Shown: positions 1 to 52,766 of the stretch, piece after piece
How positions within the stretch are numbered: the stretch's first letter is position 1
Layout: every line of letters starts with the position of its first letter
DNA from: Verrucomicrobiia bacterium
GTDB taxonomy: Bacteria > Patescibacteriota > Saccharimonadia > Saccharimonadales > JAGQNK01
Assembly (NCBI GenBank): GCA_035489575.1
Contig: DATHJY010000006.1
Location: 1-52,766 of the forward strand
Length of the DNA: 52,766 bases
Reading direction: 5' to 3'
Notes under the pieces: model-generated
What the model saw: only the letters and a program-made list of their open reading frames with translations
Databases searched by the model: none
Told to the model about the DNA's origin: nothing
Program-made: the position numbers and the translations under genes

Positions 1-460
1 TGGCAGCTTGCGGAACTTGTCCTGTCTTTGTTATTGATTTCAAACGAAATACAGGACTGCACACAGTCCTCGCTGCGCAGGTAGCAGAACCTTCCCTGTC
101 TAATCTGTTTACCCAAAGCCAGCCTGGGCCCACAGATGCAAGTCGGCCCGAGGTCTTACTCTTCAAATCCTACAATACCCGCCAGGAAAGCTCGGGCGGT
201 TTGTATTGTCTTTAGGCGGATCAGGCTTTAGAGAAACAGATTGGACGCCTGATAGCTTGATACCCGCGGTCCGAGGACTGTTTGAGCCCCAGCTTGCTGG
301 GGTGAGTTCCGAGATCGTGGCCTTTTCTGCAGCGCAGCAGGCTGAGCCTGCTGGCAGGCAGAAAAGAGACCATGTCAGGAGCCGGATAGCAAGCTGTCAG
401 GTGGTCAGTCTTGTTTCTATAACCGCCTGTCTGACAAAGACAGTACAAGTACTTATAGGA
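1..460. ncRNA. Large structured RNA candidate, copy R1, cut by the window start; homolog of 8615-9066
   Basis: Conserved blocks occur in the same order as in 8615-9066. These are tgcggaacttgYcctg (9-24 vs 8706-8721), cagtcctcg (64-72 vs 8759-8767), caggctttag (222-231 vs 8885-8894), caggagccgga (376-386 vs 8972-8982) and taaccgcctgt (420-430 vs 9016-9026). The cagtcctcg block pairs with cgaggact (272-279 vs 8935-8942). Only short ORFs with no recognisable protein features overlap it. The strand is undetermined. Confidence 0.5.
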
Positions 461-463
461 TAG

Positions 464-531
464 ACACTTTTCGTCCTTTTGGACTCGTCAGTTCTGCTTT
501 TGCCACTAGTGTGGCACATCAGAAGAAGTGT
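464..531 (-). ncRNA. Type III hammerhead ribozyme (HHR-1)
   Basis: The minus strand reads ACACTT C TTCTG [23-nt loop with GCCAC/GTGGC hairpin] CAGAA CTGACGA GTCC-AAAA-GGAC GAA AAGTGT. The parts are stem III 5' strand, C17 cleavage site, closed stem I, CUGANGA core, closed stem II, GAA core and stem III 3' strand. The core is identical to the copy at 48103-48156, and stem III differs by a compensatory change. Confidence 0.8.
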
Positions 532-659
532 GCGCGTTCGTGAAGTGGGAGTTGGTTGTCGGGGGTTGGAAGATCCAACTGCGACCACTTCACGGCCTGA
601 CTGTATGCGCGGGGGGGGTAGTCAGGTCTTGACCAGAGTCGATGTCTGCGGGGTGCAGA

Positions 660-1154
660 CTAGGCGGGGATGTCCGGGGTGGTGGCCATGGTGGCGGTCT
701 GGCTGCGGGCCTCGGCGTTGGCCTGCTGTACGGTGGGGGTCCACCCGATGGCCTCGAGGGTCATGCCGATGTAGAAGCCCAGCCACAGCACGCCCATGCG
801 GGTGAGGTCGAGCACGTAGTGCAGGTGACCGTTCTTGTCGATGACGTAGTTGGCGGCCGTGCACTCCATCACGATGGTGATGGCGAGCAGGAGGAGGCCG
901 GCGATGATCGCCGTGAGGAACAGCGTGCCCCAGCCCTTGTACCAGTCGGAGGCACGGTTGAGCTGGATGCCGTCCTTGATGGACAGCTTGGCCGCGACGA
1001 CGCCGCTGAAGGTCGTCACGATGGCGATGCTGGACAGGACGAGGTCGCTGGTGAACTGCGTCGGCAGGAAGACGCCGGCGACGATGGCCGCGACGAGCAG
1101 GACCGCGTGGAGGGGGGTGAAGATGGTGCGAAAGATCTGGAGGAAGTGGGGCAT
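660..1154 (-). CDS. GC-rich hypothetical integral membrane protein, about 4 TM helices; distant paralog of 48282..48845
   Basis: ORF 660..1262 was trimmed to the ATG at 1152-1154 (MPHFLQIF...). It has four hydrophobic segments and GC-rich third codon positions. It shares HYV..D and GFY(I/V)G motifs and the same topology with the 48282..48845 product. Confidence 0.7.
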   Translation of the reverse strand: MPHFLQIFRTIFTPLHAVLLVAAIVAGVFLPTQFTSDLVLSSIAIVTTFSGVVAAKLSIKDGIQLNRASDWYKGWGTLFLTAIIAGLLLLAITIVMECTAANYVIDKNGHLHYVLDLTRMGVLWLGFYIGMTLEAIGWTPTVQQANAEARSQTATMATTPDIPA

Positions 1155-1217
1155 GGATCCGCCTTTGACTCTGATTCCCTTGGAAGGGGCATGCGAGAGG
1201 ATTCTCACAATAAATAC

Positions 1218-1226
1218 ATTATAACA
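1218..1226 (-). promoter_or_regulatory. Extended -10 promoter element TGtTATAAT for the 660..1154 gene
   Basis: The minus strand reads TGTTATAAT in an AT-rich spacer about 60 nt upstream of the ATG. An identical 9-mer sits at the equivalent position upstream of the paralog (48918-48926). Confidence 0.45.
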
Positions 1227-1281
1227 CAAAGACTGATAAAAAGCAATACTTATGACAGTCAAGAAACAGAGGTGGGATGTA

Positions 1282-1310
1282 TTGACTTTCTGGTATTTTT
1301 ATAGTATAAT
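1282..1310 (+). promoter_or_regulatory. Near-consensus sigma70-type promoter (TTGACT, 17-nt spacer, TATAAT)
   Basis: TTGACT lies at 1282-1287 and TATAAT at 1305-1310, separated by a 17-nt spacer. The element is 45 nt upstream of the ATG at 1355, in an AT-rich spacer between two divergent GC-rich genes. Confidence 0.6.
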
Positions 1311-1354
1311 CCCGCTCAGTCTGTATCGGAAGAACTTTCCAAGATTGGAGTGGT

Positions 1355-1840
1355 ATGACCATCTCTACCCAACCACGTCGACGGCTGCGGCCCATCGTGC
1401 TCGGCGCCCTACTGATATGCCTCGTGGCAGTCACTGGCGCTTGTGTGACGACCGGACCGTCCGAAGAGGCCACCGCCAAGGAGGAAGCCCGACAGGTTGC
1501 TCAAGAGGCAGCCCAGAGCAAGCTCGAAGCCCGTGGCTTCACGGTCGTGGAGATCTATAGCTTCGGCTATGACGACGAGACCGACTTCTCTCGGGGCACC
1601 TTCGTGACTCGTATCGATGACTGCGGGGTCGATTTAGACTTCGAGATCACCGGTGGCGAGCAGCTGGACATCTTCGTGTGGCGCGAGCCGCTGGAGTTGG
1701 AGGACGGCCAGTTCTTCGGCTATGAGCGCGAAAGGCGGTTCTTCGACAGCGAAGACGAGTACCGTGACCTTCGTGGTCTTGCCTGCTCGTCGCCCACCAC
1801 TGCCGACGCCATCGACATCGTCATTCCCTCGAGTCCCTGA
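1355..1840 (+). CDS. GC-rich hypothetical lipoprotein or secreted protein
   Basis: The N-terminus is MTISTQPRRRLRPIVLGALLICLVAVTGAC. It has a basic n-region, a hydrophobic core and a lipobox-like TGAC. The mature part is acidic, and GC3 is high. Confidence 0.7.
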   Translation: MTISTQPRRRLRPIVLGALLICLVAVTGACVTTGPSEEATAKEEARQVAQEAAQSKLEARGFTVVEIYSFGYDDETDFSRGTFVTRIDDCGVDLDFEITGGEQLDIFVWREPLELEDGQFFGYERERRFFDSEDEYRDLRGLACSSPTTADAIDIVIPSSP

Positions 1841-1856
1841 CCGACACAGAACCACC

Positions 1857-1920
1857 GAGCTGTACGTTTCCTGTGCCTTCCGAAAGGAAGGATCAACACC
1901 AAACAGGAAACGTACAGCTC
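1857..1920 (+). terminator. Long perfect hairpin downstream of the 1355..1840 gene
   Basis: An 18-bp perfect stem forms between gagctgtacgtttcctgt (1857-1874) and acaggaaacgtacagctc (1903-1920). The loop contains a nested ccttcc/ggaagg hairpin. No clean U-tract follows directly. Confidence 0.5.
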
Positions 1921-2065
1921 ATCACTAAGCTTTTATGCTCTCCCCAGTTGAAGATTTTTTATAAAAATGTTATTATAAGCTATTCATAGACACCTGATAC
2001 TACCCGTTCTTTTATCGTGGAAGTGACCAGAATGAAACACAAGAAGCGTATATAATTCTAAGAGT

Positions 2066-3340
2066 ATGTTTGTAGATAAAGTACAAGTTTTGGTCAAGGC
2101 CGGCGACGGCGGCAATGGTGCCGTTAGTTTTCGTCATGAGAAATTTATAGACAGAGGCGGCCCAGATGGCGGCGATGGCGGCGATGGCGGCGACATTATC
2201 TTTCAGGCCAGCCAAAGCGAAAATACCCTGGCTACCTTTCGGTTCCAAAAGCGGCTGGTTGCCGCAGATGGCCAACCCGGGCTCAAGACTAAAAAGCACG
2301 GCAGAAACGGCCAAGATATGACGGTCAGGGTGCCAGTAGGTACCGTGGTGACAGATACGGAAGGCAAGGTGCTAGCCGACCTAGTCCAAGAAGGCTACGA
2401 AGTGATTATTGCCGAGGGCGGCAAGGGCGGTTTTGGCAATGCTCACTTTGTTAGCAGTACGCGCCAGGCCCCGCGCATGGCCGAAAAAGGCGAAAAGGGT
2501 GACGATAGAGAGCTGACCCTAGAACTCAAGATGATCGCCGATGTCGGCCTGGTGGGTTTGCCAAACGCCGGCAAATCTACGCTACTGAGCGTTATTAGCA
2601 ATGCCAGGCCAGAGATTGCTAATTACCCCTTTACTACCCTCCGACCCAACCTGGGTGTGGTAGATGTGCATGACACTGCCCTTTTGTTTGCCGATATTCC
2701 GGGTCTCATAGAGGGTGCCAGCCAAGGCAAGGGGCTAGGGGATGAGTTCTTGCGCCACATAGAGCGTACGCTGGTACTGGTGCACATGATAGATGCCTAC
2801 CAAGACGATGTGACTGTTGCATACAAAACAATCCAAGACGAGCTAAAGGCTTACAAAATAGATCTCACCAAGCGTCCCCAGATAGTCGTGCTCAACAAGG
2901 TAGAAGGGCTGGACGACGACATCGTGGCTTCACTGCTGGCTGATCTGAAGGCCGTAACACCCCGGGGGGCTAAGCTGCTGGCTATTTCGGCACAGACCAA
3001 AGCAGGCGTAAAAGAGTTGCTGCTGGCAGTCAAAGACAAAGTAGCCAAAGAGCACGCTAAACAAGCCAAAAAACAAGAGGTAACTGACACGGCCATGCCG
3101 ATCCTACGACTCAAAAATACCGAGGACGCCTGGAAGGTAGAGAAGCTTGCTGGCGGCGGCTTCCGGGTTTCTGGCCGCAAGATAGAGCGCTTTGCTATGC
3201 GCACTGATTTTGAAAACTTTCACGCCACTCAGCGTCTGCGGGACATTATGAAAAAAATGGGCATCATGCACGAGCTCAGACGCCAAGGCCTGGAGACCGG
3301 CCACAAAATATTTATTGGACAAGACAACCTAGAGTACTAA
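2066..3340 (+). CDS. obg: GTPase Obg/CgtA
   Basis: The N-terminal Obg fold is present (FVDKVQVLVKAGDGGNGAVSFRHEKF..GGPDGGDGGDGG). The G-domain has GLPNAGKST and DIPGLIEGA. A C-terminal OCT/TGS-like extension is also present. Confidence 0.95.
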   Translation: MFVDKVQVLVKAGDGGNGAVSFRHEKFIDRGGPDGGDGGDGGDIIFQASQSENTLATFRFQKRLVAADGQPGLKTKKHGRNGQDMTVRVPVGTVVTDTEGKVLADLVQEGYEVIIAEGGKGGFGNAHFVSSTRQAPRMAEKGEKGDDRELTLELKMIADVGLVGLPNAGKSTLLSVISNARPEIANYPFTTLRPNLGVVDVHDTALLFADIPGLIEGASQGKGLGDEFLRHIERTLVLVHMIDAYQDDVTVAYKTIQDELKAYKIDLTKRPQIVVLNKVEGLDDDIVASLLADLKAVTPRGAKLLAISAQTKAGVKELLLAVKDKVAKEHAKQAKKQEVTDTAMPILRLKNTEDAWKVEKLAGGGFRVSGRKIERFAMRTDFENFHATQRLRDIMKKMGIMHELRRQGLETGHKIFIGQDNLEY

Positions 3341-3424
3341 AAGGCTTCCTAATCTGTTGTGACAGAGTTCACGCTTATGCTAAAGTAGTGATAAGTATAA
3401 AAAACATCAGCGAAAGGTCAGGCT

Positions 3425-3949
3425 ATGACGGCCAAGGGCACCAAAAAAGTACCTGCAAAGTCATCGAATAAGGGTAAACAAGTGAAGAAGGCAAGCAAGT
3501 TACCGGGGTTTTTCAGTCTAAGTAATAAAAAATTCATACTCTTGACGGTTTTTATCGTTGGCTTTGTGGTTGCGGGGTCGTACTGGCTTTATCAGAGTAG
3601 TTCTGCCAGAGTCGCCAAAGACGACAGTACGGTACAGGGGTGCGAGGCTCTAGGTGTTGTGCTCAAGCAGGGCTCTAAAGGTTCATGCGTGAAAGCTGTA
3701 CAAAAAGTTCTAAATAGTGCTAAAACCAAATATGGCAGTACGGCGCATTGGGGCTATTTAACCGAGGATGGAGTCTATGGCCCTGCTACTGCTTTGACGG
3801 TGGCTGCATACCAGAAGCGTGTCAATAGTTCTCCCTTTTTTCCAGATAGACGGCCCATTGATGTAGATGGGTCGGTGGGACCACAGACATGGTTCTGGTT
3901 CCGGCAGATTACTTGTGTCGATGTCAATACGCCTGCCTGCGGGGATTAA
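3425..3949 (+). CDS. Membrane-anchored peptidoglycan-binding-domain protein
   Basis: It has a basic N-terminus, one TM segment and a PG_binding_1-like repeat (VKAVQKVLN...DGVYGPATALTVAAYQ...VDGSVGPQTW). It is a tandem paralog of 3996..4520. Confidence 0.7.
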   Translation: MTAKGTKKVPAKSSNKGKQVKKASKLPGFFSLSNKKFILLTVFIVGFVVAGSYWLYQSSSARVAKDDSTVQGCEALGVVLKQGSKGSCVKAVQKVLNSAKTKYGSTAHWGYLTEDGVYGPATALTVAAYQKRVNSSPFFPDRRPIDVDGSVGPQTWFWFRQITCVDVNTPACGD

Positions 3950-3995
3950 TGATGTCGCTCGTATAGCAATATGTAAATAACAAAGGGGACAGACA

Positions 3996-4520
3996 ATGGC
4001 AGCCCGTGGTACCAAAACAGCATCCGTAAGATCAACAGCGAAAGGCAAGCAAGTGAAGAAGGCAAGCAAGCTACCGGGTTTTCTCAGTTTGAAAAACCAA
4101 AAATTTGTTATGTTACTGGTTTTTGTGGTTGGCTTTGGAGCGGCTGGATCGTACTGGCTCTTCCAGTCTAGTTCTGCTGCACCCGCCAAGCCTGGCTTTG
4201 ATCTCACTAAAGCCTGGGGGTGTAAGGGTACGGATGCCACACTTCGGGCGGCGCCCGGTGGCAAGGTCGGTTCTGAGGGCTCGTGCGCCAAAGCTGCGCA
4301 GAGTATAGTGAATGGTGCGAATCGTCTGTATCCCAATAGTAACTGGTCTATAATAGGAGAAGACGGTAAGTACGGGGGGCAGACGGCCGCCGCTGTGAGT
4401 GCTTATCAGGGATACATGAGAATTTCGGCAGATGGCGTTGTTGGCCCAGTCACCTGGGAAAAAATGCTCGATACGTGTGAGTATTTGCGTCGGCGGGATA
4501 TAGCTCCTTCCGGATGCTAG
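3996..4520 (+). CDS. Membrane-anchored peptidoglycan-binding-domain protein, tandem paralog
   Basis: It has the same length and architecture as 3425..3949. The N-terminus AKGKQVKKASKLPGF is conserved, and the domain motif is DGKYGGQTAAAVSAYQ...ADGVVGPVTW. Confidence 0.7.
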   Translation: MAARGTKTASVRSTAKGKQVKKASKLPGFLSLKNQKFVMLLVFVVGFGAAGSYWLFQSSSAAPAKPGFDLTKAWGCKGTDATLRAAPGGKVGSEGSCAKAAQSIVNGANRLYPNSNWSIIGEDGKYGGQTAAAVSAYQGYMRISADGVVGPVTWEKMLDTCEYLRRRDIAPSGC

Positions 4521-4577
4521 CGTAGTGCCAGGGTCGCCTGGCGCCCTCCTGGGCTAGAAAGGTTTAAGATAAAATAC

Positions 4578-5501
4578 GTGGATCTAGCGAAAATCAAGCG
4601 TGTGGTGCTGTGGGTGGCCGTCTTGGTCGGGTTTTTGGGGTTTGGCCAAAGCGCCTCTGCTGCAACCGGGACAATATACCTAGCCCCGGCGATCACTAAT
4701 CTGACAAATGGTGCAGAAGTATCAATGGCTCTGCGTATCAATCCGGGTGTGGACGTAAACGGCGTACAGGCCGAGATTACCTATGATGGTTCAAAGCTTC
4801 AGCTGGTCTCTGCCAGCGACGCTGGCAGTGCCTTTCCGGAAATAGCAGAACAGAACGTAGCGGCCAATCCTATATCGCTCACCCGAACTACTTCGGGGAA
4901 TACGGTGAACGTAGACTCACTTATTATCACGCTTCGCTTCAAGGCAGTGGCGGCCAGTGGCAGTACCACGATATCTCTCACGGGCAACGCTGCCCAAGGC
5001 ACGACAGTTACCAGTCCTGGGGTGCAGGGAGCAACCGTTACTTTTAGCTCTTCTAGCTCGCCGGCCCCACCAAGCTCACCCACTCCACCTACACCGTCTG
5101 GCGGTAGTAGCACGAGGCAACAGAACCAAAGTACTCCGCAGCCAGAAGATGTACCAGATGTGCCCGGAGCGGTCAATCAGCTGCCCGGAGTTGACCAGCT
5201 AACAAACGACCCCCAGCCTCTAACAGTACCCGACCCACGGGTATCGCACCGTATCTGGTGGCTCTTTGGCGTACTTGGCGTCATCGTTGTGCTGGGCGGT
5301 GCTTACTGGCTGATTCGTCGCCACCGATCTACACCGGCAGAGCTGGCTGCCGACCATCCCATTGATCGTACCTGGGCTACTCCGCCTGTCCACACGGAAG
5401 AAGACGAAGAAACCGACGAGCTGCTGAGCCATATCCCCGGCACGGCCAAGCCAGACCCTGGCAGTATCATTACGCCCAAGGCACCCCCCGAAAAAAAGTA
5501 A
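4578..5501 (+). CDS. Cohesin-like domain surface protein with Pro/Ser/Thr linker and C-terminal TM anchor
   Basis: The start codon is GTG and a signal peptide is present. The segment GTIYLAPA..GAEVSMALRINPGVDVNGVQAEITYDGSKLQLVS resembles cohesin domains. It is followed by a PS-rich linker and a TM segment (WWLFGVLGVIVVLGGAYWLI). Confidence 0.55.
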   Translation: MDLAKIKRVVLWVAVLVGFLGFGQSASAATGTIYLAPAITNLTNGAEVSMALRINPGVDVNGVQAEITYDGSKLQLVSASDAGSAFPEIAEQNVAANPISLTRTTSGNTVNVDSLIITLRFKAVAASGSTTISLTGNAAQGTTVTSPGVQGATVTFSSSSSPAPPSSPTPPTPSGGSSTRQQNQSTPQPEDVPDVPGAVNQLPGVDQLTNDPQPLTVPDPRVSHRIWWLFGVLGVIVVLGGAYWLIRRHRSTPAELAADHPIDRTWATPPVHTEEDEETDELLSHIPGTAKPDPGSIITPKAPPEKK

Positions 5502-5508
5502 CCTGCTT

Positions 5509-5537
5509 TTGATTAAGATTGCTATTTATGGTATAAA
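5509..5537 (+). promoter_or_regulatory. Sigma70-type promoter (TTGATT, 17-nt spacer, TATAAA)
   Basis: TTGATT lies at 5509-5514 and TATAAA at 5532-5537 with a 17-nt spacer. It is about 100 nt upstream of the GTG at 5638. Confidence 0.5.
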
Positions 5538-5637
5538 TAATTTGTTATCTCTTGAGGTAGCCTGTGTGATTGCGCACAGAAATTGACAACAAGGAAGAAG
5601 CAAGCAACAGGCTAGACACCAAAAAAGGAGGGGTCTA

Positions 5638-5922
5638 GTGGAGCTTACGTGGAAGCAGACTATCGCGCTTGTATCGCTCGCCGGCATTGCCTATTACTGT
5701 CGGAGCCAGATACCGGGCATCGCCGCGTTTTGTTACGACTGGCGATGGGCGTTCGTGTTCGGTTTGGCCGGTTCGGTGATTGCACTGACTCTGGGTTTCA
5801 TTGTGTTGCTCATGGTCATGCCACCGGAAGGAGAACATACCAATACCGGACCTCCGAAAGGGTACGTCTACCGACCCCCGCCTGACGAAGACGAAGGCGA
5901 AGACATCTCCTGGATGCTCTGA
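5638..5922 (+). CDS. Small hypothetical membrane protein (94 aa) with moderately elevated GC
   Basis: The GTG start is preceded by AGGAGG. It has two to three hydrophobic segments and an acidic C-terminus. A structured 3' UTR and a hammerhead ribozyme follow on the same strand. Confidence 0.6.
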   Translation: MELTWKQTIALVSLAGIAYYCRSQIPGIAAFCYDWRWAFVFGLAGSVIALTLGFIVLLMVMPPEGEHTNTGPPKGYVYRPPPDEDEGEDISWML

Positions 5923-5947
5923 CACGAATGCGGGTATCAGAATCTGT

Positions 5948-6087
5948 TCAAGGTCTCTGTTGTTCTAAAATGCTCCTCCGGGTGCCCGTTCGCCCTGATC
6001 CACCAATCGCACCGCAGGTGTGCTTGGCGAACCAGTCCGAATTATCACTTGAAGTGGTACATTTTGCCAACAAAGACGAGACCTTGA
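5948..6087 (+). ncRNA. Stem-closed structured 3' UTR element (S/E motif, copy 1)
   Basis: A closing helix forms between tcaaggtctc (5948-5957) and gagaccttga (6078-6087). The internal 32-mer at 6027-6058 matches 34590-34621 at 25 of 32 positions by hand count. The blocks tccggGtg and cgccctg are shared. A variable hairpin (gcacc/gtgtgc here, cgtaac/gttacg in copy 2) occupies the same position. Confidence 0.5.
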
Positions 6088-6122
6088 GCAGGTTCTCTGC
6101 CCCCTTATTCTTCCTTGTCGTC

Positions 6123-6189
6123 TCTCGATTCCATAACTGATAGTTATGCTGATGAGTCCTCCCTGGTTTGTGCAGGACGAAAATCGAGA
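6123..6189 (+). ncRNA. Type III hammerhead ribozyme (HHR-2)
   Basis: The plus strand reads TCTCGATT(6123-6130) C(6131) CATAACT-GAT-AGTTATG(6132-6148) CTGATGA(6149-6155) GTCCT-[13-nt loop]-AGGAC(6156-6178) GAA(6179-6181) AATCGAGA(6182-6189). All invariant core positions are present. Stems I and II are loop-closed and stem III is open. Confidence 0.85.
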
Positions 6190-6206
6190 AGTGATAGACT
6201 GGTGTA

Positions 6207-7652
6207 ATGAGCTCTTCGACTTTTCTGTTCTATGACTTAGAGACTTCGGGTGTTAGCGCCCGGGATGCGCGCATTATGCAGTTTGCTGGCCAGCGGACAG
6301 ACCTGCAGCTCAATCCCGTGGGTGAGCCGTTTAACTATTTGGTTCGCCTGAGCGACGATGTCCTGCCCGAGCCGGACGCCATTCTGATTACGGGCATCAC
6401 GCCCCAAAAAACCTTGGCCGAGGGAATGCACGAAGCTGAATTCTTAAAGATATTCCATCACGATATTGCCGCTCCAGGCACTATCTTTGTGGGCTTTAAT
6501 ACCGTACGGTTCGACGATGAGTTTATGCGCTACACTATGTATCGCAACTTTTATGACCCTTACGAATGGCAGTGGCAAAATGGCCGGTCACGTTGGGATA
6601 TCTTGGACGTAGTACGCATGACACGTGCCCTGAGGCCGCAGGGAATACAGTGGCCGTTTGACCCCAAGGGCAAGCCAACCAACCGACTAGAGTTGCTGAC
6701 CAAGCTGAATAAGCTGGATCACAGTCATGCTCATGACGCGCTCAATGACGTCCTGGCTACCATTGCGGTTGCTAAGATGATCCGCGACAAACAGCCCAAG
6801 CTATTTGATTTCTTGCTACAGATGCGCGACAAAAAAGAGGTGGCCAAGCTGGTCCAGGGTGGGCAGCCGTTTGTGTACAGCTCTGGCAAATACCCCAGCG
6901 AGTTCGAAAAAACTACTGTGGTTGGCAAGCTGGCTGACCATCCCCAGGCCCAGTCGGCCCTTGTCTTTGACCTGCGACACGATCCAGAGCCTTTCCTAAA
7001 ACTCAATCCCAATGAATTGGCCGAGGCCATGCGCTGGAGTCGCGACGAAAATGCCATCCGACTGCCGGTCAAGACCATCAAATTCAACCGTTGTCCGGCC
7101 ATAGCGCCCCTGGGAGTGCTCGATGCCGATAGCCAACAGCGGCTCAAGTTGGATCCGGCTGTCTATATGGCCAACTTCAAAAAACTGCAGGCTGCCCAGG
7201 AGCGCCTGAGTACCGGCGTATTGCAGGCGTTGGAGTTACTCGACAAGAAGATGCAAGCTCGCTTGCTGCAGGATGAGGCCGACGTAGATACTCGTTTGTA
7301 CGACGGCTTTTTTGACACCCAGGACAAGCTAAAGATGAGCACCGTGCGGGCTGCCACTGCCGAAGAGCTGGGTGGCTTAGACCTGACCTTTAAAGACGAT
7401 CGCCTGGAGGCACTGCTGCCACTGTATAAAGCCCGGAATCACCCCAAGTCACTGACCGCCGAAGAGCGGGCACTATGGGAAACGTTTCGGGAACGCAAGC
7501 TACTGGGCGGTGGCGACCAAAGCCGGGCCGCCAAGTTCTTTAACCGGCTGAGCGAGTTGTCGCAGCGCACCGACCTGACTGGCGAGCAGAAATATCTGCT
7601 GGAAGAGCTGCAATTATACGGCCAAGGTATACTGCCCGTTACTGAGCAATAG
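6207..7652 (+). CDS. sbcB: Exodeoxyribonuclease I
   Basis: There is strong similarity to E. coli ExoI along the full length. Matching segments include FLFYDLETSG, ILITGITPQ, FNTVRFDDEF..YRNFYDPYEWQW..SRWDILDV and HDALNDVLATIAVAK. Confidence 0.9.
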   Translation: MSSSTFLFYDLETSGVSARDARIMQFAGQRTDLQLNPVGEPFNYLVRLSDDVLPEPDAILITGITPQKTLAEGMHEAEFLKIFHHDIAAPGTIFVGFNTVRFDDEFMRYTMYRNFYDPYEWQWQNGRSRWDILDVVRMTRALRPQGIQWPFDPKGKPTNRLELLTKLNKLDHSHAHDALNDVLATIAVAKMIRDKQPKLFDFLLQMRDKKEVAKLVQGGQPFVYSSGKYPSEFEKTTVVGKLADHPQAQSALVFDLRHDPEPFLKLNPNELAEAMRWSRDENAIRLPVKTIKFNRCPAIAPLGVLDADSQQRLKLDPAVYMANFKKLQAAQERLSTGVLQALELLDKKMQARLLQDEADVDTRLYDGFFDTQDKLKMSTVRAATAEELGGLDLTFKDDRLEALLPLYKARNHPKSLTAEERALWETFRERKLLGGGDQSRAAKFFNRLSELSQRTDLTGEQKYLLEELQLYGQGILPVTEQ

Positions 7653-7800
7653 GGCGTGATTTTCCTGACGATGCCCGACGCATTGCCCGAAAGCTCCACC
7701 ATGACAGGCCAACAAAGCCAAAAAGAGCGATTGCCGCGCCTACAAAAGTTACCTGAATTGTGGTGCCTGGAACCAAACCCAGGACAATGAACTCCATCAT
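7639..7800 (-). CDS. Small hypothetical membrane protein (53 aa)
   Basis: ORF 7639..7956 was trimmed to ATGATG at 7795-7800, which is preceded by GAGGAG. It has one hydrophobic helix and a basic tail. Its 3' end overlaps the sbcB end convergently by 14 nt. Confidence 0.4.
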   Translation of the reverse strand: MMEFIVLGLVPGTTIQVTFVGAAIALFGFVGLSWWSFRAMRRASSGKSRPIAQ

Positions 7801-8091
7801 AAAGAATACTCCTCGCAACTTACGCACCAGCCAGCCTGCCACCCGGCACAGCCGGCTGCCCCGCTGGCTTCTTGGCCTCCAGCACATTTTTCCCCTGTGG
7901 TACTCCCTCAACGTACTAAAGTACGTCTCGGTCCGTTCCTCGGGAAGAAAATGCACTGGAGGCTCAAGTGCGTAAGCTGTGCCTACGTTAGTTTTTTAAA
8001 AGTGTGCTCTTTCGGTTCCCCTCAAGGTTGCCCACGTATATGGAGAGTATTTTAAATAAAGTTGTATAAAAAGCAAGTATATTTTATAGAG

Positions 8092-8541
8092 CTAATGCTT
8101 GCGGCGGCCAAAGAGATTGGCCGCAACCCAGTTTTTTACCCGGGCCCATCTGTTGCGATTGCCAAAGAAGCAGAGCAGAGCAAACCCTATGCAAAAAATG
8201 CCGGCCGACACCATCCATATCGCACTGTGGCGGACTAGCAGCAAGACGCCGGCAATCAGTAAAACTACAGTCGCTGTGTCAAAAAACACCCGGCGGGGTG
8301 GCGTAAAGATAACATCGCTAATTTTGTCGGCGTATTCACGCAGCAGGTCAATGTAGCGCTGGGCCCAGTCATGGTTTATTGCCAATAAACTCAGGCCTAT
8401 CAAGAAAAGGGGTATGCCACCCGGACCTGGCAGCCAGCCAGTCAGCAGTGCGGCAAGCATGCATAAAACAGCCAAGGTATCAAAAACAACCAGTTGGGCG
8501 TAGTGCTTTATGCGCGGCATAGAGTCAGTATAACAGGGCAT
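8092..8541 (-). CDS. PGPGW-motif transmembrane protein
   Basis: It contains GWLPGPGGIPLFLIGLSLL, characteristic of the PGPGW membrane protein family, and multiple TM segments. An alternative start lies at 8520. Confidence 0.65.
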   Translation of the reverse strand: MPCYTDSMPRIKHYAQLVVFDTLAVLCMLAALLTGWLPGPGGIPLFLIGLSLLAINHDWAQRYIDLLREYADKISDVIFTPPRRVFFDTATVVLLIAGVLLLVRHSAIWMVSAGIFCIGFALLCFFGNRNRWARVKNWVAANLFGRRKH

Positions 8542-8614
8542 GTTTGGGTTGGGTGCAGCCGCATGCCATTCTCAAAAAGGTTTCGGTAACTGCCCTTAGG
8601 GCAGTTTGACTGAG

Positions 8615-9066
8615 ATACTTTCTTGTGTTGACAAGAAAGTATCCAAAGAAGCAACCGGCGAACTGGAAACAACAATTGAAAAACTGCGTCGAGCTATCCG
8701 GCTCCTGCGGAACTTGCCCTGCCTTATTATTGTCTTCAATGGAAAGCAGGGCTTCAAACAGTCCTCGGACCGCGGCTTACCTCGACGCAGTTTTTCATCG
8801 GTTTCCACTGAGCCGGCATAGGCCTCCATGGATACAAGCCCTAAAGGGCTTGTTTTTTAATAGCCGAAGGCTGCTGCTTGGAACCAGGCTTTAGCCAAAC
8901 TGATTAGACGGCGGTAACCCGGTTGCTCGCGCTCCGAGGACTAGCCTTTAGGCCGACTAAAAGGAGTCCCGCAGGAGCCGGACAGCCGGGTTACCGGCGG
9001 CTAGTCATGTTTGGGTAACCGCCTGTTGTTTCTTTGGTACCTTTCTTGTCAACACAAGAAAGGTAC
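8615..9066. ncRNA. Large structured RNA candidate, copy R2 (complete); homolog of 1-460
   Basis: It is bounded by two 22-nt segments that are exact reverse complements (ctttcttgtgttgacaagaaag inside 8615-8642 and ctttcttgtcaacacaagaaag inside 9037-9066). A 12-bp long-range helix forms between 8697-8708 and 8971-8982. A second helix forms between 8760-8767 and 8935-8942. The conserved blocks are in the same order as in 1-460. No convincing ORF is present. Confidence 0.55.
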
Positions 9067-9196
9067 TCGCAGGAGCTGCTGAAAGCAGCTGCGAAATGGG
9101 TTTAGTTTTGCCTTGTGGTTTTGAGCCGGGAAAAAGATGAGTTACACCGAAGCCGTAACAGGGAGCAGTTGGTCGCTACTGAGCTGGGAGTTATGT

Positions 9197-10012
9197 TTAG
9201 GCAGGTTTGTAGCTGCCGAGGGTTGTTATGGTGCAGCCTTGGGCGCGCAGAACGTCGAAGACGTCGTGTTCCAGCTGTTCGTTTAGCCCGGCCTCGAAAT
9301 CTATATAAAAAGCGTAGTGGCGCTTGTCATTGGCAATGGGATGGCTGTCTAGCTTAGACAGGTTGATACTGGCTTGGGCAAAAGCACCGAGGGCGTCATA
9401 GAGCGCACCGGGTTGATGGTTGGTCTCTAGGATGATGCTGGTTTTGGTAGCTTCCGGCAGATGACTCTTATCTTTGTTTAGTAGGAAAAAGCGCGTGTAG
9501 TTGTGCTCGTCGTCGTTAATTGGCCCTGCCAGAATGGTGCCGCCATGTAATTCTGCGGCGCGTTTGCTGGCAATAGCAGCCCAGGGCTCCCGGGGGTTGG
9601 CCACGACGTATTTGACGCTTGCGGCCGTATCATGGGTTTCTTCTCGGTGCGCTTGTGGCATGGTGGCGTCCAGCCACAGCTCGCACTGCGCAAGGGCCAT
9701 GATTTGGGACATGACTGTTTGAATTTCTGTTAATTCTTTTGGTCCCGCCGCTATAAGGTATTGGTTGACATGCAAATAGGTTTCGCCCTGTACCCAGACC
9801 GAATTGCGCGCTAGCAGGCGATATACCGCGTTGATCGAGCCGTGCAGACTGTTCTCTACGCCAACAATGCCTTTGTCTGCTCTTTCGCTTTCGACTGCCT
9901 CGAATACTTGCTGAAACGTATCGCAGTGCAGCAGTTCTATATCTGTTCCAAGCATTTTCTGCGCTGCTTCGTGATGGAACGAACCAGCAATGCCTTGAAT
10001 AGCGACTTTCAT
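9197..10012 (-). CDS. pheA: Prephenate dehydratase
   Basis: The PDT domain is present (MKVAIQGIAGSFHHEAA...TRFFLL). A C-terminal ACT domain follows (PGALYDALGAFAQASINLSKLDSHPI). Confidence 0.85.
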   Translation of the reverse strand: MKVAIQGIAGSFHHEAAQKMLGTDIELLHCDTFQQVFEAVESERADKGIVGVENSLHGSINAVYRLLARNSVWVQGETYLHVNQYLIAAGPKELTEIQTVMSQIMALAQCELWLDATMPQAHREETHDTAASVKYVVANPREPWAAIASKRAAELHGGTILAGPINDDEHNYTRFFLLNKDKSHLPEATKTSIILETNHQPGALYDALGAFAQASINLSKLDSHPIANDKRHYAFYIDFEAGLNEQLEHDVFDVLRAQGCTITTLGSYKPA

Positions 10013-10109
10013 ACCCTAGAGGATAACACGCCATTACTAAGGGGGCTATTTCATGGTATGGTTTACCTTATCTTCTATAAAGAAGTCGTACCTCGAGAGG
10101 ATGGTGTAC

Positions 10110-10620
10110 ATGTCCACCCAGATGACCGCCTATGCCGATAGTCCGCCCCTGCAGCAATGGGCCACCGCCAACAGGCCCCGTAAGGGGCTGCTTTGGGAGC
10201 CTGGCTACTCGGAGCAGATCATGTTTGTGGCGGACCGGCTGGCCCCGCTCTTCCTGACCTACGAAGAGCTCAAGCTCACCCCCCGTGCGGGTGGTGGGCT
10301 CGCATACATCCAAGTCCGTCGGCCTGCCCGTGTACGGGATTGTGGTCCCCGGGAAGCTTGAGATGCGTCTGCGGTGCAACTTCTACGACTGGGTGATCAG
10401 CGTGAAGTCGGATGTTCCGATCGCCGACAACTTTCACAGCCTCTTTGGGCGTGACAAGCAGCAGTTGGATGTGTACAGCGAGGGCTTCTCGTCTGACTGG
10501 GTGTTCGGGCCATACGCTGCCAACAACCAGCGTTTTAGTCTGGAGCTGCCGGACAAGTACAGCCTGTATACCTTCTGCTACCTGTTGCGGGAGGGGCTGG
10601 GGCTGCGCGTCACAGACTGA
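10110..10620 (+). pseudogene. GC-rich hypothetical cytoplasmic protein gene, split by a frameshift in a C6 tract
   Basis: One reading frame runs from the ATG at 10110 to the stop at 10361 (MSTQMTAYADSPP...ELKLTP). The other frame stays open to 10620 (..VRVVGSHTSKSVGLPVYGIVVPGKLEM...GLRVTD). The switch point coincides with the cccccc run at 10279-10284. Removing one C gives a single ORF of about 170 aa. Confidence 0.6.
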
Positions 10621-10635
10621 CCGCGGTCCGCTTGT

Positions 10636-10682
10636 GCCGGGCGCCATTTTCTTCTTAGAACGTGGCGTCCGGCTTTTCTTTT
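10636..10682 (+). terminator. Rho-independent terminator
   Basis: The stem is gccgggcgcca (10636-10646) with tggcgtccggc (10663-10673), including one G-U pair. It is followed by ttttctttt. Confidence 0.7.
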
Positions 10683-10748
10683 ATGACTTGTAGCGCGAGG
10701 GAGTGGCTAGAAATTTCCTCTGTTTTTTGCTATAATTTTAGGCTGTTT

Positions 10749-13559
10749 ATGAGTGAGAAAATTGTTGTTAAGGGAGCGCGCGAGCATAACCTCAAAAACG
10801 TGAGTGTTGAGTTGCCGCGGAACAAGCTGGTAGTTATTACCGGCCTGTCTGGTAGTGGCAAATCTTCGCTGGCTTTTGACACTATTTACGCCGAAGGGCA
10901 GCGACGGTATGTCGAATCACTCAGTTCCTATGCCCGCCAGTTCTTGGGCCTTATGGAAAAGCCCGACGTAGATCAGATTGACGGTCTATCCCCGGCAATC
11001 TCTATCGACCAAAAATCCACTAGTCGCAACCCGCGCAGTACGGTGGCCACTGTCACTGAAATTTATGACTATTTACGCCTGTTATTTGCCCGTATTGGTG
11101 TGCCACATTGTCCTATTTGTGGCAAGCCAGTCGAACGACAAACTACCCAGGCTATCGTAGACCAAGTTGCGGCTATGCCAGAAAAAGCCCGGTTGATGAT
11201 CCTGGCACCGGTGGTCGAAGACAAAAAGGGAGCGTTCGAACACATCCCCGAACAATACCAGCGGGCCGGTTTTGCGCGTGCCCGCGTTGATGGCGTGGTT
11301 TATTCTCTGGACGAGTTCCCCGAACTAGACAAAAATTATAAGCACTCTATAGAAATTGTGGTGGATCGCCTAGTTAATGACGAAGACAGCCGCGGCCGCC
11401 TAACCCAAAGTGTCGAACAAGCCCTAGATATCACCGACGGCAAGCTGAAAGTAATCAACGCCGACGATAATAGCGGCCGGACCTTTAGCCTCATGTACGC
11501 CTGTATTGACCACCCCGACGTCATGATTCCAGAGCTAGAGCCCCGTACTTTTAGCTTTAATAGCCCGCATGGCGCCTGTCCTATCTGTACGGGCTTGGGT
11601 TCTCGGCTAGAGGTTGACCCAGAGCTGGTGATTCCTAATGGCCGGCTGACTATTGCCGAGGGTGCCATTCGACCCTTCAACCGTATCAACACTGATGCCT
11701 GGTACACCAAAAAGATGCAGGCAGTAGCGGATCGCTATGGCTTTAGCTTGCACATTGCAACGGGTGAGCTGACCAAAGATCAGCTGGATAAAATCCTGTA
11801 CGGAACGGGCAGCGAAAAGTATCGTGTGTCCCTGGGTATTGGCCGCACGTTCGAGACCGCTTATGAAGGAGTTATCCCTAATCTAGAACGCCGCCACAAA
11901 GAAACCGAGAGTGACTTTATGCGCCGTGATATCGAGCGCTTCATGCGTGAGCGCCCCTGCCATGAGTGTCGTGGCAAGCGCCTCAAGCCAGAAGTACTGG
12001 CGGTGACTGTGGGCGACAAATCCATTATGGATATCTGCGAAATGTCCATCGACGAAGCCATCGACTACTTCAATACTGTCAAATTCTCTGCAAAAGAGGC
12101 GCACATTGCCAATCAGGTTATTAAAGAGATCTGTGCGCGGCTGCAGTTCATGCAAGACGTGGGGCTGAACTATCTGAACCTGCTTAGAAGCGCGGTGACG
12201 CTGTCCGGCGGCGAAGCCCAGCGTATTCGTTTGGCTACTCAGATTGGGTCTGGTCTGCAGGGCGTGCTGTACGTACTGGACGAGCCAAGTATTGGCTTGC
12301 ACCAACGCGACAATGCCCGACTGATTAGTACGCTCAAGCATCTGCGCGACCTAGGCAACACGGTATTGGTGGTAGAACACGACGAAGACACTATTCGTAC
12401 GGCAGACTACTTACTAGACATTGGTCCAGGCGCTGGCATCCATGGTGGCGAAATAGTGGCCGAAGGTACGCCAGAAGAAGTGGCCAACAATCCAAAGAGT
12501 GTTACGGGCAAGTATTTGCTGGGCAAAAAAGAGATCCCCGTACCCAAGAAGCGTCGCAAAGGGAACGAGAAATCAATTCTGATCAAGGGCGCCCGCGAGA
12601 ATAACCTCAAAAACGTAACAGTCGAGATTCCTCTGGGCATGATGGTGGTTGTCAGCGGCGTATCTGGCTCTGGCAAATCGAGCCTGATCAACGATATTCT
12701 AGCCAAGGAACTGTCTGCTCGGCTGATGCGGGCCAACGAAGTACCAGGCAGTCATGACGAGATAGAGGGGATCAAGCACCTGGACAAGGCCATCGTGATA
12801 GACCAGTCACCCATTGGCCGGACGCCGCGCTCTAACCCTGCCACCTACACCGGCTTGTTTACGCCCATTCGTGAGCTGTTTGCCAGCACGCCAGAGGCCA
12901 AGATTCGTGGCTATAGCCCTGGACGCTTTAGCTTTAACGTGCGTGGTGGCCGGTGCGAAAACTGCTCTGGTGACGGCATCATCAAAATAGAAATGCACTT
13001 TTTGCCCGATGTGTACGTGCCATGCGAGGTCTGCAAGGGCAAGCGCTATAACCGCGAAGCGTTAGAGATTCATTACAAAGGCAAGACCATCAGCGATGTG
13101 CTAGAAATGACCTGCGAAACTGCGCTGGAATTCTTTGAAAACATCCCGACCATTGCCCGCAAGCTGCAGACTATTGTAGACGTAGGCTTGGGCTACATTG
13201 CCCTGGGCCAACCGGCCACCACGCTGTCTGGCGGCGAAGCTCAACGTGTTAAGCTTGCCACCGAACTGTCTCGCCGGGCCACGGGGCGGACATTATACAT
13301 CCTGGACGAACCAACCACCGGGCTGCACATGGACGACGTGAATAAACTGCTGGGTGTGCTGCACGCCCTGGTAGACACCGGTAACAGTATGGTCATAATC
13401 GAACACAATCTAGACGTTATTAAAAACGCTGACTGGCTGATAGACATGGGGCCAGAGGGCGGTGCCGGGGGCGGGCAAATCATAGCCCGCGGTACACCAG
13501 AGCAAGTGTCGCGAGTCAAAGAGTCCTACACCGGTCAGTACCTCAAGAAAATGCTCTAG
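10749..13559 (+). CDS. uvrA: Excinuclease ABC subunit A
   Basis: The N-terminus [54 protein letters not shown] is canonical. Two ABC modules and zinc-finger cysteines are present. The start was set at the ATG at 10749, downstream of an extended -10 (TGcTATAAT, 10728-10736). Confidence 0.95.
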
Positions 13560-13572
13560 AGCTGCTGATAAC

Positions 13573-14289
13573 TTAGTATTCGTTCGCTTTATAATGAAGC
13601 TGTTCTGAGGTGTAGGATTCACCGACTTGTGCCAGCTCAATAAATTTGAGCGTGGGTGCAAAATAATCTGGTTGCTGCACTAGCTCCGCGACAGTCATCC
13701 ACTGGTTATGTCCGCCGCTCCATGCGTCGGATAGTTCACCCGAAATTTCGGCTGCCTGTAGAATGCCGAACAGCTTGTCTTCTAGGAGTGATTCCTCTTC
13801 TTGGCTGTAATCCATACTCCTATGAAAAGCTCGCACGGTAAATGAGGCTGTCAGGCCAGTCTGCTTGCGAAGTTCTCGCCGCGCGGTTTCTGGCAAGTCC
13901 TCACCCCACTGCACAGGGCCGCTCATATGACCCCAGTATCCGTAGTACGGCTGGCGCAATCGTTTTTGAAACAGATATAATGGCTCGCCGGCCTGGCCGG
14001 GCTTGGCCACGATCAAAACAACCGATAGTTTTGGCTGTTTCTGAGTAGCGCGTTTTTGCTCGTTCAGATTATTGGCGAATTCTTTGCCTTGAACTGTCAG
14101 GCTGTAGAGCCCGTTTGGTAGTTTTTGTATGTAACCTATCTGCGCCAGCTTGCGCACATGGAACTTAAAGGTGTCGCTCTCCTGGCCAGTGGGCAGCATT
14201 AACTCAGTGAAGCGCGCAGTCGGGTTGCGGCGCAGCGTGCGAAGGATAGATAGCTGTGTTTTATGTAATTTTTCGGGCATAGTATGCAT
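13573..14289 (-). CDS. Winged-helix DNA-binding domain fused to a NUDIX hydrolase domain
   Basis: The N-terminus is wHTH-like (LSILRTLRRNPTARFTELM...FKFHVRKLAQIGYIQK). A Nudix-fold segment follows (GHMSGPVQWGEDLPETARRELRKQTG). The start is ambiguous among 14289, 14280 and 14319. Confidence 0.6.
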   Translation of the reverse strand: MHTMPEKLHKTQLSILRTLRRNPTARFTELMLPTGQESDTFKFHVRKLAQIGYIQKLPNGLYSLTVQGKEFANNLNEQKRATQKQPKLSVVLIVAKPGQAGEPLYLFQKRLRQPYYGYWGHMSGPVQWGEDLPETARRELRKQTGLTASFTVRAFHRSMDYSQEEESLLEDKLFGILQAAEISGELSDAWSGGHNQWMTVAELVQQPDYFAPTLKFIELAQVGESYTSEQLHYKANEY

Positions 14290-14407
14290 GTTTCTCTTTG
14301 GGCGCCAATTATTACACAATAGAAACGGATTTTCTAGGGGAGTGCTCTACCCTGGAAATGCCAGAGCTTGTTTTTTATTGTTAAGGAGCTAAAGTAAGGA
14401 AAACGAT

Positions 14408-15037
14408 ATGACAGCAGAACTGGCAGAGACAGGCAAAAATTTTATTACACTCGCTCAGGCAAAGCGTTCACGCTCTATTGGGGCGTACCGTGACGAGCTT
14501 GAAGCACACGGACGATTAACGGATGTGGTAGCTGAGTCTGTTGATAAGGCCGTCGCCGTTAGGGCGGGGAATAGACTTCTATGGTATCTGGCGGGACCAC
14601 TGACAGGCATGGATGAGCCAACTAAGAGACGATACGTGGACCTGAGCGAGCTTATCGCCATTCACGATTCGCCTGTCAGTATGTTTGGCTACGCACCGCA
14701 CGCACATGGTACAGACCCGATAAAGCATCCTGACGTGACACCGGCCGAAGTCAGGGACATAGACTACTTATGGTCTACGGTTGTGGCCGATGGGCATTTT
14801 AACTGCCTTCATCCAATGGGACACGGCAACGCTATAGAGGAGGGCTGGGCAGAAGAGGCTGGTATACCCAGTGTCTACTTGGTGCCACAAGACATGCAGC
14901 TATCACGGCTCGTGCTAGGTATGCGCAATGTAGTTGGGACTGTCAGATATGACTCGTTTGAAGCTGATGGCCTTGCCCAAGTCGATACCCTTCTAGAGGG
15001 GATAAGTGCGCAGTACACACAGGCATTTGATCAGTAA
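14408..15037 (+). CDS. Nucleoside 2-deoxyribosyltransferase-like protein
   Basis: The motifs YLAGPLTG and GNAIEEGWAEEAGIPSVYLV resemble the Rossmann-like nucleoside 2-deoxyribosyltransferase superfamily. The assignment is tentative. Confidence 0.4.
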   Translation: MTAELAETGKNFITLAQAKRSRSIGAYRDELEAHGRLTDVVAESVDKAVAVRAGNRLLWYLAGPLTGMDEPTKRRYVDLSELIAIHDSPVSMFGYAPHAHGTDPIKHPDVTPAEVRDIDYLWSTVVADGHFNCLHPMGHGNAIEEGWAEEAGIPSVYLVPQDMQLSRLVLGMRNVVGTVRYDSFEADGLAQVDTLLEGISAQYTQAFDQ

Positions 15038-15214
15038 GCTATAGACAAAAACATTTTTTTATGATCTAATTACTGAAGTTAAAGTTCTGCTTTGACGCCC
15101 TTTGACAGAGCTTACTTATCTCTAGTTGTGAACTAGTTGCAAGGGTGTAACCCTGTGCCGATCAATAGTCGGTAGAGGGTTACACCCGTTCATCAACCAC
15201 AGGAGAGTCTCAGA

Positions 15215-16102
15215 GTGTCTTTTCTCGATCACTTCCTCGAGCCCGTCTACGACGACTCGACACCGCGTCGGCTGAATCCCCTTGGCATCCTCGTTCTGTG
15301 CTCGCTGGTCTTCGCTGTCATCACCGCCCTGGCGTTCGCCTTCGGCGTGCATGATGATCACGAAGCTGCCAGCAATCCCCCCGTCAGCACCACCACGGCT
15401 CCGGCCGTCGACCCCACCACGTCCACCACCGCTCCGACCACCACCTTTACCACCATCGTCACCGACGATGGTGGAGACGCCGAGGTCGACTACTGGCTGA
15501 TGAGGGGTACTGAGCTGCAGTCCATGACGGACGAGGACTGTCTGGCGCAGGACCATTTCGCCTATCTCGGCCTGACCGAGACTGACATGCCCCGTTCCTA
15601 CCCGGACGACTCGTTCTTCCACTTCGACTGTGGCACAGGCTACTGGGGCTGGTATTTCCAAGGCGCCGCCGGTGACACGTGGCAGGCCAGCCGGATCCTT
15701 CTGAGCGATCTGCCGCTGTGCGACGATCTGCCCGCTGGCGAACTGTGTCACGCGATGTTGTCGCTCGACAAGATCGGTGTGCCAACCAACCTGCATCACC
15801 CGTACTTCGAGGATGCCCTCACCCTGAGCGAGATCCACGCCGGTGACACCGTCTGCCTGCGAACCATGAGCCGCACCCCCGGCAAGCCCTCGCTGGGAGA
15901 GACCCTGACCATCGAGAGCGTCGGCACCAGTGCCTACGTTCCCCACGACTCCGACAAGGTCACGGCCTACCCGGCCTACCGCCCGAAGACGGACGACGGC
16001 GAGGACACCCTCTCCTCCTACCGTTCGGCGGAAGACGACGGCCTGGCCCCGTTCTCCAACGGTTTGTGGTCCACCGACTACGTGACGGCAGGCGACTGCT
16101 GA
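15215..16102 (+). CDS. GC-rich hypothetical membrane-anchored or secreted protein
   Basis: The GTG start is preceded by AGGAG. It has an N-terminal TM segment (LGILVLCSLVFAVITALAFAF), a Thr/Pro-rich linker and a Cys- and acid-rich globular region. GC3 is very high. Confidence 0.7.
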   Translation: MSFLDHFLEPVYDDSTPRRLNPLGILVLCSLVFAVITALAFAFGVHDDHEAASNPPVSTTTAPAVDPTTSTTAPTTTFTTIVTDDGGDAEVDYWLMRGTELQSMTDEDCLAQDHFAYLGLTETDMPRSYPDDSFFHFDCGTGYWGWYFQGAAGDTWQASRILLSDLPLCDDLPAGELCHAMLSLDKIGVPTNLHHPYFEDALTLSEIHAGDTVCLRTMSRTPGKPSLGETLTIESVGTSAYVPHDSDKVTAYPAYRPKTDDGEDTLSSYRSAEDDGLAPFSNGLWSTDYVTAGDC

Positions 16103-16167
16103 TCTCCTAACCCCTTCACAACTTCATACGAGAGACTGAACGTTTACCGTTCGATGTAAGCTCTGTC

Positions 16168-16210
16168 TCTCACACAAGCCCATACCGCCAAACTATGGGC
16201 TTGTGTGAGA
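16168..16210 (+). terminator. Strong hairpin downstream of the 15215..16102 gene
   Basis: A 16-bp perfect stem forms between tctcacacaagcccat (16168-16183) and atgggcttgtgtgaga (16195-16210). No U-tract follows, so terminator function is inferred only. Confidence 0.45.
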
Positions 16211-16245
16211 ACTAAGGACAGATCAAAAATGGTATAGTGTTTTTT

Positions 16246-16713
16246 ATGAACAAAAACACTCTTTTTCAATATTGCCCCAAATTTGTATTATTCTCTGAAG
16301 ATAAGACAAAGGTCTTGTTTGCCAAGCGCTTTGGCGAGCAAGATTATGACGGCGTTTATTCGCTTATTGGCGGCAAAACCGAAATCACTGATGAGTCACT
16401 GTTGGCCGGGCTCAAGCGCGAAAAAGAAGAAGAGATTGGCGAGTCTGCCAAGGTTAGAATCTGCTGGAAGATGAGCTGCTACCAAATACTATTCCGCAAA
16501 AAAGATGGCAACAGTATGATTATTCCTCATCACGTGGCGCTGTATGATGGTGGCGAGATTCGGCTCAATCCCGAGGAGTACGCTGACTACAAATGGATAC
16601 CGATTGATGAGTTCCCGGCATTCGAACCCAAGATTGCAAATAATGTTGACGTTCTGCAGGCCGCACAGCGTTTGCTGCCACTTTTGACCGACGACGACTT
16701 TGACGAAGTTTAA
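16246..16713 (+). CDS. NUDIX hydrolase
   Basis: The Nudix box GGKTEITDESLLAGLKREKEEEIG is present. It is a close paralog of 51235..51702. Confidence 0.8.
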   Translation: MNKNTLFQYCPKFVLFSEDKTKVLFAKRFGEQDYDGVYSLIGGKTEITDESLLAGLKREKEEEIGESAKVRICWKMSCYQILFRKKDGNSMIIPHHVALYDGGEIRLNPEEYADYKWIPIDEFPAFEPKIANNVDVLQAAQRLLPLLTDDDFDEV

Positions 16714-17363
16714 TCTGCTTTTTTGTTGAGGGTTATGTCGCGCTTCCATATTTTTATGCGTTTTATGAGAAGTTTGCGATTGTCGGGTTCTTTCAGGATA
16801 TGGAAGGCGGACAGCGCGATGGTTAGTACTAGAATTGCCAAAATAACATCGGTAATATAGTTCTCTAGCCAGGGCATTTTGGTACCCAGCCAGTAACCCA
16901 GCAAGGTTACGCCGCCGCCCCATAGTACGCCACCGATGATATTAAAGAACATGAATCGTTGCCTGGACATTTTGCCGATACCGGCAACCATGGGCGCAAA
17001 AGTGCGCACCACTGGGACAAAGCGGGCCAAGATGATAGTCTTGCCGCCGTGTTTTTCATAAAACTCCTCGGCCCGCTCTAGGTGCTCGGGCTTGAATAAG
17101 ATGCTCTCTTTTTTGTGGAACAAGCGTTTGCCGGTGCGTCTACCAATGCTGTAGCCTACGTTGTCGCCAGCAATGGCCGAAATAATAACCACCATAATCA
17201 GCCACGGTAGCGGCAGCGTGCCTTGGGCTGCTAAAATACCGGCACCAAATAACAACGTGTCGCCCGGCAAAAAGAACCCTATAAGCAGCCCTGATTCGGC
17301 AAAGACGGTAGCGCCGATGGCGATCAGGCCACCACTAAGAATAATCTTATCAATACTTACCAC
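16710..17363 (-). CDS. DedA family membrane protein
   Basis: The DedA/SNARE-associated signature is present (ESGLLIGFFLPGDTLLFGAGILAAQG ... RFVPVVRTFAPMVAGI). Confidence 0.85.
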   Translation of the reverse strand: MVSIDKIILSGGLIAIGATVFAESGLLIGFFLPGDTLLFGAGILAAQGTLPLPWLIMVVIISAIAGDNVGYSIGRRTGKRLFHKKESILFKPEHLERAEEFYEKHGGKTIILARFVPVVRTFAPMVAGIGKMSRQRFMFFNIIGGVLWGGGVTLLGYWLGTKMPWLENYITDVILAILVLTIALSAFHILKEPDNRKLLIKRIKIWKRDITLNKKAD

Positions 17364-17411
17364 ATGACTAGCCTACCAGCCGCACCTTGTCACGTCCATC
17401 GATATTTCAGT

Positions 17412-17455
17412 ATATTTCAGGGTCGAACCCTGTACAGGGTTCGACCCTGAAATAT
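17412..17455. repeat. REP-like perfect palindrome (21-bp arms) upstream of the Y1 transposase
   Basis: The sequence is atatttcagggtcgaaccctg-ta-cagggttcgaccctgaaatat. The core tttcagggttcgaccctgaaa recurs at 18090-18120. Confidence 0.8.
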
Positions 17456-17466
17456 CGGTGTATAAT

Positions 17467-18081
17467 ATGCTTATGCCAAGTAGGAACCGAGTGAAAGTAT
17501 ACGGCCCTCAGCACGTCTATCACGTATATAATAGGGGCAACAACAAAGAACTAGTCTTTCGAGTGTCAGAGGATTACGCGGTTTTCCTTAATATCTTAAA
17601 AAGATATCTCGGAGAAAAGCAAGAGAATGATTCGCTAGGGAGATTGTATAAGAACTTTAGTAGCGAGATTGAGCTAGTGGCCTTTTGCTTGATGCCAAAT
17701 CACTACCATTTACTCCTGTATCAAGAGACCGCAGATGGCATTACAAAACTAATGAAAAGTATTACTGCCTCTTACACGGGCTATTTCAATAAAAAATATG
17801 AACATGTGGGCCATGTTTTTCAGGGGACGTTCAAGGCTTCGCTGATTGATCAAGAGAGCTACTGGCAGCATATTTCACGCTATATTCACTTAAATCCCCG
17901 GCAGTGGCGAAACTGGAGGTGGTCAAGCTTGCCTTATTATCTTGGTGAAAAACAATCTGATTGGGTGAAGCCGGAGCGTTTGTTAGGGGTATTTGAGGGG
18001 CATGATTACTTGAGTTTTGTATCTGACCATGAAGACCACAAGGCTATGCTCGATGAATTAAAGACCATGTTGGCCAACTAG
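17467..18081 (+). CDS. IS200/RAYT-type Y1 (HUH) transposase-like protein
   Basis: The motifs HVYNRGNN, FCLMPNHYHLLL (HUH) and YIHLNP are typical of the Y1_Tnp / REP-associated tyrosine transposase family. Alternative starts lie at 17458 (GTG) and 17473. Confidence 0.75.
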   Translation: MLMPSRNRVKVYGPQHVYHVYNRGNNKELVFRVSEDYAVFLNILKRYLGEKQENDSLGRLYKNFSSEIELVAFCLMPNHYHLLLYQETADGITKLMKSITASYTGYFNKKYEHVGHVFQGTFKASLIDQESYWQHISRYIHLNPRQWRNWRWSSLPYYLGEKQSDWVKPERLLGVFEGHDYLSFVSDHEDHKAMLDELKTMLAN

Positions 18082-18089
18082 AGGTCGTT

Positions 18090-18120
18090 ACCTATTTCAG
18101 GGTTCGACCCTGAAATAGGT
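18090..18120. repeat. REP-like palindrome downstream of the Y1 transposase
   Basis: The sequence acctatttcagggttcgaccctgaaataggt is a perfect palindrome. It shares its core with 17412-17455. Confidence 0.8.
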
Positions 18121-18167
18121 AGGAGTCATGCTAAAATAAGGTAACAAATTACTGACTTGGAGGGACT

Positions 18168-18863
18168 ATGTCCAGCGACACAATTGTGGTGGAACTACAG
18201 AAACGTGAAGTTATTCGAAAAGGCCTAGCGGGTTTGCGGGCAGAAGGAAGCATACCAGCCGTTATACACAACCACGGCAAAGAGTCTATACATGTCATGG
18301 GCGATTTCCGGATGCTGACCAAGGCTTATAGCGCTGCGGGCAAACACCATCCCGTCGAATTAACGGTAGATGGCAAGAAGCACCTGGCACTTATTAAAGA
18401 CGTTGACTTTGACCCGGCTAGGCACCAAATGCGCCACGTGGTTTTTCAGGCCATTCGACAAAACGAAAAGACAACTGCCGACATACCGGTGGTATTGGCT
18501 GGCGACGAAATCCCGGCCGAGAGAAAGTCACTGCTAGTACTGACACAGTTAGACACGGTTCAGGTAGAGGCCTTGCCACGCGACTTGCCCGACGAGCTGA
18601 CAGTAGATGGCACCAAGCTACAAGAAGTTGGCGACCACCTGTACGTATCTGACATTACCGCACCAGCAGGCGTGACTATCTTGACCGACCCAGAAGCGTC
18701 TATAGCGGTAGTAGAAATGCCCAAGGACCAAGCTGCCGAGGCTGATGCTTCTGCTGCTTCTCTGGCTGACGATGCTGGCACTACGGGCACAGACGATGAT
18801 GCCGAGCAGACCGAGGAAGCTACCGAAGGCGACGAAAAGCCTGCCGAAAAAACAGAACAATAG
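18168..18863 (+). CDS. rplY: 50S ribosomal protein L25, Ctc form
   Basis: The L25/Ctc N-domain is present (LRAEGSIPAVIHNHGKESIHV...HPVELTVDGKKHLALIKDVDFDP). A long acidic C-terminal extension follows. Confidence 0.85.
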   Translation: MSSDTIVVELQKREVIRKGLAGLRAEGSIPAVIHNHGKESIHVMGDFRMLTKAYSAAGKHHPVELTVDGKKHLALIKDVDFDPARHQMRHVVFQAIRQNEKTTADIPVVLAGDEIPAERKSLLVLTQLDTVQVEALPRDLPDELTVDGTKLQEVGDHLYVSDITAPAGVTILTDPEASIAVVEMPKDQAAEADASAASLADDAGTTGTDDDAEQTEEATEGDEKPAEKTEQ

Positions 18864-18886
18864 CGCGTCCAATCGACCGCTCTCAG

Positions 18887-18921
18887 CAGAGAACTCTACT
18901 AGGGTTCTCTGTCTGTATTTT
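18887..18921 (+). terminator. Rho-independent terminator after rplY
   Basis: The stem is cagagaac (18887-18894) with gttctctg (18904-18911). It is followed by tctgtatttt. Confidence 0.5.
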
Positions 18922-18935
18922 GTACAATAGAAGCC

Positions 18936-20813
18936 ATGGAACAAAAAGACGGCGGCAAGACTTCGCCCCGCGATTCAGACATGATGCACTCGTACGAGGC
19001 GCCCAAGGCTGAAAAGTCGTCTGAAACATCAGGCGAAAAGAAAAAGAAGGCCAAGGTGGGGGCTTTTGAGGCCGCTAATGTATCTGAAAAAAAGACCACT
19101 GACAGCAAGCCAAAGGCTGAGAGCCTGGCTGACCTCATTCAGATAGAGCCGGTCAAGCAAGCACCTGAGGCCGGAGACAAAAAGCCGGCGGAGTTTCTGG
19201 ATACTACAAGCACGAAGGACTCTGAGGCCTCCGATACACCCGAAACAGATGTGGAATTGCCCGATAATCTAGGAGAATTGTCTGAGGGCGAAGAGCGGGA
19301 AGCTCTGCAGCAAATACTAGAAGGTGAAGGTGAGCAGTTAGAGCTAGAGCATGCCGATACGCCCGAGGATTCACCGGCCGAGGCCGAGCTGGTAGTCGCT
19401 GCTGCATTTGTCCAGGCCGCCCATGAAAAGATCCAGGCCGGTAAGGACCGCAAGACAGCACTGGCCGAAGCCAAAGAAGAGGTGATTCGTGATCTGGAGC
19501 TAGCGCCCGAAGCCGGCGAGCCCATCGCCGAAGCAGCAGACGTGGATGCTGCTGACCTGACAGCAGATGCTTTGGCAGAGCCGGACGAGCCTATTACCGC
19601 AGAGTCGACACTGCCATTTAATACCGACCTAGACCCCGCCGACATACTGGACGATGACGAAACTATTGACCCGCTGACAACTACCACTACCGCGCATAGC
19701 AGCGGTACATCTCCTCCCCCACCTCCATCATTTCCTGTGCATCCCGCCGCACATGCGGCTGGCAATGGCGGTCTGCCGCCCATAGGCATGGGTATGGCAG
19801 CTCCCAACGCGTTGCCATCGTCACCTACGCCAGGAGAAGCTGCGGCCCGCCGGTCAACCTTTGAGATACATCGGGCACGGCGCCGCCGCGCCGACCTACT
19901 AGTGGGTGGAATTATTGGCTATATGATAGGACGCCGCAGTGGCCGGATTAGGACAGAAGAAAAAATGCGTCCGGTTCAGCAGTCGCTAGAGAAAAAGGTC
20001 AAGCAGCTACAATACGAAGTAACCGAAGGCACCAAGACTGTGCGCAAGATGACCGCCGAGCGCATAGCCGCCCAAGGTGAGCCTGCCCAGCAACGAATCA
20101 TTAACGCTGTGGAAGCTAGGGTAGCTCAGCGGGCAACTATGGCAGAAAAGCTTACTTCTACCCCATCTGGCGAGCAGATGTTTGCGCGGCCGTCTGAAAC
20201 CATTACGCCATCTGAGGCGGCACCTACAGCAGTCGAAGCGCGGCAACGGCAGGAGCGACACGAACGCATATTACGAGGACCCGACATCTTGCCTGTCTTG
20301 GTCCCTGGCATAGCAGCCGAAGCTATTGGCCGGGCCGAAACTGCCAAGCCAGAAAGATTGCCTATGGCTGATGTCTTGCAAGTAGCCGCCAAGATAGAGA
20401 TTGCCGGTACCAACGCCAAGGTACTGTACGAACAGGGTCGGTTGGAAAAACAAGATCTGCAAGTTATTGCCCAAGAATATGTGCGTGGCAGCAACCGCTA
20501 CGAGCGGATCCTTATAGAAAAACTGCGGCCACCACGTACGGCCGAAAGCATGGAACGAATCACCAGCCAGGCTGGCGCCATGGACGACAATGGACTGACA
20601 GGCGGAGGCACAGCGCCAATCTTGACCCCACTGGGCGGCGTGGAGACCACAACTCCCCAGCCGGACCAACCGCTCGACATGGCAGCCGACAACCGTTTGG
20701 CGCAGGCCAGGCTAGAGGCAGAGAACCAGAAGCGTTCGGGTACCACCACGCTCTTGGTTGTAGCTGTGGTGGCCGTGGTTGTACTGGTTGGCCTAGGTAT
20801 ACTTATTTTATAA
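18936..20813 (+). CDS. Large acidic low-complexity protein with internal and C-terminal TM anchors
   Basis: The 625-aa ORF has a highly acidic Glu/Ala/Asp-rich N-terminal half and a Pro-rich segment. An internal hydrophobic helix (LLVGGIIGYMIG) and a C-terminal TM segment (LLVVAVVAVVVLVGLGILIL) are present. I recognise no family. Confidence 0.6.
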   Translation: MEQKDGGKTSPRDSDMMHSYEAPKAEKSSETSGEKKKKAKVGAFEAANVSEKKTTDSKPKAESLADLIQIEPVKQAPEAGDKKPAEFLDTTSTKDSEASDTPETDVELPDNLGELSEGEEREALQQILEGEGEQLELEHADTPEDSPAEAELVVAAAFVQAAHEKIQAGKDRKTALAEAKEEVIRDLELAPEAGEPIAEAADVDAADLTADALAEPDEPITAESTLPFNTDLDPADILDDDETIDPLTTTTTAHSSGTSPPPPPSFPVHPAAHAAGNGGLPPIGMGMAAPNALPSSPTPGEAAARRSTFEIHRARRRRADLLVGGIIGYMIGRRSGRIRTEEKMRPVQQSLEKKVKQLQYEVTEGTKTVRKMTAERIAAQGEPAQQRIINAVEARVAQRATMAEKLTSTPSGEQMFARPSETITPSEAAPTAVEARQRQERHERILRGPDILPVLVPGIAAEAIGRAETAKPERLPMADVLQVAAKIEIAGTNAKVLYEQGRLEKQDLQVIAQEYVRGSNRYERILIEKLRPPRTAESMERITSQAGAMDDNGLTGGGTAPILTPLGGVETTTPQPDQPLDMAADNRLAQARLEAENQKRSGTTTLLVVAVVAVVVLVGLGILIL

Positions 20814-20982
20814 GGGCTCGAACTCGGGATATGGAACTGTCATAAGTAGGTTAGAGAAAGCAGAAGCAAGTTATTTGAAGTGGTGTGGGTGGTGGTAGCC
20901 TGATGGCGAACAGTTCCGAATAGTGTCGGTTTGTTAGCGCCACCAGGACTACCCTCCTTGGTTGTCGATCCCTTCGCTGCCT

Positions 20983-21219
20983 TCAGCCGTCGTGTGTGTG
21001 GGGTGAGTCGGAGTAGATGATGGCACCACAGCTGCACTCGAAGGGGATCATGGCATCGGACCACGGCACGAACAGGTTGGCGTTTCCGCTCAGGTCATCG
21101 CCAGTGGCGTCGGCGATGGCGAAGAGCGTGTGATCGTTGGAGAGGCCGAGATCTGTCTCGAGATCTGCGACTTTGAGGAGCCGGTCCACTTTCCTGGACT
21201 GCGCTGAGCTGGTGGACAT
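20983..21219 (-). CDS. GC-rich small hypothetical protein (78 aa)
   Basis: The sequence is MSTSSAQSRKVDRLLKVADLETDLGLSNDHTLFAIADATGDDLSGNANLFVPWSDAMIPFECSCGAIIYSDSPHTHDG. It has its own promoter and lies within a GC-rich patch. Coding status rests on ORF length and codon bias only. Confidence 0.5.
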   Translation of the reverse strand: MSTSSAQSRKVDRLLKVADLETDLGLSNDHTLFAIADATGDDLSGNANLFVPWSDAMIPFECSCGAIIYSDSPHTHDG

Positions 21220-21312
21220 CTGTCCTAGCCTTTCGGTGCTGGTCGTGTGGCTTTCAGCTTGCTTCTGCTTTGAGGTGTCTCGAGGACAGTGTTGTCTCTA
21301 CAAAACCTTTAT

Positions 21313-21341
21313 ATATTAAAATAAAAAAACTTATTTGTCAA
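21313..21341 (-). promoter_or_regulatory. Sigma70-type promoter (TTGACA, 17-nt spacer, TAATAT) for the small GC-rich gene
   Basis: On the minus strand, TTGACA is the reverse complement of 21336-21341 and TAATAT is the reverse complement of 21313-21318, with a 17-nt spacer. The surrounding tract is very AT-rich. Confidence 0.55.
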
Positions 21342-21433
21342 TTACTCTGTTCGTAGACCTCACTCGAGCTGCAGCAAAACCAGTAAGGACATTGCCAGCG
21401 CACGAATAGACTGGTTGTAGTCTGTGGTATCGG

Positions 21434-23245
21434 CTAGCGGTAGCCTTCGGCTTGTTTACTGAATAGTTCGTGGTACAAGCCTTTCTTTTTCATGAGGGCC
21501 TGGTGTGATCCTTGCTCGACAATCTTGCCGTGGTCTATCACGATGATGCGGTTGGCTCGGCGTACGGTGCTAAACCGGTGGCTGACTATCAGGGCCGTTT
21601 TGTCCTGATAGTGGTCAAAGATGTTGTTGAAGATGTCGTATTCGGCCTTAGCGTCTATGGCGCTGGTTGGCTCGTCTAGAATGATCATGTCGGCATTGCG
21701 GTAAAAGGCTCGGGCCAGGGCGACGCGCTGCCATTGTCCACCGCTGGGCTCGACACCTTTTTTGAAGCTGCTGTCCAGCACCGTGTCCCAGCCGTGGGCG
21801 TAGCCCTTGACCATCTCGTCTACGTTGCCAAAAGCCGCCGCTTGCTCAAGCTGTTTGCGGTTGGCTTTCTGGGTAGAGCGGCCAATCTCGATGTTTTCGG
21901 CAATGCTCAGCGGGTAGTGGTTGAAGTCTTGGAATAATGTGGCCAGCTGGGCGTACCAGGTCTCTATGGCTACCTCTTGCAGGTCCTGTCCGTCCACCAA
22001 AATCTGTCCGCTGGTGGGCTGGTAAAAACGGAGCAGCAGCTTTATGAGCGTGCTCTTGCCGGCACCATTTTCGCCAACCAGGGCAACATGCTCGCCCGAT
22101 TTTATTTCTATATTCAGGTTCTCAAAGATTGGTTCGGTCTGGTCTGGATAAGTAAATGACACGTCTTTGAAAACGATTGAGGGTGTAGCGCCAGCGGGCA
22201 GGGCGATGGCGTTTGGTGGATCGACAATACGAGGCTGAGCATCTACCAGGCTAAAGTAGCTGTCGGCAAACAACAAGCCCTCTTGCATACGGGTGAGGGT
22301 GCCAAAAATGCTGTTCAGGGCGCCACCAATGCGCAGCAGGGCACCAGACAAAAAGAAATAGCGCTCTAAAGAAATAGCGTGACTCAGGAATTGTTTTAGC
22401 AGTATCACGGCACCGGTAGCTGTGCCTCCCGCCTCTAGGACTTTGGTCAGCATGAGGGAACGGCTAGCTTTGCGGTACTTGCCCTCTTGTTCTCTATAAA
22501 ACCCTTGGTTCATGGTATCTATCTTGTTCAGGACAAAACTGGAAGCTTGAGAAGTCCGCAGCTCCATCTGGCCCTTTGCCTGACGAATGATGTATTCCAG
22601 ACCCCAAAAGATATGCCGAAAATCGCCCTTGCTGTCCCAGACAAACCACTGCATCTTGGCCATCCGGCTCTCGCCAATAAGGCTGGGTATCAAGAATAGG
22701 GCAATGAGTGGTACTAGCCACCAGGTGATTTGGGATACCACCGCTGTGATAGCCAGAAAGCGGATGAGGCCATAGATCAGCTCCAGGCAGGCGTCGGACA
22801 GGTTGGGTAGTTGCCAAATGTAGGCGCCGCTAATTTTGTTGAGCTGATTGCGCGTACTGGTTTCGTAAAAGCTGCCCAGATCAAATTTGCTGACAGATTT
22901 CAAAAAACTATTGATAGACCACTGTACCAGCGAGAAATACAGCATGCGCTTGCAGTAGCCCATGATCCAAAACCCAATGCCAATGACCACCACGGCCGTG
23001 ATATCCACCCACAGCCACAGCCAAATATTTTGCGTCTGGCCGGTCGCTACGAACAAGGCCAGCAGCGAGCCGAGCTTGGCGGTGGCGTAGATAGAGGCGA
23101 TGGTGCCACCAACCTCGACCAACGCACCCACGAAGTAGCCTACTATAGACGCACGGCGGATGTTCCAGCAGATTCGCAGCATGCGCAGCCCGATGCTCAA
23201 ACGTCGCTTGAACGTGAGGTCTGTGTCGTCTGTTTTATTCTTCAT
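21434..23245 (-). CDS. ABC exporter, fused permease/ATPase half-transporter (4 of 4)
   Basis: It has a six-TM-type N-domain. The NBD carries Walker A GENGAGKST, signature SGGQWQRVALARA and Walker B IILDEPTSAID. Confidence 0.9.
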   Translation of the reverse strand: MKNKTDDTDLTFKRRLSIGLRMLRICWNIRRASIVGYFVGALVEVGGTIASIYATAKLGSLLALFVATGQTQNIWLWLWVDITAVVVIGIGFWIMGYCKRMLYFSLVQWSINSFLKSVSKFDLGSFYETSTRNQLNKISGAYIWQLPNLSDACLELIYGLIRFLAITAVVSQITWWLVPLIALFLIPSLIGESRMAKMQWFVWDSKGDFRHIFWGLEYIIRQAKGQMELRTSQASSFVLNKIDTMNQGFYREQEGKYRKASRSLMLTKVLEAGGTATGAVILLKQFLSHAISLERYFFLSGALLRIGGALNSIFGTLTRMQEGLLFADSYFSLVDAQPRIVDPPNAIALPAGATPSIVFKDVSFTYPDQTEPIFENLNIEIKSGEHVALVGENGAGKSTLIKLLLRFYQPTSGQILVDGQDLQEVAIETWYAQLATLFQDFNHYPLSIAENIEIGRSTQKANRKQLEQAAAFGNVDEMVKGYAHGWDTVLDSSFKKGVEPSGGQWQRVALARAFYRNADMIILDEPTSAIDAKAEYDIFNNIFDHYQDKTALIVSHRFSTVRRANRIIVIDHGKIVEQGSHQALMKKKGLYHELFSKQAEGYR

Positions 23246-23248
23246 ATA

Positions 23249-25012
23249 TTAATCCTCTAAAAACCCGCCGGACTGGTGAGCCCAAAGTTTGGCATAGGTG
23301 CCTTTCTGTTTTAGTAGTTCTTTATGCGTGCCTTCCTCTATGATAGCCCCCTCTTCCAGGACCACAATGCGGTCCATTCGCTGAATGGTGCTGAGCCGGT
23401 GGGCAATCACGATAGCGGTGCGGCCCTTCATGAGCTCCCAGAGGGCTGCCTGAATAAGCACTTCGCTCTCAGAATCAAGGGCACTGGTGGCTTCGTCCAG
23501 GACCAAGATGGGTGCGTCTTTTAGCATAGCCCGGGCAATAGCTACCCGCTGACGCTGTCCGCCGGATAGCTTTACGCCGCGCTCACCCACCGGCGTATCG
23601 TATTGTTTGGGAAGCTGGGTTATAAACTCGTCTGCATGGGCTAGTTTGGCGGCTTTTTCTATCTGCTTGGTGGTGGCATCGGGTTTGCCGTAGGCGATGT
23701 TTTCACTGAGTGAACGGTGAAACAGGAGGGGTTCTTGGGGTACGTAAGCAATGGCTTGGCGCAAGCTGGTCTGGGTGACATCGGCAATATTCTGGCCATC
23801 GATCACGATCTGGCCATCGTCTATGTCAGAGAATCGCAGCAGCAACTTGGTCAGGGTGGTTTTGCCTCCGCCACTGGCACCAACCAGGCCCACCTTTTGG
23901 CCTGGTTGGATCACTAGGCTCATGTGCTCAAACAGGGCATCTGAATTATCTGCATGGGTAAAAGTTACATCCTCGAAGACGATTTTGCCCCGCTTGGCCG
24001 CCAGCTTCTGGGCATTCTTTTTGTCAGTCACCTCTATAGGCTGGTTCAGTATCTCAGTCATTTCCGAAGCATCTGTCAGGTTTTGTTCGATGTTGCGCGT
24101 CAAACTACTCAGGCCCCACAAGACAGACATGATCTGTGTCATATAGACCTGCACTAGTACCAGGGTGCCTACTGTCACATGGCCATGTTGCACCAGGAAT
24201 AGGGAAAGTACCAGTACGGTAGCTTGGAGTAGTATCATCATGGAGCCAAAGGTGGCATCGTTCTTGACGGCTCGCATCCAATATATATACTTTTTTTGCG
24301 CCCGGTCGACGGCCAGCTCATTAAACATCTTTGACTCTGGCTCTTCTGTGGCAAATGACTTAATAGCACTGGCATTGCCAATACTGTCTGCTAAGTAGCC
24401 GGTCAATTTTGTCTCGGCCTTGGCGACGGCTTTTGAGAATCTGATACGCTTCTTAGTCAGCCAGTAATTAAGCGCCACAAAAGCAGCAGACCAGACTACC
24501 ATAACTGCTGCTAGCGGGAGCGAGTAAAAGGCAATGACCACGGCCGACAGCACGACCAATATAAACATCTGCGACACATTGACAACCAAGGCGTCAGTCA
24601 GCGCCACATAGGCGTTAGCAAATCTGTTGGTCTGCGTAACTAATGATCCACTAAAACTGTTGGCATGGAACCGCTGACTTTGGTAAATCAAGTAATTATA
24701 GGCTCGCCGGTACAGATGTGGCTGCACTTTGGTTTCCATCCGCGATAGCTGAAGCAGACCAAAATCCAGGCATATCTGAGCTGCAACGCCCAGTCCAACA
24801 AATAGGGCAATATCAGTCGCAAAGCTACTCATATCTAACTGTCCTTGCTCGCTCCGGATGATTCTGTCAAAGGCTCGGGCTACAACCAAGGGCATCAGAA
24901 GTTTTTGCATGAACATACCACCAGTCCACAGGCCTACTGTAGAGAAGAGCAGGTTTTTATAGCGCAGGTTTTCGCGCAGGTATAGTTTTAGGGTTTGGGC
25001 TCCAACAGACAT
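23249..25012 (-). CDS. ABC exporter, fused permease/ATPase half-transporter (3 of 4)
   Basis: The NBD carries Walker A GASGGGKTT, signature LSGGQRQRVAIARA and Walker B LVLDEATSALD. The architecture is MsbA/MdlB-like. Confidence 0.9.
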   Translation of the reverse strand: MSVGAQTLKLYLRENLRYKNLLFSTVGLWTGGMFMQKLLMPLVVARAFDRIIRSEQGQLDMSSFATDIALFVGLGVAAQICLDFGLLQLSRMETKVQPHLYRRAYNYLIYQSQRFHANSFSGSLVTQTNRFANAYVALTDALVVNVSQMFILVVLSAVVIAFYSLPLAAVMVVWSAAFVALNYWLTKKRIRFSKAVAKAETKLTGYLADSIGNASAIKSFATEEPESKMFNELAVDRAQKKYIYWMRAVKNDATFGSMMILLQATVLVLSLFLVQHGHVTVGTLVLVQVYMTQIMSVLWGLSSLTRNIEQNLTDASEMTEILNQPIEVTDKKNAQKLAAKRGKIVFEDVTFTHADNSDALFEHMSLVIQPGQKVGLVGASGGGKTTLTKLLLRFSDIDDGQIVIDGQNIADVTQTSLRQAIAYVPQEPLLFHRSLSENIAYGKPDATTKQIEKAAKLAHADEFITQLPKQYDTPVGERGVKLSGGQRQRVAIARAMLKDAPILVLDEATSALDSESEVLIQAALWELMKGRTAIVIAHRLSTIQRMDRIVVLEEGAIIEEGTHKELLKQKGTYAKLWAHQSGGFLED

Positions 25013-25021
25013 GATTTCTCC

Positions 25022-26809
25022 TTATTCCTCTATAAATCCACCGGATTGATGCGCCCACAATGTAGCATAGGTGCCTTTTTTGCGCAGCAGCTGGGTATGG
25101 CTGCCTTCCTCTATGATCCGGCCGTCTTCTAGCACTATAATGCGGTCCATTTTTTGGATAGTGCTCAGGCGGTGGGCGATGACAACGGTGGTCCGGCCCT
25201 TCATGAGCTCGCGCAAGGCGGCTTGGATCAAACGCTCTGACTCACTATCTAGGGCACTGGTGGCTTCGTCAAGCACCAGTATGGGTGCGTCTTTTAAGAT
25301 GGCTCGGGCAATGGCTATACGTTGTCGCTGTCCGCCAGACAGCTTGACGCCACGTTCGCCAACCAATGTTTCGTAACCTTTTGGCAGTTTTTTGATGAAC
25401 TCGTGCGCATGGGCTTTGCGGGCTGCCTCCACTATCTCTTGTTCGGTTGCTTGGGGGTTGCCATAGGCAATGTTTTCACGAATACCGCGGTGGAATAGCA
25501 GTGGTTCTTGCGGTACGTAGGCAATGTGTTTGCGCAGATCTGCCTGGGTAATGTCGGCAATATTCTGGCCATCTAACAATATCTGGCCTTTGTCGATGTC
25601 ATTAAAGCGCAGCAGCAATTTGGTCAGGCTGGTCTTGCCCGAGCCCGAATGTCCAACTAGGCCAATTTTTTCGCGTGATTTGATGGCTAGGTTCAGGTCT
25701 ACGAACAGCGGATCGTCCGTGTTTGAGCCATCGTGAGCAAAGCCCATGTGTTGGAATGTAATCGCACCTTTGCCAATGCGAGCCGGCTGGGACTCAGCGG
25801 AATCTTTGACGCTTGGCTCTGTCTGCAGGACTTCCATCATGGACTGAGCATCACCAAACCCACGGTTATAGTTGCGTAGGGCGGTGTTGCAGAATTCCCA
25901 CAGTCTGTCGCGTAGGGTGCTGCTATAGGCAAATACCAGGAACACGGTTGCTACCGGCGCGTTGTAAACCACGACACTGGCGACGGCAATGGTGATGGCG
26001 GCAGCGTTGAGCAGCGCATTGATAAGCGAGAAGCTTATCTGGGCCCGCATAGATGCGACCATGTATCTTATATGAGTATGCCGCCATTTTTCGGTGCCTT
26101 CCATATAACGCTGACCCTCTGCTTTTTGGGCGGCAAAGCTTTTGATGGCCATGACATTGGTTATGCTGTCGGCCAAGTTGCCCGTCTGGCGATTGCTGGC
26201 ATCGGCTTCTTGCCGGGCGCGTAGCCGTACTGACTTGGTGATATAGATGGCTGCAACCACAAAAAAGACGCTAAAAGCGTTCAGGAAGAATACAAACAGC
26301 CTGGCCTTGTTCCACAGAATGACGCTCATAAATATGACAGACCACAACAGACCACCCGTGTTGTATACGGTGGTGTCAGTGATGCGAGTGTAGGCACTGG
26401 CCAGCTTATTTGCTTGCGAAACTAGCGAGCCGCCAAAAGTGTCGGCATGAAAGGTAGCGCTCAGTTTCATGAGGTGGTCAAAGACCTCTTGGTGGATGTC
26501 TCTGACAACCTTGCCCTCGAGCATCCAGTTGCAATACATGTTAATGCGCCAAATAACCACGCCGCCCAGGGAGGCAACTGCTACTACCGTAAGTATGTCT
26601 GGCCCAAAACTGCCCCATAAGTCGCCCCGCACGAAATTACCACTCGCCAGTCTGTTCAGGATGTTGGCAATCATGAGCGCTGGCAAAAATTCATTGAAAA
26701 GCAACGCCAGTGGCACCGTGAGGTACATGCCCCAAAACAAGAACGGGTAGCGTCGGCCATGACGCCAAAAGTATTTGAGAATTGCAGTGTTGGTGGTCAT
26801 TGGGTTCAT
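25022..26809 (-). CDS. ABC exporter, fused permease/ATPase half-transporter (2 of 4)
   Basis: The NBD carries Walker A GHSGSGKTS, signature LSGGQRQRIAIARA and Walker B LVLDEATSALD. Confidence 0.9.
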   Translation of the reverse strand: MNPMTTNTAILKYFWRHGRRYPFLFWGMYLTVPLALLFNEFLPALMIANILNRLASGNFVRGDLWGSFGPDILTVVAVASLGGVVIWRINMYCNWMLEGKVVRDIHQEVFDHLMKLSATFHADTFGGSLVSQANKLASAYTRITDTTVYNTGGLLWSVIFMSVILWNKARLFVFFLNAFSVFFVVAAIYITKSVRLRARQEADASNRQTGNLADSITNVMAIKSFAAQKAEGQRYMEGTEKWRHTHIRYMVASMRAQISFSLINALLNAAAITIAVASVVVYNAPVATVFLVFAYSSTLRDRLWEFCNTALRNYNRGFGDAQSMMEVLQTEPSVKDSAESQPARIGKGAITFQHMGFAHDGSNTDDPLFVDLNLAIKSREKIGLVGHSGSGKTSLTKLLLRFNDIDKGQILLDGQNIADITQADLRKHIAYVPQEPLLFHRGIRENIAYGNPQATEQEIVEAARKAHAHEFIKKLPKGYETLVGERGVKLSGGQRQRIAIARAILKDAPILVLDEATSALDSESERLIQAALRELMKGRTTVVIAHRLSTIQKMDRIIVLEDGRIIEEGSHTQLLRKKGTYATLWAHQSGGFIEE

Positions 26810-26812
26810 GAT

Positions 26813-28594
26813 TTAGTCTTCCAGAAATCCACCGGACTGGTGTTTCCATAGTGAGGCGTAAATGCCATTGTGTTGCAGCAACTCTTTATGCGAACCTTCC
26901 TCGACCACGGCGCCTTTTTCCATCACCAAGATACGATCCATCTTTTGGATAGTGCTGAGGCGGTGAGCGATCACAATGGCTGTGCGGCTTTCCATGAGTT
27001 TCCACAGGGCGTCTTGGATGAGCTTTTCGCTCTCAGAATCCAGAGCAGAGGTGGCTTCGTCCAGCACCAAGATAGGTGCATTTTTGAGCATGGCTCGGGC
27101 AATGGCGATTCGCTGGCGTTGTCCACCAGACAGCTTGACGCCGCGTTCGCCCACCAGCGTGTCATAGCCGTCAGACAGCTCCATGATGAATTCGTGGGCG
27201 TGGGCTACTTTAGCGGCAGCCTCGATCTCGGCCTGAGTAGCATTCGGTTTGCCGTAAGCAATATTCTCTGCGAGCGATCGGTGAAACAGCAACGGCTCTT
27301 GAGGCACATAGGTAATGGCCTGGCGCAGGTCAGCTTGGGTTACGGCGGTGATGTTTTGGCCGTCAATGAGAATCTGGCCGTCATGAATGTCCATGAACCG
27401 GAGCAGCAGTTTGGTAATGGTGGTCTTGCCACCACCACTGTGCCCCACCAGGCCGATCTTTTCGCCGGGCTGGATAGCAAAGCTGAGGTTCTTGAATAGC
27501 TTTTTGTTGGTTCTGTTCCCGGAGTAGCCAAAAGCTACGTCAGAAAACTCGATACCCCCGTGTTTGAATCGGGCAGGCTCTGGTTGCTCGGGGTCTGGGA
27601 CTTCCGGACCTAGACTGAGTATTTCGGTCATGTCAGCAGCATCTCCGAAGGAACGGTTCATGTTCTTCATAACAAACATGGCTTGCCACAGTCTCTCTGT
27701 CAGGCCGTAGGTATATGTAACAATCAAATACAGCGAGCCAATCTGGGCATTAAGCCGTGTGATGGCAAAGATTCCAACCCCAAAGGCCATGATGTTCAGG
27801 ATGGTAATAGTACTGTGACTAACATTTTCGTTCCTGAGTTGGGTGCGCATGAGCCTGAACTGAGCATCTACGGTGTGTGCTGTTTGCTTGCGGAAAATAT
27901 TCAGCTCTTGCTTTTCACCGGCAAAGGCTCGCACTGTTCCTACGTTAGTGATGTTATCTGCCAGCTTGGCTGTGCGTTCGCTCTCGCTGGTGGCGGCTGC
28001 GCGGTTTATGGGAGCTTGCTTGCGCATAAGAAAGAACATAATCACAAAGTACACCAGCGTTATGACGCTAAAGATACCGGCGTATAGTGGGTTAGTCAAA
28101 AATAGGATAGTCAAAGAGGCTATCAGCGCCGTCAGGCCGTTGACGATATTCCAGGTAAAGTCAGCCCAGAACTTGTCATGGGCGGCCGTGAACTTGTTGA
28201 CATTGGAAACTAACGAGCCACCAAAACGGTCGGCATGAAACTTGCTACCCATGTGCTGCAGGTGGTCAAACAGGTATTCTGCAGTTCGTCGTTCACTCAA
28301 GATGCTGTACTTCCAGGTGCAAATAGTCTGGGTCCGCCAGAAAAACAGGCCCGCCATGCTTGAGACGATGTACAGCAGAATATAGGGTTGCAGGGTTGCG
28401 AACGTCAGGGGCTGACCAGCTGCCGAAAGTTCCTGCATGCGGTTAAAGGCGGTCGCAATAATAAGGGGCGGCAAGACATCCGCTAGTAGCACAGCGAAGA
28501 CTACCCCAATAGTGCCATACCAAAACAGGAATGGATAAGGGCGGGTAAATTGCCAAAAGAGGCGCAGCGTTTTCTTAGTTGTAGACACAGCCAT
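26813..28594 (-). CDS. ABC exporter, fused permease/ATPase half-transporter (1 of 4)
   Basis: The NBD carries Walker A GHSGGGKTT, signature LSGGQRQRIAIARA and Walker B LVLDEATSALD. Confidence 0.9.
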   Translation of the reverse strand: MAVSTTKKTLRLFWQFTRPYPFLFWYGTIGVVFAVLLADVLPPLIIATAFNRMQELSAAGQPLTFATLQPYILLYIVSSMAGLFFWRTQTICTWKYSILSERRTAEYLFDHLQHMGSKFHADRFGGSLVSNVNKFTAAHDKFWADFTWNIVNGLTALIASLTILFLTNPLYAGIFSVITLVYFVIMFFLMRKQAPINRAAATSESERTAKLADNITNVGTVRAFAGEKQELNIFRKQTAHTVDAQFRLMRTQLRNENVSHSTITILNIMAFGVGIFAITRLNAQIGSLYLIVTYTYGLTERLWQAMFVMKNMNRSFGDAADMTEILSLGPEVPDPEQPEPARFKHGGIEFSDVAFGYSGNRTNKKLFKNLSFAIQPGEKIGLVGHSGGGKTTITKLLLRFMDIHDGQILIDGQNITAVTQADLRQAITYVPQEPLLFHRSLAENIAYGKPNATQAEIEAAAKVAHAHEFIMELSDGYDTLVGERGVKLSGGQRQRIAIARAMLKNAPILVLDEATSALDSESEKLIQDALWKLMESRTAIVIAHRLSTIQKMDRILVMEKGAVVEEGSHKELLQHNGIYASLWKHQSGGFLED

Positions 28595-28874
28595 AGCGGG
28601 GTTTCCTTACTCTCAGGTACACAAATAGTCTTACGCCTAAGTGTAGACGAACTAGTATTATTGTTTGTGATTTTTGTCTCTTCTGTACTATTGAATCGGC
28701 TCGTCCGATCCAAGGGCCCAGGTGGTAATATCCATTCTGCGCCAAAATTGCTATTTTTGGCTGCAAATCACCAGGATTTTCGCTCAAAAATTATCAATTC
28801 TGGCATCAGAAGCGAATTGCCACCTGGATCCTAGCAAATAGCGGATTGATCTAGTCAATCATAATAGAAAGGAA

Positions 28875-29297
28875 TTATACGCCAGTGCCAGCAGTATTGC
28901 CAAGTGGAATTCTCAGACTCCCGCGATCAATTGGTGCTGGGGGATTTTCTACGACTACGTTGTAAGTGGCCCGGTCCGTGACCGCCAGATGCCCCAGTGC
29001 TGGACATACCGGGACGCCTCTTTTCAGGATGAGAAGATGCCTTTCCTGGTAGATGTCAGGCTCGTTGCAGGCGTCTATCTTTTCGGTCAATGATTCGGCT
29101 GTCTCGTATCCAGGTCGAATAGGTAGCGAGGCATTGCGGTCTTCGTCTACAAGTACACCCGCCAACCTGACATCTGCCACGTTTATATTCCCCGAAAGTA
29201 TTCCCCGAACGGCTATACCGTAGGGCGAGAATATGGCTTCTTCTAGCTCGTCACAGGCGTCACCTCGCAAGGGACAGGTTTCGCATAATCTGGACAT
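28875..29297 (-). CDS. Hypothetical protein (140 aa) with an N-terminal Cys cluster
   Basis: The ORF has background GC and starts MSRLCETCPLRGDACDELEE. I recognise no family. It is the first gene on the minus strand ahead of the ABC array. Confidence 0.5.
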   Translation of the reverse strand: MSRLCETCPLRGDACDELEEAIFSPYGIAVRGILSGNINVADVRLAGVLVDEDRNASLPIRPGYETAESLTEKIDACNEPDIYQERHLLILKRGVPVCPALGHLAVTDRATYNVVVENPPAPIDRGSLRIPLGNTAGTGV

Positions 29298-29394
29298 GGA
29301 CGCTCCTTTATATAGAAGTAATGTATTTACTATATATTCTTTTGCGTGTAGGACAAGCTAGAGTAGAGCGCTGGCCTCTGTTATACTGGTGCTG

Positions 29395-30288
29395 ATGCAA
29401 AAAATTGTCTTGTATTACAAATTTGTACCAGTGGCTGATCCGGCCATGACCATGCGCTGGCAGCGCGAGCTATGCACTCGCCTGGGCCTGAAAGGCCGAG
29501 TGCTTATTTCTGTGCACGGCATCAATGGCACGCTGGGTGGTGGTATTGAGGCACTGCGTCAGTATAAGCGCGAGATGAACAAATCAGTGATCTTCAAGGG
29601 TATTACTTACAAGTGGAGCGACGGCACCAACCAAGATTTTCCAAAACTGCAGGTCAAGGTAAAAGACGAGATTGTAAACTTCCAGGCCGCTGACGAGATT
29701 GTGGTAACCGAAAAAGGCATAGCAAACGGTGGTAAGCACCTCAAACCTAAGCAGGTGCACGAGCTGCTGAAAGAGCGCGGAGATGATGTGGTGTTCTTTG
29801 ACGGCCGCAACAAGTTCGAAGCAGAGATCGGCAAGTTCAAGAACGCAGTGGTGCCGGACGTAGAGACCTCGCGCGATTTTGCCAAAGAGTTGGAAAACCC
29901 TAAATATAACGACATCAAAGACAAGCCGGTGGTCACTTATTGTACCGGTGGCATCAGGTGCGAGATCTTGAGCGCCATGATGAAAAATCGCGGCTTCAAA
30001 GAGGTCTATCAACTAGACGGCGGTATCGTAAAATACGGCGAGGCCTACAAAGACGAAGGCGAATGGGAAGGCAAGCTGCATATTTTTGATGGCCGCATGG
30101 TGACGCAGTTTAGTGATCAGGCAAAGGACATTGGTGTCTGTATTCACTGCCAGGGCAACACCAGCAACTACATTAACTGTGCCAACAAGCAGTGCAACAA
30201 GCTAGTGCTCGTCTGTCAGGATTGCACCGCTGATGACCTTTGCGCTACTTGCCTGGACGCTTCGATGGTGGTGCCAGCACCCGAATAG
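29395..30288 (+). CDS. trhO: Rhodanese-domain protein of the UPF0176/TrhO (YceA) family
   Basis: The N-terminus IVLYYKFVPVADP...LGLKGRVLISVHGINGTLGG is characteristic. The rhodanese active-site loop YCTGGIRCE and a C-terminal Cys-rich tail are present. Confidence 0.8.
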   Translation: MQKIVLYYKFVPVADPAMTMRWQRELCTRLGLKGRVLISVHGINGTLGGGIEALRQYKREMNKSVIFKGITYKWSDGTNQDFPKLQVKVKDEIVNFQAADEIVVTEKGIANGGKHLKPKQVHELLKERGDDVVFFDGRNKFEAEIGKFKNAVVPDVETSRDFAKELENPKYNDIKDKPVVTYCTGGIRCEILSAMMKNRGFKEVYQLDGGIVKYGEAYKDEGEWEGKLHIFDGRMVTQFSDQAKDIGVCIHCQGNTSNYINCANKQCNKLVLVCQDCTADDLCATCLDASMVVPAPE

Positions 30289-31144
30289 CATCCTTCAGGA
30301 CGCGGATATGCGCCGGGGTTGTGGTGATGATCTCGCCGTCTGCCTGAAGGGGTTGGTCGGGCTTGGTCCGGATGGTGGCTTTTTTGGCATAGATAAAGTG
30401 CACGCCAGCGCGTTTTTCGGGGCGGCGCGTGATAAATCCAAAGGCATCTTTCAGATATTCAACCCTGTTCAGGCTGGTGCTGTAGGCTATGGTTAGGCTG
30501 TCATCGTAGGCTGAAGTGCCATGGTCTACAACCGCTAAGCCGCGGTGACGCCCATTGCCAATGAGCAAGTGGTGGGTCTGAAATGAAGCCTTCTTGCCAT
30601 TGGCTTCTACCTCGCACCAGAAGGGTTCGTGCCGGGCCAATTCGCGTACCCCGCTGACAGCATAGGCAAACGAGCCAAGATACCGCTTGACCTTGTCTGT
30701 CACATTGTCGACGACTTGTACTGGATAGCCTAGGTCCGCAAAGTTGGCGAACAAGGTGTCGTTGATTCGTCCAAGCGAGGCATGTCTTTCGTGTTGCTTG
30801 GACAATACGGACAAGGAACGTTTGATCATGACGGGAATGCCAAGGCTCCGTACAAATCCGTTAGTAGTCCCAAGGGGAATGAAGCCATACAGCATATTTT
30901 TTTGTTTTTTCAGGGCATTTAGTACGGCCACTATGGTGCCGTCGCCACTGCCGACAATAACGCAGTCAATGTCTTTGGCGGCTTGCAGTTTTTTGAGTGC
31001 ATCCTTAAACCGTGATAAATCTTCTACGACAATAAAATCCTGAACGTCGAACGGACTGCCTGGCTTGGCAAAGAATTTTTTGACGAGCTTGATATTTTGG
31101 GCCGCCAAACGTGAATGGCTGTTTATGAAAACAATCGTACGCAT
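30245..31144 (-). CDS. Diacylglycerol/lipid kinase family protein (YegS/DagK-like)
   Basis: The motif VIVGSGDGTIVAVLNAL and a C-terminal beta-sandwich region typical of the DAGK_cat family are present. Confidence 0.8.
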   Translation of the reverse strand: MRTIVFINSHSRLAAQNIKLVKKFFAKPGSPFDVQDFIVVEDLSRFKDALKKLQAAKDIDCVIVGSGDGTIVAVLNALKKQKNMLYGFIPLGTTNGFVRSLGIPVMIKRSLSVLSKQHERHASLGRINDTLFANFADLGYPVQVVDNVTDKVKRYLGSFAYAVSGVRELARHEPFWCEVEANGKKASFQTHHLLIGNGRHRGLAVVDHGTSAYDDSLTIAYSTSLNRVEYLKDAFGFITRRPEKRAGVHFIYAKKATIRTKPDQPLQADGEIITTTPAHIRVLKDAIRVLAPPSKRPGK

Positions 31145-31185
31145 GAGATAATCTAAGTGTACTATGAAACCTTTTCATAGAAGAA

Positions 31186-31415
31186 CCACACCAAACAGGC
31201 CACAATCTTCGCACTTGGATGCTCAGTGCCTTTTCTCTGCGAGAACCGGACCGACAGGTCGGCACCCAAAACGTGGCAAAGCCACGTTATTGGCTTACCG
31301 TTCACGAATTAGCCGTGCCAATAGCACGGTGAAGGGAGGATCACAGCAGAAAAAGGTGCTGAGCGCCAAGAACACCGGCGGGCTTCTGGCCTTGCCAGAA
31401 GGCAGGCCGGTGTGG
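31186..31415 (+). ncRNA. Candidate structured RNA of about 230 nt, class unknown
   Basis: A closing helix forms between ccacacc (31186-31192) and ggtgtgg (31409-31415). A long imperfect duplex pairs cttggatgctcagtgcc with ggtgctgagcgccaag. Three local hairpins are present (cgtggc/gccacg, ccgtgc/gcacgg, cttctggc/gccagaag). The overlapping ORF 31164..31433 looks non-coding. The strand is assumed. Confidence 0.3.
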
Positions 31416-31429
31416 TGCGGAGTTGTGGA

Positions 31430-31963
31430 ATGAAGAAGTTGAAACGAGAGGCTACTACCCCCAAATTTGTACCCGACTTTATAGCACAGTCAGTTACTGA
31501 TGTGGATTTTGCGGCGCTTAAAGACATGGGCGTCGAGTATATTGCCTTTGACGCTGACAGTACGCTAGTAAACTATCGTGGCAAGGAACTTCCCAGGGAG
31601 TCTCGCGATTTTCTGCGACAGAATCGTAACCTATTTAAAGACTGGTGCATTGCCAGTAACCGGGTGACAAATGATCTTCAGCCATTGGCCGACAGCATCG
31701 ACGCCCATGTGATACGAGCTACTTTGTTTACGCGTAAACCCAACCAACGGTTCTTTACCAGAGTGGTCAGGCTGTTCAATGCCGAACCCCACAAGATTGC
31801 CATGATAGGAGACAAACTGATTGCCGATATGTTTGGTGCCAAGCGTGCTGGGTTTGTAACCGTATGGGTCGAATATATCGGCCGGGACAGCGCGCATGAC
31901 CGGCTGCTGAGGGTTCGAAAATTTGAAAAACATCTGATGAAACGTTATATGGAAAATGAATAA
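31430..31963 (+). CDS. HAD-superfamily phosphatase, YqeG-like subfamily IIIA
   Basis: The motifs are FDADSTLV (motif I) and IGDKLIADMFGAKRAGFVTVWV (motif III). Confidence 0.75.
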   Translation: MKKLKREATTPKFVPDFIAQSVTDVDFAALKDMGVEYIAFDADSTLVNYRGKELPRESRDFLRQNRNLFKDWCIASNRVTNDLQPLADSIDAHVIRATLFTRKPNQRFFTRVVRLFNAEPHKIAMIGDKLIADMFGAKRAGFVTVWVEYIGRDSAHDRLLRVRKFEKHLMKRYMENE

Positions 31964-33470
31964 AACCCTAGAGACTAAGTTAAAAGATCTGCCAAAAGAC
32001 CCCGGTGTGTATTTTCATAAGAATGCCGCGGGCGAGATTATTTATGTGGGCAAAGCTGCCAATCTCAAAAATCGGGTACGTCAGTATTTTCAAAAGAGCC
32101 GTGGCCGCGACCCAAAGACGGAAGTGTTAGTGGTCGACATCGTCGACACCGACTGGATGGTGGTAGAGAGCGAACTAGAGGCGCTGTTCTTAGAAGCCGA
32201 GATGATTCGTCGCTATATGCCGCGTTATAACATTTTGTTGCGTGACGACAAATCTATGTCGTACATCCGCATAGATTACGACAGCGACTACCCAACAGTC
32301 ACCACCACTCGCCGGCCCTTAGACGACGGCGCTCGGTATTTTGGGCCATACCTGAGCACGCAGAGCGTACGCCAAGCCCTGAAGTTTTTGCGCCATATTT
32401 TTCCGTTTGCTACCAAGCGTACGCCAGGACAAAAACGGGCCACGCTGCACTACCATCTGGGGCTGGATCCGGGGCTAGAAGAAGGCAAGACCAGCCTAGA
32501 AGAGTACCGAGCTAACTTACGCAAGCTGATGGCCATCATAGAGGGCAAGCGTAAAAGCATAGAAAAAGAGCTAGAGGGCGACATGAAACGCCTGGCCAGG
32601 GCCCAGGATTTTGAGGGGGCTGCTCATGTACGCAACCAGTTGCTGGCACTGCAGCGCTTGAGCAAGCAAGTAATTTTTAGCGACAAAGAATTCCTGGATA
32701 TTAGCAAAGACCACGCCCTGGGGGAATTGGTAGACCTCCTTGGTCTCAAAGATTACCCGCGGCGCATAGAGGGGTACGATATCAGCCACATGTCTGGCAC
32801 AGACGTTGTGGCCAGTATGGTGGTCTTTACCAATGGCGTCAGCAACAAGGGCGAATATCGCAAATTCAAAACCAAAAAAGATCACAACAACGACTTTTAT
32901 AATATGCACGAAACTATTACTCGGCGCTTGAGCGATCGTAACCGCAAAGCCTGGGGGCTGCCCAGTTTGGTGCTGATAGACGGCGGCAAGGGACAGCTGG
33001 ATGCCGCCACTCGCGCCCGGGACGAAGCCGGATGTCCAAAGATTCCATTTATAGGGTTGGCCAAGCGCGAAGAACAGATTGTCATAAAAAGGGATTTCTC
33101 TAACGTTACGCTGGATCTGGAAGTGCTGCAAAAACTAGGTGGCTTTGTGACCGAGAGCGACGATTTTATTCTGGTTAATGTGCCGCACTCTAGTAATCTT
33201 ACGAAGTTACTGCAACGGATTCGCGACGAATCACATCGTTTTGCTGTCAGCTATCACTCGATTCTAAAGACCAAGCGACAGACAGCAAGCTTGTTAGACG
33301 ATATCCCCAGCATTGGTCCTGCTACTCGCAAAAAACTATTGAAAACCTTTGGCAGTGTGCGCGGCATCACGCAAGCGCGTGATTTTGAATTAGAGAAAGT
33401 AGTGGGCACCAAAAAAGCGGCCATTCTAAGGCAGTACATTCATGCCCAAAAGCGCTCGGATAGTCTGTAG
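31956..33470 (+). CDS. uvrC: Excinuclease ABC subunit C, compact 504-aa form
   Basis: It has a GIY-YIG domain (GVYFHKNAAGEIIYVGKAANLKNRVRQYF) and a UVR domain (ARAQDFEGAAHVRNQLLAL). An RNase H-like endonuclease domain and a C-terminal HhH (IPSIGPATRKKLLKTFGS) follow. The start overlaps the upstream gene by 8 nt. Confidence 0.9.
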   Translation: MNKTLETKLKDLPKDPGVYFHKNAAGEIIYVGKAANLKNRVRQYFQKSRGRDPKTEVLVVDIVDTDWMVVESELEALFLEAEMIRRYMPRYNILLRDDKSMSYIRIDYDSDYPTVTTTRRPLDDGARYFGPYLSTQSVRQALKFLRHIFPFATKRTPGQKRATLHYHLGLDPGLEEGKTSLEEYRANLRKLMAIIEGKRKSIEKELEGDMKRLARAQDFEGAAHVRNQLLALQRLSKQVIFSDKEFLDISKDHALGELVDLLGLKDYPRRIEGYDISHMSGTDVVASMVVFTNGVSNKGEYRKFKTKKDHNNDFYNMHETITRRLSDRNRKAWGLPSLVLIDGGKGQLDAATRARDEAGCPKIPFIGLAKREEQIVIKRDFSNVTLDLEVLQKLGGFVTESDDFILVNVPHSSNLTKLLQRIRDESHRFAVSYHSILKTKRQTASLLDDIPSIGPATRKKLLKTFGSVRGITQARDFELEKVVGTKKAAILRQYIHAQKRSDSL

Positions 33471-33581
33471 CACTTAGACGGAATTTTTATATTTGTGGTT
33501 ATGCTTTTTCTGATATAGTGGCTGCCACGCTCAAATGAGCGAGATCGTTATCGGCACTAGACTACGGAAGGAGGACCCATC

Positions 33582-34478
33582 ATGAATGGGTCTTTGACAT
33601 CTCTGAGATCCCGCATCTTGGCACTGCTGCTGGCAGTGTTCATGACGGCGGGATTTGTCGTCGTTGCCGTTCCCGGCACGGCTTCGGCCGGCGACGGGCG
33701 TTCGGCGACCCCCGAGGGTGAGATCCGGGCGCAGTACATCCACAGCTTGGACCGCCAGCCGGACCAGGGTGGCTATGACAACTACATGTGGTTCGTCCGT
33801 GAGGACTGCCGCTGGGGCATCATGGACGCTTCGTTCAAGATCGCCAACAGCGCCGAGGCCCACCAGCGGTGGCACGACAACCCCCAGGACCTCGCCGGCA
33901 TGTTGTACGCCAGCCTGCTGGACCGCGCCCCTGACCCCGGTGGCCTGCAGACCTACACCGAGGCCATCCGCACCCGTGGGCTGGAGTGGGCCACGGCGTC
34001 CATGCTGGCTTCGCCCGAGTACGAGACCCGGCTGGGCAGCCTCTGTGCAGGCAGGCAGTCGTCCAGCGCAACCATGTTCACCTGGGAAGAGGCCCAGGCC
34101 TTCGTGGACAACGAGATCCTGCCGCGCGCCAAGGACCTGGCCATCGTGTGCGGCGCGACCCACGGGACTATGGTGTCCTTGGGGGCGCTGAAGGGCAGTG
34201 GCAACTTCGCCGTGTCGTTCGTGGGCATGTCCGCGTGGCTGGCCAACCAGTTCAACAGCATGTTCAGCATCGACCGCACCTGTGGCGCAGTCGCGCAGTA
34301 CCTGCTGGCAGCGCGCCGGATCAACCAGATCACCCTGCAGGGCGATCGCTACAACCCGGTGTTCATCCAGGCCGAGAGCGGCCAGCACCGCTGGTTGACC
34401 ACCGTGTTCGACGACTTCACGCTGCGGATCGGTCCCGACCCGACCCATTGGGATCCGTACTCCGGTTCCCATTTCTAG
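33582..34478 (+). CDS. GC-rich secreted protein with DUF4214-like repeats
   Basis: The signal peptide ends in TASA. Two repeats are of the DUF4214 type (SLDRQPDQGGYDNYMWFV and LLDRAPDPGGLQTYTEAI ... ASPEY). The RBS is GGAAGGAGG and GC3 is very high. Confidence 0.75.
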   Translation: MNGSLTSLRSRILALLLAVFMTAGFVVVAVPGTASAGDGRSATPEGEIRAQYIHSLDRQPDQGGYDNYMWFVREDCRWGIMDASFKIANSAEAHQRWHDNPQDLAGMLYASLLDRAPDPGGLQTYTEAIRTRGLEWATASMLASPEYETRLGSLCAGRQSSSATMFTWEEAQAFVDNEILPRAKDLAIVCGATHGTMVSLGALKGSGNFAVSFVGMSAWLANQFNSMFSIDRTCGAVAQYLLAARRINQITLQGDRYNPVFIQAESGQHRWLTTVFDDFTLRIGPDPTHWDPYSGSHF

Positions 34479-34501
34479 GGGTGAACCCGTAGGCCCCAGA
34501 A

Positions 34502-34657
34502 CCTATCCAAAATCTCCAGTTCCGTACCAAAACCACCCATTCCGGTGACAATCCGCCCTGGCCCGCCAGCCGTAACTACGGTTACGCCAGACGAACCAGA
34601 ACGAATTCTCCCTCGAAATGGATTGATTTTGGCTACGAAAGCGAGATCTTGGATAGG
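34502..34657 (+). ncRNA. Stem-closed structured 3' UTR element (S/E motif, copy 2)
   Basis: A closing helix forms between cctatccaaaatctc (34502-34516) and gagatcttggatagg (34643-34657) with one mismatch. Its internal blocks are homologous to 5948-6087, including the 32-mer 34590-34621. Confidence 0.5.
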
Positions 34658-34670
34658 CCCTTAACCGATC

Positions 34671-34712
34671 GTGCCTGGCGAAATGTAGCGCATTTCGCCA
34701 GGCACTCTAACT
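34671..34712 (+). terminator. Rho-independent terminator
   Basis: A perfect 15-bp stem forms between gtgcctggcgaaatg (34671-34685) and catttcgccaggcac (34691-34705). It is followed by tctaactttta. Confidence 0.65.
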
Positions 34713-34737
34713 TTTATAGCCATGTATAATAAAGGCC

Positions 34738-35427
34738 ATGCTACGAGTGGGTGGGATTATCCTATGTTTTTTGCTGATCGTCTGGTCGGCAAAAGTGATA
34801 GTGTTGGCTCTCAGTGTCAACCGCTACGCTGCCCACTGGCGCCAAACGGCCGGTCTGCCCCAGGAAAACCAGATACGGTACATTGCGCTGGGTGATTCGA
34901 CGGCCCAGGCCATAGGTGCCAGTAAGCCAACGAAAGGATATGTTGGTTTGGTGGCGGGGGCATTATCCCAAAAACACAAAGCTTCGGTACACGTTACCAA
35001 CATCAGTGTTAGCGGTGCGACCGTCCGGGATGCGCTAGAGAAGCAGCTGCCCCAGTTGCAATATATGCTGACCACGCCTGCCACCGTCCTCACCATAGAG
35101 ATTGGCGCCAATGACATGAAAAACTACCACCAGCAGGAATTTGGCAGCCAGATTGACCAGCTTTTTTCACAGTTGCCAAAGCAGACGGTGGTGTCGACCA
35201 TTCCCTATTTTGGCCACGGCCGCTACTGGCGCTTAGAGAAAAATGTGCGTCCGGCAAATGCCATCATCGAAAAGGCCGCCAAGCACTATGGTTTGCGAGT
35301 GGCGCCGCTGTATGACGTGACAAAGCAGCGAGACAATCCACTCGTCTACGCGGCTGATTACTTTCATCCAAGCAACAGGGGTTATCGCAACTGGTTCGAC
35401 GCCTTTTGGCTGATATTGGATTCCTAA
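34738..35427 (+). CDS. SGNH/GDSL-family hydrolase
   Basis: It has an N-terminal TM or signal segment. Block I is IALGDSTAQ with the catalytic Ser, and block V is DYFHPS. Confidence 0.75.
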   Translation: MLRVGGIILCFLLIVWSAKVIVLALSVNRYAAHWRQTAGLPQENQIRYIALGDSTAQAIGASKPTKGYVGLVAGALSQKHKASVHVTNISVSGATVRDALEKQLPQLQYMLTTPATVLTIEIGANDMKNYHQQEFGSQIDQLFSQLPKQTVVSTIPYFGHGRYWRLEKNVRPANAIIEKAAKHYGLRVAPLYDVTKQRDNPLVYAADYFHPSNRGYRNWFDAFWLILDS

Positions 35428-35439
35428 GCTGTTATACCG

Positions 35440-35601
35440 ATAGCCAGCCTACTACAAACTTCGCCTCCTACCCAGTGTCTCAGCGGCCAGAAACTCCCAT
35501 ACCTCGCTCAACGTATCAACGGATATGCCTCACTCGGTCTGAAAGCTTCTGACTCACTGAGGCATCTGGCTAAAAGACGAGGTTTGTAGTACGCTGGCTA
35601 T
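35440..35601. ncRNA. Stem-closed intergenic element of about 160 nt, class unknown
   Basis: A 20-bp closing helix forms between atagccagcctactacaaac (35440-35459) and gtttgtagtacgctggctat (35582-35601) with one mismatch. An internal hairpin pairs gcctca with tgaggc. It lies between the GDSL hydrolase gene and pepP. Confidence 0.35.
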
Positions 35602-35634
35602 GACTGTTCGTCAAGGGAGACAGGGGAGACTTTT

Positions 35635-36858
35635 ATGAGACCCGAATTTACTTCGGAATTCTTTCGGCAGAATCGTGAGCGACTACGGACACTCTTTACG
35701 GGGACTGCGCCTATTATTTTGACTGCCAATGGGCAGATGCAGCGTAATGGTGATACGGCCTTTCCGTTTCGTCAGGACAGTAACTTCTGGTACCTGACTG
35801 GCATAGAAGAGTCCGACGCTATTTTGGTTATGGACAAAAACAAAGAGTACATTATATTGCCCGAGCGCGAAGAGTGGCGCAATACGTTTGACGGAGCGGT
35901 GAGTACCGAAAGGCTTTCACATATTTCTGGCATAGCTGACATACTGACTGATAAAACCGGTTGGAAGCAGCTGGCTCACCGACTCAAAAAAGTGCGACAC
36001 GTCGCAACACTGTCTGCACCACCTGCCTACGTTGACCACTACAACCTGTACACCAATCCGGCACGAGCTCGCCTGCTGGCCCGCCTCAAAGTTGAAGCCG
36101 GCGAAGAGCTGGAGCTGCTAGACTTGCGCCCGCATTTGGCACGCATGCGATCAGTCAAGCAGCCTATTGAACTTGAGGCCATGCAGCATGCTATGGATAT
36201 TACTATTGAAGGACTCAAGCTGATCTACAAAAAGCGCCAAAAATATGAATACGAACGAGACATACATGCTGACCTTACTGCTCTGTTTATCAAAAAGGGT
36301 GCCAAGCATGCGTATCCTCCCATTATTGCTACGGGTGCCGGGACGGCTACGGTGCACTATTCGGCGAACGATCAAGCCATCGACCCTTCCGGACTATTGC
36401 TCATGGACGTCGGGGCCGAAGTATCTGGTTATGCGGCGGATATTTCTCGAACCTACGCACTGAGCGAACCGAGTAAGCGTCAAAGGGCCGTGTACGATGC
36501 GGTTGTGGAGGTCTATGATTATGCTTCCTCGCTCTTAAAGCCAGGCGTTGTGTATCGGGAATACGAAGGACAGGTAGAGCACTTTATGGGCGAAAAACTG
36601 CGCGAGCTTGGGCTGATTAAGCTGATAGAAAAAGAAGAGGTGCGCAAGTTTTACCCCCACTATACCTCGCACTTTTTGGGACTTGAGACACATGATATCT
36701 ACGATCCGGATAGACCATTTGAGCCGGGCATGGTGTTGACCATAGAGCCCGGTATTTACATCCCGGCAGAGGGAATTGGCGTGCGCATAGAAGACGATGT
36801 GCTGATCACCTCTAACGGTATAGAGAACCTAACCAAAAAGATACCCCTTACGCTTTAA
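35635..36858 (+). CDS. pepP: Xaa-Pro aminopeptidase (M24B)
   Basis: The M24 metal-ligand context is present (DVGAEVSGYAADISRTY, HFLGLETHD, IEPGIYIP, GVRIEDDVLIT). Confidence 0.85.
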   Translation: MRPEFTSEFFRQNRERLRTLFTGTAPIILTANGQMQRNGDTAFPFRQDSNFWYLTGIEESDAILVMDKNKEYIILPEREEWRNTFDGAVSTERLSHISGIADILTDKTGWKQLAHRLKKVRHVATLSAPPAYVDHYNLYTNPARARLLARLKVEAGEELELLDLRPHLARMRSVKQPIELEAMQHAMDITIEGLKLIYKKRQKYEYERDIHADLTALFIKKGAKHAYPPIIATGAGTATVHYSANDQAIDPSGLLLMDVGAEVSGYAADISRTYALSEPSKRQRAVYDAVVEVYDYASSLLKPGVVYREYEGQVEHFMGEKLRELGLIKLIEKEEVRKFYPHYTSHFLGLETHDIYDPDRPFEPGMVLTIEPGIYIPAEGIGVRIEDDVLITSNGIENLTKKIPLTL

Positions 36859-36901
36859 CCACAAGCATTTTGCCCATGGCTTTGTTACAATGGAGGGTAA
36901 T

Positions 36902-37267
36902 ATGCAGAAAGGACCAGTGAGCCGGTTTTTTATTCGTTGGTTTGTGTGCGGGCTGGGGCTATGGATTGCTGCAGGTCTGCTGGGGGAGCGCATCAACTAC
37001 GATAGCCGTATAGGCGTCATTATCTTGGCGGGCCTTATCTTGGCGCTGGTAAACGCTATTATCAAGCCCATTGTCGTTATTTTATCTCTGCCGGCTATCT
37101 TGTTTAGCCTGGGGCTGTTCATGATTGTGATCAACGGTTTCATGGTTTATTTGGTAGGGTGGCTGTATCCTCAGCTCGAAATTGCCTCTTTTGGGACGGC
37201 TATGGTTGCCGGCCTGGTGATTGGCCTGGTAAACTACCTGGTATCCACCATCTTAGAGGAGAGATAA
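36902..37267 (+). CDS. Four-TM membrane protein of the phage-holin-IV/DUF360 type
   Basis: The segment FIRWFVCGLGLWIAAGLL..INAIIKPIVVILSLPAILFSLGLFMIVINGFMVYL matches the family pattern. Confidence 0.6.
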   Translation: MQKGPVSRFFIRWFVCGLGLWIAAGLLGERINYDSRIGVIILAGLILALVNAIIKPIVVILSLPAILFSLGLFMIVINGFMVYLVGWLYPQLEIASFGTAMVAGLVIGLVNYLVSTILEER

Positions 37268-37277
37268 ATTTCTGTTT

Positions 37278-37487
37278 ATGAGCATCTACAACTACATTAC
37301 GATTGGGTCCATGGTTGCGCTGACCATTCTTGTTCTTATGCAAACTCGGGGCGCTTCACTGGGCGCAGGCCTTGGCGGAGGCGGCGAGGTTAACACCGTG
37401 CGCCGTGGATCTGACCGCACCATCCACCAGATAACAATCGTCTTAGCTTTTGTTTTCGCCGGCTCTATTATCCTGGGAATCGTTTAA
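37278..37487 (+). CDS. secG: Preprotein translocase subunit SecG
   Basis: It is 69 aa with two TM helices. The central Gly-rich loop LMQTRGASLGAGLGGGGE is present. Confidence 0.75.
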   Translation: MSIYNYITIGSMVALTILVLMQTRGASLGAGLGGGGEVNTVRRGSDRTIHQITIVLAFVFAGSIILGIV

Positions 37488-37530
37488 GGACAAATCCCAA
37501 GTCATAAACACTAGTACCAGTAGTTTGGCG

Positions 37531-38346
37531 CTAGTGTTGTTCTAAGGTTTTTAGATCCTCAGGCACGCCATAGAATGCTGCGGGTTTATTACACAGCTTC
37601 GCCCACATTTGATCATATAAAGAATAGTGCCACTCCTCTGTAGGGTTGTTTGCCATGGCAACTCCACCCACGGATTCAGAGGTCAAGATATTGTAAAGCA
37701 CTCTGCGGGCGTACAGGGCTTTTTCGAATTTCTTGTCTTCTAGGGCATGCTTTTCGAGGTAATCGGTAAAGATAGCATCTTTGCCAAATTCGGCAGGGCC
37801 TCGCCCCACGTCCAGGCGCTCGCCGCCAACCACCTTTAGGTTCAGGTCTACTGCGCCGCCAGTAAAATGTGGTGGCATGGAAGTTTTAGACCATTCGGGG
37901 TAGGCTACTACGTGCTTGCGGCGCTCTTTGATTTGTTCTTCGGACCAGTTGGGGTGCTGCCTCTTCAGCAGATTGGGCAGAAGTTCGTCGTGTATAAGGG
38001 CGATGAGCTCTGGCGAACGAAAGCCGTCTCCGATATAGAGCTCGAGCGTCCCACCAAATATCTCTTTCAGCTCTGTTGCTTGGCGCAGAAACTCATTAGT
38101 GGCAGCTAGCTTCTTGGCAACAGACTTGCGTACAAATATATGTGGGCTCACTCCGGGTACTGGATCGCCCGTGACATTATTCTCCCTACTATAATAGCTG
38201 ACTCCCCCTAGTCCGTAGTCTTTGATAGAAACAAGTGGTTCAGTATAGAATGGGCTATTTGTGTCAATTGGGTGGTCTCGGTAGTCAAGCTTACGCTTAC
38301 GTTGGCCGTCCAGATTGGGGATAGGGGCGAGTAGGTCGATCTTCAT
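37531..38346 (-). CDS. M15-family D-Ala-D-Ala dipeptidase/carboxypeptidase-like protein (VanX/VanY type)
   Basis: The zinc-ligand context is PPHFTGGAVDL (the HxxGxAxD motif) and EEWHY. Confidence 0.6.
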   Translation of the reverse strand: MKIDLLAPIPNLDGQRKRKLDYRDHPIDTNSPFYTEPLVSIKDYGLGGVSYYSRENNVTGDPVPGVSPHIFVRKSVAKKLAATNEFLRQATELKEIFGGTLELYIGDGFRSPELIALIHDELLPNLLKRQHPNWSEEQIKERRKHVVAYPEWSKTSMPPHFTGGAVDLNLKVVGGERLDVGRGPAEFGKDAIFTDYLEKHALEDKKFEKALYARRVLYNILTSESVGGVAMANNPTEEWHYSLYDQMWAKLCNKPAAFYGVPEDLKTLEQH

Positions 38347-38444
38347 ACTCTGCCATTATCGCATAGGTTATCTTAGCAAACTGCCTGGTTGGGGTTCTTA
38401 AGGCTCAGGTTTCCCCTGCATAAGTGCTAAAATAGTGAAAGTTT

Positions 38445-40223
38445 ATGATTGATCGTACTACCAAATTGCGCTGGCGCCGACGCGTGCGCCAGCGCCGACG
38501 CCAGGTCGAAGACATAGGTATCCAGGCCGAAGAACAGCTAGAAGAGCATTTCTTTAAGCGGCTGAGTCGTCTGACGGATGTACGACGGTTTGTGGTCAGT
38601 TGGGTTCTCCTGGTCACGCTTCTTATTATTGGATCAGTCACGCAGCTCCGGGGCCTGAGCCAATACTACCAAAAGCTTGCCCCAGCCCCAGGGGGTACTT
38701 ATACAGAAGGCGTTATTGGTAGCTTTACCACCGCTAACCCTCTGTATGCTACTACTGCGGCCGATGCGGCTGCGGCTCGTCTGGTGTTCTCTGGACTGTT
38801 CAAGTACGACCAAAACAACCAACTAACCGGCGACTTGGCCAAGCGTCTGGACGTCGACGAACGGGGCAACCGCTTTACTATAACGCTGCGCGACAATGTG
38901 AAATGGCACGACGGTCATCCGCTGACATCGGCAGACGTGCTGTACACCTATAAGATCATCCAAAATCCTGATGCTAAGTCACCACTGTTCAATAGCTGGA
39001 AAGGCATCACTGTAGAGGCACCCACAGAGAAGACGATCGTCTTTACACTACCCAATGTTCTGGCGTCTTTCCCGACGGGCCTCACCAATGGCATCGTTCC
39101 CAAGCACCTTCTAGAATCAACCCAGCCGGGGCAGTTGCGCACCATACGATTCAATACCATGGCCCCCGTTGGGTCGGGTCCGTTCAGGTGGGAGGCGCTG
39201 GAAGTAGCCGGCGAGACCCAGGAGAACCGCGAAGAGCGTATTGGGCTGATCCCGAACGAACTGTATTATCACGGTGTTCCACAGCTGGATCATTTTATTC
39301 TGAGGACATTTCGGTCCGAGGAACAGATGCTGGACAGCTTCCGCGGCGGTGAGCTAACGGCTATGTCTGGTCTGACCAGCTTGCCGGACAACGTGCGTTC
39401 TTCTGAAACCATAGAACATAACATTCCGCTGACTGGTGAAGTTATGGTGTTCTTCAAAAATACTATCGAGCCCTTCAATGACCCTATTGTGCGTAAAGCG
39501 CTAGTGTTGGCTGTAGATGTTGCGTCTGCTACCAAAGACCTAGAGTATCCGGTTATCTTGGCCAAGGCACCATTGCTGGCGTCGCAGCTGGGCTATGACA
39601 AAACGCTCACGCAGCTGCCCTATGATACTGATACGGCCAGTAAACTCCTCGATGCCAGCGGCTGGGTAAAGGGTCCAGATGGTATACGGTCTAAAGCCGG
39701 CAAGGTGCTGAGTTTCCAGCTATCGGCCCAGAGTACTAGTGAATACACGGCCGTAACGGGCTATCTGCAAAAGGCTTGGCGGGATATTGGGGTTGATGCT
39801 CAGGTCATGTTGCAGTCTGATGCTGACGTGCAGGGCATTGTCAGCCGCCACGACTACGAGGCTGTGCTGTACGGTATCTCGCTGGGAACTGATCCCGATG
39901 TATTTGCATATTGGCATAGTTCGCAGGCCGACCCTCGTGCACCGAGCCGTCTGAACTTATCAGAATATATCTCTACCGGAGCCGACAAAGCGCTAGAGGC
40001 AGGCCGCACTCGCTCGGACGCCGCCATACGTGCCAGCAAATACCGTCCGTTTCTAGAGGCGTGGCGGAGCGATGCACCAGCACTAGCCTTGTACCAACCA
40101 CGTTTCTTGTATGTGACACATGGTGACGTTGCAGGCTTTGCACCCAAAGTGCTCAACACACCGACTGACCGCTTCAACGCTATAGAAGGCTGGACTATCC
40201 GCCAGCAAAAAGTCAGCAAATAA
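38445..40223 (+). CDS. ABC transporter substrate-binding protein, family 5 (peptide/nickel type)
   Basis: It has an N-terminal TM anchor. SBP_bac_5-like regions follow (TFTLRDNVKWHDGHPLTSADVLYTY ... DYEAVLYG). Confidence 0.8.
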   Translation: MIDRTTKLRWRRRVRQRRRQVEDIGIQAEEQLEEHFFKRLSRLTDVRRFVVSWVLLVTLLIIGSVTQLRGLSQYYQKLAPAPGGTYTEGVIGSFTTANPLYATTAADAAAARLVFSGLFKYDQNNQLTGDLAKRLDVDERGNRFTITLRDNVKWHDGHPLTSADVLYTYKIIQNPDAKSPLFNSWKGITVEAPTEKTIVFTLPNVLASFPTGLTNGIVPKHLLESTQPGQLRTIRFNTMAPVGSGPFRWEALEVAGETQENREERIGLIPNELYYHGVPQLDHFILRTFRSEEQMLDSFRGGELTAMSGLTSLPDNVRSSETIEHNIPLTGEVMVFFKNTIEPFNDPIVRKALVLAVDVASATKDLEYPVILAKAPLLASQLGYDKTLTQLPYDTDTASKLLDASGWVKGPDGIRSKAGKVLSFQLSAQSTSEYTAVTGYLQKAWRDIGVDAQVMLQSDADVQGIVSRHDYEAVLYGISLGTDPDVFAYWHSSQADPRAPSRLNLSEYISTGADKALEAGRTRSDAAIRASKYRPFLEAWRSDAPALALYQPRFLYVTHGDVAGFAPKVLNTPTDRFNAIEGWTIRQQKVSK

Positions 40224-40234
40224 ACTTTTCTTGC

Positions 40235-41011
40235 TTACTTTATGGCTTCTTTGGTCATGAAGTCTTTGACGCTGGCAACGGTGTCCATGAACTGGCTGGG
40301 GAAGATAATAGTACTGTTCTTTTCTACGGCTATCTCGTTTAGTACCTGGAGGTTGCGGAGTTGCAGGGCGATAGGATGCTGGGCAATGATGTCAGCCGCT
40401 TCACCCAGTTTGGCGGCGCTTTGGGCCTCACCCTCGGCGGCGATAATCTTGGCCCGCTTTTCGCGCTCGGCCTCGGCCTCTTTGGCCATGGCCCGCTGCA
40501 TGCTGTCTGGCAGTTGGATGTCTTTGAGTTCGACGGTGCTGACGTAGATGCCCCATTTTTCTGTGGCGTTGTCTAGGATACCCTTGATGGCTTCGTTAAT
40601 CTTGGCGGTGTTACTGAGTACTTCGTCCAGTGTGCTCTGGCCAACAATATTGCGCACGGTGGTTTGAGCAATCTGATAGGTGGCATTCATAACGTTAGCA
40701 ATCTCTACGATAGATTTGGTAGCGTCGGTGACGTTGTAGTAGGCAACGGCCGCAACATCTATGGATACGTTGTCTCTGGTGATAATCTTTTGCGAGTCTA
40801 CGGGCAGGGTGATGATGCGTATATCAACTTTTCGCATCTGGTCTACCACGGGAATGATCAGCCTGAGTCCGGGCTGTTTAATGTCCGGGCGTACTCTGCC
40901 TAGGCGAAACACCACACCACGTTCGTATTGGTTGATGAGCCGCAACCCCGTGACTACCAAAAAGCCGATGACCATTAGCAGAAAGACTAAAAACCCCATA
41001 GTATACTCCAT
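40235..41011 (-). CDS. SPFH/Band 7 (stomatin-like) protein
   Basis: The segments [31 protein letters not shown] and a coiled [17 protein letters not shown] are present. An alternative start lies at 40999. Confidence 0.85.
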
Positions 41012-41060
41012 TGTTACTTATGCCAAAAACTATACCACGAACCCATTTCATATCTATGCT

Positions 41061-41576
41061 CTAGACCCATATTCCTAGTATGCCGCCGACAGCCATGACT
41101 AGCAGGGGGTTGGCCTTCCATTTGGCGATGGCTAGAAACGACCCAGCGCCGATACAGACAAGCCACAGGCTAGACGAGAAGTCGGGAGGCAGCAGGTGGA
41201 TAGCCGTAACGGCTACAACGCCCGGCGCCGCCAGACTGACGCCTTTTACAAAATATTGGACATGGGGGTGGTCGGCAACGCTGCTTAAATATTTGGCGGC
41301 CAGCAAGGACAGTATCCATGGCGCGATATAAATACCCAGCGCACCCACTCCAAACCCTGCAATGCCGCCCACCCGGTAGCCCATAAATGCAGCAGCGCCG
41401 TTGGCAGCCGGGCCAGGCGTGGCATAGCCAAAAGCCAATACCGCAGACAGGTCAATGGCTGTTATCCAGTGAGTCTGCACTACCCCGACCTGGTAGAAAA
41501 AGGCCGGCCCACCCCCACCAAAAGTGATCAGGCTAATGGTCACCATGTTTATGAAAAGATGCAGTAGTTCACCCAT
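41061..41576 (-). CDS. Chromate transporter (CHR) family protein, C-terminal half
   Basis: The segment ITFGGGGPAFFYQ...FGYATPGPAANGAAFMGY is typical of a CHR domain. The start at 41576 overlaps the upstream half-gene by 8 nt. Confidence 0.75.
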   Translation of the reverse strand: MGELLHLFINMVTISLITFGGGGPAFFYQVGVVQTHWITAIDLSAVLAFGYATPGPAANGAAAFMGYRVGGIAGFGVGALGIYIAPWILSLLAAKYLSSVADHPHVQYFVKGVSLAAPGVVAVTAIHLLPPDFSSSLWLVCIGAGSFLAIAKWKANPLLVMAVGGILGIWV

Positions 41577-42129
41577 GGGCTTTTCGCTCCTTGGTATTCC
41601 AGAAAGACAGCAAGGCGGCTGTCGCGCCAAATACAAAAACGATAATCACCGGGTTACACCCCATCCACCGGATTGTGGCTGATGTAAATATCAGCATCCA
41701 CATCCAGGGGTGGCTGACATGTTTCTTGCCAATTCGGTAGGCGTTGGCCAGCATGACGCCGCCCAGTGCAGCGCTGACTCCGCCTAAATGCTCTAGCGCT
41801 TGCGAGCCTTGCAAGAACCGGAAATACACCACAGAAAATACCAAGAACAATATCAAAGCTGGTGTCACGTATGACGCTACGGCGACACAAGCGCCCCGGA
41901 CTCCCCTGAGCTGGTAGCCGATGTTGGACACGATTTGTATCTGCGTAGCTCCTGGCAAAATTTGGGCGTATGCAACGGCCGTGTGGACCTGGCGCTTTGT
42001 CAGCTCCTTGGTGTCGGCAAACTCTTTTTCTAATAACAAGGCCGTGGTGGACCAGCCACCAAAAGCAGTGGCCCCGACTTTTAGAAAAGTCCGAACCAAA
42101 CCTCCATACCGAATAGGCTGTGTTTTCAT
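41569..42129 (-). CDS. Chromate transporter (CHR) family protein, N-terminal half
   Basis: The segment FLKVGATAFGGWSTTALL...AYAQILPGATQIQI is typical of a CHR domain. Confidence 0.75.
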   Translation of the reverse strand: MKTQPIRYGGLVRTFLKVGATAFGGWSTTALLLEKEFADTKELTKRQVHTAVAYAQILPGATQIQIVSNIGYQLRGVRGACVAVASYVTPALILFLVFSVVYFRFLQGSQALEHLGGVSAALGGVMLANAYRIGKKHVSHPWMWMLIFTSATIRWMGCNPVIIVFVFGATAALLSFWNTKERKAHG

Positions 42130-42326
42130 GTGTCATAACCCCAAAGTCTCTTGTTTGTGTTTTGTAAGAGGCCGCTGATCATTATATGCCGCAGGGGCCG
42201 CTGCAAAAAGCCGAATAATTCATAAATAGATTCACAAGAGAGCGGAGCAATGTTGGACCGGGCTCCATAGCCCCTCGAAGCATAAGAAGCGGTACAATAC
42301 AGTCTGAAGTAAGGAGACTAGGAGAT

Positions 42327-43013
42327 ATGGCCGAGAGAGCCGAGTACGTTGGGTGGGACGATATCGTGGACACCAGCTTAGAAGCCGGGGCTTCTAAGCT
42401 TGGCAGGTTGGTGGCGGCGGACTTGGTACCGCCGACATTTGTTGACCTTCCCGGGGTTGTGGCGCCCGTAAGTATTGTGGCAGCCGCAAGTGACAGAAGT
42501 GTCAGCTACATTATTTCCGATGCAATGAGCATGAACCTGACGGAGATGGCTCACACCTTCGAGATCCTGACAGAGGAAGATCTAGAGGACTTCCCGCGGC
42601 TGAGGCGGGGCTCCGAACGGTTCGCCCGCCCCTTAGCATATGGTGACATGAGCGAAATAGGTTCTGATCTCCTCCTGAACGAAGCGTTCGAAATAAACCC
42701 ATTCCTGCGTGGCCGAGGAGCTGGTGTGGCTTTGCACGAGAGCTTGGTCCGGGTTGCGGGTAACCTCGGCTTTAAGTTTTTAACAGGGCATCAGGACAAT
42801 GCGGGGAGTCTTCGCTTTTTTCTGAACCGCGGCCGCTACAGCCTGACCGACATTAGGGATGACAGGCTGCACGAGTTTGATTGTGTGAAAGCGCCGCTTT
42901 TTAGAGCGCCGGATCTGGACTTCTTTACCATAAAGTTTTTGCAGCCAGACGACATCGCCCAGTACGTGAAGCCAGATAAAATAAGGGAGCCAGTGGCTCT
43001 TCGGGAAGATTGA
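42327..43013 (+). CDS. Putative GNAT-like acetyltransferase-fold protein with moderately elevated GC
   Basis: The segment RGRGAGVALHESLVRVAGNLGFKFLTGHQDNAGSLRFFLNRGY resembles GNAT motif A. The assignment is tentative. Confidence 0.4.
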   Translation: MAERAEYVGWDDIVDTSLEAGASKLGRLVAADLVPPTFVDLPGVVAPVSIVAAASDRSVSYIISDAMSMNLTEMAHTFEILTEEDLEDFPRLRRGSERFARPLAYGDMSEIGSDLLLNEAFEINPFLRGRGAGVALHESLVRVAGNLGFKFLTGHQDNAGSLRFFLNRGRYSLTDIRDDRLHEFDCVKAPLFRAPDLDFFTIKFLQPDDIAQYVKPDKIREPVALRED

Positions 43014-43044
43014 CGTATTTGTTGTTAAATGTTAAAATATACTA

Positions 43045-43233
43045 ATGATTGTGATACCCGATACGGGTGAGCTAAGGTTTCAGGCTGAGCGTGCTGACGC
43101 TGACCTGTTGACGACCCTAGCTGATCCCATGGTCCGCTGGGGTGGAATCGAGCGCATTCGCCAAATACACAATATCTTGCGCGATCGTCGGCCGGATATT
43201 CTAGAAGAAAGCCCCTTGGGGGCAAGGAGTTGA
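43045..43233 (+). CDS. Small hypothetical protein (62 aa)
   Basis: The ORF stop TGA at 43231-43233 lies within a few nucleotides of the next ORF start. I recognise no family. Confidence 0.35.
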   Translation: MIVIPDTGELRFQAERADADLLTTLADPMVRWGGIERIRQIHNILRDRRPDILEESPLGARS

Positions 43234-43238
43234 AGGCG

Positions 43239-43601
43239 GTGCGAACCGAAGCAGCTACTCGGTACTTGGTTGCCGAGCATGGGTTGCGCCTGGAAGATGG
43301 CGTGCTGTTTTCGGCAGATCGTCTCCATGCCGCCAATGCCCTTACATCGGCATGGGTGCTTTCCGGCGGACGGGGCGCAGAGACAACCCTGCCCAGCACT
43401 GGTGCGGCCCTGGTCGTAGAATACGCTTTCCGTGGACCCGAAGGGGAGCCTCAGGCTGAGTTGGGGTCCGAGATTATCACACCGGCAGGGCTGTCGATTC
43501 ATGCTGCCTTTATGGGCGAGCAACCCTTGGCTCGTGTTCCCATGAATGTTGACCATGCTATCGCCGCCAGTCGCCAGATACTCGATTTCTATGCCGCCTA
43601 G
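43239..43601 (+). CDS. Hypothetical protein (about 120 aa)
   Basis: The ORF track start is a TTG at 43230. The GTG at 43239 has AAGGAG 9 nt upstream and is preferred. I recognise no family. Confidence 0.4.
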   Translation: MRTEAATRYLVAEHGLRLEDGVLFSADRLHAANALTSAWVLSGGRGAETTLPSTGAALVVEYAFRGPEGEPQAELGSEIITPAGLSIHAAFMGEQPLARVPMNVDHAIAASRQILDFYAA

Positions 43602-43608
43602 ATGGCGG

Positions 43609-43812
43609 TCAAATCTTAAGCAGTTCGAAAACTCTGTGAATGAGAAAGCCTGGCCATGCGACTGCCTTGAGAAGCGCGGCAACAACGTTCCAAAACCCAT
43701 CTGCTCGCTGTACAAAATAAACTGCTGCCCCAATGTAGGTCATCAGAAACACGCCGCCGAGTGGCCCGTTTTTGTGAATAATGTTTACTTTTTTGGTGTC
43801 TTCTTTTGCCAT
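43609..43812 (-). CDS. Small membrane protein (67 aa)
   Basis: The sequence starts MAKEDTKKVNIIHKNGPLGGVFLMTYIGAAVYFV and has two hydrophobic helices. Confidence 0.5.
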   Translation of the reverse strand: MAKEDTKKVNIIHKNGPLGGVFLMTYIGAAVYFVQRADGFWNVVAALLKAVAWPGFLIHRVFELLKI

Positions 43813-43941
43813 AACCAACCCCTTTATTTATGTGCTTAATTATACGCCACCTGTGAGCTCCGGGAGCAACGCGGACTGTAACTACTATGTCCGGCAGACG
43901 CTCGTGCCAGATTTGTGATACTGTATATGCATAAATTGTCT

Positions 43942-45339
43942 ATGAAAAAGCTTAACCGACTTAAGCGCTGGTTTGTACAAAGCCCCAAGCACATACGCGT
44001 GTTGTTCATCGCCGTTTTTGCCGGAATAGGGCTGGCTACGCTGCTGGTGACTAACGCCGCCACACCCACCGCTTCGATTGATCTCTGTGAAAATACACCA
44101 CTCGAGGGCAATGCCTTTATTGGTCATGATCATCCCAATACGTCGTGTGGTCACTATGTGTCATTTGGACTGAATCCACCCACCAATGTCAGCACCTCGC
44201 TTACCCTCACGGCGTCGGGCATTGTGGCACCTATTGATATTTCCAATACGCGAGTAGCCGGCGATAACAGGCTATTTATTACCAGCCAGCGTGGCAAGAT
44301 TCATGTGTCCAACAAAGATGGCTCTAATGTGGCCAACGCAGTGTTCTTGGACCTGAGCTCCCGAATTGTTACTGGTGGAGAGCAGGGTTTGTTGGGCCTG
44401 GCATTTGACCCTAACTACGCCCAAAACGGTTATTTCTACGTAAACTATATCGTCAATAGCAATCGAGGCACCTTTAACGGGCAGGCTATTAGTGCTGGCG
44501 ATACGGTCATCTCACGGTTTACTCGGAGCAGCGGTAACCCCAACGTTGCAGATCCTAATTCTGAGCTGGTAATTCTGGGCTATGACCAGCCAGAAGAGAA
44601 TCATAACGGTGGTGGCCTGCAGTTTGGTCCAGATGGATTCTTGTATATTGCCACTGGTGACGGTGGTGGCTCTAACGATGGTCACGGGCAGCACTGCGTC
44701 TATGGCAACGGGCAGTGTCTGAGCACCTATCTTGCCAAAATTCTGCGCATCGACGTCGCAGGAGCCACTGCCGCCCAACGGTACAAAATACCTGCCGGTA
44801 ACCCCTTTGCAAGTACTCCTGGTGCCAAGCCCGAGATTTGGCACTACGGTCTGCGCAATCCGTGGCGCTTTAGCTTTGACCGTACCACAGGCGATATGCT
44901 GATCGGCGACGTTGGTCAGGGCGAATGGGAAGAGATCGACTTTTCGGCAGCCGGTGTAGGCGGCAAGAACTTTGGCTGGCGTTGCCGCGAGGGCGCGCAC
45001 CCATTCAACGCCCAAGACAATCCCAATTGCAGTAACGTCAACGCCTTTACCAATCCCATTTATGAGTACAGTCACGGCAACGGCTGCTCGGTAAGCGGTG
45101 GCTATATCTATCGCGGCACCCAACATCCAGAATTCCAGGGGACTTATATCTTTAGCGATTACTGCAACAGCACACTCCGCTACCTCACCAAGAAAGCAGA
45201 TGGTACCTGGGGTCTGACGCAGACGATCAACGCCGGTATTTCCGAAGAAGGCCTGAGTAGCTTTGGCGAAGACGTCGGAGGCGAACTATATCTGGCGATT
45301 CTCTCCGGCAACGTCTACCGTATAGACGTCAGCCACTAG
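43942..45339 (+). CDS. PQQ-dependent sugar dehydrogenase-like beta-propeller protein (YliI/sorbosone dehydrogenase type)
   Basis: The start is set at MKKLNRLKRW, followed by a signal or TM segment. The motifs GLLGLAFDPNY, ENHNGGGLQFGPDGFLYIATGDGG and GLRNPWRFSFD are present. Confidence 0.8.
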   Translation: MKKLNRLKRWFVQSPKHIRVLFIAVFAGIGLATLLVTNAATPTASIDLCENTPLEGNAFIGHDHPNTSCGHYVSFGLNPPTNVSTSLTLTASGIVAPIDISNTRVAGDNRLFITSQRGKIHVSNKDGSNVANAVFLDLSSRIVTGGEQGLLGLAFDPNYAQNGYFYVNYIVNSNRGTFNGQAISAGDTVISRFTRSSGNPNVADPNSELVILGYDQPEENHNGGGLQFGPDGFLYIATGDGGGSNDGHGQHCVYGNGQCLSTYLAKILRIDVAGATAAQRYKIPAGNPFASTPGAKPEIWHYGLRNPWRFSFDRTTGDMLIGDVGQGEWEEIDFSAAGVGGKNFGWRCREGAHPFNAQDNPNCSNVNAFTNPIYEYSHGNGCSVSGGYIYRGTQHPEFQGTYIFSDYCNSTLRYLTKKADGTWGLTQTINAGISEEGLSSFGEDVGGELYLAILSGNVYRIDVSH

Positions 45340-45404
45340 CCAGAAGCGTCCACGATTTGCATAAGGATTTTGACAGGCTTTGTCAAACAAGGCTAGAATA
45401 CCTT

Positions 45405-46547
45405 ATGGAACAATTTACTCTAGCTCTCACGTTTGACGATGTATTGCTCAGGCCACGCTACTCGGGGTTTGAACGGTCAGAGATTGATCTCTCGACCCAG
45501 CTAACAAGAAATATTCAGCTTCATGCGCCGCTGATAGCTGCTCCTATGGACACGGTCGTTGAGAGCGAATTAGCGATTGCATTGGGTACACAGGGCGGGA
45601 TTGGATTTGTGCACCGCAATTTGGCAATTCCGCAGCAAGCAGCTGAAGTCAAAAAAATAAAAGCCGCGGGGTTACTGGCTGGTGCGGCTGTTGGCTCTAG
45701 CCCGGGTTACGAGGAGCGTGTCAGGCAACTGGTACGGGCGAGTGTCGATGTGTTGATCGTAGACTCGGCACATGGACACGCGCAGCGGGTTATTTTGGCG
45801 GTGCATTATATTAAAAAACATTTTGATGTAGATGTCATAGCCGGTAGCGTTGCAACAACTGAAGGTGCCAAGGCACTCATAGAGGCTGGCGCAGACGGAC
45901 TGCGCGTTGGGATGGGGCCAGGGGCGATTTGCTCGACACGAATTATTTCGGGCATGGGTGTCCCGCAGCTGACGGCGATTTTGGATACAGCTAAAGTAGC
46001 GTATCGATACGGCGTACCGATAATCGCTGACGGCGGCATTACTTATTCTGGCGATATCGTCAAAGCCTTGGCTGCTGGTGCTTCTGGTGTGATGATGGGC
46101 CGAATTTTTGCAGCCACCATAGAGGCACCCGGCAAAACCGTCAAACTGGCGCCACATGAAGTACCGGCTCGCTTTCGCAGTATTGTCAACGGTGCTAAAG
46201 AATATACGTTCAAAGAATATCGCGGTATGGGCTCGGTCGCGGCTATGAAGAAGGGTCTCGCTATTAGCTCCGAAGACGAGTTCCATGGCAAAAGCTACAA
46301 AGACGATGTGTTGATTGCTGAGGGCGTAGAAGGTTTGGTGCCGTGCACTGGCAGTGTGGAGGCGTTGGTGTCGCAACTGCTCGGTGGCTTACGCTCCGGT
46401 TTTTATTACACGGGCGCTCAGTCTATTGCGGAGTTGTGGGAAACTGCCCAGTTTACTCGCATCACCCAAGCCAGCTTAAGCGAAAGCCATCCACATGACC
46501 TGTATGTGACCTACGGCGGCGAAAACTACCAACCAACAGATGTGTAA
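45405..46547 (+). CDS. guaB: IMP dehydrogenase lacking the CBS/Bateman subdomain
   Basis: The segments [16 protein letters not shown] and the catalytic loop [11 protein letters not shown] are present, along with IADGGI and GRIFA. The sequence goes from VKKIKA directly into GLLAGAAVG, where the CBS pair normally sits. The start at 45405 is preceded by TTGACA, an 18-nt spacer and TAGAAT. Confidence 0.85.
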
Positions 46548-46553
46548 TTCTAT

Positions 46554-47609
46554 TTAGGTGCCGTACTTGGAGGCCAACAGGCTCAGGTCTAGCACGTTGA
46601 CCCGGCCGTCGCTGTTGATGTCTGAGCGACCTAGGTTGGCGCCTTGTTGGCCGTACCTGGATGCAAAGATGCTGAGGTCCAGGATGTTTACCTTGGTGTC
46701 TTGATTGATATCTTCTGCGCGGAAAGTAGGCGCGGGTGTAGGCGGCGGGGTCGGAGGAGGCGTAGGTGTAGGAGTTGGTGTGGGTGTTGGGGGAGGCGTA
46801 GGCGGCGGCGTTGGGGGTGGAGTGGGCGCTTGATTCGAAACAGTCACACTTACGGCGGCACTGGTGGCAACGTTGCCCTCGGCGTCATAGGCTTTGGCGG
46901 TCAGGCTGTGTACTCCGTTGCTCACCGAAGTGGTGTTCCAGCTGATAGTGAAGGGGCTGGCCGCATCCTCTAAGATAAGTTGATTGCCTCTAAAGAATTC
47001 AACGCGCGTTACGCCTTGAGCATCGGTGGCATTGGCGGTGAGGGCGACGGTGCCAGAAACGGTCTGGCCATTTGTGGGAGCGGTCAGAGACACGGTGGGC
47101 GGAGTGGTATCCAGTGGGGGCGTGGCACAGTTGTCTCCCAGCCCAGTGGGTACACAGCCGGAATCAGCCGTAAATACAACCCTATCCAGTCTCATGCCTG
47201 TTTCTCTGCCAACCATGCGAATGGTGTGATTGCCGGCGGTCAGGTTAACGGTGATCTTGGAATTGGTGTTGCCGTCACGATGATTTACCCATGTCCAGGT
47301 GTTGGTGGGCAGGGTGTTGTCCCCCACAACTACACCGCAGGTGGTGTCGTCGATCTCTAAATAATACGAATTGTTGGTGGCGTCTGGTGCACTGACTCGA
47401 CTCCAGATGGTGTAGGTAGCGGTGGCCGGCAGCGAAACGGTTTGGGTAGCCGATCCATTAGGGGTGGGCAGGGTGGCGCAAGCTGCCGAAGACCGCTGGA
47501 CAAATCCCAAAATCAGCACAAGGGCAACCAACCCTGACAAGGCGGCCAGAAGAAGGTTAAAATATTTAGCGCGAACTACCGAAGCGTAATGTGTCTGCAT
47601 GAGCGGCAT
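46554..47609 (-). CDS. Secreted protein with Ig-like domain, Pro/Thr linker and C-terminal type-I dockerin
   Basis: It has a signal or TM segment and an Ig-like segment (TVSLTAPTNGQTVSGTVALTANATDAQGVTRVEFF). A linker (PTPPPTPPPTPPPTPTPTPTP...) follows. The dockerin repeats are duplicated (DINQDTKVNILDLSIFASRYG and DINSDGRVNVLDLSLLASKYG). Confidence 0.8.
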   Translation of the reverse strand: MPLMQTHYASVVRAKYFNLLLAALSGLVALVLILGFVQRSSAACATLPTPNGSATQTVSLPATATYTIWSRVSAPDATNNSYYLEIDDTTCGVVVGDNTLPTNTWTWVNHRDGNTNSKITVNLTAGNHTIRMVGRETGMRLDRVVFTADSGCVPTGLGDNCATPPLDTTPPTVSLTAPTNGQTVSGTVALTANATDAQGVTRVEFFRGNQLILEDAASPFTISWNTTSVSNGVHSLTAKAYDAEGNVATSAAVSVTVSNQAPTPPPTPPPTPPPTPTPTPTPTPPPTPPPTPAPTFRAEDINQDTKVNILDLSIFASRYGQQGANLGRSDINSDGRVNVLDLSLLASKYGT

Positions 47610-47654
47610 ATAACTTCTCTTCAGATTACTTTTAACGCTGACTGCTGTCAAACG

Positions 47655-48059
47655 TTAAAGGCTGGTGGTCTCTACTATCTGGCACCGAAAGCCTTCTATA
47701 TTTACGGTCGACCAGGTTTCGATGCCATCTTCACTGGCTTTGTCGTAGCCAAATTTATTGCCGCGGCGGGTAAAGTACTCGCTGTAGTCGTCGAAACCAA
47801 GGCTCTTGCTTACTTTGTATATGACCGAAGTGCCTTTGTGGCATTTCTCTAAACTGGCTCCCACAGGGGGAATCGCATTGTGTGGAATGTTCTGCTTGGC
47901 CTGGCCGTATGCCCTGAGCGCTCCTCTTGGTGTCGACGAGAATAAGGTGCCCGCCAAATACAGATAGATCAAAAGAGCCACCATGCCAATTGCCAGACCG
48001 GCTATGCCCCAAAGCAGCATAAGCCTGCGCTTGGCAAACGGGCGTTTAGCATTTTTCAT
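47655..48059 (-). CDS. Membrane-anchored hypothetical protein
   Basis: The start is set at MKNAKRPFAKRR (ATG at 48057-48059), followed by one TM segment. I recognise no family. HHR-3 lies 44 nt upstream on the same strand. Confidence 0.55.
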   Translation of the reverse strand: MKNAKRPFAKRRLMLLWGIAGLAIGMVALLIYLYLAGTLFSSTPRGALRAYGQAKQNIPHNAIPPVGASLEKCHKGTSVIYKVSKSLGFDDYSEYFTRRGNKFGYDKASEDGIETWSTVNIEGFRCQIVETTSL

Positions 48060-48102
48060 TACTATCAGCATAGCAAGGTCCGGTACGGAACCAACCAAAT
48101 TT

Positions 48103-48156
48103 AACGCTTTTCGTCCTTTTGGACTCGTCAGTTCTGACCATATCAGAAGAAGCGTT
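48103..48156 (-). ncRNA. Type III hammerhead ribozyme (HHR-3)
   Basis: The minus strand reads AACGCTT C TTCTGA-TATGG-TCAGAA CTGACGA GTCC-AAAA-GGAC GAA AAGCGTT. The element is a complete 54-nt minimal hammerhead. Confidence 0.85.
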
Positions 48157-48281
48157 TGGCATGAAGTAAGGTATGGTTTGATGATCTAAAAGATCAAAAG
48201 ATCAAAAGATGAGGTCCCTCCTCATCACCCTACTTCATGGCCTAGTCGTGGCTAGGACTTTTCCCAAGGTCTTGTCCCGGA

Positions 48282-48845
48282 TCAGTTGGTGCTTGCGTCG
48301 GTCGACTCGTCGCCAGGAACCAGGCGCAGAGGGGTAACAGGTGCCAGCGGACGCGGCTGTTGGGCCGGCGACGGTGCGGACACGCGCCCGGGGAACGAGC
48401 CATCGCGGAGCGCGAACAACGTGTTCAGGACAAAGCCGACGTAGAAGCCGACCGCTGTCAGCGCGATGCGCGTGGTGTCAGGGGTGTCGATGCCCACGTA
48501 GTGGTAGTCCTGCTGGAACGACCAGATGAACATCTCCGTTATGCCGATACCGAAGGCCAAGCCGAACAGAGAGAGCCAGATCGAGTTGCGCCAATGGGAG
48601 AGGGAATCCCCCAAGGAGTGCTTGCCCTCTGCGAGGGTGACCAAGCTCGTGAGTCCACCGGCCAGAATGGCTGCAGCCGTGGTGCAAGCCACCAGCCCAG
48701 CCGGACTCTTGATGGTTCCGAGGCCGAAGGGCCAGATGATCACCATGACCATCACGGGGGCGATCAAGACCTCTGCGGTCTTGCGCATGTTGCGCCAGCC
48801 GCTCGGTGTGATCACAACATCCAGGGCGTGCCGGATGTTTGACAT
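48282..48845 (-). CDS. GC-rich hypothetical integral membrane protein, about 4 TM helices; distant paralog of 660..1154
   Basis: ORF 48282..48992 was trimmed to the ATG at 48843-48845 (MSNIRHALDVV...). It has four hydrophobic segments and a Pro-rich disordered C-terminus. GC3 is high. Confidence 0.7.
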   Translation of the reverse strand: MSNIRHALDVVITPSGWRNMRKTAEVLIAPVMVMVIIWPFGLGTIKSPAGLVACTTAAAILAGGLTSLVTLAEGKHSLGDSLSHWRNSIWLSLFGLAFGIGITEMFIWSFQQDYHYVGIDTPDTTRIALTAVGFYVGFVLNTLFALRDGSFPGRVSAPSPAQQPRPLAPVTPLRLVPGDESTDASTN

Positions 48846-48917
48846 GTTTAGCGTCCTTTCACGGGACAACTTGGGAACTTCCTGGTTTTTGGTCGAGTGG
48901 GAAGTACACTTACCAAT

Positions 48918-48926
48918 ATTATAACA
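48918..48926 (-). promoter_or_regulatory. Extended -10 promoter element TGtTATAAT for the 48282..48845 gene
   Basis: The 9-mer is the same as at 1218-1226, at a similar distance from the start codon. Confidence 0.45.
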
Positions 48927-49037
48927 TATTTCTTTTATAATACGATATCTGCAACGGATTGCACGCCCTTCATTTATCTGTAGATTGACCAAGCAGTGGA
49001 TAGTTACCTACACTTATACAAAAGATTAAGGGGAATT

Positions 49038-49496
49038 ATGCACAAAACGTCACTGGGGTATGTAGCTGTTATCGGTCGGATTAGATTCAGCGTTGATCCG
49101 TGGTACTTACGGAAGATTCCAGTGCGGGCCGCTGCTGCGGTTGGCTTTTTGTACTTCACTGGGTCACTTATAGGCGTTTTGGCTGGTGGGCCCATTAGTT
49201 TTTATGCACCAATTGGCGGGATCTTGGCAGCTCTTGCAGTGTTTGTGCACCAGACGGTCGAACTGTGGGGAGGCATGTTGTTTCGCCGGCGTCTGCGAGC
49301 GGCTGGACGGCGTGGCCAGGTGCTATTTGTGCCCGGCCAACTTGTCCAAGAGATAGCGCGTATATATGAAGAGCGTGATAAGCCATTGCCCCTCAGGCTG
49401 TCGGATGCCCAAAAAACTACGCTGCGTACAGCAGTAGAAAGCTATCACAAGAGTGGTATGAGTCCAAAACTGCAACGGATGCTTGAGTCTCTTTAA
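49038..49496 (+). CDS. Hypothetical membrane protein
   Basis: The start MHKTSLGY is preceded by AAGGGG. It has two hydrophobic helices and a basic loop. I recognise no family. Confidence 0.5.
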   Translation: MHKTSLGYVAVIGRIRFSVDPWYLRKIPVRAAAAVGFLYFTGSLIGVLAGGPISFYAPIGGILAALAVFVHQTVELWGGMLFRRRLRAAGRRGQVLFVPGQLVQEIARIYEERDKPLPLRLSDAQKTTLRTAVESYHKSGMSPKLQRMLESL

Positions 49497-49596
49497 CGTT
49501 TATTAAAAATCAAAAGTGTTATGAGAAAAAACTAATATGACAACTACAAAAAGCAAGAGAGGATAGGTGAAGAAAGCTTAACTACGGGGTATTAAG

Positions 49597-50052
49597 ATGT
49601 TTAAATCCTTATCTACTAAGTTCTACAAATCCGCGGTAGCGGTCGTTGCGCTTGCTTTTGCGACTGCAGCCATATCTGCACCCGGCAAAGCAGCAGCCCA
49701 TGGCTTGCCACCGTGTAGTCCGCCCCAGCCGTGCTCACCAACTATTATGCAGTGCGAAGCGTATCGGCCCATTCTTCAGCTCTGGGTGCAGAATCAAAAG
49801 CTGTGTGTTGCGGCTTTGCAGGGTTTTATACACAATCTCGCCGCCCACTACTATACGGGGCCTATAGACGGCAAATTCGGTAAGGGAACCTACTATGCAG
49901 TACAAGCTTTTCAGGACGATGCCACTATTGGCCTGGAGGCTGATGGCATTGTCGGAACACAAACCTGGAACTATATTGATTTTCTTTGTAATTTTAGTAA
50001 TGAAAACAGCACACCCTGGTACGCTTGCCGAACTGATTTCATCATGGTCTAG
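49597..50052 (+). CDS. Secreted peptidoglycan-binding-domain protein
   Basis: A signal peptide is present (AFATAAISAPGKAAA). The segment LQGFIHNL...GPIDGKFGKGTYYAVQAFQ...ADGIVGTQTW is PG_binding_1-like. Confidence 0.65.
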   Translation: MFKSLSTKFYKSAVAVVALAFATAAISAPGKAAAHGLPPCSPPQPCSPTIMQCEAYRPILQLWVQNQKLCVAALQGFIHNLAAHYYTGPIDGKFGKGTYYAVQAFQDDATIGLEADGIVGTQTWNYIDFLCNFSNENSTPWYACRTDFIMV

Positions 50053-50068
50053 AAACCTGCCTTGACAG

Positions 50069-50107
50069 ACCATATAAAAACCTGACACTAGGCCAGGTTT
50101 TTATATG
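50069..50107 (+). terminator. Rho-independent terminator
   Basis: A 15-bp stem forms between ccatataaaaacctg (50069-50083) and caggtttttatatgg (50093-50107). The 3' arm is T-rich. Confidence 0.6.
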
Positions 50108-50332
50108 GTGCACTACATCGACTGTCGTGGAACACTACCTATGACAGCATTTGCTGATAACGAGAAGCTACTCGAACTCGACTGCACAACCAGTGAAGCA
50201 CTTGCGAGGGCTACAACAACTAGGTAAAAGGTAAATATTACATTGGTATGTTAGCAGGACTATCATACACTATATATGGTGCTAGAGCTTATGGGCAAAA
50301 ACCTTAAATAAACACAAACTACGGAGAAAGAG

Positions 50333-51223
50333 ATGAAAGATGTGGGCACCAATACCCCGTCAATTTTTAATAGCCAGCGACTACTGTTTGACCGAGCTAT
50401 GCCAACTCCCAAGACCCATACTGGGACTGTAACCGATGACTACTATACACATGGCTGGACGGTTATTGACGACATACCCAATGCGCAAACAGCTCTGGCG
50501 ACTCAGCAAGCCTTTATCCATAGCATTGATTCAGGTAAAGTCACTTTGCACGCTCGTTTTCAATCGCGCATACGACTTGCTAAGGCCGATCAGATACCAG
50601 TGTGTGATGACATAGTGGCCACCAGCTTTCAAGTATTGCATTTTGACATGGGACAACCATTAGTGGAAAGCAACAGTCAGTTGCTTGTAACCCATGTTGG
50701 CATTTATCTGCCGAAAACTACCCTGCATATGGTTACAGCCCGCACACGGCTCGTAGAACTTAGTGGCTTATTGGAGGGCCTGTGCTTGACGCCTCTAGAA
50801 ATCGAGAATCGGATTGTGCGGTATGTCCGTAAGTATGGTGATGGCTGGGCTAATCACAACACACTTCGTCTCGCATGTTTCGCAAGGTTTATTGACGCCC
50901 TGCATGACACGCATGAGCTCGAGAAAGAAATAGACAAAACCGTTGGCCAGTGGTTTCAGACCGATAAGCAGCTGAACGAAGGTAGTGCATACGAGCAAGA
51001 GCAAGACTTTTACAAACGCCACGGAGTGGAACTGACAAAAGTCGAGCGTCAGATTGCCCTTAAACCTGGTCAGTTATTGATACTTGATAACACGCGAGTT
51101 ATACATGGCCGAATCGGCAAACGAAAAACGAAAGAACTTTATAATTTCATGTTTGGCATAGAGTCGACAATGTACGATGATATTGCGGCATTACGAAGAC
51201 AGATTGCTGAGCTTGTTGCTTAA
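50333..51223 (+). CDS. Hypothetical protein, possibly Fe(II)/2-oxoglutarate oxygenase-like
   Basis: An HxD-like LHFDMG and a distal LILDNTRVIHGR resemble the TauD/clavaminate-synthase-like facial triad context. The assignment is tentative. Confidence 0.35.
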   Translation: MKDVGTNTPSIFNSQRLLFDRAMPTPKTHTGTVTDDYYTHGWTVIDDIPNAQTALATQQAFIHSIDSGKVTLHARFQSRIRLAKADQIPVCDDIVATSFQVLHFDMGQPLVESNSQLLVTHVGIYLPKTTLHMVTARTRLVELSGLLEGLCLTPLEIENRIVRYVRKYGDGWANHNTLRLACFARFIDALHDTHELEKEIDKTVGQWFQTDKQLNEGSAYEQEQDFYKRHGVELTKVERQIALKPGQLLILDNTRVIHGRIGKRKTKELYNFMFGIESTMYDDIAALRRQIAELVA

Positions 51224-51234
51224 GGAGCCAACTT

Positions 51235-51702
51235 ATGACTGACGCCACTTACTTCCAATATTGCCCGAAACAAATAGTTTTCTCGAAAGACAAAACAAAG
51301 GTGTTGCTGGCTCAACGAAAAGACGAGCAGGATTACAATGGCATCTTCAGCTTCATTGGCGGCAAGACCGAAATCACGGACGAGTCGCTGCTGGCCGGAT
51401 TAAAGCGCGAAAAGGATGAAGAAATTGGAGTTGATGCCAAACTGAACATCTGCTGGACCATGAGTTGCTTTCAGGAGCTCTACCGAAAAAAGGACGGCAA
51501 AAGCATGGTTTTGCCTCATCATGTAGCCATCTTTCAACGTGGCGAGATAAGTCTGAACGGCAACGAATACGCCCAATACAAGTGGGTACCTGTCAATGAA
51601 GTTGAGTTCTTCCAGCCAGCGATACGTACCACTTGGCCGGCGGTACAGGCTGCGTTACGGCTGCTACCGCTACTCAATAGTGATGATTTCGCAGAAATTT
51701 AG
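51235..51702 (+). CDS. NUDIX hydrolase, paralog of 16246..16713
   Basis: The Nudix box GGKTEITDESLLAGLKREKDEEIG is present. It aligns with 16246..16713 along the whole length (FQYCPK, ICW.MSC.Q, YKW.P). Confidence 0.8.
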   Translation: MTDATYFQYCPKQIVFSKDKTKVLLAQRKDEQDYNGIFSFIGGKTEITDESLLAGLKREKDEEIGVDAKLNICWTMSCFQELYRKKDGKSMVLPHHVAIFQRGEISLNGNEYAQYKWVPVNEVEFFQPAIRTTWPAVQAALRLLPLLNSDDFAEI

Positions 51703-51776
51703 AAACCCATCTACTCTTTGTAATTTTTCATATTGCATGGTCACTTCCACAAGATAGCCGCTATGCTCGCCTTATT

Positions 51777-51960
51777 ATTTTGGAGAGAGAGGACTTGGTC
51801 ACGCAAGCACGCCCCCAGAACTTTCACGATTGGCAACCAGTTGCCATCGGAAAGTTCCCTTGCGGACAGCCACTGGCTGTCCTCACCTATCGGTTCAAGT
51901 CCTCCGGCTACAAAACAACAGGACGACCACTAAAGGGTCGCCCAGTTGTTTTGGTGCGCC
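51777..51960. repeat. tRNA-3'-end-like repeat unit X1
   Basis: It shares modules with 52572-52766. These are attttgg..agagaggacttggtcac, gcaagcacgc, cccagaa, a covarying hairpin followed by tcacct (gacagcc/ggctgtc vs gacatgcc/ggcatgtc), and ggttcRagKcc. The unit ends in a nested hairpin followed by ttggtgcgc. Confidence 0.5.
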
Positions 51961-52072
51961 AATGCGCCGTTAGATGGAACCCAATTTATGACAGTATTTT
52001 GCTGATGTATCAAAAGTTAGTCGATCTTGGCTTTCAATATCGGGGTGGAGAAATATTTACTGAGATAAAGTC

Positions 52073-52474
52073 TTACGAAACTGAAGCTTCAGCAAACAAG
52101 GATTGATATCGCGCTATGAGATCAGAGAAAGTTACGATACCCTCAGCCGCGACTTTTCGTTGCTTATCTAGCGCGGAGTCGTATTTTTCGGCCAGCTCCC
52201 GGTTGCGTGTAACATTTGCTTCTGTTGTCGGGGGCAATCCATCAGTCGGAGATTCTACGACAACCACCTCAATGTCTTCTCCTCGGAAGAGCCGGACAGC
52301 AATGAGGTTATGGCCGTCAATGGCAACGAGTTTGCCTTTCTCGTCTTTGCGGACGAGAGGAGTAGGTGGTAAATTGTCAGCATTACCCTCATGCAAACAC
52401 GCAAAAATAAATCTTACAGTTCTTTCCTTCAGAAAATCCTGTGATGGGGCAATTTGTTCAGGTGATACAAGCAT
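52073..52474 (-). CDS. ParB N-terminal-domain-like (ParB/Srx fold) protein
   Basis: The segment KLVAIDGHNLIAVRLFRGEDIEVVVV resembles the ParB-like nuclease domain core (DGHHR-type). The assignment is tentative. Confidence 0.4.
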   Translation of the reverse strand: MLVSPEQIAPSQDFLKERTVRFIFACLHEGNADNLPPTPLVRKDEKGKLVAIDGHNLIAVRLFRGEDIEVVVVESPTDGLPPTTEANVTRNRELAEKYDSALDKQRKVAAEGIVTFSDLIARYQSLFAEASVS

Positions 52475-52571
52475 GAAGCCAGTGTATCAGAACCAAAGAG
52501 GACTTGAACCAAATAACAGATACAAAACAAAAAGACGCCAGCAAGCCGGTCGTCTTCTTATCTGTAAAACT

Positions 52572-52766
52572 ATTTTGGTGCGCGAGAGAGGACTTGGTCA
52601 CCTCTGGCGACCCCGCAACTTCATGGCGGCAAGCACGCTTGCCCCAGAAGATTGCCTTGCGACATGCCACAGGCATGTCTCACCTCCACGCCTTTTTGGG
52701 TGAAGGTTCGAGGCCCTGTGAACCAATTTAAAAAGCCTACCCTTGGCAGGCTTCTCAAATTGGTGC
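52572..52766. repeat. tRNA-3'-end-like repeat unit X2, runs to the window end
   Basis: It starts with attttggtgcgcgagagaggacttggtcacctct. On the minus strand this reads like a T-arm plus acceptor plus CCA (..agagg tgaccaagt cctct ctcgcgc a cca). It shares modules with X1. The window ends in another ttggtgc. Confidence 0.5.

What the first reader, a model, noticed from the sequence alone, without database searches (positions are those of the whole stretch)
464..48926. Recurrent GC-rich single-gene cassettes inserted at core-gene junctions, each with its own AT-rich promoter and RNA structures
At least seven short blocks have clearly higher GC and GC3 than the roughly 50% GC backbone. They lie at 532-1925 (two divergent genes), 5509-6189, 10100-10682, 15104-16210, 20857-21341, 33538-34712 and 48103-48926.

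Each block sits exactly between housekeeping genes. Each encodes a secreted, membrane-bound or small protein that I could not assign to a family, apart from DUF4214-like repeats in one.

The blocks do not look like raw foreign DNA. Most carry a near-consensus promoter in a narrow AT-rich patch:
- TTGACT-17-TATAAT at 1282-1310
- TTGATT-17-TATAAA at 5509-5537
- TTGACA-17-TAATAT at 21313-21341
- TGtTATAAT at 1218-1226 and 48918-48926

Several have inverted repeats bracketing the ORF. Three end in a hammerhead ribozyme, and two share a conserved 3' UTR element.

If the backbone is an episymbiont such as Saccharibacteria, the composition would fit capture of high-GC DNA, for example from an actinobacterial host. 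The captured genes would then have been domesticated into a standard expression module. I know of no described system with this combined architecture.
Basis: partly seen in the sequence, partly recalled or inferred. Interest (0 to 1): 0.9.

Follow-up and report, generated by a model that had tools for sequence, protein, structure and literature searches.

The report
GC-rich gene cassettes with hammerhead ribozymes
A soil-type Saccharibacteria chromosome carries about eight lineage-specific single-gene units, mostly for fast-evolving envelope proteins with unusually GC-rich codons. Each sits in a conserved RNA frame (own promoter, 5'-3' UTR pairing, and either a terminator or a self-cleaving hammerhead ribozyme), a combination I could not find described.

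Summary
The backbone is Saccharimonadales, at 52% GC. Six ORFs have GC3 of 0.74-0.98 against 0.46-0.66 for core genes. Five of the seven blocks are GC-rich as blocks; 5509-6189 and 20857-21341 are not.

The promoter motifs sit exactly where stated. Three canonical type III hammerheads lie at cassette 3' ends: 464-531(-), 6123-6189(+) and 48103-48156(-). One is conserved in a sister genome with a compensatory stem II change. Three cassettes have ORF-bracketing inverted repeats of 11-14 nt, longer than any of 35 core genes; one shows three compensatory double changes. A 165-nt structured element is shared by two 3' UTRs.

The "captured actinobacterial DNA" reading holds for only one cassette, the DUF4214 gene. 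Its non-sister homologs that could be placed lie on 64-68% GC contigs, some with actinobacterial-type genes. The others searched are clade-restricted orphans.

Between relatives the UTR frames stay about 90% identical while the proteins diverge (dN/dS 0.2-0.6, or beyond recognition). GC3 stays near 0.82 across lineages whose synonymous sites are near saturation. High GC3 is therefore maintained, not a fading import signature.

Best reading: autonomous, RNA-framed expression units for rapidly diversifying envelope proteins, with the hammerhead forming the 3' end. Chimeric assembly is very unlikely.

The parts
464..531 (-). Hammerhead ribozyme type III (HH-A), at the 3' end of cassette A
   Evidence: It has the full core (CUGACGA / GAAA / UH) and three helices. 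A 33-nt stretch is 97% identical to HH-C. Rfam gives only a partial match of 18.6 bits.
532..659 (-). Structured 3' UTR of cassette A. The hairpin 540-548/585-593 is homologous to the one in cassette C.
   Evidence: Fold z = -3.5. Alignment with cassette C is; coordinates are.
660..1154 (-). Cassette A ORF: a 164-aa protein with several hydrophobic stretches (about four membrane spans by eye), GC3 0.98
   Evidence: No homolog was found. An independent assembly called the same ORF.
1218..1226 (-). Extended -10 motif TGTTATAAT upstream of cassette A
   Evidence: Read directly from the sequence. The identical motif precedes cassette C.
1282..1310 (+). TTGACT-17-TATAAT promoter-like site for the 1355 gene
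   Evidence: 11 of 12 positions match; best site in the scan of 1-20000.
1355..1840 (+). Cassette ORF: 161 aa, lipoprotein-like N-terminus, GC3 0.74
   Evidence: No Pfam or NCBIfam family.
1857..1920 (+). 3' hairpin with a perfect 18-bp stem
   Evidence: Fold z = -9.9.
5509..5537 (+). TTGATT-17-TATAAA promoter-like site of cassette B
   Evidence: Read directly from the sequence.
5585..5599 (+). 5' arm of the cassette B panhandle
   Evidence: Pairs with 6108-6122 at 14 of 15 positions. In L088 the arms at the homologous sites carry three compensatory double changes.
5638..5922 (+). Cassette B ORF: a 94-aa small hydrophobic protein (about two membrane spans by eye), GC3 0.65
   Evidence: The L088 ORF at the same place shows no detectable similarity.
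5938..6096 (+). 165-nt structured 3' UTR element, copy 1
   Evidence: CM R1 scores 150 bits. Eight covarying pairs. The whole 3' UTR has fold z = -5.4.
6108..6122 (+). 3' arm of the cassette B panhandle, directly abutting HH-B
6123..6189 (+). Hammerhead ribozyme type III (HH-B), 17 nt upstream of the sbcB ATG
   Evidence: Conserved in L088 at 2153-2212, with a compensatory stem II change from GUCCU/AGGAC to GUUCU/AGAAC. Rfam gives 19 bits.
10110..10620 (+). Cassette ORF with a frameshift in a C-run near 10283; GC3 0.82-0.84
   Evidence: The L088 ortholog is an intact 169-aa ORF. Independent assemblies reproduce the frameshift.
10633..10672 (+). Terminator-like hairpin after the 10110 cassette, conserved in L088
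   Evidence: Fold z = -3.7.
15104..15115 (+). 5' arm (GACAGAGCTTAC) of the 15215 cassette panhandle
   Evidence: Perfectly complementary over 12 of 12 nt to 16156-16167. The arms are identical in L088. In L089 both arm motifs are present, with one change in the 5' arm (GACAGAGCTTAT).
15138..15192 (+). 5' leader hairpin of the 15215 cassette
   Evidence: Leader fold z = -4.8. The leader structure is kept in L088 and L089, with 6 pairs changed on both sides.
15215..16102 (+). Cassette ORF: 295 aa with an N-terminal anchor, a Thr/Pro linker and a Cys-rich domain; GC3 0.82
   Evidence: Only two relatives, at 60% and 40% identity. dN/dS = 0.61 against L088.
16156..16167 (+). 3' arm of the 15215 cassette panhandle
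16168..16210 (+). 3' terminal hairpin with a perfect 17-bp stem
   Evidence: The 3' UTR has fold z = -6.9.
20857..20870 (-). 3' arm of the 20983 cassette panhandle
   Evidence: Perfectly complementary over 14 of 14 nt to 21258-21271. Longer than any control.
20983..21219 (-). Cassette ORF: 78 aa, GC3 0.78
   Evidence: The whole unit is absent from L088.
21258..21271 (-). 5' arm of the 20983 cassette panhandle
21313..21341 (-). TTGACA-17-TAATAT promoter-like site
   Evidence: Read directly from the sequence.
28712..28832 (+). Weaker third copy of the 165-nt element, not next to a GC-rich gene
   Evidence: CM R1 scores 45 bits, E = 4e-9.
33582..34478 (+). Cassette ORF: a 298-aa secreted DUF4214 protein, GC3 0.88
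   Evidence: Pfam match. Homologs lie on 64-68% GC contigs, some with actinobacterial-type genes, and one 91% homolog lies on a syntenic sister contig. The AlphaFold2 model has pLDDT 86.
34497..34661 (+). 165-nt structured 3' UTR element, copy 2
   Evidence: CM R1 scores 172 bits. 79% identical to the copy in the L088 cassette B 3' UTR.
34671..34705 (+). Terminator hairpin with a perfect 15-bp stem
48103..48156 (-). Hammerhead ribozyme type III (HH-C), just upstream of ORF 47655-48098(-)
   Evidence: Rfam Hammerhead_3 scores 40.2 bits, E = 2.5e-5. Also found by the descriptor and supported by folding.
48160..48239 (-). 3' UTR hairpin of cassette C, homologous to the one in cassette A
   Evidence: Fold z = -3.3.
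48263..48279 (-). 3' arm of the cassette C panhandle (imperfect), directly after the stop codon
48282..48845 (-). Cassette C ORF: a 187-aa protein with several hydrophobic stretches (about four membrane spans by eye), GC3 0.81; distant paralog of cassette A
   Evidence: Only one relative, at 65% identity, among 1.84e9 representatives.
48862..48875 (-). 5' arm of the cassette C panhandle, just upstream of the Shine-Dalgarno sequence
48918..48926 (-). Extended -10 motif TGTTATAAT of cassette C
   Evidence: Read directly from the sequence.

Best explanation
WHAT IT IS. The window is a chromosomal segment of an environmental Saccharimonadales bacterium. About eight lineage-specific, autonomous single-gene transcription units have accumulated in the gaps of an otherwise conserved core gene order.

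ANATOMY OF A UNIT
- A sigma-70-type promoter in an AT-rich patch.
- A leader, then a Shine-Dalgarno sequence.
- An ORF for a small membrane, lipoprotein-like or secreted protein, usually with very GC-rich third codon positions.
- A strongly structured 3' UTR.
- In at least three units, a helix formed between the 5' UTR and the 3' UTR, which closes the mRNA into a panhandle.
- A 3'-end device directly after the 3' arm or 3' UTR hairpin: either a stable hairpin terminator or a type III hammerhead ribozyme.

INFERRED MECHANISM
- The hammerhead cuts the transcript co-transcriptionally.
- The cassette mRNA is left with a 2',3'-cyclic-phosphate end tucked beside the panhandle helix, which should stabilise it.
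- Cleavage also detaches the cassette mRNA from the downstream core gene (sbcB after HH-B, ORF 47655-48098 after HH-C). That gene can then be transcribed by read-through without inheriting the cassette's RNA structure.

EVOLUTION
- The RNA frame is under purifying selection. The coding parts diversify fast or are replaced, as expected for surface proteins of an epibiont.
- One unit (DUF4214) most likely came from a high-GC actinobacterium. The others searched are orphans confined to this clade.
- Their high GC3 is actively maintained, either by selection on the mRNA or by GC-biased gene conversion at frequently recombining loci. It is not a decaying import signal.

SHOWN VERSUS INFERRED
- Shown: the anatomy, the conservation and covariation, the substitution rates, and the homolog distribution.
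- Inferred: transcription, self-cleavage in vivo, stabilisation and insulation, and the cause of the high GC3.
For: TAXON AND SYNTENY
- UvrC is 72-86% identical to Saccharimonadales MAGs.
- The core orders Rhod-UvrC-M24-holin and Obg-sbcB-UvrA-VTT-L25 are conserved. Junctions are empty or short in many relatives, and the window's cassette proteins are absent from about 160 related loci, with L088 the only exception.

COMPOSITION.

HAMMERHEADS
-.
- HH-B is conserved in L088 with a compensatory stem II pair, while the upstream coding sequence is unalignable.
- A fourth hammerhead, in L049, also follows a GC3-rich gene (SPFH protein, GC3 0.92).
- All four convincing hammerheads in about 2.5 Mb of Saccharimonadales sequence follow a cassette gene. 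Three of those genes have GC3 of 0.81-0.98.

PANHANDLES
- Exact bracketing inverted repeats are 11, 12 and 14 nt. Thirty-five core genes give 6-9 nt, and the random 99th percentile is 10 nt.
- The cassette B arms show three compensatory double changes between the window and L088.
- The 15215 arm motifs are present in L089, one base changed, although the proteins share only 40% identity and the flanking gene differs.

FRAME CONSERVED, CODING SEQUENCE DIVERGENT
- The 15215 UTRs are 89-92% identical between the window and L088, against about 70% for the coding sequence.
- dN/dS is 0.61 and 0.21 for cassettes, against 0.02-0.12 for core genes.
- GC3 is 0.82-0.84 in three lineages, with dS up to 1.3.

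STRUCTURED UTRS: z-scores from -3.1 to -9.9.

165-NT ELEMENT: it shows covariation and occurs in three genomes.

ORIGIN OF DUF4214.

NOT AN ASSEMBLY ARTEFACT: three other assemblies are 100% identical across four of the cassettes, and the L088 and P0002 contigs are syntenic.
Against: - There are no expression data and no cleavage data.
- None of the hammerheads reaches Rfam's gathering score.
- In L049 the hammerhead is followed by a terminator and convergent tRNA genes. Insulating a downstream gene therefore cannot be its only role.
- HH-A is followed by a 460-nt non-coding structured region, not by a gene.
- Clear panhandles exist in only 3 of the 8 cassettes, with 2 weaker cases.
- Cassettes 1355, 10110 and 33582 have ordinary hairpin ends.
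- The compensatory changes would equally fit pairing in single-stranded DNA.
- Covariation rests on only two or three sequences.
- The lower dS of the cassettes could also reflect exchange between lineages after they split, rather than constraint.
Confidence: 0.5

Rival explanations
1. All cassettes are pieces of high-GC DNA captured fairly recently from actinobacterial hosts. Each was then fitted with a native promoter and RNA elements.
For: - The DUF4214 relatives that could be placed lie on 64-68% GC contigs, some with actinobacterial-type genes, and in Pseudonocardia.
- Cassette codon usage resembles those contigs (pooled r = 0.90, against 0.66 with the core).
- GC3 reaches 0.98.
- The junctions are empty in relatives.
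- From my own knowledge: cultured Saccharibacteria are epibionts of Actinobacteria and are naturally competent.
Against: - The A, C and 15215 proteins have no actinobacterial homologs, although billions of proteins were searched.
- The only relatives of 15215 sit in Saccharimonadales-type DNA and carry the same UTR frame.
- GC3 has not moved toward the backbone value, although synonymous divergence in core genes is near saturation.
- The GC-rich zone starts and stops at the ORF boundaries.
Confidence: 0.2
2. The units are DNA-level mobile cassettes. On this view the bracketing inverted repeats and the 165-nt rod-like element are recombination or transposition sites. They would resemble MITE/REPIN elements, IS200-type palindrome elements, or attC sites. 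They would not be RNA elements.
For: - Inverted repeats bracket the ORFs.
- The 165-nt element is dispersed, in both orientations and in different contexts, including a copy far from any cassette.
- L088 has an extra 172-nt insert, rod-like by eye, inside a cassette 3' UTR.
- The 15215 cassette has a different neighbour in L089.
- A Y1 (RAYT/IS200-like) transposase with flanking palindromes lies in the window and is absent from L088.
Against: - The palindromes beside the Y1 gene occur nowhere else in the window.
- No integrase was seen among the annotated ORFs.
- The cassettes are not arrayed.
- The predicted promoters lie outside the arms, so the arms do not delimit the functional unit.
- No target-site duplication could be defined at the one insertion compared with an empty site.
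- The hammerheads and the Shine-Dalgarno-adjacent arms make sense only in RNA.
Confidence: 0.15
3. The hammerhead-associated membrane-protein units (A, B, C) work like type I toxin mRNAs such as hok or AapA1. A long-distance 5'-3' interaction would keep a very stable mRNA translationally silent until its 3' end is processed.
For: - The products are small hydrophobic proteins.
- There is 5'-3' pairing, and in A and C the 5' arm ends 3-4 nt before the Shine-Dalgarno sequence.
- The 3' UTRs are highly structured.
- A defined 3' processing site is present.
- That hok and AapA1 mRNAs use 5'-3' fold-back locks is from my own knowledge.
Against: - The proteins are 94-187 aa, well above typical type I toxins.
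- Hammerhead cleavage leaves the 3' arm intact, so it would not open the lock.
- No antisense RNA can be identified from sequence alone.
- Non-membrane cassettes (15215, 20983) have the clearest panhandles.
Confidence: 0.08
4. Assembly chimera or binning artefact. On this view high-GC fragments from other organisms were stitched into a Saccharibacteria contig.
For: - The sequence comes from a metagenome.
- The GC shifts are abrupt.
- Contigs from independent assemblies all end inside the repeated element at the window's left end.
Against: - Assemblies from three other samples or runs are 100% identical over 4.6-13.3 kb that span four cassettes.
- Two related species carry cassettes at the same junctions.
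- The GC shift coincides with ORF boundaries inside conserved UTR frames.
Confidence: 0.02

Closest known systems
Hammerhead ribozymes flanking single genes or short gene blocks in bacterial and prophage polycistronic transcripts (Perreault et al. 2011, PMC3088659)
   Same: Both are canonical hammerheads placed between genes on one transcript. In both, the identity of the flanked genes is not conserved. The inferred role is processing into single-gene mRNAs.
   Different: - Here the context is a Saccharibacteria chromosome with no prophage or integrase genes found nearby.
- There is one ribozyme per unit, always at the 3' end of a lineage-specific gene.
- In three of four cases that gene is extremely GC3-rich.
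- In cassette B and the L049 unit, the ribozyme lies directly beside, or 8 nt after, the 3' arm of a 5'-3' UTR helix.
- I found no paper in the searched library linking hammerheads with Saccharibacteria or Patescibacteria.
Horizontally acquired genomic islets recognised by atypical GC and codon usage
   Same: The genes are lineage-specific and compositionally deviant. They are inserted at junctions that are empty in relatives. One has clear relatives on high-GC contigs, some with actinobacterial-type genes.
   Different: - The units are single genes, not islands.
- There are no flanking mobility genes.
- The deviation is confined to the ORF.
- It has not ameliorated across speciation.
- Most of the proteins have no donor-side homologs.
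Long-distance 5'UTR-3'UTR pairing in bacterial mRNAs (hok/sok fold-back inhibition, H. pylori AapA1, S. aureus icaR); cited from my own knowledge
   Same: A helix between the two ends of an mRNA encloses the ORF. It is conserved through compensatory change.
   Different: - Those cases are single regulatory loci. Here the feature recurs on unrelated genes in one genome.
- It is combined with a ribozyme or hairpin end.
- The arms mostly lie far from the ribosome-binding site.
MITE, REPIN or Correia-type intergenic repeat elements that fold into long hairpins in 3' UTRs
   Same: The 165-nt element is a dispersed, rod-like, clade-restricted repeat. It is found in 3' UTRs and in both orientations.
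   Different: - It has a branched internal structure with a conserved core sequence, and covariation in its long closing stem.
- No cognate transposase was identified.
- Only 3 copies were found in the window and 5 in all the DNA examined.

Membership tests
Hammerhead ribozyme, type III | Conserved catalytic core: CUGANGA, GAAA, and a U-H cleavage site with the A15.1-U16.1 pair | tested here: met
   All three window copies, and the L049 and L088 copies, carry the full core with no mispair next to it.
Hammerhead ribozyme, type III | Three helices around the core, with stems I and II closed by loops and stem III open | tested here: met
   The minimum-free-energy folds reproduce the three-helix junction for all three copies. 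Stems are 4-9 bp long.
Hammerhead ribozyme, type III | Covariation that preserves the helices | tested here: met
   For HH-B between the window and L088, stem II shows C-G to U-A and stem I shows A-U to G-U. This rests on only two sequences.
Hammerhead ribozyme, type III | Score at or above the Rfam RF00008 gathering threshold of 48.5 bits | tested here: not met
   HH-C scores 40.2 bits and HH-B 19 bits. HH-A scores 18.6 bits, and only against the type I model. The long loops in stem I or stem II probably depress the scores.
Hammerhead ribozyme, type III | Self-cleavage activity | not testable with these tools
   This needs in vitro transcription or in vivo end mapping.
Recent horizontal transfer from Actinobacteria | Closest homologs outside the clade are in the proposed donor group | tested here: inconclusive
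   Met for DUF4214. Not met for A, C and 15215. Cassettes 1355, 5638, 10110 and 20983 were not searched against the large databases.
Recent horizontal transfer from Actinobacteria | Composition drifting toward the recipient's (amelioration) | tested here: not met
   GC3 is 0.82/0.82/0.84 in the window, L088 and L089. Over the same span, core dS is 0.9-2.5 and cassette dS is up to 1.3.
Integron gene cassettes (attC) | Integron integrase and/or tandem arrays of promoterless ORF-attC units | tested here: not met
   The units are dispersed singly and each has its own promoter-like site. No integrase domain was found among the roughly 50 ORFs scanned.
Integron gene cassettes (attC) | attC core sites (R''/R', GTTRRRY) with extrahelical bases | not tested
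   The 3' rods were not compared with an attC model.
IS200/IS605-type or REP/RAYT-mobilised elements | Subterminal palindromes matching those that flank the resident Y1 transposase | tested here: not met
   The palindrome TTTCAGGGTTCGACCCTGAAA occurs only beside the Y1 gene at 17415-17452 and 18095-18115.
Type I toxin-antitoxin mRNA (hok/AapA1-like) | Small (under about 60 aa) hydrophobic toxin, a 5'-3' fold-back lock, and a cis-antisense RNA | tested here: inconclusive
   A fold-back helix is present. The proteins are 94-187 aa. An antisense RNA cannot be tested from sequence.

The most novel reading that the evidence does not exclude
Saccharimonadales may possess a dedicated cassette system. 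Conserved RNA frames would hold hypervariable genes for envelope proteins. A frame consists of a leader, a 5'-3' panhandle, a structured 3' module, and a hammerhead or hairpin end.

In this reading the conserved frames serve two purposes. They act as an mRNA-stabilising and insulating chassis. They also act as homology arms for allele exchange by natural transformation. Frequent recombination, through GC-biased gene conversion, or selection on the mRNA would then lock third codon positions at 80-98% GC.

A bolder variant, which the evidence does not exclude, is that the host-like codon usage matters. These very stable mRNAs or their genes might be used in, or exchanged with, the high-GC actinobacterial host.
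Probability: 0.15. Interest if true: 0.85.

Novelty: new variant of a known kind. Interest (0 to 1): 0.7.

Why it matters
Saccharibacteria are obligate epibionts with tiny genomes, and how they vary their surface and host-interaction proteins is largely unknown. Here the fastest-evolving, clade-specific envelope genes share a conserved RNA chassis and an extreme, stably maintained codon bias. If that holds up, three things follow.

- It gives a handle for finding the host-interaction gene set of uncultured Saccharimonadales.
- It gives bacterial chromosomal hammerheads a concrete, testable job: forming an mRNA 3' end without terminating transcription, beside a protective 5'-3' helix. Their function has been open since 2011.
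- It gives a natural case for separating imported GC from maintained GC, with implications for how compositional HGT detectors are read in CPR genomes.

Tried and rejected
- RFAM AND tRNA SCANS. Rfam at gathering thresholds found nothing in the window. The tRNA/tmRNA scan found none.
- PROTEIN FAMILIES. Pfam and NCBIfam scans of the cassette proteins gave only the DUF4214 match.
- PHAGE AND PLASMID SEARCHES. tblastn of the DUF4214 protein against phages and plasmids, and of the 15215 protein against plasmids, gave nothing relevant.
- STRUCTURE OF THE DUF4214 PROTEIN. AlphaFold2 gave a confident model (pLDDT 86). Foldseek against the PDB matched only the phycobilisome-linker-like N-terminal half. 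No function could be assigned to the C-terminal half.
- HAMMERHEADS IN VIRAL CONTIGS. A hammerhead-pattern scan of viral contigs found similar type III ribozymes. They lie in 27-45% GC phage contigs that share no genes with the window, so no link was established.
- HAMMERHEADS IN sbcB-CENTRED LOCI. A scan of 80 sbcB-centred metagenome loci found no conserved hammerhead upstream of sbcB. HH-B is therefore specific to the window/L088 lineage.
- TTTGACAG MOTIF. This motif starts the 5' arm in the 15215 unit (window, L088, L089), the L088 copy of cassette B and the L049 unit; the window's cassette B has TTGACAAC there. It is not enriched in the window overall: 5 found against 2.0 expected. I dropped it as a motif claim.
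- RNAduplex ON UTR PAIRS. It was uninformative for most cassettes because it allows very loose duplexes. Exact inverted-repeat length with controls was used instead.
- TARGET-SITE DUPLICATION. I looked for one at the 20983 insertion by comparing with the empty L088 site. The left boundary is blurred by divergence of the neighbouring gene's C-terminus.
- LITERATURE. Searches linking hammerheads with Saccharibacteria or Patescibacteria found nothing relevant. A search on actinobacterial transfer into Saccharibacteria found nothing usable; an earlier, broader one was not followed up.

Full report
**1. What the window is**

The window is 52.1% GC. Its annotated genes include Obg, exonuclease I, prephenate dehydratase, UvrA, UvrC and L25. 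They also include four tandem ABC exporters, an M24 peptidase, IMPDH, and cohesin- and dockerin-domain proteins. UvrC is 72-86% identical to proteins of many Saccharibacteria/Saccharimonadales MAGs.

I fetched about 160 related loci around UvrC and sbcB. They show two conserved core orders:
- Rhodanese-(HAD)-UvrC-M24-holin
- Obg-sbcB-(PDT)-UvrA-VTT-L25

The inter-core gaps are short or empty in many relatives. For example, UvrC and M24 are fewer than 120 nt apart in about half of 70 genomes.

**2. Composition**

Five of the seven blocks are significantly GC-rich against equal-sized background windows (z = 2.0-4.3). Blocks 5509-6189 (0.504) and 20857-21341 (0.532) are not.

The signal is concentrated in third codon positions:

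| ORF | GC3 |
|---|---|
| 660-1154(-) | 0.98 |
| 33582-34478 | 0.88 |
| 10110-10620 | 0.82-0.84 |
| 15215-16102 | 0.82 |
| 48282-48845(-) | 0.81 |
| 20983-21219(-) | 0.78 |
| 1355-1840 | 0.74 |
| 5638-5922 | 0.65 |
| annotated core genes | 0.46-0.66 |

A crude GC3-outlier screen found about 22 such ORFs in 2.41 Mb of Saccharimonadales loci. Five or six are in this window and three are in its close relative L088. The phenomenon therefore exists elsewhere in the order but is unusually dense in this lineage.

**3. The cassettes are real**

Contigs from three other assemblies are 100% identical to the window over 4.6-13.3 kb (ERZ27268082, ERZ27268085 and a Logan assembly of SRR7026570). They span four cassettes and reproduce the frameshift in the 10110 gene.

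L088 is a different species whose core proteins are 75-97% identical to the window's. It carries cassettes at the same junctions. A contig encoding a 91% identical DUF4214 protein has the same order, UvrC-DUF4214-GDSL-M24. Chimeric assembly is therefore very unlikely.

**4. Promoters and RNA elements**

All the stated promoter motifs are at the stated coordinates. They are consensus matches only. Every cassette ORF is preceded by a Shine-Dalgarno-like sequence.

*Hammerheads.* Three canonical type III hammerheads are present: 464-531(-), 6123-6189(+) and 48103-48156(-). Each has the complete core and three helices.
- My descriptor found 4 hits in the first 1.56 Mb scanned and none in shuffles. 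It found no further convincing hit in 1.0 Mb of Saccharimonadales loci fetched afterwards.
- None passes Rfam's gathering score; the best is 40.2 of 48.5 bits.
- HH-B is conserved in L088 with a compensatory change in stem II. The upstream coding sequence there is unalignable and the two proteins show no similarity.
- The fourth hammerhead, in genome CP023991 (L049), again follows a GC3-rich gene: an SPFH membrane protein with GC3 0.92.

*Panhandles.* Inverted repeats bracket the ORFs:
- 5585-5599 with 6108-6122 (14 of 15 positions)
- 15104-15115 with 16156-16167 (12 of 12)
- 21258-21271 with 20857-20870 (14 of 14)

As exact runs these are 11, 12 and 14 nt. Thirty-five core genes give 6-9 nt, and the random 99th percentile is 10 nt.
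- In L088 the cassette B arms lie at the homologous places and differ by three compensatory double substitutions.
- The 15215 arms are identical in L088. Both arm motifs are also present in L089/L090, with one change in the 5' arm. There the protein is only 40% identical and the neighbouring gene is different.
- Cassettes A and C have weaker arms that hug the ORF. The 5' arm ends just before the Shine-Dalgarno sequence and the 3' arm starts just after the stop codon.

*Structured 3' UTRs.* All the 3' UTRs are significantly structured, with z from -3.1 to -9.9.

*Shared 165-nt element.* It occurs in the 3' UTRs of the unrelated cassettes 5638 and 33582, in the L088 copy of cassette B, in L118 in the opposite orientation, and weakly at 28712-28832. 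It has eight covarying pairs.

*Paralogous cassettes.* A and C are distant paralogs as whole units. They share the same extended -10, related 3' UTR hairpins, and a 33-nt hammerhead stretch that is 97% identical. Their proteins are only about 25% identical.

**5. Origin**

*DUF4214.* The family has 34 members in the search. Two are in Saccharimonadales (the window and its sister contig). Every other member whose DNA I could read lies on a 64-68% GC contig. Some of these contigs carry actinobacterial-type neighbours such as Ser/Thr kinases, TetR, GntR and DUF1707. In one case the gene lies in an apparent operon with an NlpC/P60 hydrolase. Two members are named Pseudonocardia. Transfer from an actinobacterium into this lineage is the parsimonious reading for this cassette.

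*The other cassettes.*
- Protein A has no homolog.
- Protein C has a single 65% relative among 1.84 billion cluster representatives.
- The 15215 protein has two relatives, both in Saccharimonadales-type DNA.
- No phage or plasmid relatives were found.

**6. Evolutionary dynamics**

Comparison of the window with L088:

| | dS | dN/dS |
|---|---|---|
| core genes | 0.9-2.5 | 0.02-0.12 |
| 15215 cassette | 0.53 | 0.61 (dN 0.32) |
| 10285 part of the 10110 gene | 0.62 | 0.21 |

- GC3 is 0.82 in both genomes for 15215. It is 0.84 in L089, where the flanks are only 43-46% GC and dS is about 1.3.
- The UTR frames are 89-92% identical between the window and L088. Part of the 3' UTR is 85% identical even to L089.
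- By a rough two-state calculation of my own (inference), a neutral import would have lost about half of its GC3 excess over the core-gene divergence. That has not happened.

Either synonymous sites are constrained or pushed toward GC, or the cassettes are exchanged between lineages more recently than the core genes diverged. Both differ from the simple 'raw capture' picture.

**7. Mechanism proposed**

Each unit is an autonomous, RNA-framed expression module for a rapidly diversifying envelope protein. The products are:
- membrane proteins: A, B, C and the L049 SPFH protein;
- a lipoprotein-like protein: 1355;
- secreted or anchored proteins: 15215 and 33582.

The 5'-3' helix and the structured 3' UTR should protect both mRNA ends. 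The end itself is made by a hairpin, or by a hammerhead where the unit lies upstream of a co-directional gene. Examples are sbcB, 17 nt after HH-B, and ORF 47655-48098 right after HH-C.

Cleavage leaves a cyclic-phosphate end 9 nt beyond the 3' arm in cassette B. It also frees the downstream message. This resembles the processing role proposed for prophage hammerheads (PMC3088659) and, from my own knowledge, engineered ribozyme insulators.

Weak points:
- In L049 a terminator and convergent tRNA genes follow the ribozyme.
- HH-A is followed by a non-coding structured region rather than a gene.
- Nothing about expression or cleavage is measured.

**8. Rivals**

| Rival | Confidence |
|---|---|
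| General recent import from Actinobacteria | 0.2 |
| DNA-level mobile cassettes | 0.15 |
| hok-like translational lock | 0.08 |
| Assembly artefact | 0.02 |

The evidence for and against each is given in the Rival explanations section.

**9. Novelty**

Each ingredient is known: hammerheads between bacterial genes, HGT islets, 5'-3' UTR pairing, and hairpin repeats in 3' UTRs. I could not find the combination described in the searched library. That combination is as follows:
- conserved RNA frames hold hypervariable genes with stably extreme GC3;
- a ribozyme forms the 3' end;
- the setting is a Saccharibacteria chromosome.

No paper in the library links hammerheads with Saccharibacteria or Patescibacteria. 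I rate it a new variant of a known kind, with interest 0.7.

Noticed in passing
window 1-463 and about 8690-9120: Two related non-coding regions share several colinear conserved segments and are extraordinarily structured (z = -8.6 to -11), each closed by long terminal stems. Copy 1 abuts HH-A. Copy 2 occupies the junction where L088 has a different GC-rich cassette (L088 4417-4935). There is no Rfam match and no copy in any other fetched locus. Independent assemblies break inside copy 1.
   Followed up: partly
window 17415-18121: A low-GC (0.42) Y1 tyrosine transposase gene lies at 17458-18081. It gives weak IS200 and RAYT-like matches. Perfect palindromes built on TTTCAGGGTTCGACCCTGAAA flank it. 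The whole unit is absent from L088, and the palindrome occurs nowhere else in the window.
   Followed up: yes
window about 10283 (C-run in 10110-10620): A one-base frameshift relative to the intact 169-aa ortholog in L088. It is reproduced in independent assemblies. It is therefore a real pseudogene, a slippery or phase-variable run, or a shared systematic error.
   Followed up: partly
L088 about 10617-10788: A 172-nt insert with long internal inverted repeats, rod-like by eye, sits inside the conserved 3' UTR of the 15215-type cassette. It lies between the two halves of a stem that is contiguous in the window. This suggests that hairpin-type insertions into cassette 3' UTRs are recurrent.
   Followed up: no
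L118 13765-14304 and 14320-14496: At the PDT|UvrA junction of a relative, a 179-aa ORF shows by eye two H-x-T/S motifs (HITTT, HFSAT) like 2H phosphoesterases, enzymes that act on cyclic-phosphate RNA ends. It lies next to an inverted copy of the 165-nt element. Pfam and NCBIfam gave no match, so this is unverified.
   Followed up: partly
window 21434-28594: Four tandem paralogous ABC exporter genes (587-603 aa, 71-79% nucleotide identity in the repeated segments) on the minus strand. The array is conserved in L088 and in the P0002 contig.
   Followed up: no
window 3425-3949 and 3996-4520; 4578-5501; 46554-47651: Lineage-specific envelope genes of normal GC also fill core junctions. They are two tandem PG_binding_1 paralogs, a cohesin-domain protein, and a Big_7 plus dockerin protein with a 12-nt Gly-rich tandem repeat at 46726-46826. 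Of these, only the second PG-binding paralog (68%; the first matches the same L088 stretch at 43%) and the cohesin protein (75%) have counterparts, and only in L088.
   Followed up: partly
L092, L098, L101, L103, L105, L115 (IMG/VR contigs): Compact 53-nt type III hammerheads with the same stem II design as HH-A and HH-C (GUUC-AAAA-GAAC against GUCC-AAAA-GGAC). They occur in 27-37% GC phage contigs that share no genes with the window.
   Followed up: partly
L147 1263-1730(-), L160 669-1172(-) and 2039-2521(-), L004 15138-15377: Other Saccharimonadales genomes have isolated GC3-outlier ORFs. The L147 ORF has a 12-nt bracketing inverted repeat. This suggests the architecture extends beyond the window's lineage.
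   Followed up: partly

What the first reader, a model, noticed from the sequence alone, without database searches (positions are those of the whole stretch)
464..531. Type III hammerhead ribozyme between a GC-rich membrane-protein gene and the large structured element R1
The minus strand carries the same core as HHR-3 (CUGACGA, stem II GUCC-AAAA-GGAC, GAA). Stem III is ACACUU/AAGUGU and stem I is UUCUG/CAGAA, capped by a 23-nt loop containing its own hairpin.

Stem III differs from the 48103-48156 copy by a compensatory pair (ACACTT/AAGTGT here, AACGCTT/AAGCGTT there). This supports selection on the fold.

On the minus strand the order is gene 1154-660, structured 3' UTR 659-532, ribozyme, then R1 (460-1). 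If R1 is transcribed on the minus strand, the ribozyme would define its 5' end.
Basis: seen in the sequence. Interest (0 to 1): 0.75.

Follow-up and report, generated by a model that had tools for sequence, protein, structure and literature searches.

The report
Hammerhead ribozyme after an accessory gene
The stretch is a genuine type III hammerhead self-cutting RNA sitting in the tail of a small, fast-evolving membrane-protein gene of a soil Saccharibacteria genome; this is a known kind of ribozyme in a context already described for bacteria, and its link to the neighbouring large structured element R1 is possible but not the rule.

Summary
Minus strand 531-464 carries a complete type III hammerhead with the predicted cut between C525 and U524. 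A descriptor finds 3 such motifs in the window and none in 200 shuffles.

The same 23-base core plus stem II occurs in 91 genome loci, nearly all Saccharibacteria or other Patescibacteria, and in 7 viral contigs. In 80 relatives stem III covaries strongly. Stem I does too, although sequences were pre-selected on it.

A model built from relatives scores this copy 54.6 bits. Rfam's curated thresholds miss the whole subfamily.

In an orthologous locus (L197) the ribozyme is 96% identical, against 80-84% for neighbouring genes.

Across loci the constant partner is an upstream same-strand small ORF, followed by a stable hairpin and then the ribozyme. These ORFs are non-conserved and often GC3-rich. 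What lies downstream varies.

Most likely the ribozyme cuts the 3' UTR of gene 1154-660. This would form the mRNA 3' end and detach whatever follows, here R1.

R1 belongs to a widespread structured family that is absent from Rfam. It lies on the same strand, but R2 and about 100 relatives lack a ribozyme. Only one other independent locus (L103) repeats the order gene, hammerhead, R.

I file it as a new member of a known kind, of moderate interest. Cleavage itself is untested.

The parts
464..531 (-). Type III hammerhead ribozyme. Predicted cut between C525 and U524. Stem III 531-527/468-464 plus U526-A469. Stem I 524-520/496-492, extended by an internal loop and the hairpin 516-501. Core CUGACGA 491-485. 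Stem II 484-473. GAA 472-470.
   Evidence: Sequence read. Descriptor versus shuffles. Fold. Family model 54.6 bits, E = 1.7e-16. 95.6% identity to ortholog L197.
532..659 (-). Structured 3' UTR of the upstream gene. It includes the hairpin GUGAAGUGG...CCACUUCAC, which ends 16 nt before the predicted cut.
   Evidence: 92% identical in L197 against 80% for the coding region. In the family, the 90 nt upstream of the ribozyme have a mean fold z of -2.9, and 68% of loci are below -2, against 11% of control stretches.
660..1154 (-). Cargo gene: a 164-aa predicted membrane protein with about four hydrophobic helices, GC3 0.98, lineage-restricted.
   Evidence: ORF. Codon-position GC. No Pfam or PHROG family. 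Only one distant homolog in 1.84 billion representatives. Ortholog in L197 with 64% amino-acid identity.
1..460 (-). R1, a large structured element cut off by the contig end. It is a member of the R family, with core CGAGGACUGU...CAAGUUCCGCA at 72-9. It lies directly 3' of the ribozyme on the same strand.
   Evidence: Paralog R2. Fold z = -7.4 for 540-1, a stretch that also contains the hammerhead. Family of 105 metagenome loci. Strand. Ortholog in L197.
48103..48156 (-). Second hammerhead of the same subfamily. It lies 3' of the GC3-rich gene 48845-48282 and 5' of gene 48071-47655.
   Evidence: 62.8 bits; this sequence was in the model's training set.
6123..6189 (+). Third type III hammerhead, with core CUGAUGA and a longer stem II. 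It lies 3' of the small membrane ORF 5638-5922 and 18 nt before the sbcB start at 6207.
   Evidence: 41.4 bits.
8585..9089 (-). R2, a complete paralog of R1 between pheA and a PGPGW-domain gene. It has no ribozyme upstream.
   Evidence: (z = -13.3).

Best explanation
Positions 531-464 (minus strand) encode a functional type III hammerhead ribozyme that is part of the 3' UTR of the accessory gene 1154-660.

Inferred mechanism:
- The gene is transcribed from its own promoter, through the structured 3' UTR and the ribozyme, into R1.
- The ribozyme folds and cuts itself between C525 and U524.
- The mRNA is left ending in a 2',3'-cyclic phosphate 16 nt after a stable hairpin, which forms and protects its 3' end.
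- Everything downstream is released with a 5'-OH. Here that is the 61-nt ribozyme body followed by R1.

The unit gene + hairpin + hammerhead is a recurring accessory-gene format in Saccharibacteria and other Patescibacteria and in their presumed phages.

Shown: the motif, its conservation and covariation, its constant pairing with an upstream ORF and hairpin, and its absence from relatives that lack the insertion.

Inferred: transcription, cleavage, and the effect on mRNA stability or insulation.
For: The core and all three stems are present. There are 3 sites in the window against 0 in 200 shuffles.

The exact core plus stem II occurs in 91 genome loci, nearly all Saccharibacteria or other Patescibacteria MAGs. 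87 of 96 copies parse as type III.

In 80 distinct relatives 92.8% of cells are paired. Stems I and III each show six pairs with changes on both sides, and slid controls give 31-44% paired. Stem III was not used to select the sequences.

The family model scores this copy, which was not in the training set, at 54.6 bits.

Identity to ortholog L197:
- ribozyme 95.6%
- 3' UTR 92%
- cargo coding region 80%
- obg 83.5%

The only differences in the ribozyme are a 2-nt loop indel and an A-U to G.U change.

The nearest upstream ORF is on the same strand in 59 of 77 loci, at a median of 86 nt. Downstream the split is 31 same, 30 opposite and 16 none.

The upstream 90 nt are strongly structured.

The upstream ORFs are unrelated to each other, with 77 singletons of 85. 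They mostly lack Pfam domains. They are GC3-enriched by a median of +0.14, and hold the highest GC3 in the locus in 39 of 63 cases, p = 2e-8.

The same family is clustered between small genes in viral contigs. This matches the published picture of bacterial hammerheads flanking small non-conserved ORFs (PMC3088659, PMC6155905).

Relatives L205 and the P0012 contig lack the whole block between LysM/CHAP and obg. L205, the one with DNA available, has no hammerhead.
Against: There is no RNA evidence. Only three soil DNA runs hold the region, and no RNA run was found for a related locus.

Self-cleavage was not assayed.

Rfam's own hammerhead models do not reach their gathering scores. The best is Hammerhead_1 at 18.6 bits against 34.

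Stem I here departs from the family norm. It is 5 bp plus an inserted hairpin, in place of 7 bp capped by the conserved UGYGYR loop. The usual loop-loop contact may therefore be altered.

The promoter of the cargo gene was read by eye (TGTTATAAT at about 1226-1218). The promoter scan did not report it.

The claimed benefit, 3' end formation or insulation, is an inference from position only.
Confidence: 0.68

Rival explanations
1. The ribozyme's main job is to make the 5' end of R1. On this view gene + hammerhead + R is one module in which the structured RNA is released from the mRNA by self-cleavage.
For: R1 starts 4 nt after the ribozyme, on the same strand, with no terminator-like or promoter-like site between them.

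The adjacency is kept in L197.

A non-orthologous locus, L103 (with its near-identical copy L110), has the same order: a GC-rich ORF unrelated to this one, a 3' UTR, a type III hammerhead, an R element and then topA. Its hammerhead shares the unusual 5-bp stem I and a loop ending in AAAAG.

By my rough estimate, two independent adjacencies of two rare elements are unlikely by chance, on the order of 1e-3. This is an estimate, not a tool result.
Against: None of the 91 genome loci with the same ribozyme core has an R core nearby.

R2 in this window has no hammerhead or any other Rfam ribozyme upstream.

Among the 100 R loci searched with the family model, only L103 and L110 hit.

The two other hammerheads in this window precede ordinary protein genes.
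Confidence: 0.17
2. The ribozyme acts for the downstream side in general. It would be a natural insulator that gives the next gene or RNA a fixed 5'-OH leader, independent of what is transcribed upstream. It would work like the synthetic RiboJ insulator.
For: Two of the three window copies end 18-45 nt before the start codon of a same-strand gene.

In viral contigs the next ORF starts right after the ribozyme.
Against: Downstream orientation is random in the genome loci, at 31 same, 30 opposite and 16 none.

Several copies are followed at once by a terminator-like hairpin, as read in the sequences printed.
Confidence: 0.1
3. It is an inactive relic or a DNA-level repeat. For example, it could be part of a mobile-element end or a recombination site, conserved for reasons other than RNA catalysis.
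For: Stem I is atypical for the family.

The block is a lineage-specific insertion.

The family is shared with viral contigs.

Rfam scores are low.
Against: All catalytic core positions are intact.

It is the best-conserved segment of the region in L197, and its one stem change keeps the pair only at the RNA level.

Family-wide covariation with an invariant core is the signature of a folded RNA.

Loop-1 insertions also occur in other copies, with the loop ending in AAA (L075) or AAAAGG (L053).
Confidence: 0.05

Closest known systems
Hammerhead ribozyme, type III topology (Rfam RF00008, clan CL00010)
   Same: The core is CUGANGA...GAAA, with the A15.1-U16.1 pair, C17 at the cut site and the G10.1-C11.1 pair. 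Three helices surround the core and stem III is open. Stems I and III covary.
   Different: It is not captured by Rfam's curated thresholds. The window copy and 18 canonical relatives give no hit at gathering score. Stem II is fixed as GUCC-AAAA-GGAC. This copy has a 5-bp stem I extended by an inserted hairpin, where the subfamily usually has 7 bp with a UGYGYR loop.
Bacterial and phage hammerheads that flank small non-conserved ORFs (Perreault et al. 2011, PMC3088659; de la Pena et al. 2017, PMC6155905)
   Same: The ribozyme lies next to small ORFs of unknown function. The same family is clustered 2-4 per few kb in viral contigs. The proposed role, cutting long transcripts into gene-length RNAs, is the same.
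   Different: Here single copies are scattered among housekeeping genes of a Saccharibacteria chromosome, not in a prophage. The partner ORFs are GC3-rich relative to their genome. A stable hairpin regularly precedes the ribozyme.
Synthetic ribozyme insulators (RiboJ) and 3' UTR hammerheads of mammalian Clec2 genes (from my own knowledge, not checked here)
   Same: They work alike. Cis-cleavage in a UTR uncouples a coding region from its flanking RNA and changes mRNA fate.
   Different: There is no homology or shared origin. The effect on expression is untested here.

Membership tests
Hammerhead ribozyme (type III) | Conserved catalytic core: C3 U4 G5 A6 N7 G8 A9 and G12 A13 A14 | tested here: met
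   CUGACGA at 491-485 and GAA at 472-470. The core is invariant in 80 relatives.
Hammerhead ribozyme (type III) | A15.1-U16.1 pair, and a non-G nucleotide 17 at the cut site | tested here: met
   A469 pairs with U526, and C525 is position 17. The pair is U-A in 80 of 80 relatives.
Hammerhead ribozyme (type III) | Three helices around the core, with stems I and II closed by loops and stem III open | tested here: met
   The minimum-free-energy and centroid folds both give this junction. The family model aligns all 55 positions.
Hammerhead ribozyme (type III) | Helices supported by compensatory changes among homologs | tested here: met
   Stems I and III each have six pairs with changes on both sides. 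92.8% of cells are paired, against 31-44% when partners are slid. The stem I sequences were pre-selected for pairing and the stem III sequences were not. Stem II never varies, because the search pattern fixed it.
Hammerhead ribozyme (type III) | Score at or above the Rfam gathering threshold | tested here: not met
   No hit at gathering score. The best match in the clan is Hammerhead_1 at 18.6 bits against 34, E = 0.31. 18 canonical relatives also fail, so this reflects the model's seed rather than this copy.
Hammerhead ribozyme (type III) | Site-specific self-cleavage giving 2',3'-cyclic phosphate and 5'-OH ends | not testable with these tools
   No RNA runs hold this or a related locus. An in vitro assay is needed.
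Hammerhead ribozyme (type III) | Tertiary contact between stem I and stem II loops, needed for fast cleavage | tested here: inconclusive
   The subfamily keeps loop 1 as UGYGYR and loop 2 as AAAA. This copy keeps AUGUGC but then carries a 6-bp hairpin and AAAG. Loop-1 insertions also occur in L053, L075 and L103.
Prophage-borne hammerhead clusters | Location inside a prophage or near an integrase, with several ribozymes close together | tested here: not met
   The neighbours are obg, sbcB, uvrA, pheA and ABC transporters. The cargo genes have no PHROG hits. The three copies are 5.6 kb and 42 kb apart.

The most novel reading that the evidence does not exclude
The hammerhead and R form a functional pair in a subset of Patescibacteria. 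An accessory mRNA carries at its 3' end a large structured RNA of a widespread family not yet catalogued, the R family. The hammerhead releases it as a separate 5'-OH RNA.

The R core is CGAGGACUGU, then a variable hairpin, then CAAGUUCCGCAG, closed by a long helix. The family has 105 metagenome loci and none in Rfam 15.

Linked to this, the cargo genes keep third codon positions locked at G/C (0.96-0.98) while their proteins diverge fast. This would point to selection on the RNA itself rather than to recent transfer from a high-GC donor.
Probability: 0.15. Interest if true: 0.7.

Novelty: new member of a known kind. Interest (0 to 1): 0.4.

Why it matters
The biological role of bacterial hammerheads is still open. 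This subfamily offers a clean case.

There are about a hundred copies with a fixed core. Each sits a median of 86 nt after a small accessory gene and right after a stable hairpin. They occur in genomes (Saccharibacteria and other Patescibacteria) where transcript processing is hardly studied.

That regular format makes the idea of ribozyme-made mRNA 3' ends directly testable.

It also shows that current Rfam thresholds miss a whole lineage-specific set of hammerheads.

The repeated order gene, hammerhead, R points to a possible processing route for a widespread structured element that has not been annotated.

Tried and rejected
- **Rfam.** I ran it at gathering score on the whole window, and with E-value thresholds on 1-1400 and 8450-9300. 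There were no curated hits. I did not treat this as evidence against the motif, because canonical relatives also fail.
- **tRNA or tmRNA.** None is present in the window.
- **Phage origin of the window.** There is no megablast match to phage records, and the gene content is chromosomal.
- **R1 as a known large RNA** (GOLLD, ROOL, HEARO, OLE, raiA, RNase P, 6S and others). There are no Rfam hits at E <= 10 in R1 and R2, or at E <= 1 in ten relatives. A literature search for the core sequences returned only primers.
- **R near the 91 hammerhead loci.** Searches with nhmmer and a fuzzy motif found none beyond chance.
- **A constant protein neighbour of R.** None was found.
- **RNA-seq evidence.** Only DNA runs hold the window, and none holds the SPRUCE locus L043. 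Laying the DNA contigs showed only that R1 is multicopy.
- **Cargo genes as one protein family.** Rejected: 77 of 85 are singletons.
- **A conserved element 5' of the cargo genes.** Only a leader hairpin in 5 loci was found, and none in this window.
- **Pattern searches** failed on syntax and were redone in Python.
- **Literature on hammerheads in Saccharibacteria or Patescibacteria.** None was found.

Full report
**1. What is in the sequence**

On the minus strand, 531-464 reads as follows:

ACACU-U-C | UUCUG-[23-nt loop]-CAGAA-CUGACGA-GUCC-AAAA-GGAC-GAA-A-AGUGU

- This is a complete type III hammerhead.
- Stem III is 531-527 with 468-464, plus the U526-A469 pair.
- C525 is nucleotide 17, so the predicted cut lies between 525 and 524.
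- Stem I is 524-520 with 496-492.
- The stem I loop contains the hairpin UGCCAC-ACUA-GUGGCA.
- The A-U to G-C difference in stem III relative to the copy at 48156-48103 is also right.
- The minimum-free-energy and centroid folds of 533-462 are exactly this junction, with z = -2.95.
- A strict type III descriptor finds three sites in the window: this one, 48156-48103 (-) and 6123-6189 (+). It finds none in 200 dinucleotide shuffles.

**2. Is it a real, selected ribozyme?**

*Rfam.* At curated thresholds Rfam reports nothing in the window. At relaxed thresholds only a sub-threshold Hammerhead_1 match appears, at 18.6 bits against 34.

*Relatives.*
- The exact 23-base core plus stem II was scanned against one genome per species. 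It occurs in 91 loci, nearly all Saccharibacteria or other Patescibacteria MAGs.
- It also occurs in 7 IMG/VR contigs.
- 87 of 96 copies parse as type III.

*Covariation.* The test used a gap-free alignment of 80 distinct relatives.
- The core never varies.
- 92.8% of cells pair.
- Stems I and III each have six pairs with changes on both sides. All four Watson-Crick types are seen.
- Sliding the partners drops pairing to 31-44%.
- Sequences were selected on stem I pairing, so stem III is the unbiased test. Stem II was fixed by the search pattern.

*Family model.* A covariance model built from that alignment scores the finding's copy at 54.6 bits, E = 1.7e-16. That copy was not in the training set. 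The third copy scores 41.4 bits.

*Why Rfam fails.* Eighteen canonical relatives also fail Rfam's thresholds. The Rfam result therefore reflects the seed alignments and not this copy.

**3. Orthologous locus**

The closest Obg relatives are labelled Saccharimonadales or Saccharibacteria. A contig whose Obg is 92% identical (L197) carries the same arrangement.

Nucleotide identity to the window:

| Segment | Identity |
|---|---|
| Ribozyme | 95.6% |
| 3' UTR | 92% |
| R1 | 81-84% |
| Cargo coding region | 80% |
| obg | 83.5% |

- The ribozyme differs only by a 2-nt indel in the loop of the inserted hairpin and by A531 to G.
- That change turns the outer stem III pair A-U into G.U. The pair is kept only if the minus strand is the RNA.

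**4. What it goes with**

In 77 loci with enough flank:
- The nearest upstream ORF is on the ribozyme's strand in 59, on the opposite strand in 13, and absent in 5. The median distance from stop codon to ribozyme is 86 nt.
- Downstream the split is 31 same strand, 30 opposite and 16 none.

The upstream ORFs:
- They are small and unrelated to one another, with 77 singletons of 85.
- Nine of ten tested have no Pfam domain.
- Their GC3 exceeds the median of the other ORFs in the locus by a median of +0.14. It is the highest in the locus in 39 of 63 cases, Wilcoxon p = 2e-8.

The flanks:
- The 90 nt before the ribozyme are strongly structured. The mean z is -2.9 and 68% of loci are below -2, against 11% for a control stretch inside the ORF.
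- Several copies are followed at once by a terminator-like hairpin (sequences printed).

The recurring unit is therefore small ORF, stable hairpin, then hammerhead. All three window copies fit it.

This matches what is already published. Bacterial hammerheads flank small non-conserved ORFs, are often linked to phages, and have been proposed to cut long transcripts into gene-length RNAs (PMC3088659 and PMC6155905). In viral contigs the same subfamily is clustered 2-4 per few kb between small same-strand genes.

**5. The block is an insertion**

In more distant relatives (Obg 71-72% identical), the LysM/CHAP gene is followed at once by obg.
- The gaps are 83 nt in L205 and 180 nt in the P0012 contig.
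- In L205, obg is followed by sbcB after 527 nt, and pheA by its neighbour after 25 nt.
- L205 has no hammerhead.

The following are therefore lineage-specific additions to a conserved backbone:
- R1 + ribozyme + cargo gene + ORF 1355-1840
- the block holding the second cassette
- R2

The window itself is chromosomal. It carries obg, sbcB, uvrA, pheA, transporters and aminopeptidase P. The cargo genes have no phage-family matches.

**6. The cargo gene**

- ORF 1154-660 encodes a 164-aa protein with about four hydrophobic helices.
- Its GC by codon position is 0.57 / 0.43 / 0.98.
- Its L197 ortholog is 64% identical in protein, and its GC3 is 0.96.
- Substitutions by codon position are 45, 22 and 21. 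Third positions change least while the protein changes fast.
- The gene caller chose the opposite strand in L197.
- The word-indexed search found only the protein itself, probably because that call hid the L197 ortholog. The exhaustive search found one 36%-identical relative among 1.84 billion representatives.
- A second orthologous pair, L016 and L089, has a cassette only 79-84% identical between flanks that are 91-97% identical.

These are fast-evolving accessory genes.

**7. R1**

*Paralog and fold.* R1 (460-1) has a paralog, R2, at about 9089-8585 on the same strand. R2 folds with z = -13.3.

*Shared core.* Both carry CGAGGACUGU, a variable hairpin and CAAGUUCCGCA, closed by a long helix.

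*Family size and structure.*
- That pattern occurs in 105 metagenome loci and in no viral contig.
- In 65 of 86 distinct variants the segment between the two blocks forms at least 6 consecutive pairs, although 61 different 10-mers occupy it. For shuffled sequences the figure is 4 of 86.

*Strand.* The strand written above folds better than its complement in 64 of 88 cases, p = 1e-7. In the window that is the minus strand, the same as the ribozyme.

*Identity.* No Rfam family matches R1, R2 or ten relatives.

*Context.*
- Most relatives lie in intergenic regions of high-GC soil bacteria with varied neighbours.
- Contig depth over 1-400 is two to three times the rest, so the element is multicopy.
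- L197 shows that R1 ends against the convergent LysM/CHAP gene.

**8. Is the ribozyme there for R1?**

*For:*
- No terminator-like or promoter-like site lies between them.
- The adjacency is kept in L197.
- One non-orthologous locus, L103 (with its near-identical copy L110), repeats the order: an unrelated GC-rich ORF, a 3' UTR, a type III hammerhead at 43.1 bits, R, and then topA.
- The L103 hammerhead also has a 5-bp stem I and a loop ending in AAAAG, as here.

*Against:*
- None of the 91 genome loci with the same core has an R core nearby.
- R2 has no ribozyme.
- Of the 100 R loci searched with the family model, no others have one.

I conclude that the ribozyme belongs to the upstream gene's 3' UTR. 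Releasing R1 with a 5'-OH at U524 is a local consequence. A functional pairing in a subset of lineages remains possible.

**9. Mechanism and confidence**

*Shown:* the motif, selection on its fold, its constant partner, and its insertion status.

*Inferred:*
- Transcription from a promoter that I read by eye near 1246-1218. The scan did not report it.
- Self-cleavage at C525/U524.
- A protected mRNA 3' end 16 nt after the hairpin GUGAAGUGG...CCACUUCAC.
- Uncoupling from downstream RNA.

No RNA data exist for this or a related locus.

**10. Verdict**

This is a genuine hammerhead, a new member of a known kind, in a context already described in outline for bacteria. Three points go beyond the textbook:
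- a Patescibacteria-wide subfamily that Rfam's thresholds miss;
- the regular hairpin-then-ribozyme format after GC3-rich accessory genes;
- two independent cases where the unannotated R element follows.

Noticed in passing
window 1-460 (-) and 8585-9089 (-); loci L092-L196: R1 and R2 belong to a widespread structured element. Its invariant blocks, CGAGGACUGU and CAAGUUCCGCAG, flank a covarying hairpin and are closed by a long helix. It occurs in 105 metagenome loci, no viral contigs and no Rfam 15 family. In some loci two copies lie in inverted orientation a few hundred bases apart (L092, L130, L154, L167, L187). The window copies are expanded versions in which an upstream ACAGUCCUCG can pair with the first block.
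   Followed up: partly
window 660-1154 (-) and L197 7104-7586 (-): The cargo gene keeps GC3 at 0.96-0.98 in two species although the proteins are only 64% identical. Substitutions by codon position are 45, 22 and 21, so third positions change least. Gene callers picked the antisense ORF in L197, which hides such genes from protein databases.
   Followed up: partly
L205 4868-11004 and the P0012 contig, compared with window 1-10012: Relatives with 71-72% identical Obg have LysM/CHAP, obg, sbcB and pheA packed closely. They lack R1, both nearby hammerhead cassettes, R2 and the peptidoglycan-binding genes 3425-4520. All of these are lineage-specific insertions into intergenic gaps.
   Followed up: partly
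L199, L201, L202, L203 (IMG/VR contigs): The same hammerhead subfamily occurs 2-4 times within 2-3 kb between small same-strand genes in viral contigs. This suggests exchange between phages and the chromosomal cassettes.
   Followed up: partly
L015, L016, L028, L031, L089 (5' UTRs of cassette genes): A conserved leader hairpin, YUCGUUGAGR...YCNRARGUAC, lies directly after a -10 box in five hammerhead-linked cassettes. It is not present in the window.
   Followed up: no
window 6028-6086 (+) and 34592-34651 (+): There is weak similarity (75% over 60 nt) between the 3' UTR of the second cassette and the 3' UTR of another GC3-rich gene (33582-34478). That gene ends in a terminator-like hairpin and has no hammerhead.
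   Followed up: no
window 15215-16102 (+), 33582-34478 (+), 10258-10620: Further GC3-rich ORFs (GC3 0.81-0.87) in a 52% GC genome have no hammerhead. GC3-rich accessory genes are therefore not all ribozyme-linked.
   Followed up: no
L071 (Mycobacterium asiaticum contig NZ_LZLS01000065.1) 4505-4527: One exact-core hammerhead lies in a contig filed under an actinobacterial isolate, which belongs to a group that includes known Saccharibacteria hosts. Whether this reflects transfer, a phage or contamination was not examined.
   Followed up: no

What the first reader, a model, noticed from the sequence alone, without database searches (positions are those of the whole stretch)
6123..6189. Complete type III hammerhead ribozyme 18 nt upstream of the sbcB start codon
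All invariant hammerhead core nucleotides are present in the right order. They are CUGAUGA at 6149-6155, GAA at 6179-6181, and the cleavage-site C at 6131 following U.

Three helices support the fold:
- stem I, 7 bp, loop-closed
- stem II, GUCCU/AGGAC, loop-closed
- stem III, 8 bp, open (6123-6130 with 6182-6189)

The ribozyme lies at the 3' end of the 5638..5922 cassette transcript, immediately before sbcB on the same strand. Self-cleavage would separate the cassette mRNA from the core-gene mRNA. The sbcB message would then begin at 6132 with a 5'-OH end.
Basis: seen in the sequence. Interest (0 to 1): 0.8.

Follow-up and report, generated by a model that had tools for sequence, protein, structure and literature searches.

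The report
Type III hammerhead ribozyme before sbcB
The sequence is a real, complete self-cleaving hammerhead RNA motif, one of three in this Saccharibacteria genome piece. It belongs to a large family in ultrasmall (CPR) bacteria that standard RNA databases miss, and it most likely cuts off the transcript of an inserted orphan gene just before the housekeeping gene sbcB.

Summary
6123-6189 (+) holds a perfect type III hammerhead: CUGAUGA, GAA, an A15.1-U16.1 pair, C17 at 6131, and stems of 7, 5 and 8 Watson-Crick pairs.

It is not chance. Shuffled windows give about 0.003 hits, against 3 real ones; the other two are 48103-48156(-) and 464-531(-).

Rfam's Hammerhead_3 model scores it at only 19 bits (threshold 48.5). 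That threshold also misses every hammerhead in 20 related metagenomic loci I checked. A covariance model built from 54 metagenomic relatives, with no window sequence in it, gives 46.6 bits (E about 1e-12).

The window is a Saccharibacteria chromosome. In 80 relatives obg sits next to sbcB and there is no hammerhead. Here a 2.9-kb insertion of accessory genes ends with an orphan gene, a long hairpin and the ribozyme.

The ribozyme abuts a conserved promoter of the leaderless type for sbcB. The main sbcB mRNA therefore probably starts at about 6207, not at 6132.

Best reading: the ribozyme forms the 3' end of the cassette transcript and insulates sbcB from read-through. Cleavage itself is untested. 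This is a new member of a known kind.

The parts
6123..6189 (+). HH1, a type III hammerhead. Stem III 6123-6130 with 6182-6189; U16.1 at 6130; C17 at 6131 (cleavage between 6131 and 6132); stem I hairpin 6132-6148; core CUGAUGA 6149-6155; stem II hairpin 6156-6178; GAA 6179-6181.
   Evidence: Custom covariance model R1: 46.6 bits, E about 1e-12. Rfam RF00008: 19 bits, E 0.14 for a 301-base search.
5934..6101 (+). Long imperfect hairpin (about 165 nt) between the ORF94 stop codon and HH1. It is one copy of a dispersed hairpin repeat.
   Evidence: Fold of 5920-6210: z = -6.1. Inverted repeat I14. 64% identical to 34497-34662. A partial copy lies in relative L003.
5638..5922 (+). ORF94, a small membrane protein gene with a strong Shine-Dalgarno sequence (AGGAGG). 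It is an orphan gene and the last gene of the insertion.
   Evidence: no Pfam family; only itself among 5.8 billion proteins; one predicted transmembrane segment.
3341..6189 (+). Insertion of about 2.85 kb between obg and sbcB. It holds two PG_binding proteins, a cohesin-like protein, ORF94, the hairpin and HH1.
   Evidence: In 80 relatives obg lies upstream of sbcB on the same strand. The gap is only tens of nt in the closest relatives, and some relatives carry smaller inserts. Pfam results. A promoter-like site with a TG-extended -10 lies at 3359-3386.
6192..6200 (+). Extended -10 element TGATAGACT of sbcB, 6 nt before the ATG at 6207 (leaderless-type promoter). It starts 3 nt after the end of HH1.
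   Evidence: alignment by eye. TGNTANNNT lies 6-11 nt before the ATG in 47 of 72 relatives, and TANNNT in 56 of 72.
6207..7652 (+). sbcB (exodeoxyribonuclease I), a core gene.
   Evidence: Pfam RNase_T plus Exonuc_X-T_C. 56-75% identical to 80 Saccharibacteria homologues.
48103..48156 (-). HH2, a second type III hammerhead. It lies between an orphan membrane protein gene (48282-48992, minus strand) and the next minus-strand gene (start at about 48071).
   Evidence: Rfam RF00008: 40.2 bits, full length. R1: 60.1 bits. Identical in contigs from three other samples.
48158..48242 (-). Hairpin immediately upstream of HH2.
   Evidence: z = -3.7 for the whole unit.
464..531 (-). HH3, a third type III hammerhead, with an extra hairpin inserted in loop I. 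It lies downstream of the membrane protein gene 660-1262 (minus strand).
   Evidence: R1: 44.5 bits. Rfam gives only 18.6 bits, to Hammerhead_1.
539..594 (-). Hairpin upstream of HH3. Its base pairs covary with those of the HH2 hairpin (CGTGAAGTG/CACTTCACG against CATGAAGTA/TACTTCATG).

Best explanation
What it is (shown by sequence and comparison):
- 6123-6189 encodes a canonical type III hammerhead self-cleaving ribozyme on the + strand.
- It is one of three in this 52.8-kb piece of a Saccharibacteria chromosome.
- It belongs to a large, uniform family of type III hammerheads. The family has a UUC-type cleavage triplet, a stem I hairpin of 17-18 nt with a UG-rich loop, and a GUCC-NNNN-GGAC stem II. 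It occurs in intergenic regions of Patescibacteria (CPR) genomes.

Where it sits (shown):
- It is the last element of a 2.85-kb insertion of accessory genes between the otherwise adjacent core genes obg and sbcB.
- It follows an orphan membrane protein gene and a long hairpin.
- It lies 3 nt upstream of sbcB's own conserved extended -10 promoter, which is of the leaderless type.

How it most likely works (inferred):
- Transcripts of the cassette that run past the hairpin fold into the hammerhead. They cleave themselves between C6131 and C6132.
- The upstream product is the cassette mRNA. It ends in a 2',3'-cyclic phosphate just after a protective hairpin.
- The downstream product is a 5'-OH RNA that carries sbcB behind a 75-nt leader with no Shine-Dalgarno sequence. 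It is probably untranslated and unstable.
- The ribozyme thus does the job of a terminator. It forms the 3' end of the inserted gene's message and insulates the neighbouring core gene from read-through.
- sbcB itself is expressed from its own promoter as a leaderless mRNA that starts at about 6207.
For: Motif and statistics.

Family:
91 of the 127 loci scanned (119 metagenomic plus 8 viral-contig) hold a type III hammerhead of the same build.
- Stems I and III covary widely.
- Model R1, built without window sequences, scores HH1, HH2 and HH3 at 46.6, 60.1 and 44.5 bits. Background scores are 10 bits or less.
- Where a source names the organism of a neighbouring protein, it is always CPR: Paceibacterota, Saccharibacteria oral taxon 955 and Woesebacteria.

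Insertion and junction.

sbcB's own promoter.

Family context:
- The hammerheads are intergenic between genes on the same strand.
- Only about 8 of 77 upstream ORFs have any Pfam hit, and they share no family. Downstream genes include topA, rpsS, a SpoU methylase and VIT1.
- Three further junctions run from an orphan gene to a core gene: dprA-[small ORFs + 2 hammerheads]-topA in L167, [orphan]-hammerhead-rpsS-rplV-rpsC in L168, and [orphan]-hammerhead-SpoU methylase in L153.
- The 120 nt upstream of the hammerheads are strongly structured: median z = -3.7, with 73% below -2. The values are -1.2 downstream and -0.3 in the control. The 3' flanks of window genes give -0.27.
- An extended -10 element 5-9 nt before the next ATG occurs after 9 of 46 hammerheads, against 0.64% of control ATGs.

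Parallel locus: the second copy of the hairpin repeat (34497-34662) is followed by a perfect 15-bp hairpin with a T-rich tail. After that come TGTATAAT and a leaderless-type ATG. A terminator-like hairpin thus sits where HH1 sits.

Precedent: bacterial hammerheads that flank genes cleave polycistronic RNA in vitro (PMC3088659). Prokaryotic hammerheads flank small non-conserved ORFs (PMC6155905).
Against: - No cleavage or transcript data exist for this sequence. Nothing shows that the cassette is transcribed through the hairpin.
- Loop I of HH1 is 1 nt shorter than the family consensus (UGAUA against UGUGUA). Its loop II is 13 nt instead of 4. The loop-loop contacts needed for fast cleavage at cellular Mg2+ are therefore unverified, although about a quarter of family members also have enlarged stem II hairpins.
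- Rfam RF00008 scores it at only 19 bits.
- The hairpin before HH1 is a dispersed repeat that also occurs without a hammerhead. At this locus the hairpin-ribozyme pairing could be coincidental.
- About a fifth of family members are followed by a gene with a Shine-Dalgarno sequence and no obvious promoter. The family may therefore also act as a plain cistron separator or a 5' processing element.
- R1's seed sequences were retrieved with a pattern taken from the window's own core and stem II. About 20 of R1's 53 positions are thus not independent of the query.
- The fate proposed for the 5'-OH product rests on general knowledge of RNase J and the glmS ribozyme, recalled from memory. It does not rest on data for this organism.
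Confidence: 0.6

Rival explanations
1. 5' processing element for sbcB. sbcB is made mainly by read-through from the cassette. The ribozyme trims the message so that it starts at 6132 with a 5'-OH and a stable 5' hairpin, which sets the message's stability and translation. This would resemble the halovirus HHphage or the synthetic RiboJ insulator.
For: - The motif ends only 17 nt before the ATG.
- HHphage lies 13 nt before a helicase start codon, and the mapped 5' end of that transcript lies within 3 nt of its cleavage site (PMC3088659).
- 10 of 46 family members are followed by a gene with a Shine-Dalgarno-like motif.
Against: - sbcB has no Shine-Dalgarno sequence.
- It keeps the TGNTANNNT element 6 nt before the ATG. 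The same element is conserved in 47 of 72 relatives that have no hammerhead and no cassette.
- A leaderless-type gene embedded behind a 75-nt leader would be poorly translated (general knowledge).
Confidence: 0.2
2. Component of a selfish or mobile cassette. The module of orphan gene, hairpin and hammerhead would move as a unit. The hairpin-ribozyme would serve mobility rather than host gene expression, either as a DNA recombination site or through cleaved and ligated (circular) RNA intermediates, as in retrozymes.
For: - The ribozyme is exactly the last element of an insertion.
- Upstream genes are orphans of no common family.
- Some contigs carry 2-3 hammerheads on the same strand, 280-700 nt apart. 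These could release small RNAs whose ends can be ligated.
- The hairpin before HH1 is a dispersed repeat.
- A Y1 transposase gene lies in the window.
Against: - No integrase or reverse transcriptase was found among the window ORFs scanned, and no phage proteins.
- The window's three hammerheads are single copies, 5.6 and 42 kb apart, and HH1 lies on the strand opposite to HH2 and HH3. No circle could form from them.
- Other relatives carry inserts at the same obg-sbcB site without any hammerhead.
- The conserved positions are exactly those needed for RNA catalysis, and G-U pairs occur in the stems. This points to selection on the RNA.
- By eye, no attC-like core sites (RYYYAAC/GTTRRRY) lie at the base of the hairpin.
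Confidence: 0.12
3. Chance match or decayed, inactive relic with no present function.
For: - Rfam RF00008 is below threshold.
- Loop lengths are atypical for the family (alignment).
- The hammerhead is absent from all 80 relatives at this locus.
Against: - All 11 core positions plus the A15.1-U16.1 pair and C17 are intact, and there are 20 Watson-Crick pairs with no mismatch.
- Chance expectation is about 0.003 per window even at far looser stem lengths.
- R1 gives E about 1e-12.
- Two further intact copies lie in the same window.
Confidence: 0.05

Closest known systems
Hammerhead ribozyme, type III topology (Rfam RF00008; viroids, plant satellite RNAs, plant retrozymes)
   Same: Identical catalytic core (CUGAUGA ... 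GAA, A15.1-U16.1, C17). Three-way junction with stems I and II closed by loops and stem III open.
   Different: It is encoded in a bacterial chromosome as a single copy, not in a circular RNA replicon or a tandem repeat. It scores below the Rfam gathering threshold (19 bits; HH2 scores 40.2). Loop I and loop II differ from those of the viroid and satellite type.
Bacterial and prophage hammerheads that flank genes (Perreault et al. 2011, PMC3088659; reviewed in PMC6155905)
   Same: Intergenic position between genes on the same strand. Association with small, non-conserved ORFs. Several copies per region. Proposed role in cutting polycistronic RNA into gene-length pieces.
   Different: - The published cases are mostly type II, near integrases or prophages.
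- Here the type is III and the host is a Saccharibacteria (CPR) chromosome.
- No phage genes were found. The family consensus gave no match in 50,697 phage records.
- The published cases were tested for cleavage; this one was not.
HHphage of haloviruses HF1/HF2 (PMC3088659)
   Same: A hammerhead a few nucleotides upstream of a start codon (13 nt there, 17 nt here).
   Different: HHphage has a variant core and sits at the 5' end of a mapped transcript. Here a conserved promoter lies between the ribozyme and the start codon.
Intrinsic (hairpin) transcription terminators and 3' stabilising hairpins
   Same: Same position in the gene map: after a stop codon and before the next promoter. A terminator-like hairpin occupies the equivalent position after the sister hairpin repeat at 34671-34705. 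Both leave an mRNA that ends in a hairpin.
   Different: The 3' end would be made by RNA self-cleavage, not by release of the polymerase. The polymerase would continue into sbcB.
glmS ribozyme and the synthetic RiboJ insulator (both recalled from memory, not checked here)
   Same: Self-cleavage gives a 5'-OH downstream RNA whose fate differs from that of the primary transcript. RiboJ is a type III hammerhead used to insulate a gene from its upstream context.
   Different: glmS needs a metabolite cofactor and controls its own gene. RiboJ is engineered and is placed in a 5' UTR.

Membership tests
Hammerhead ribozyme (class) | Core strand C3-U4-G5-A6-N7-G8-A9 | tested here: met
   CUGAUGA at 6149-6155.
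Hammerhead ribozyme (class) | Core strand G12-A13-A14 followed by A15.1 paired to U16.1 | tested here: met
   GAA at 6179-6181. A6182 pairs with U6130.
Hammerhead ribozyme (class) | Cleavage-site nucleotide 17 is not G (H17) and follows U16.1 | tested here: met
   C6131 follows U6130.
Hammerhead ribozyme (class) | Three helices around the core. For type III, stems I and II are closed by loops and stem III is open. | tested here: met
   7, 5 and 8 Watson-Crick pairs. The minimum-free-energy fold equals the hammerhead fold.
Hammerhead ribozyme (class) | Loop I - loop II tertiary contacts that give fast cleavage at physiological Mg2+ | tested here: inconclusive
   Loop I is UGAUA against the family consensus UGUGUA. 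Loop II is 13 nt against 4. About a quarter of family members also have large stem II hairpins.
Hammerhead ribozyme (class) | Site-specific self-cleavage that gives 2',3'-cyclic phosphate and 5'-OH ends | not testable with these tools
   Needs in vitro transcription or RNA end mapping.
Rfam RF00008 Hammerhead_3 (curated model, operational membership) | Bit score at or above the gathering score of 48.5 | tested here: not met
   - HH1 scores 19.0 bits and HH2 scores 40.2 bits. HH3 has no RF00008 hit.
- No Hammerhead family passes the gathering score in 20 loci where my scanner found hammerheads.
- This is a property of that model's seed and threshold. It is not one of the features that define the ribozyme class.
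CPR/Patescibacteria type III hammerhead family (defined here; model R1) | Match to a covariance model built from 54 metagenomic members | tested here: met
   46.6 bits, E about 1e-12, full length. The next background hit scores 10 bits. Caveat: the seeds were retrieved with a core plus stem II pattern taken from the window.
CPR/Patescibacteria type III hammerhead family (defined here; model R1) | Intergenic position between genes on the same strand, with strong secondary structure immediately upstream | tested here: met
   ORF94 stop codon, then 200 nt including a 165-nt hairpin, then HH1, then 17 nt, then sbcB.
Integron gene cassette / attC site | IntI integrase nearby, and an imperfect hairpin with RYYYAAC/GTTRRRY core sites at its base | tested here: not met
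   No integrase or recombinase family among 30 window ORFs scanned. The bases of the hairpin 5939-6096 do not fit the core-site consensus (read by eye).
Prophage-associated hammerhead cluster | Phage genes or an integrase within a few kb | tested here: not met
   PHROGs gives only matches of the PG-binding domain to endolysins. The neighbours are Obg, SbcB, PheA and UvrA.

The most novel reading that the evidence does not exclude
The module of hairpin plus type III hammerhead may be a ribozyme-based system found across the CPR that forms 3' ends and insulates transcription.
- It would let orphan or accessory genes sit between tightly packed core genes, many of them leaderless, without disturbing them.
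- It would act as the functional equivalent of a terminator in these reduced genomes.
- The family is invisible to Rfam's threshold. I found no paper in the searchable library that links hammerheads to Saccharibacteria or Patescibacteria.
Probability: 0.3. Interest if true: 0.65.

Novelty: new member of a known kind. Interest (0 to 1): 0.45.

Why it matters
The biological role of bacterial hammerheads has been an open question since 2010-2011 (PMC3088659, PMC6155905).

This locus shows the anatomy unusually cleanly:
- an insertion that can be delimited by comparison with 80 relatives;
- the ribozyme as the last inserted element;
- a conserved leaderless-type promoter of a core gene 3 nt further on.

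This makes a specific hypothesis testable: the ribozyme acts as a 3'-end former and read-through insulator for newly acquired genes.

The work also shows that a large family of type III hammerheads in ultrasmall CPR bacteria goes unannotated by Rfam-based pipelines. One member lies in a contig whose neighbouring gene is at least 90% identical to a protein of Saccharibacteria oral taxon 955. If strains of that taxon can be co-cultured with their hosts, they may offer an experimental system.

Tried and rejected
- **Rfam at gathering thresholds.** No hit over the whole window. I rejected this as a refutation because the same threshold misses all family members checked.
- **Alternative type I reading at 6142-6237.** My scanner found it with a stem III of only 3 bp and stem I reaching into sbcB. 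I rejected it as inferior to the 7/5/8 type III fold.
- **Conservation upstream of sbcB.** No hammerhead in 80 relatives. The element is specific to this lineage and tied to the insertion.
- **A shared protein family for the genes upstream of the three window hammerheads.**
  - There is only a 29-residue local similarity, E 0.003, between the 200-aa and 236-aa proteins.
  - The 77 metagenomic upstream ORFs share no family, and transmembrane proteins are not enriched relative to downstream genes.
- **ORF94 homologues.** None. A look-up of P0001 found no record.
- **Prophage or integron origin.** No support.
- **Homology of the HH2 and HH3 upstream regions.** Only 53% identity outside the ribozyme. 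No further copies.
- **tblastx of the flanks against the relatives' loci.** Nothing found.
- **Extending the contig.** No extra hammerhead in 9 kb beyond the right end. The left end could not be extended.

Full report
**Observation**

- Stem III: TCTCGATT (6123-6130) pairs without mismatch with AATCGAGA (6182-6189).
- Cleavage site: U6130 is followed by C6131.
- Stem I: CATAACT/AGTTATG (6132-6148) forms a hairpin.
- Core: CUGAUGA occupies 6149-6155.
- Stem II: GTCCT/AGGAC closes a 13-nt loop (6156-6178).
- GAA is at 6179-6181, and A6182 pairs with U6130.

The minimum-free-energy fold of the 67-mer is the hammerhead fold. It survives when the whole 5920-6210 spacer is folded.

**Chance**

I wrote a descriptor scan for CUGANGA, GAAA, UH and three helices.
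- It finds three type III hammerheads in the window: this one (HH1), HH2 at 48103-48156 (-) and HH3 at 464-531 (-).
- 300 dinucleotide-preserving shuffles of the window gave one hit in total, at the loosest stem lengths.
- 551 kb of related Saccharibacteria DNA gave none of any topology.

**Covariance models**
- Rfam at gathering thresholds reports nothing in the window.
- In sensitive mode, RF00008 Hammerhead_3 gives 19 bits for HH1 (E 0.14 in 301 bases). It gives 40.2 bits, full length, for HH2. HH3 gets only 18.6 bits, from Hammerhead_1. The gathering score is 48.5.
- To see whether that is meaningful, I scanned the public collections with a pattern taken from the core and stem II (CTGAYGAGTCC-N3-25-GGACGAAAA).
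  - Viral contigs gave 8 loci.
- 91 of the 127 loci hold a type III hammerhead of strikingly uniform build:
  - a stem I hairpin of 18 nt in 63 of 104 hammerheads;
  - a stem II hairpin of 12 nt in 73 of 104;
  - C at position 17 in 82 of 104.
- One of them (L153) has the same stem I helix as HH1.
- 54 of these, none from the window, aligned without gaps. Stems I and III show many compensatory changes. The percentage paired in that count is circular, because the set was chosen by a scanner that requires pairing.
- Model R1, built from these 54, scores HH2 at 60.1 bits, HH1 at 46.6 bits (E about 1e-12) and HH3 at 44.5 bits. Nothing else in the window exceeds 10 bits.
- Rfam at gathering threshold reports no hammerhead in 20 of these loci. 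The Rfam failure is therefore a property of the model, not of the site.
- Caveat: about 20 of R1's 53 positions were fixed by my retrieval pattern.

**Organism and locus**
- The sbcB product (Pfam RNase_T plus Exonuc_X-T_C) has 80 homologues at 56-75% identity. Nearly all are in Saccharibacteria (Saccharimonadales) genomes assembled from metagenomes.
- The window is ENA contig ERZ27268082 k141_1366039. An identical 12.7-kb contig exists in SRR7026570.
- In the relatives obg lies upstream of sbcB, separated by tens of nucleotides in the closest ones.
- In the window 2.85 kb is inserted (3341-6189). It holds two PG_binding proteins, a cohesin-like protein and ORF94.
  - ORF94 is a small membrane protein gene with a strong Shine-Dalgarno sequence.
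  - ORF94 has no homologue among 5.8 billion proteins.
- After ORF94 come a 165-nt imperfect hairpin and HH1.
- Some relatives carry other inserts of 0.4-1.5 kb at the same site, but none has a hammerhead.

**The sbcB promoter**
- Immediately after HH1 comes AGTGATAGACTGGTGTA-ATG.
- TGNTANNNT lies 6-11 nt before the sbcB ATG in 47 of 72 relatives, and TANNNT in 56 of 72. No Shine-Dalgarno sequence is present.
- This is the signature of an extended -10 promoter that drives a leaderless or nearly leaderless mRNA.
- The same layout recurs before several other core genes of the window.
- So sbcB keeps its own promoter downstream of the ribozyme. The productive sbcB mRNA most likely starts at about 6207.
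- The RNA that would start at 6132 is a read-through product with a 75-nt leader and no ribosome-binding site.

**Family context**

Position and neighbouring genes:
- In the metagenomic loci the hammerheads are intergenic. A same-strand ORF ends about 50-200 nt upstream, and the next ORF often starts within 100 nt.
- Only about 8 of 77 upstream ORFs hit any Pfam family. They form no common family and are not enriched in membrane proteins.
- Downstream genes include topA, rpsS, a SpoU methylase, VIT1 and MBOAT.
- Three loci repeat the window's layout:
  - dprA-[small ORFs + two hammerheads]-topA in L167;
  - [386-aa orphan]-hammerhead-rpsS-rplV-rpsC in L168;
  - [orphan]-hammerhead-SpoU methylase in L153.

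Structure and promoters:
- The 120 nt upstream of the hammerheads are strongly structured, with median z = -3.7. The values are -1.2 downstream, -0.3 in a control and -0.27 for ordinary 3' flanks in the window.
- An extended -10 element 5-9 nt before the next ATG follows 9 of 46 hammerheads, against 0.64% of control ATGs. 10 of 46 are instead followed by a Shine-Dalgarno-like motif.

Taxonomy and phage link:
- Where sources name the organisms of neighbouring proteins, they are Paceibacterota, Saccharibacteria oral taxon 955 and Woesebacteria, all of them CPR.
- The family consensus has no match in 50,697 phage genomes.
- The viral-contig hits score only 12-25 bits with R1.
- PHROGs finds no phage genes around the window's hammerheads.

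**The hairpin**
- The hairpin before HH1 (5934-6101) is 64% identical to a second copy at 34497-34662. A partial copy lies in relative L003. It is a dispersed repeat that also exists without a ribozyme.
- After the second copy come a perfect 15-bp hairpin with a T-rich tail, then TGTATAAT, then an ATG 7 nt later. A terminator-like hairpin thus occupies the place that HH1 occupies before sbcB.

**Mechanism**
- Shown: a canonical motif, membership of a family, the position at the 3' edge of an insertion, and a conserved promoter downstream.
- Inferred:
  - Cassette transcripts that pass the hairpin cleave after C6131.
  - The cassette mRNA ends in a hairpin-protected 2',3'-cyclic phosphate end.
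  - The 5'-OH read-through RNA is non-productive.
  - sbcB is expressed from its own promoter.
- This matches the proposal that bacterial hammerheads cut long transcripts into gene-length units (PMC3088659). It also matches the remark that prokaryotic hammerheads flank small non-conserved ORFs and that their role is open (PMC6155905).
- Rivals: 5' processing of sbcB mRNA, a role in cassette mobility, and an inactive relic.

**Novelty**
- Hammerheads in bacterial intergenic regions are known, so this is a new member of a known kind.
- Several points may be new:
  - the family is spread across CPR lineages;
  - the family is invisible to Rfam's threshold;
  - the hammerhead is coupled to an upstream hairpin;
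  - it sits between orphan genes and the promoters of core genes.
- I found no paper that links hammerheads with Saccharibacteria or Patescibacteria. The searchable library is incomplete, however.

Noticed in passing
window 48103-48156 (-) and 464-531 (-): Two further complete type III hammerheads, each behind an orphan multi-pass membrane protein gene and a hairpin.
   Followed up: yes
window 5934-6101 (+) and 34497-34662 (+); L003 7314-7422: A dispersed imperfect hairpin repeat of about 165 nt (64% identity between the two window copies). It is specific to this lineage and has no Rfam match. One copy precedes HH1. The other precedes a terminator-like hairpin.
   Followed up: partly
window 35440-35601, 51764-51929, 60-284, 7875-7963, 8901-9007: Several more long intergenic inverted repeats (arms of 23-36 nt, 31-171 nt apart). 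They show no clear sequence similarity to each other. Their nature is unknown.
   Followed up: partly
window 17412-17455, 17458-18081, 18089-18121: A Y1 (IS200-like) transposase gene flanked by two perfect palindromes that share TATTTCAGGGT. This looks like an IS200/IS605-type or REP/RAYT-like unit.
   Followed up: no
window 21434-28594 (-): Four tandem paralogous genes of about 590-600 aa. An ABC_tran domain was found in the one that was scanned.
   Followed up: no
L003, L012, L014, L016, L021-L023 (between obg and sbcB): The obg-sbcB spacer is a recurrent insertion site. Several relatives carry 0.4-1.5 kb of extra DNA there, without a hammerhead.
   Followed up: partly
L153 4392-4468 (-): A RAGATH-10 RNA passes the Rfam gathering score at 42.7 bits. 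RAGATH motifs were originally found near hammerhead- and twister-associated genes. It lies just upstream of the orphan ORF that is followed by a hammerhead, in a contig related to Saccharibacteria oral taxon 955.
   Followed up: no
L143 (7850, 8129, 10236), L131, L163, L123, L167: Contigs with two or three same-strand type III hammerheads 280-700 nt apart around tiny ORFs. Cleavage at both ends would release small RNAs with ends that can be ligated, so circular RNAs are possible.
   Followed up: no
window 642-1304 (+) versus 660-1262 (-): Gene callers disagree here. The ENA record calls the + ORF, and the Logan record calls the - ORF. The - ORF has four predicted transmembrane segments and is followed by HH3 on its own strand, so the + call is probably an antisense artefact.
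   Followed up: partly
window gene starts, e.g. 6207, 8520 (-), 10012 (-), 16246, 34738: Many core genes have TGNTANNNT or TANNNT 5-9 nt before the start codon and no Shine-Dalgarno sequence. Others have clear Shine-Dalgarno sequences. The genome appears to mix leaderless and leadered genes.
   Followed up: partly
L083, L087-L090 (IMG/VR viral contigs): One group of viral contigs carries two divergent hammerhead-like matches about 450 nt apart (R1 scores of 22-24 bits).
   Followed up: no

What the first reader, a model, noticed from the sequence alone, without database searches (positions are those of the whole stretch)
8590..9110. Roughly 450-nt ornate structured element with 22-nt reverse-complementary termini (R2), unclassified
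The pheA / PGPGW-gene spacer holds a long non-coding element. It has several long-range helices, including the 12-bp 8697-8708 with 8971-8982 and 8760-8767 with 8935-8942. It also has many local hairpins and two 22-nt ends that are exact reverse complements of each other (8621-8642 and 9043-9064). Each end can also fold on itself.

A second, diverged copy lies at 1-460. It has the same block order, and differences inside helices keep the pairing. This fits a functional large RNA or a structured mobile element such as a MITE.

I could not match it to RNase P, tmRNA, SRP, 6S or common riboswitch signatures by eye.
Basis: seen in the sequence. Interest (0 to 1): 0.65.

Follow-up and report, generated by a model that had tools for sequence, protein, structure and literature searches.

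The report
Paired structured repeats with triple-helix ends
The "450-nt ornate RNA" is two outward-facing copies of a ~200-base folded repeat inserted between two genes; the repeat occurs in many bacterial phyla, ends in a knot-like hairpin with a probable third strand, matches no catalogued RNA family, and has no known function.

Summary
In detail: window 8585-9110 folds far better than shuffled sequence on both strands (z about -16).

It is not one large RNA. It is a back-to-back pair of two ~200-230-nt units:
- left unit on the minus strand, 8614-8820
- right unit on the plus strand, 8834-9066

The 22-nt termini are the stems of two terminal "heads".

Each unit has two parts:
- a rod of nested helices around an invariant core (GAGGACUGUYUGA ... 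AGUUCCRCAG)
- a 3' H-type pseudoknot whose U/C-rich linker can form base triples with the hairpin's purine arm

Helices covary strongly across 34 units from 29 other genomes. One strand is consistently favoured. The genome holds at least 20 units at 10 loci.

Four genomes of a sister genus have pheA and the PGPGW gene about 18 nt apart, so this copy is an insertion.

The core and head recur in Proteobacteria, Nitrospirota, Firmicutes, Actinomycetota, Bacteroidota and CPR bacteria. Nothing matches in Rfam 15.

Best reading: a non-autonomous, structure-dependent mobile repeat, like REP/BIME or MITEs. Whether the folded form is RNA or single-stranded DNA is unresolved, and no mobilising protein was found.

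The parts
8614..8655 (-). Left head, read on the minus strand. PK strand GTTG (rc of 8652-8655). Third strand CTTCTTTG (rc of 8644-8651). Hairpin 8614-8626/8631-8643, with loop 8627-8630 that pairs with the PK strand.
   Evidence: Perfect 13-bp hairpin (I6). Head detected by pattern. Six consecutive parallel triples and a 4-bp pseudoknot.
8649..8820 (-). Left rod unit: nested helices P1-P7 with a variable stem and a long apical hairpin.
   Evidence: R1 covariance-model hit, 124.4 bits, E 3.7e-33, full length. Single-sequence fold.
8705..8767 (-). Left invariant core. GAGGACTGTTTGA is the rc of 8755-8767. AGTTCCGCAGG is the rc of 8705-8715. Between them lies the apical hairpin.
   Evidence: Sequence. 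Columns invariant across 34 units of 29 other genomes.
8834..8873 (+). 5' extension of the right unit: a terminator-like hairpin 8834-8853 with a T6 run, then AATA and the small hairpin GCCGAAGGC (8865-8873).
   Evidence: Terminator-like site. The same 'hairpin, AATAAT, small GC hairpin, CTNCT' layout lies upstream of units in other genomes.
8879..9031 (+). Right rod unit. The core is a variant: GAGGACT at 8936-8942 and AGTCCCGCAGG at 8965-8975, with a short apical hairpin.
   Evidence: R1 hit, 127.8 bits, E 4.1e-34, full length.
9024..9066 (+). Right head. PK strand TGTTG 9024-9028. Third strand TTTCTTT 9029-9035. Hairpin 9037-9049/9054-9066. Loop CAAC(A) 9050-9054 pairs with the PK strand.
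   Evidence: Perfect 13-bp hairpin (I7). Six consecutive parallel triples and a 5-bp pseudoknot. The same layout is found in other genera and phyla.
8537..9193 (.). Whole segment present in this genome but absent between pheA and the PGPGW gene in the sister genus. It comprises the dimer plus 77 nt and 127 nt of unique flank.
   Evidence: Orthologous junctions in G002, G004, G005 and G006 have a spacer of about 18 nt. The flanks are unique in this genome.
1..435 (.). Second dimer of the same family, from a sub-lineage without heads. Left unit 1-128 (-), cut by the contig end. Right unit 216-435 (+), which carries an extra ~65-nt hairpin insert at about 300-375.
9197..10012 (-). pheA (prephenate dehydratase with an ACT domain), the upstream neighbour on the minus strand.
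   Evidence: Pfam PDT, E 1.1e-55.
8092..8520 (-). PGPGW-family membrane protein gene, the downstream neighbour. The orthologue alignment puts its start at the ATG at 8520 (MPRIKHY...), not at 8541.
   Evidence: Pfam PGPGW, weak hit. Alignment with four orthologues.

Best explanation
The element is a back-to-back pair of two copies of a non-autonomous, structure-dependent repeat. It is of the general kind of REP/BIME elements and MITEs.

Each copy has one functional strand, here called the S strand. On that strand it consists of:
- a ~150-175-nt rod of nested helices built around an invariant ~25-nt core
- a 3' head: an H-type pseudoknot whose U/C-rich linker lies in the groove of a pyrimidine/purine hairpin and can form base triples with it

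In the pair, the two S strands point outwards, so the heads are the tips of the element.

Shown here:
- The unit and its fold.
- Strong covariation of the helices.
- A clear preference for one strand.
- Many copies in this genome.
- Presence/absence differences at orthologous sites.
- Spread of the core and head across phyla.

Inferred, not shown:
- The pair arrived by insertion between pheA and the PGPGW gene, which are adjacent in relatives.
- The family spreads as DNA.
- The folded single strand, with the head as its end and the invariant core as a recognition site, is what a factor encoded elsewhere (not found) acts on.
- Host effects such as transcript insulation or 3'-end protection would be secondary.
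For: Repeat family in this genome.
- At least 24 nhmmer fragments, about 20 units, at 10 loci.
- Four contig ends lie inside the repeat.
- All 8 pairs have the same outward-facing arrangement.
- The two units of a pair belong to different sub-lineages, and units are shuffled between pairs.

Structure.
- 47 pairs in this genome's own units, 29 with compensatory changes.
- On 34 units from 29 other genomes: 88% of cells are paired against 35-46% for slid controls.
- 41 of 47 pairs change on both sides.
- The covariation score is 0.62 against 0.10-0.14.

Strand preference.
- Consensus fold energy (RNAalifold) is -43.4 against -20.1 kcal/mol for the opposite strand.
- The S strand is more stable in 16 of 17 units of this genome.
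- It is more stable in 32 of 33 foreign units, p 1e-9.

Insertion.
- pheA and the PGPGW gene are about 18 nt apart in four genomes of the sister genus, and 675 nt apart here.
- Within that genus, G006 has a unit in a convergent spacer where G002 and G004 have only a terminator hairpin.

Distribution.
- 97 of 401 genomes and 78 of 255 genera of the order have a match.
- The core pattern gave at least 120 stretches in many phyla, against about 8 expected by chance.
- One Halieaceae chromosome holds 56 exact cores and 0 for the reversed control.

Mobile-element behaviour.
- Pairs can enclose orphan genes.
- IS elements sit inside them.
- Copies are enriched between convergent genes and rare between divergent ones.
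- There is no orientation bias relative to neighbouring genes.

Head.
- Third-strand register and pseudoknot pairing both track their own hairpin beyond permuted controls.
Against: - No target-site duplication or sharp insertion boundary could be defined. The inserted 655 nt includes 77 nt and 127 nt of unique flank beyond the heads.
- No mobilising gene was found. No protein family recurs next to 120 loci. Y1/RAYT transposases are only weakly associated: 39% against 23%, and absent from 59 of 97 unit-bearing genomes.
- Single units are commoner than pairs outside this genome. Tandem arrays also occur. The pair is therefore not obviously the unit that moves.
- About 18 units of this genome have multiplied without the head.
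- G-U-rich strand-specific folding and a triple-helix pseudoknot are classic RNA features, so an RNA-level role is not excluded.
Confidence: 0.6

Rival explanations
1. Each unit works as RNA: a structured module whose 3' triple-helix pseudoknot caps the transcript against 3'-to-5' exonucleases. That would make it a bacterial analogue of ENE/MALAT1-type triple helices. The outward-facing pair would give a protected 3' end to whatever is transcribed out of the middle in either direction. The repeat spreads because it carries this useful or selfish RNA function.
For: - One strand is consistently more stable and richer in G-U pairs: 167 against 81.
- A conserved U.G wobble and a bulged U lie in helix P2.
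- An H-type pseudoknot with U.A-U and C+.G-C major-groove triples is a known RNA fold (review PMC13541005). It is supported here by three-way covariation.
- In pairs with cargo, the gene's 3' side always carries a sense unit.
- In G006 the unit replaces the intrinsic terminator of a convergent spacer.
Against: - There is no orientation bias relative to the upstream gene in co-directional contexts: 19 same against 24 opposite, and 8 against 5.
- No promoter-like site is found in or before the focal units, and none is conserved upstream of units in other genomes.
- No U-tract follows the head.
- The commonest minimal apical hairpin is GCGAAGC. From general knowledge, this is an exceptionally stable DNA mini-hairpin but only a 2-bp triloop as RNA.
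- About 18 units in this genome lack the head.
- No expression data are available.
Confidence: 0.28
2. The element is kept by the host as a DNA or transcription punctuation site. It could be a bidirectional terminator or insulator, or a binding site for a nucleoid or replication protein, as proposed for REP/BIMEs. On this reading it is not a mobile element.
For: - Copies are enriched between convergent genes and at 3' ends, and rare between divergent genes.
- In the order-level consensus, helix P2 is an A-run/U-run pair flanking a long hairpin. It therefore looks terminator-like in both directions.
- A unit replaces a terminator hairpin in G006.
Against: - Distribution is patchy: 24% of genomes of the order.
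- Copy number varies from 1 to more than 50 per genome.
- Copies differ in presence at orthologous sites.
- The ~25-nt core is invariant across phyla, far more than a terminator needs.
- Proteobacterial copies lack the A/U tracts.
Confidence: 0.09
3. The whole 8590-9110 stretch is one ~450-nt ornate non-coding RNA, a GOLLD/ROOL/OLE-like large RNA.
For: The whole stretch has a very low folding energy, and long-range helices can be drawn.
Against: - Both strands fold equally well, as expected for an inverted duplication.
- The model places two complete units on opposite strands.
- The long-range helices are the conserved boxes of the two units. Their variable stems do not match each other.
- In other genomes the unit is mostly single.
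- No large-RNA family matches.
Confidence: 0.03

Closest known systems
REP / BIME / REPIN elements of Proteobacteria (with RAYT transposases)
   Same: - Extragenic, hairpin-forming, multi-copy repeats.
- Units occur singly, as inverted pairs and as mosaic tandem arrays with other small repeats.
- They sit mainly at gene 3' ends.
- They are favoured landing sites for IS elements.
   Different: - Units are 5-6 times longer, about 200 nt against about 35 nt.
- They have conserved internal loops, a ~25-nt core invariant across phyla, and a pseudoknot/triplex head.
- No RAYT gene is flanked by them. The window's own RAYT-like gene has a different palindrome.
- The Y1_Tnp association is weak.
MITEs and mobile insertion cassettes (non-autonomous elements with terminal inverted repeats)
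   Same: - Outward-facing inverted ends.
- Copies with and without passenger genes.
- Filled and empty sites.
- Many copies, which break the assembly.
   Different: - No target-site duplication and no parent transposase were found.
- The two arms of a pair are not copies of each other.
- Single arms are common.
- Arms keep their structure through covariation, whereas MITEs decay uniformly.
Triple-helix H-type pseudoknots in RNA (telomerase RNA, SAM-II and preQ1-II riboswitches) and ENE/MALAT1 3'-end triple helices
   Same: Loop 1 of an H-type pseudoknot runs along the purine strand of the second stem in parallel register, with U.A-U and C+.G-C triples. These known folds are summarised in PMC13541005.
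   Different: - Here the motif is the end of a dispersed repeat in many phyla.
- It is not a ligand sensor or a poly(A) clamp.
- Whether it forms in RNA or in DNA is unknown.
- No solved structure or probing data exist.
BoxC / PIT / TM_ECO intrastrand triplex repeats (Holder et al. 2015, PMC4666352)
   Same: Dispersed bacterial repeats whose single strand can fold into an intramolecular triplex.
   Different: - TM_ECO is a ~45-nt G/C-rich purine-motif triplex (CCCTCNCCC...GGGNGAGGG...GGGNGAGGG).
- It has no pseudoknot, rod or invariant core, and is confined to Proteobacteria.
- The head described here is a pyrimidine-motif A/T-rich triplex.
Integron attC sites
   Same: - Recombination sites defined by folded single-strand structure rather than by sequence.
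- Strand-specific, with conserved bulged bases and variable stems.
- Associated with orphan gene cassettes.
   Different: - No R''/R' (RYYYAAC/GTTRRRY) boxes by inspection.
- Units are 150-230 nt against 57-141 nt.
- They are dispersed, not in arrays beside an integrase. IntI was not searched for.
Large ornate bacterial RNAs (GOLLD, ROOL, OLE, HEARO, raiA)
   Same: Large predicted structure in an intergenic region.
   Different: None of these Rfam models matches. The element is two units on opposite strands.

Membership tests
Any Rfam 15 family (including GOLLD, ROOL, OLE, HEARO, raiA, TwoAYGGAY, hairpin and hammerhead ribozymes) | A covariance-model match at or near the family's gathering score. 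| tested here: not met
   No hit at gathering score on the window. The best hit at E<=10 on 8400-9300 is a miRNA model at 21.7 bits against a gathering score of 140. Nothing was found on proteobacterial, Firmicutes or Actinomycetota copies either.
MITE | Terminal inverted repeats. | tested here: met
   8618-8660 against 9020-9062: 43 nt, 88% complementary. The whole element is an inverted pair of units.
MITE | Target-site duplication flanking the element. | tested here: inconclusive
   No direct repeat is seen at the head tips. The filled and empty sites are too diverged to set the boundaries.
MITE | A related autonomous element encoding the transposase. | tested here: not met
   No recurrent neighbour protein at 120 loci. 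The transposases found inside pairs have their own inverted repeats and are secondary insertions.
REP/REPIN-RAYT system | A RAYT (Y1 HUH) gene flanked by the repeat and co-occurring with it. | tested here: not met
   The RAYT-like ORF at 17458-18081 is flanked by a different palindrome. Y1_Tnp is present in 39% of unit-bearing genomes against 23% of unit-free ones, and 59 of 97 carriers lack it.
Triple-helix pseudoknot repeat family (cross-phylum; described only in earlier notes of this scan) | A hairpin with a pyrimidine-rich 5' arm and a purine-rich 3' arm, preceded by a U/C-rich strand whose sequence matches the purine arm in parallel register. | tested here: met
   Both focal heads have 6 consecutive canonical triples. 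Over 62 heads the mean run is 5.79, against 4.86 +/- 0.09 when permuted and 3.11 for the antiparallel control.
Triple-helix pseudoknot repeat family (cross-phylum; described only in earlier notes of this scan) | The hairpin loop pairs with the stretch just 5' of the third strand, giving an H-type pseudoknot. | tested here: met
   Focal heads: TGTTG/CAACA on the right and GTTG/CAAC on the left. The pairing covaries in G001, Dechloromonas, Sulfuricella and Ilyobacter. Mean run is 5.11 against 4.46 +/- 0.11 when permuted.
Triple-helix pseudoknot repeat family (cross-phylum; described only in earlier notes of this scan) | Physical formation of the triplex in RNA or DNA. | not testable with these tools
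   This needs melting, CD, NMR or chemical probing.
Integron attC | R''/R' core sites, and a neighbouring IntI or a cassette array. | tested here: not met
   No RYYYAAC/GTTRRRY boxes at the base of the hairpin by inspection of the alignments. The loci are dispersed. An IntI search was not run.

The most novel reading that the evidence does not exclude
The rod-plus-head unit would be a new, phylum-spanning class of folded single-stranded nucleic acid.
- Its ~25-nt core is invariant from Saccharibacteria to Proteobacteria, Nitrospirota and Firmicutes. It would be read by a universal host machine or be catalytic itself.
- Its 3' end would be a natural pyrimidine-motif triple-helix pseudoknot. I could not find that fold described for any bacterial repeat or bacterial RNA 3' end.
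- On this reading the family is a protein-less element that propagates or persists through its fold. The focal dimer would be a cassette-less form of a carrier that can bracket accessory genes.
Probability: 0.3. Interest if true: 0.9.

Novelty: new variant of a known kind. Interest (0 to 1): 0.7.

Why it matters
Bacterial dispersed repeats such as REP, BIME, ERIC and MITEs are usually short, lineage-specific and poorly conserved. This family differs in three ways:
- It keeps an elaborate fold by covariation.
- It has a core that does not change across phyla.
- It ends in a pseudoknot with three-way covariation consistent with a triple helix.

No linked protein has been found, and it is missing from Rfam.

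If the fold works as RNA, it would be a bacterial 3'-end triple helix. If it works as single-stranded DNA, it would point to an unknown structure-specific mobilisation or replication-linked process shared by very different bacteria.

There is also a practical side. These elements break assemblies of small genomes, generate spurious ORFs, split operons (here pheA and the PGPGW gene) and attract IS insertions.

Tried and rejected
- **Rfam**, at gathering score and at permissive E-values, on the window and on copies from four phyla. Nothing was found.
- **RAYT/Y1 transposase as partner.** The window's RAYT-like gene has its own six-copy palindrome. Co-occurrence across 401 genomes is weak. Rejected as a required partner.
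- **Parent IS.** The IS481-like gene in C13 and the IS4-family gene in Sulfuricella both have their own inverted repeats and sit inside units or pairs. Rejected as parents.
- **Recurrent neighbour genes** at 120 loci. None. Cargo ORFs have no Pfam match.
- **Promoter.** None in the focal region and none conserved upstream of units.
- **Replication-strand bias** in four complete chromosomes. An apparent strand switch in the Halieaceae genome does not line up with dnaA. Inconclusive.
- **Phage link.** No BLAST hit in 50,697 phage records. Only 4 pattern hits in 2.9 million viral contigs.
- **Target-site duplication** from filled and empty sites. Not resolvable.
- **Literature.** Searches by sequence words and by topic found no description. 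TM_ECO triplex repeats are a different motif. A 2026 review of RNA triple helices lists no such bacterial element.
- **Hairpin-ribozyme resemblance.** The antisense strand reads ...AAACAGUCCUC..., which resembles the hairpin-ribozyme substrate. I considered this, but no Rfam hairpin-ribozyme hit supports it.
Full report
**1. The observation**

Window 8585-9110 folds far better than shuffled sequence on both strands. The plus strand gives -262.8 kcal/mol and the minus strand -252, against about -166 for shuffles (z -15.6 and -16.2).

- 8693-8714 with 8965-8986
- 8760-8774 with 8928-8942
- the 43-nt complementary ends, 8618-8660 with 9020-9062
- the two perfect 13-bp terminal hairpins

The exact 22-nt reverse-complementary words lie at 8618-8639 and 9041-9062, 2-3 nt from the stated coordinates. 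The diverged second copy at 1-460 is real. No Rfam family matches, either at gathering score or at E<=10.

**2. It is a pair of repeat units, not one RNA**

The window's genome is 1.52 Mb in 14 contigs. Earlier notes of this scan call it a soil Saccharibacterium. I did not verify the name, but my model's best named full-length hits include Candidatus Saccharibacteria records.

The genome holds a dispersed repeat. BLAST and nhmmer find about 24 fragments, roughly 20 units, at 10 loci. Four contig ends lie inside it.

Aligning the copies shows a basic unit of about 170-230 nt that is itself a long imperfect hairpin. Its conserved boxes are separated by stems whose sequences differ completely between copies yet stay complementary.

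Eight of the ten loci, including the focal one, are pairs of units in inverted orientation, always in the same arrangement. The two units of a pair belong to different sub-lineages, and units are shuffled between pairs. The unit at C8:31228 resembles that at C14:98993, and C8:31624 resembles C9:380. The left units of the C6-start and C9-start loci are identical.

**3. One strand is the structured one**

Each unit, folded on its own, is more stable on one strand, which I call S. This holds in 16 of 17 units of this genome. The consensus fold is -43.4 kcal/mol on S against -20.1 on the complement.

On S, a conserved C/A mismatch becomes a U.G wobble, and helix P2 becomes continuous with one conserved bulged U.

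The same holds for units of other genomes. S is more stable in 32 of 33, by a mean of 11.9 kcal/mol (p 1e-9), with 167 against 81 G-U pairs.

In the focal element:
- S is the minus strand for the left unit (rod 8649-8820).
- S is the plus strand for the right unit (rod 8879-9031).

The 5' ends meet in the middle and the 3' ends point outwards.

**4. Conservation and covariation**

I built a covariance model (R1) from 15 units: 47 pairs, 29 with compensatory changes. It finds full-length copies in 97 of 401 genomes of the same order, covering 78 of 255 genera. Only 6 candidates per genome were scored.

On 34 units from 29 other genomes:
- 88% of pair cells are standard pairs, against 35-46% when partners are slid.
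- 41 of 47 pairs change on both sides.
- The covariation score is 0.62 against 0.10-0.14.

The alignment is fitted to the model, which favours the structure, but the margin is large.

The apical helix and its flanking loops do not vary: C-GAGGA(C)U-GUYUGA-[variable hairpin of 7-90 nt]-AGUUCC-RCA-G.

**5. The ends are pseudoknot heads with a probable triple helix**

Outside this genome, almost every unit is followed directly by a ~45-nt module. A short strand continues helix P1. Next come a U/C-rich run and a hairpin with a pyrimidine 5' arm and a purine 3' arm. The hairpin's loop pairs back to that short strand.

The focal element has one such head at each tip:

| Feature | Right head (+) | Left head (-) |
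|---|---|---|
| PK strand | TGTTG 9024-9028 | rc of 8652-8655 |
| Third strand | TTTCTTT 9029-9035 | rc of 8644-8651 |
| Hairpin stem | 9037-9049 / 9054-9066 | 8614-8626 / 8631-8643 |
| Loop pairing with PK strand | CAACA 9050-9054 | 8627-8630 |

The pseudoknot covaries between taxa:
- TGTTG/CAACA here
- GCCA/TGGT in G001
- TCGCC/GGCGA in Dechloromonas and Sulfuricella
- TGCC/GGCA in Ilyobacter

The U/C-rich run matches the purine arm in parallel register. For example, TTTTCTTT goes with AAAAGAAA, TTCTTTTT with AAGAAAAA, and TTCTCTTT with AAGAGAAA. In one case a G faces a T-A interruption.

Over 62 distinct heads:
- The mean run of canonical triples is 5.79. Permuting third strands among heads gives 4.86 +/- 0.09 (maximum 5.11). 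The antiparallel control gives 3.11.
- The pseudoknot run is 5.11, against 4.46 +/- 0.11 when permuted.
- Both focal heads score 6 triples.

The result here rests on my own loci and statistics. Physical formation of the triplex is untested.

Only these two heads exist in the window's genome. Its other ~18 units are a head-less sub-lineage with extended outer stems.

**6. Spread across phyla**

I scanned one genome per prokaryotic species for the invariant core (GAGGACTGTYTG N8-38 AGTTCCRCAG). My estimate of chance matches for 22 specified bases in 596 Gb is about 8.

The hits come from:
- Beta- and Gammaproteobacteria
- Nitrospirota
- Campylobacterota
- Spirochaetota
- Myxococcota
- Actinomycetota
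- Lachnospiraceae
- Bacteroidota
- Gracilibacteria, Saccharibacteria and other CPR groups

At least 62 of these cores are followed by a head, and many match the whole rod model.

A Dechloromonas locus (L110:6740-7270) is a back-to-back dimer with heads at both tips, the same design as the focal element. One Halieaceae chromosome has 56 exact cores and none for the reversed control. Many of these lie in co-oriented tandem mosaic arrays with a 40-nt companion repeat.

Outside the order, R1 itself found almost nothing in a phylum-level sample. The rods have diverged, while the core and head are shared.

Viruses rarely carry the element. Rfam has nothing for copies from any of these taxa.

**7. 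Evidence for insertion**

In four genomes of the sister genus, the pheA stop is followed after about 18 nt by the start of the PGPGW orthologue (MARIKHY...). Here the two genes are 675 nt apart, and about 655 nt is extra: the dimer plus 77 nt and 127 nt of unique flank. The alignment also moves the likely PGPGW start to 8520.

Within that sister genus, G006 has a unit with a head in a convergent spacer. G002 and G004 have only a terminator hairpin there. Sequence divergence prevented defining exact ends or a target duplication.

Elsewhere:
- Outward-facing pairs enclose orphan ORFs with no Pfam match.
- IS elements with their own inverted repeats sit inside a unit (C13, IS481-like) or in the centre of a pair (Sulfuricella, IS4 family).

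**8. Context and what it says about mechanism**

Copies lie mainly between convergent or co-directional genes and rarely between divergent ones. The counts are 13/13/3 in the order and 27/43/5 across phyla. In co-directional contexts the S strand shows no preference for the neighbours' orientation (8 against 5, and 19 against 24).

Other observations:
- No promoter-like site lies in the focal region.
- The one terminator-like hairpin (8834-8853 plus T6) belongs to a 5' extension of the right unit. Similar extensions lie upstream of units in other genomes.
- No protein family recurs beside the element.
- Y1/RAYT transposases are only weakly associated (39% against 23%, odds ratio 2.1, uncorrected for phylogeny). 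They are absent from 59 of 97 carriers.
- The window's own RAYT-like gene has a different six-copy palindrome.
- A test for replication-strand bias was inconclusive.

**9. Interpretation**

These points are shown:
- the unit
- its fold
- its strand preference
- its multiplicity
- insertion polymorphism
- the cross-phylum core and head

The following is inferred. The family is a non-autonomous, structure-dependent mobile repeat. The focal element is an outward-facing pair, cargo-less here, that landed between pheA and the PGPGW gene.

Two readings of the folded strand remain open. They divide my 0.60 for the mobile-repeat explanation and 0.28 for the RNA-module rival.

For single-stranded DNA recognised by a factor encoded elsewhere:
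- no orientation bias relative to genes
- no promoter or terminator
- GCGAAGC mini-hairpins
- tips that behave like transposon ends

For RNA, with the triple-helix pseudoknot capping the 3' end:
- G-U-rich strand-specific folding
- an RNA-type pseudoknot
- replacement of a terminator by a unit

The single large RNA reading is effectively excluded.

**10. Novelty**

The closest known things are:
- REP/BIME/REPIN elements and MITEs, for behaviour
- triple-helix pseudoknots of telomerase RNA and SAM-II/preQ1-II riboswitches, for the head's fold
- TM_ECO/PIT intrastrand triplex repeats, a different purine-motif element (PMC4666352)

I found no description of this family in Rfam 15 or in the searchable literature. 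Several earlier AI notes of this scan describe what appears to be the same family in other genomes. They are not independent evidence, but they agree with what I measured.

Noticed in passing
window 17405-18120: A RAYT-like Y1 (HUH) transposase ORF lies at 17458-18081 (+), 207 aa, with an HYHLLL motif. It is bracketed by its own palindrome, TTTCAGGGTTCGACCCTGAAA, at 17412-17455 and 18092-18118. That palindrome has about 6 copies in the genome. A second Y1_Tnp gene lies at C14:3004-3237.
   Followed up: partly
window 8520-8541: The PGPGW-family gene probably starts at the ATG at 8520 (MPRIKHY...), as in four orthologues, not at 8541. In relatives it follows pheA by about 18 nt, so the insertion has split a tight gene pair.
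   Followed up: partly
window 300-375; also genome contig C14:98610-98680: Two units carry a nearly identical extra hairpin of about 65 nt (ACATGGTCTCTTTTCTGCC...GGCCACGATCT). It is inserted at the same internal loop, between CCGGCTCCTG and CGGAACT. This could be a nested mini-insertion or an expansion segment.
   Followed up: no
genome contig C13:162326-163744 (L004, L027): An IS481-like (rve) transposase gene with its own inverted repeats (GGTTCAATACCTTCGCACCACC) is inserted inside the variable stem of a unit. An IS4-family transposase sits in the exact centre of a pair in a Sulfuricella genome (L142:1900-3440).
   Followed up: partly
window 1-140; contig ends of C7, C8 and C9: The window's first 140 nt are identical to the start of contig C9. 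The end of C8 is the reverse complement of the start of C7. The repeat collapses two loci in the assembly graph.
   Followed up: no
L220 (Halieaceae chromosome, 1780300-1783500): Five co-oriented units lie with a 450-610-nt period. They are interleaved with 11 copies of a 40-nt repeat, TATGGGACTTGCGGGCTGCTTTTCGCGCTGAGTGCTGGCG. This is a BIME-like mosaic array with no credible ORFs.
   Followed up: partly
L131 (Methylotenera), head about 5326: The purine arm has a T interruption (AAAATAAAG), and the putative third strand has a G at the matching position (TTTTGTTT). This is as expected for a G.T-A triple.
   Followed up: no
L212:2500-2552 (Ilyobacter polytropus pILYOP01): A head of the same type (CCTTTTCTTTGGTTACTTTCTTTGGGCAAGCAAAGAAAGTAAC) occurs at 6 places in a Fusobacteriota megaplasmid. 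At the one locus inspected no rod core was apparent in about 400 nt upstream, so heads may also exist on their own.
   Followed up: no
window 7875-7963 (-): A weak partial match to the unit model (13.3 bits, E 0.06, model positions 36-139), inside or next to the 105-codon ORF 7639-7956. It may be a decayed unit.
   Followed up: no
L107, L130, L140 and 22 copies in two Nitrospirales chromosomes: The commonest minimal apical hairpin of the core is GCGAAGC, and the head loops of many proteobacterial copies also read GCGAAG. From general knowledge, d(GCGAAGC) is an exceptionally stable DNA mini-hairpin.
   Followed up: no
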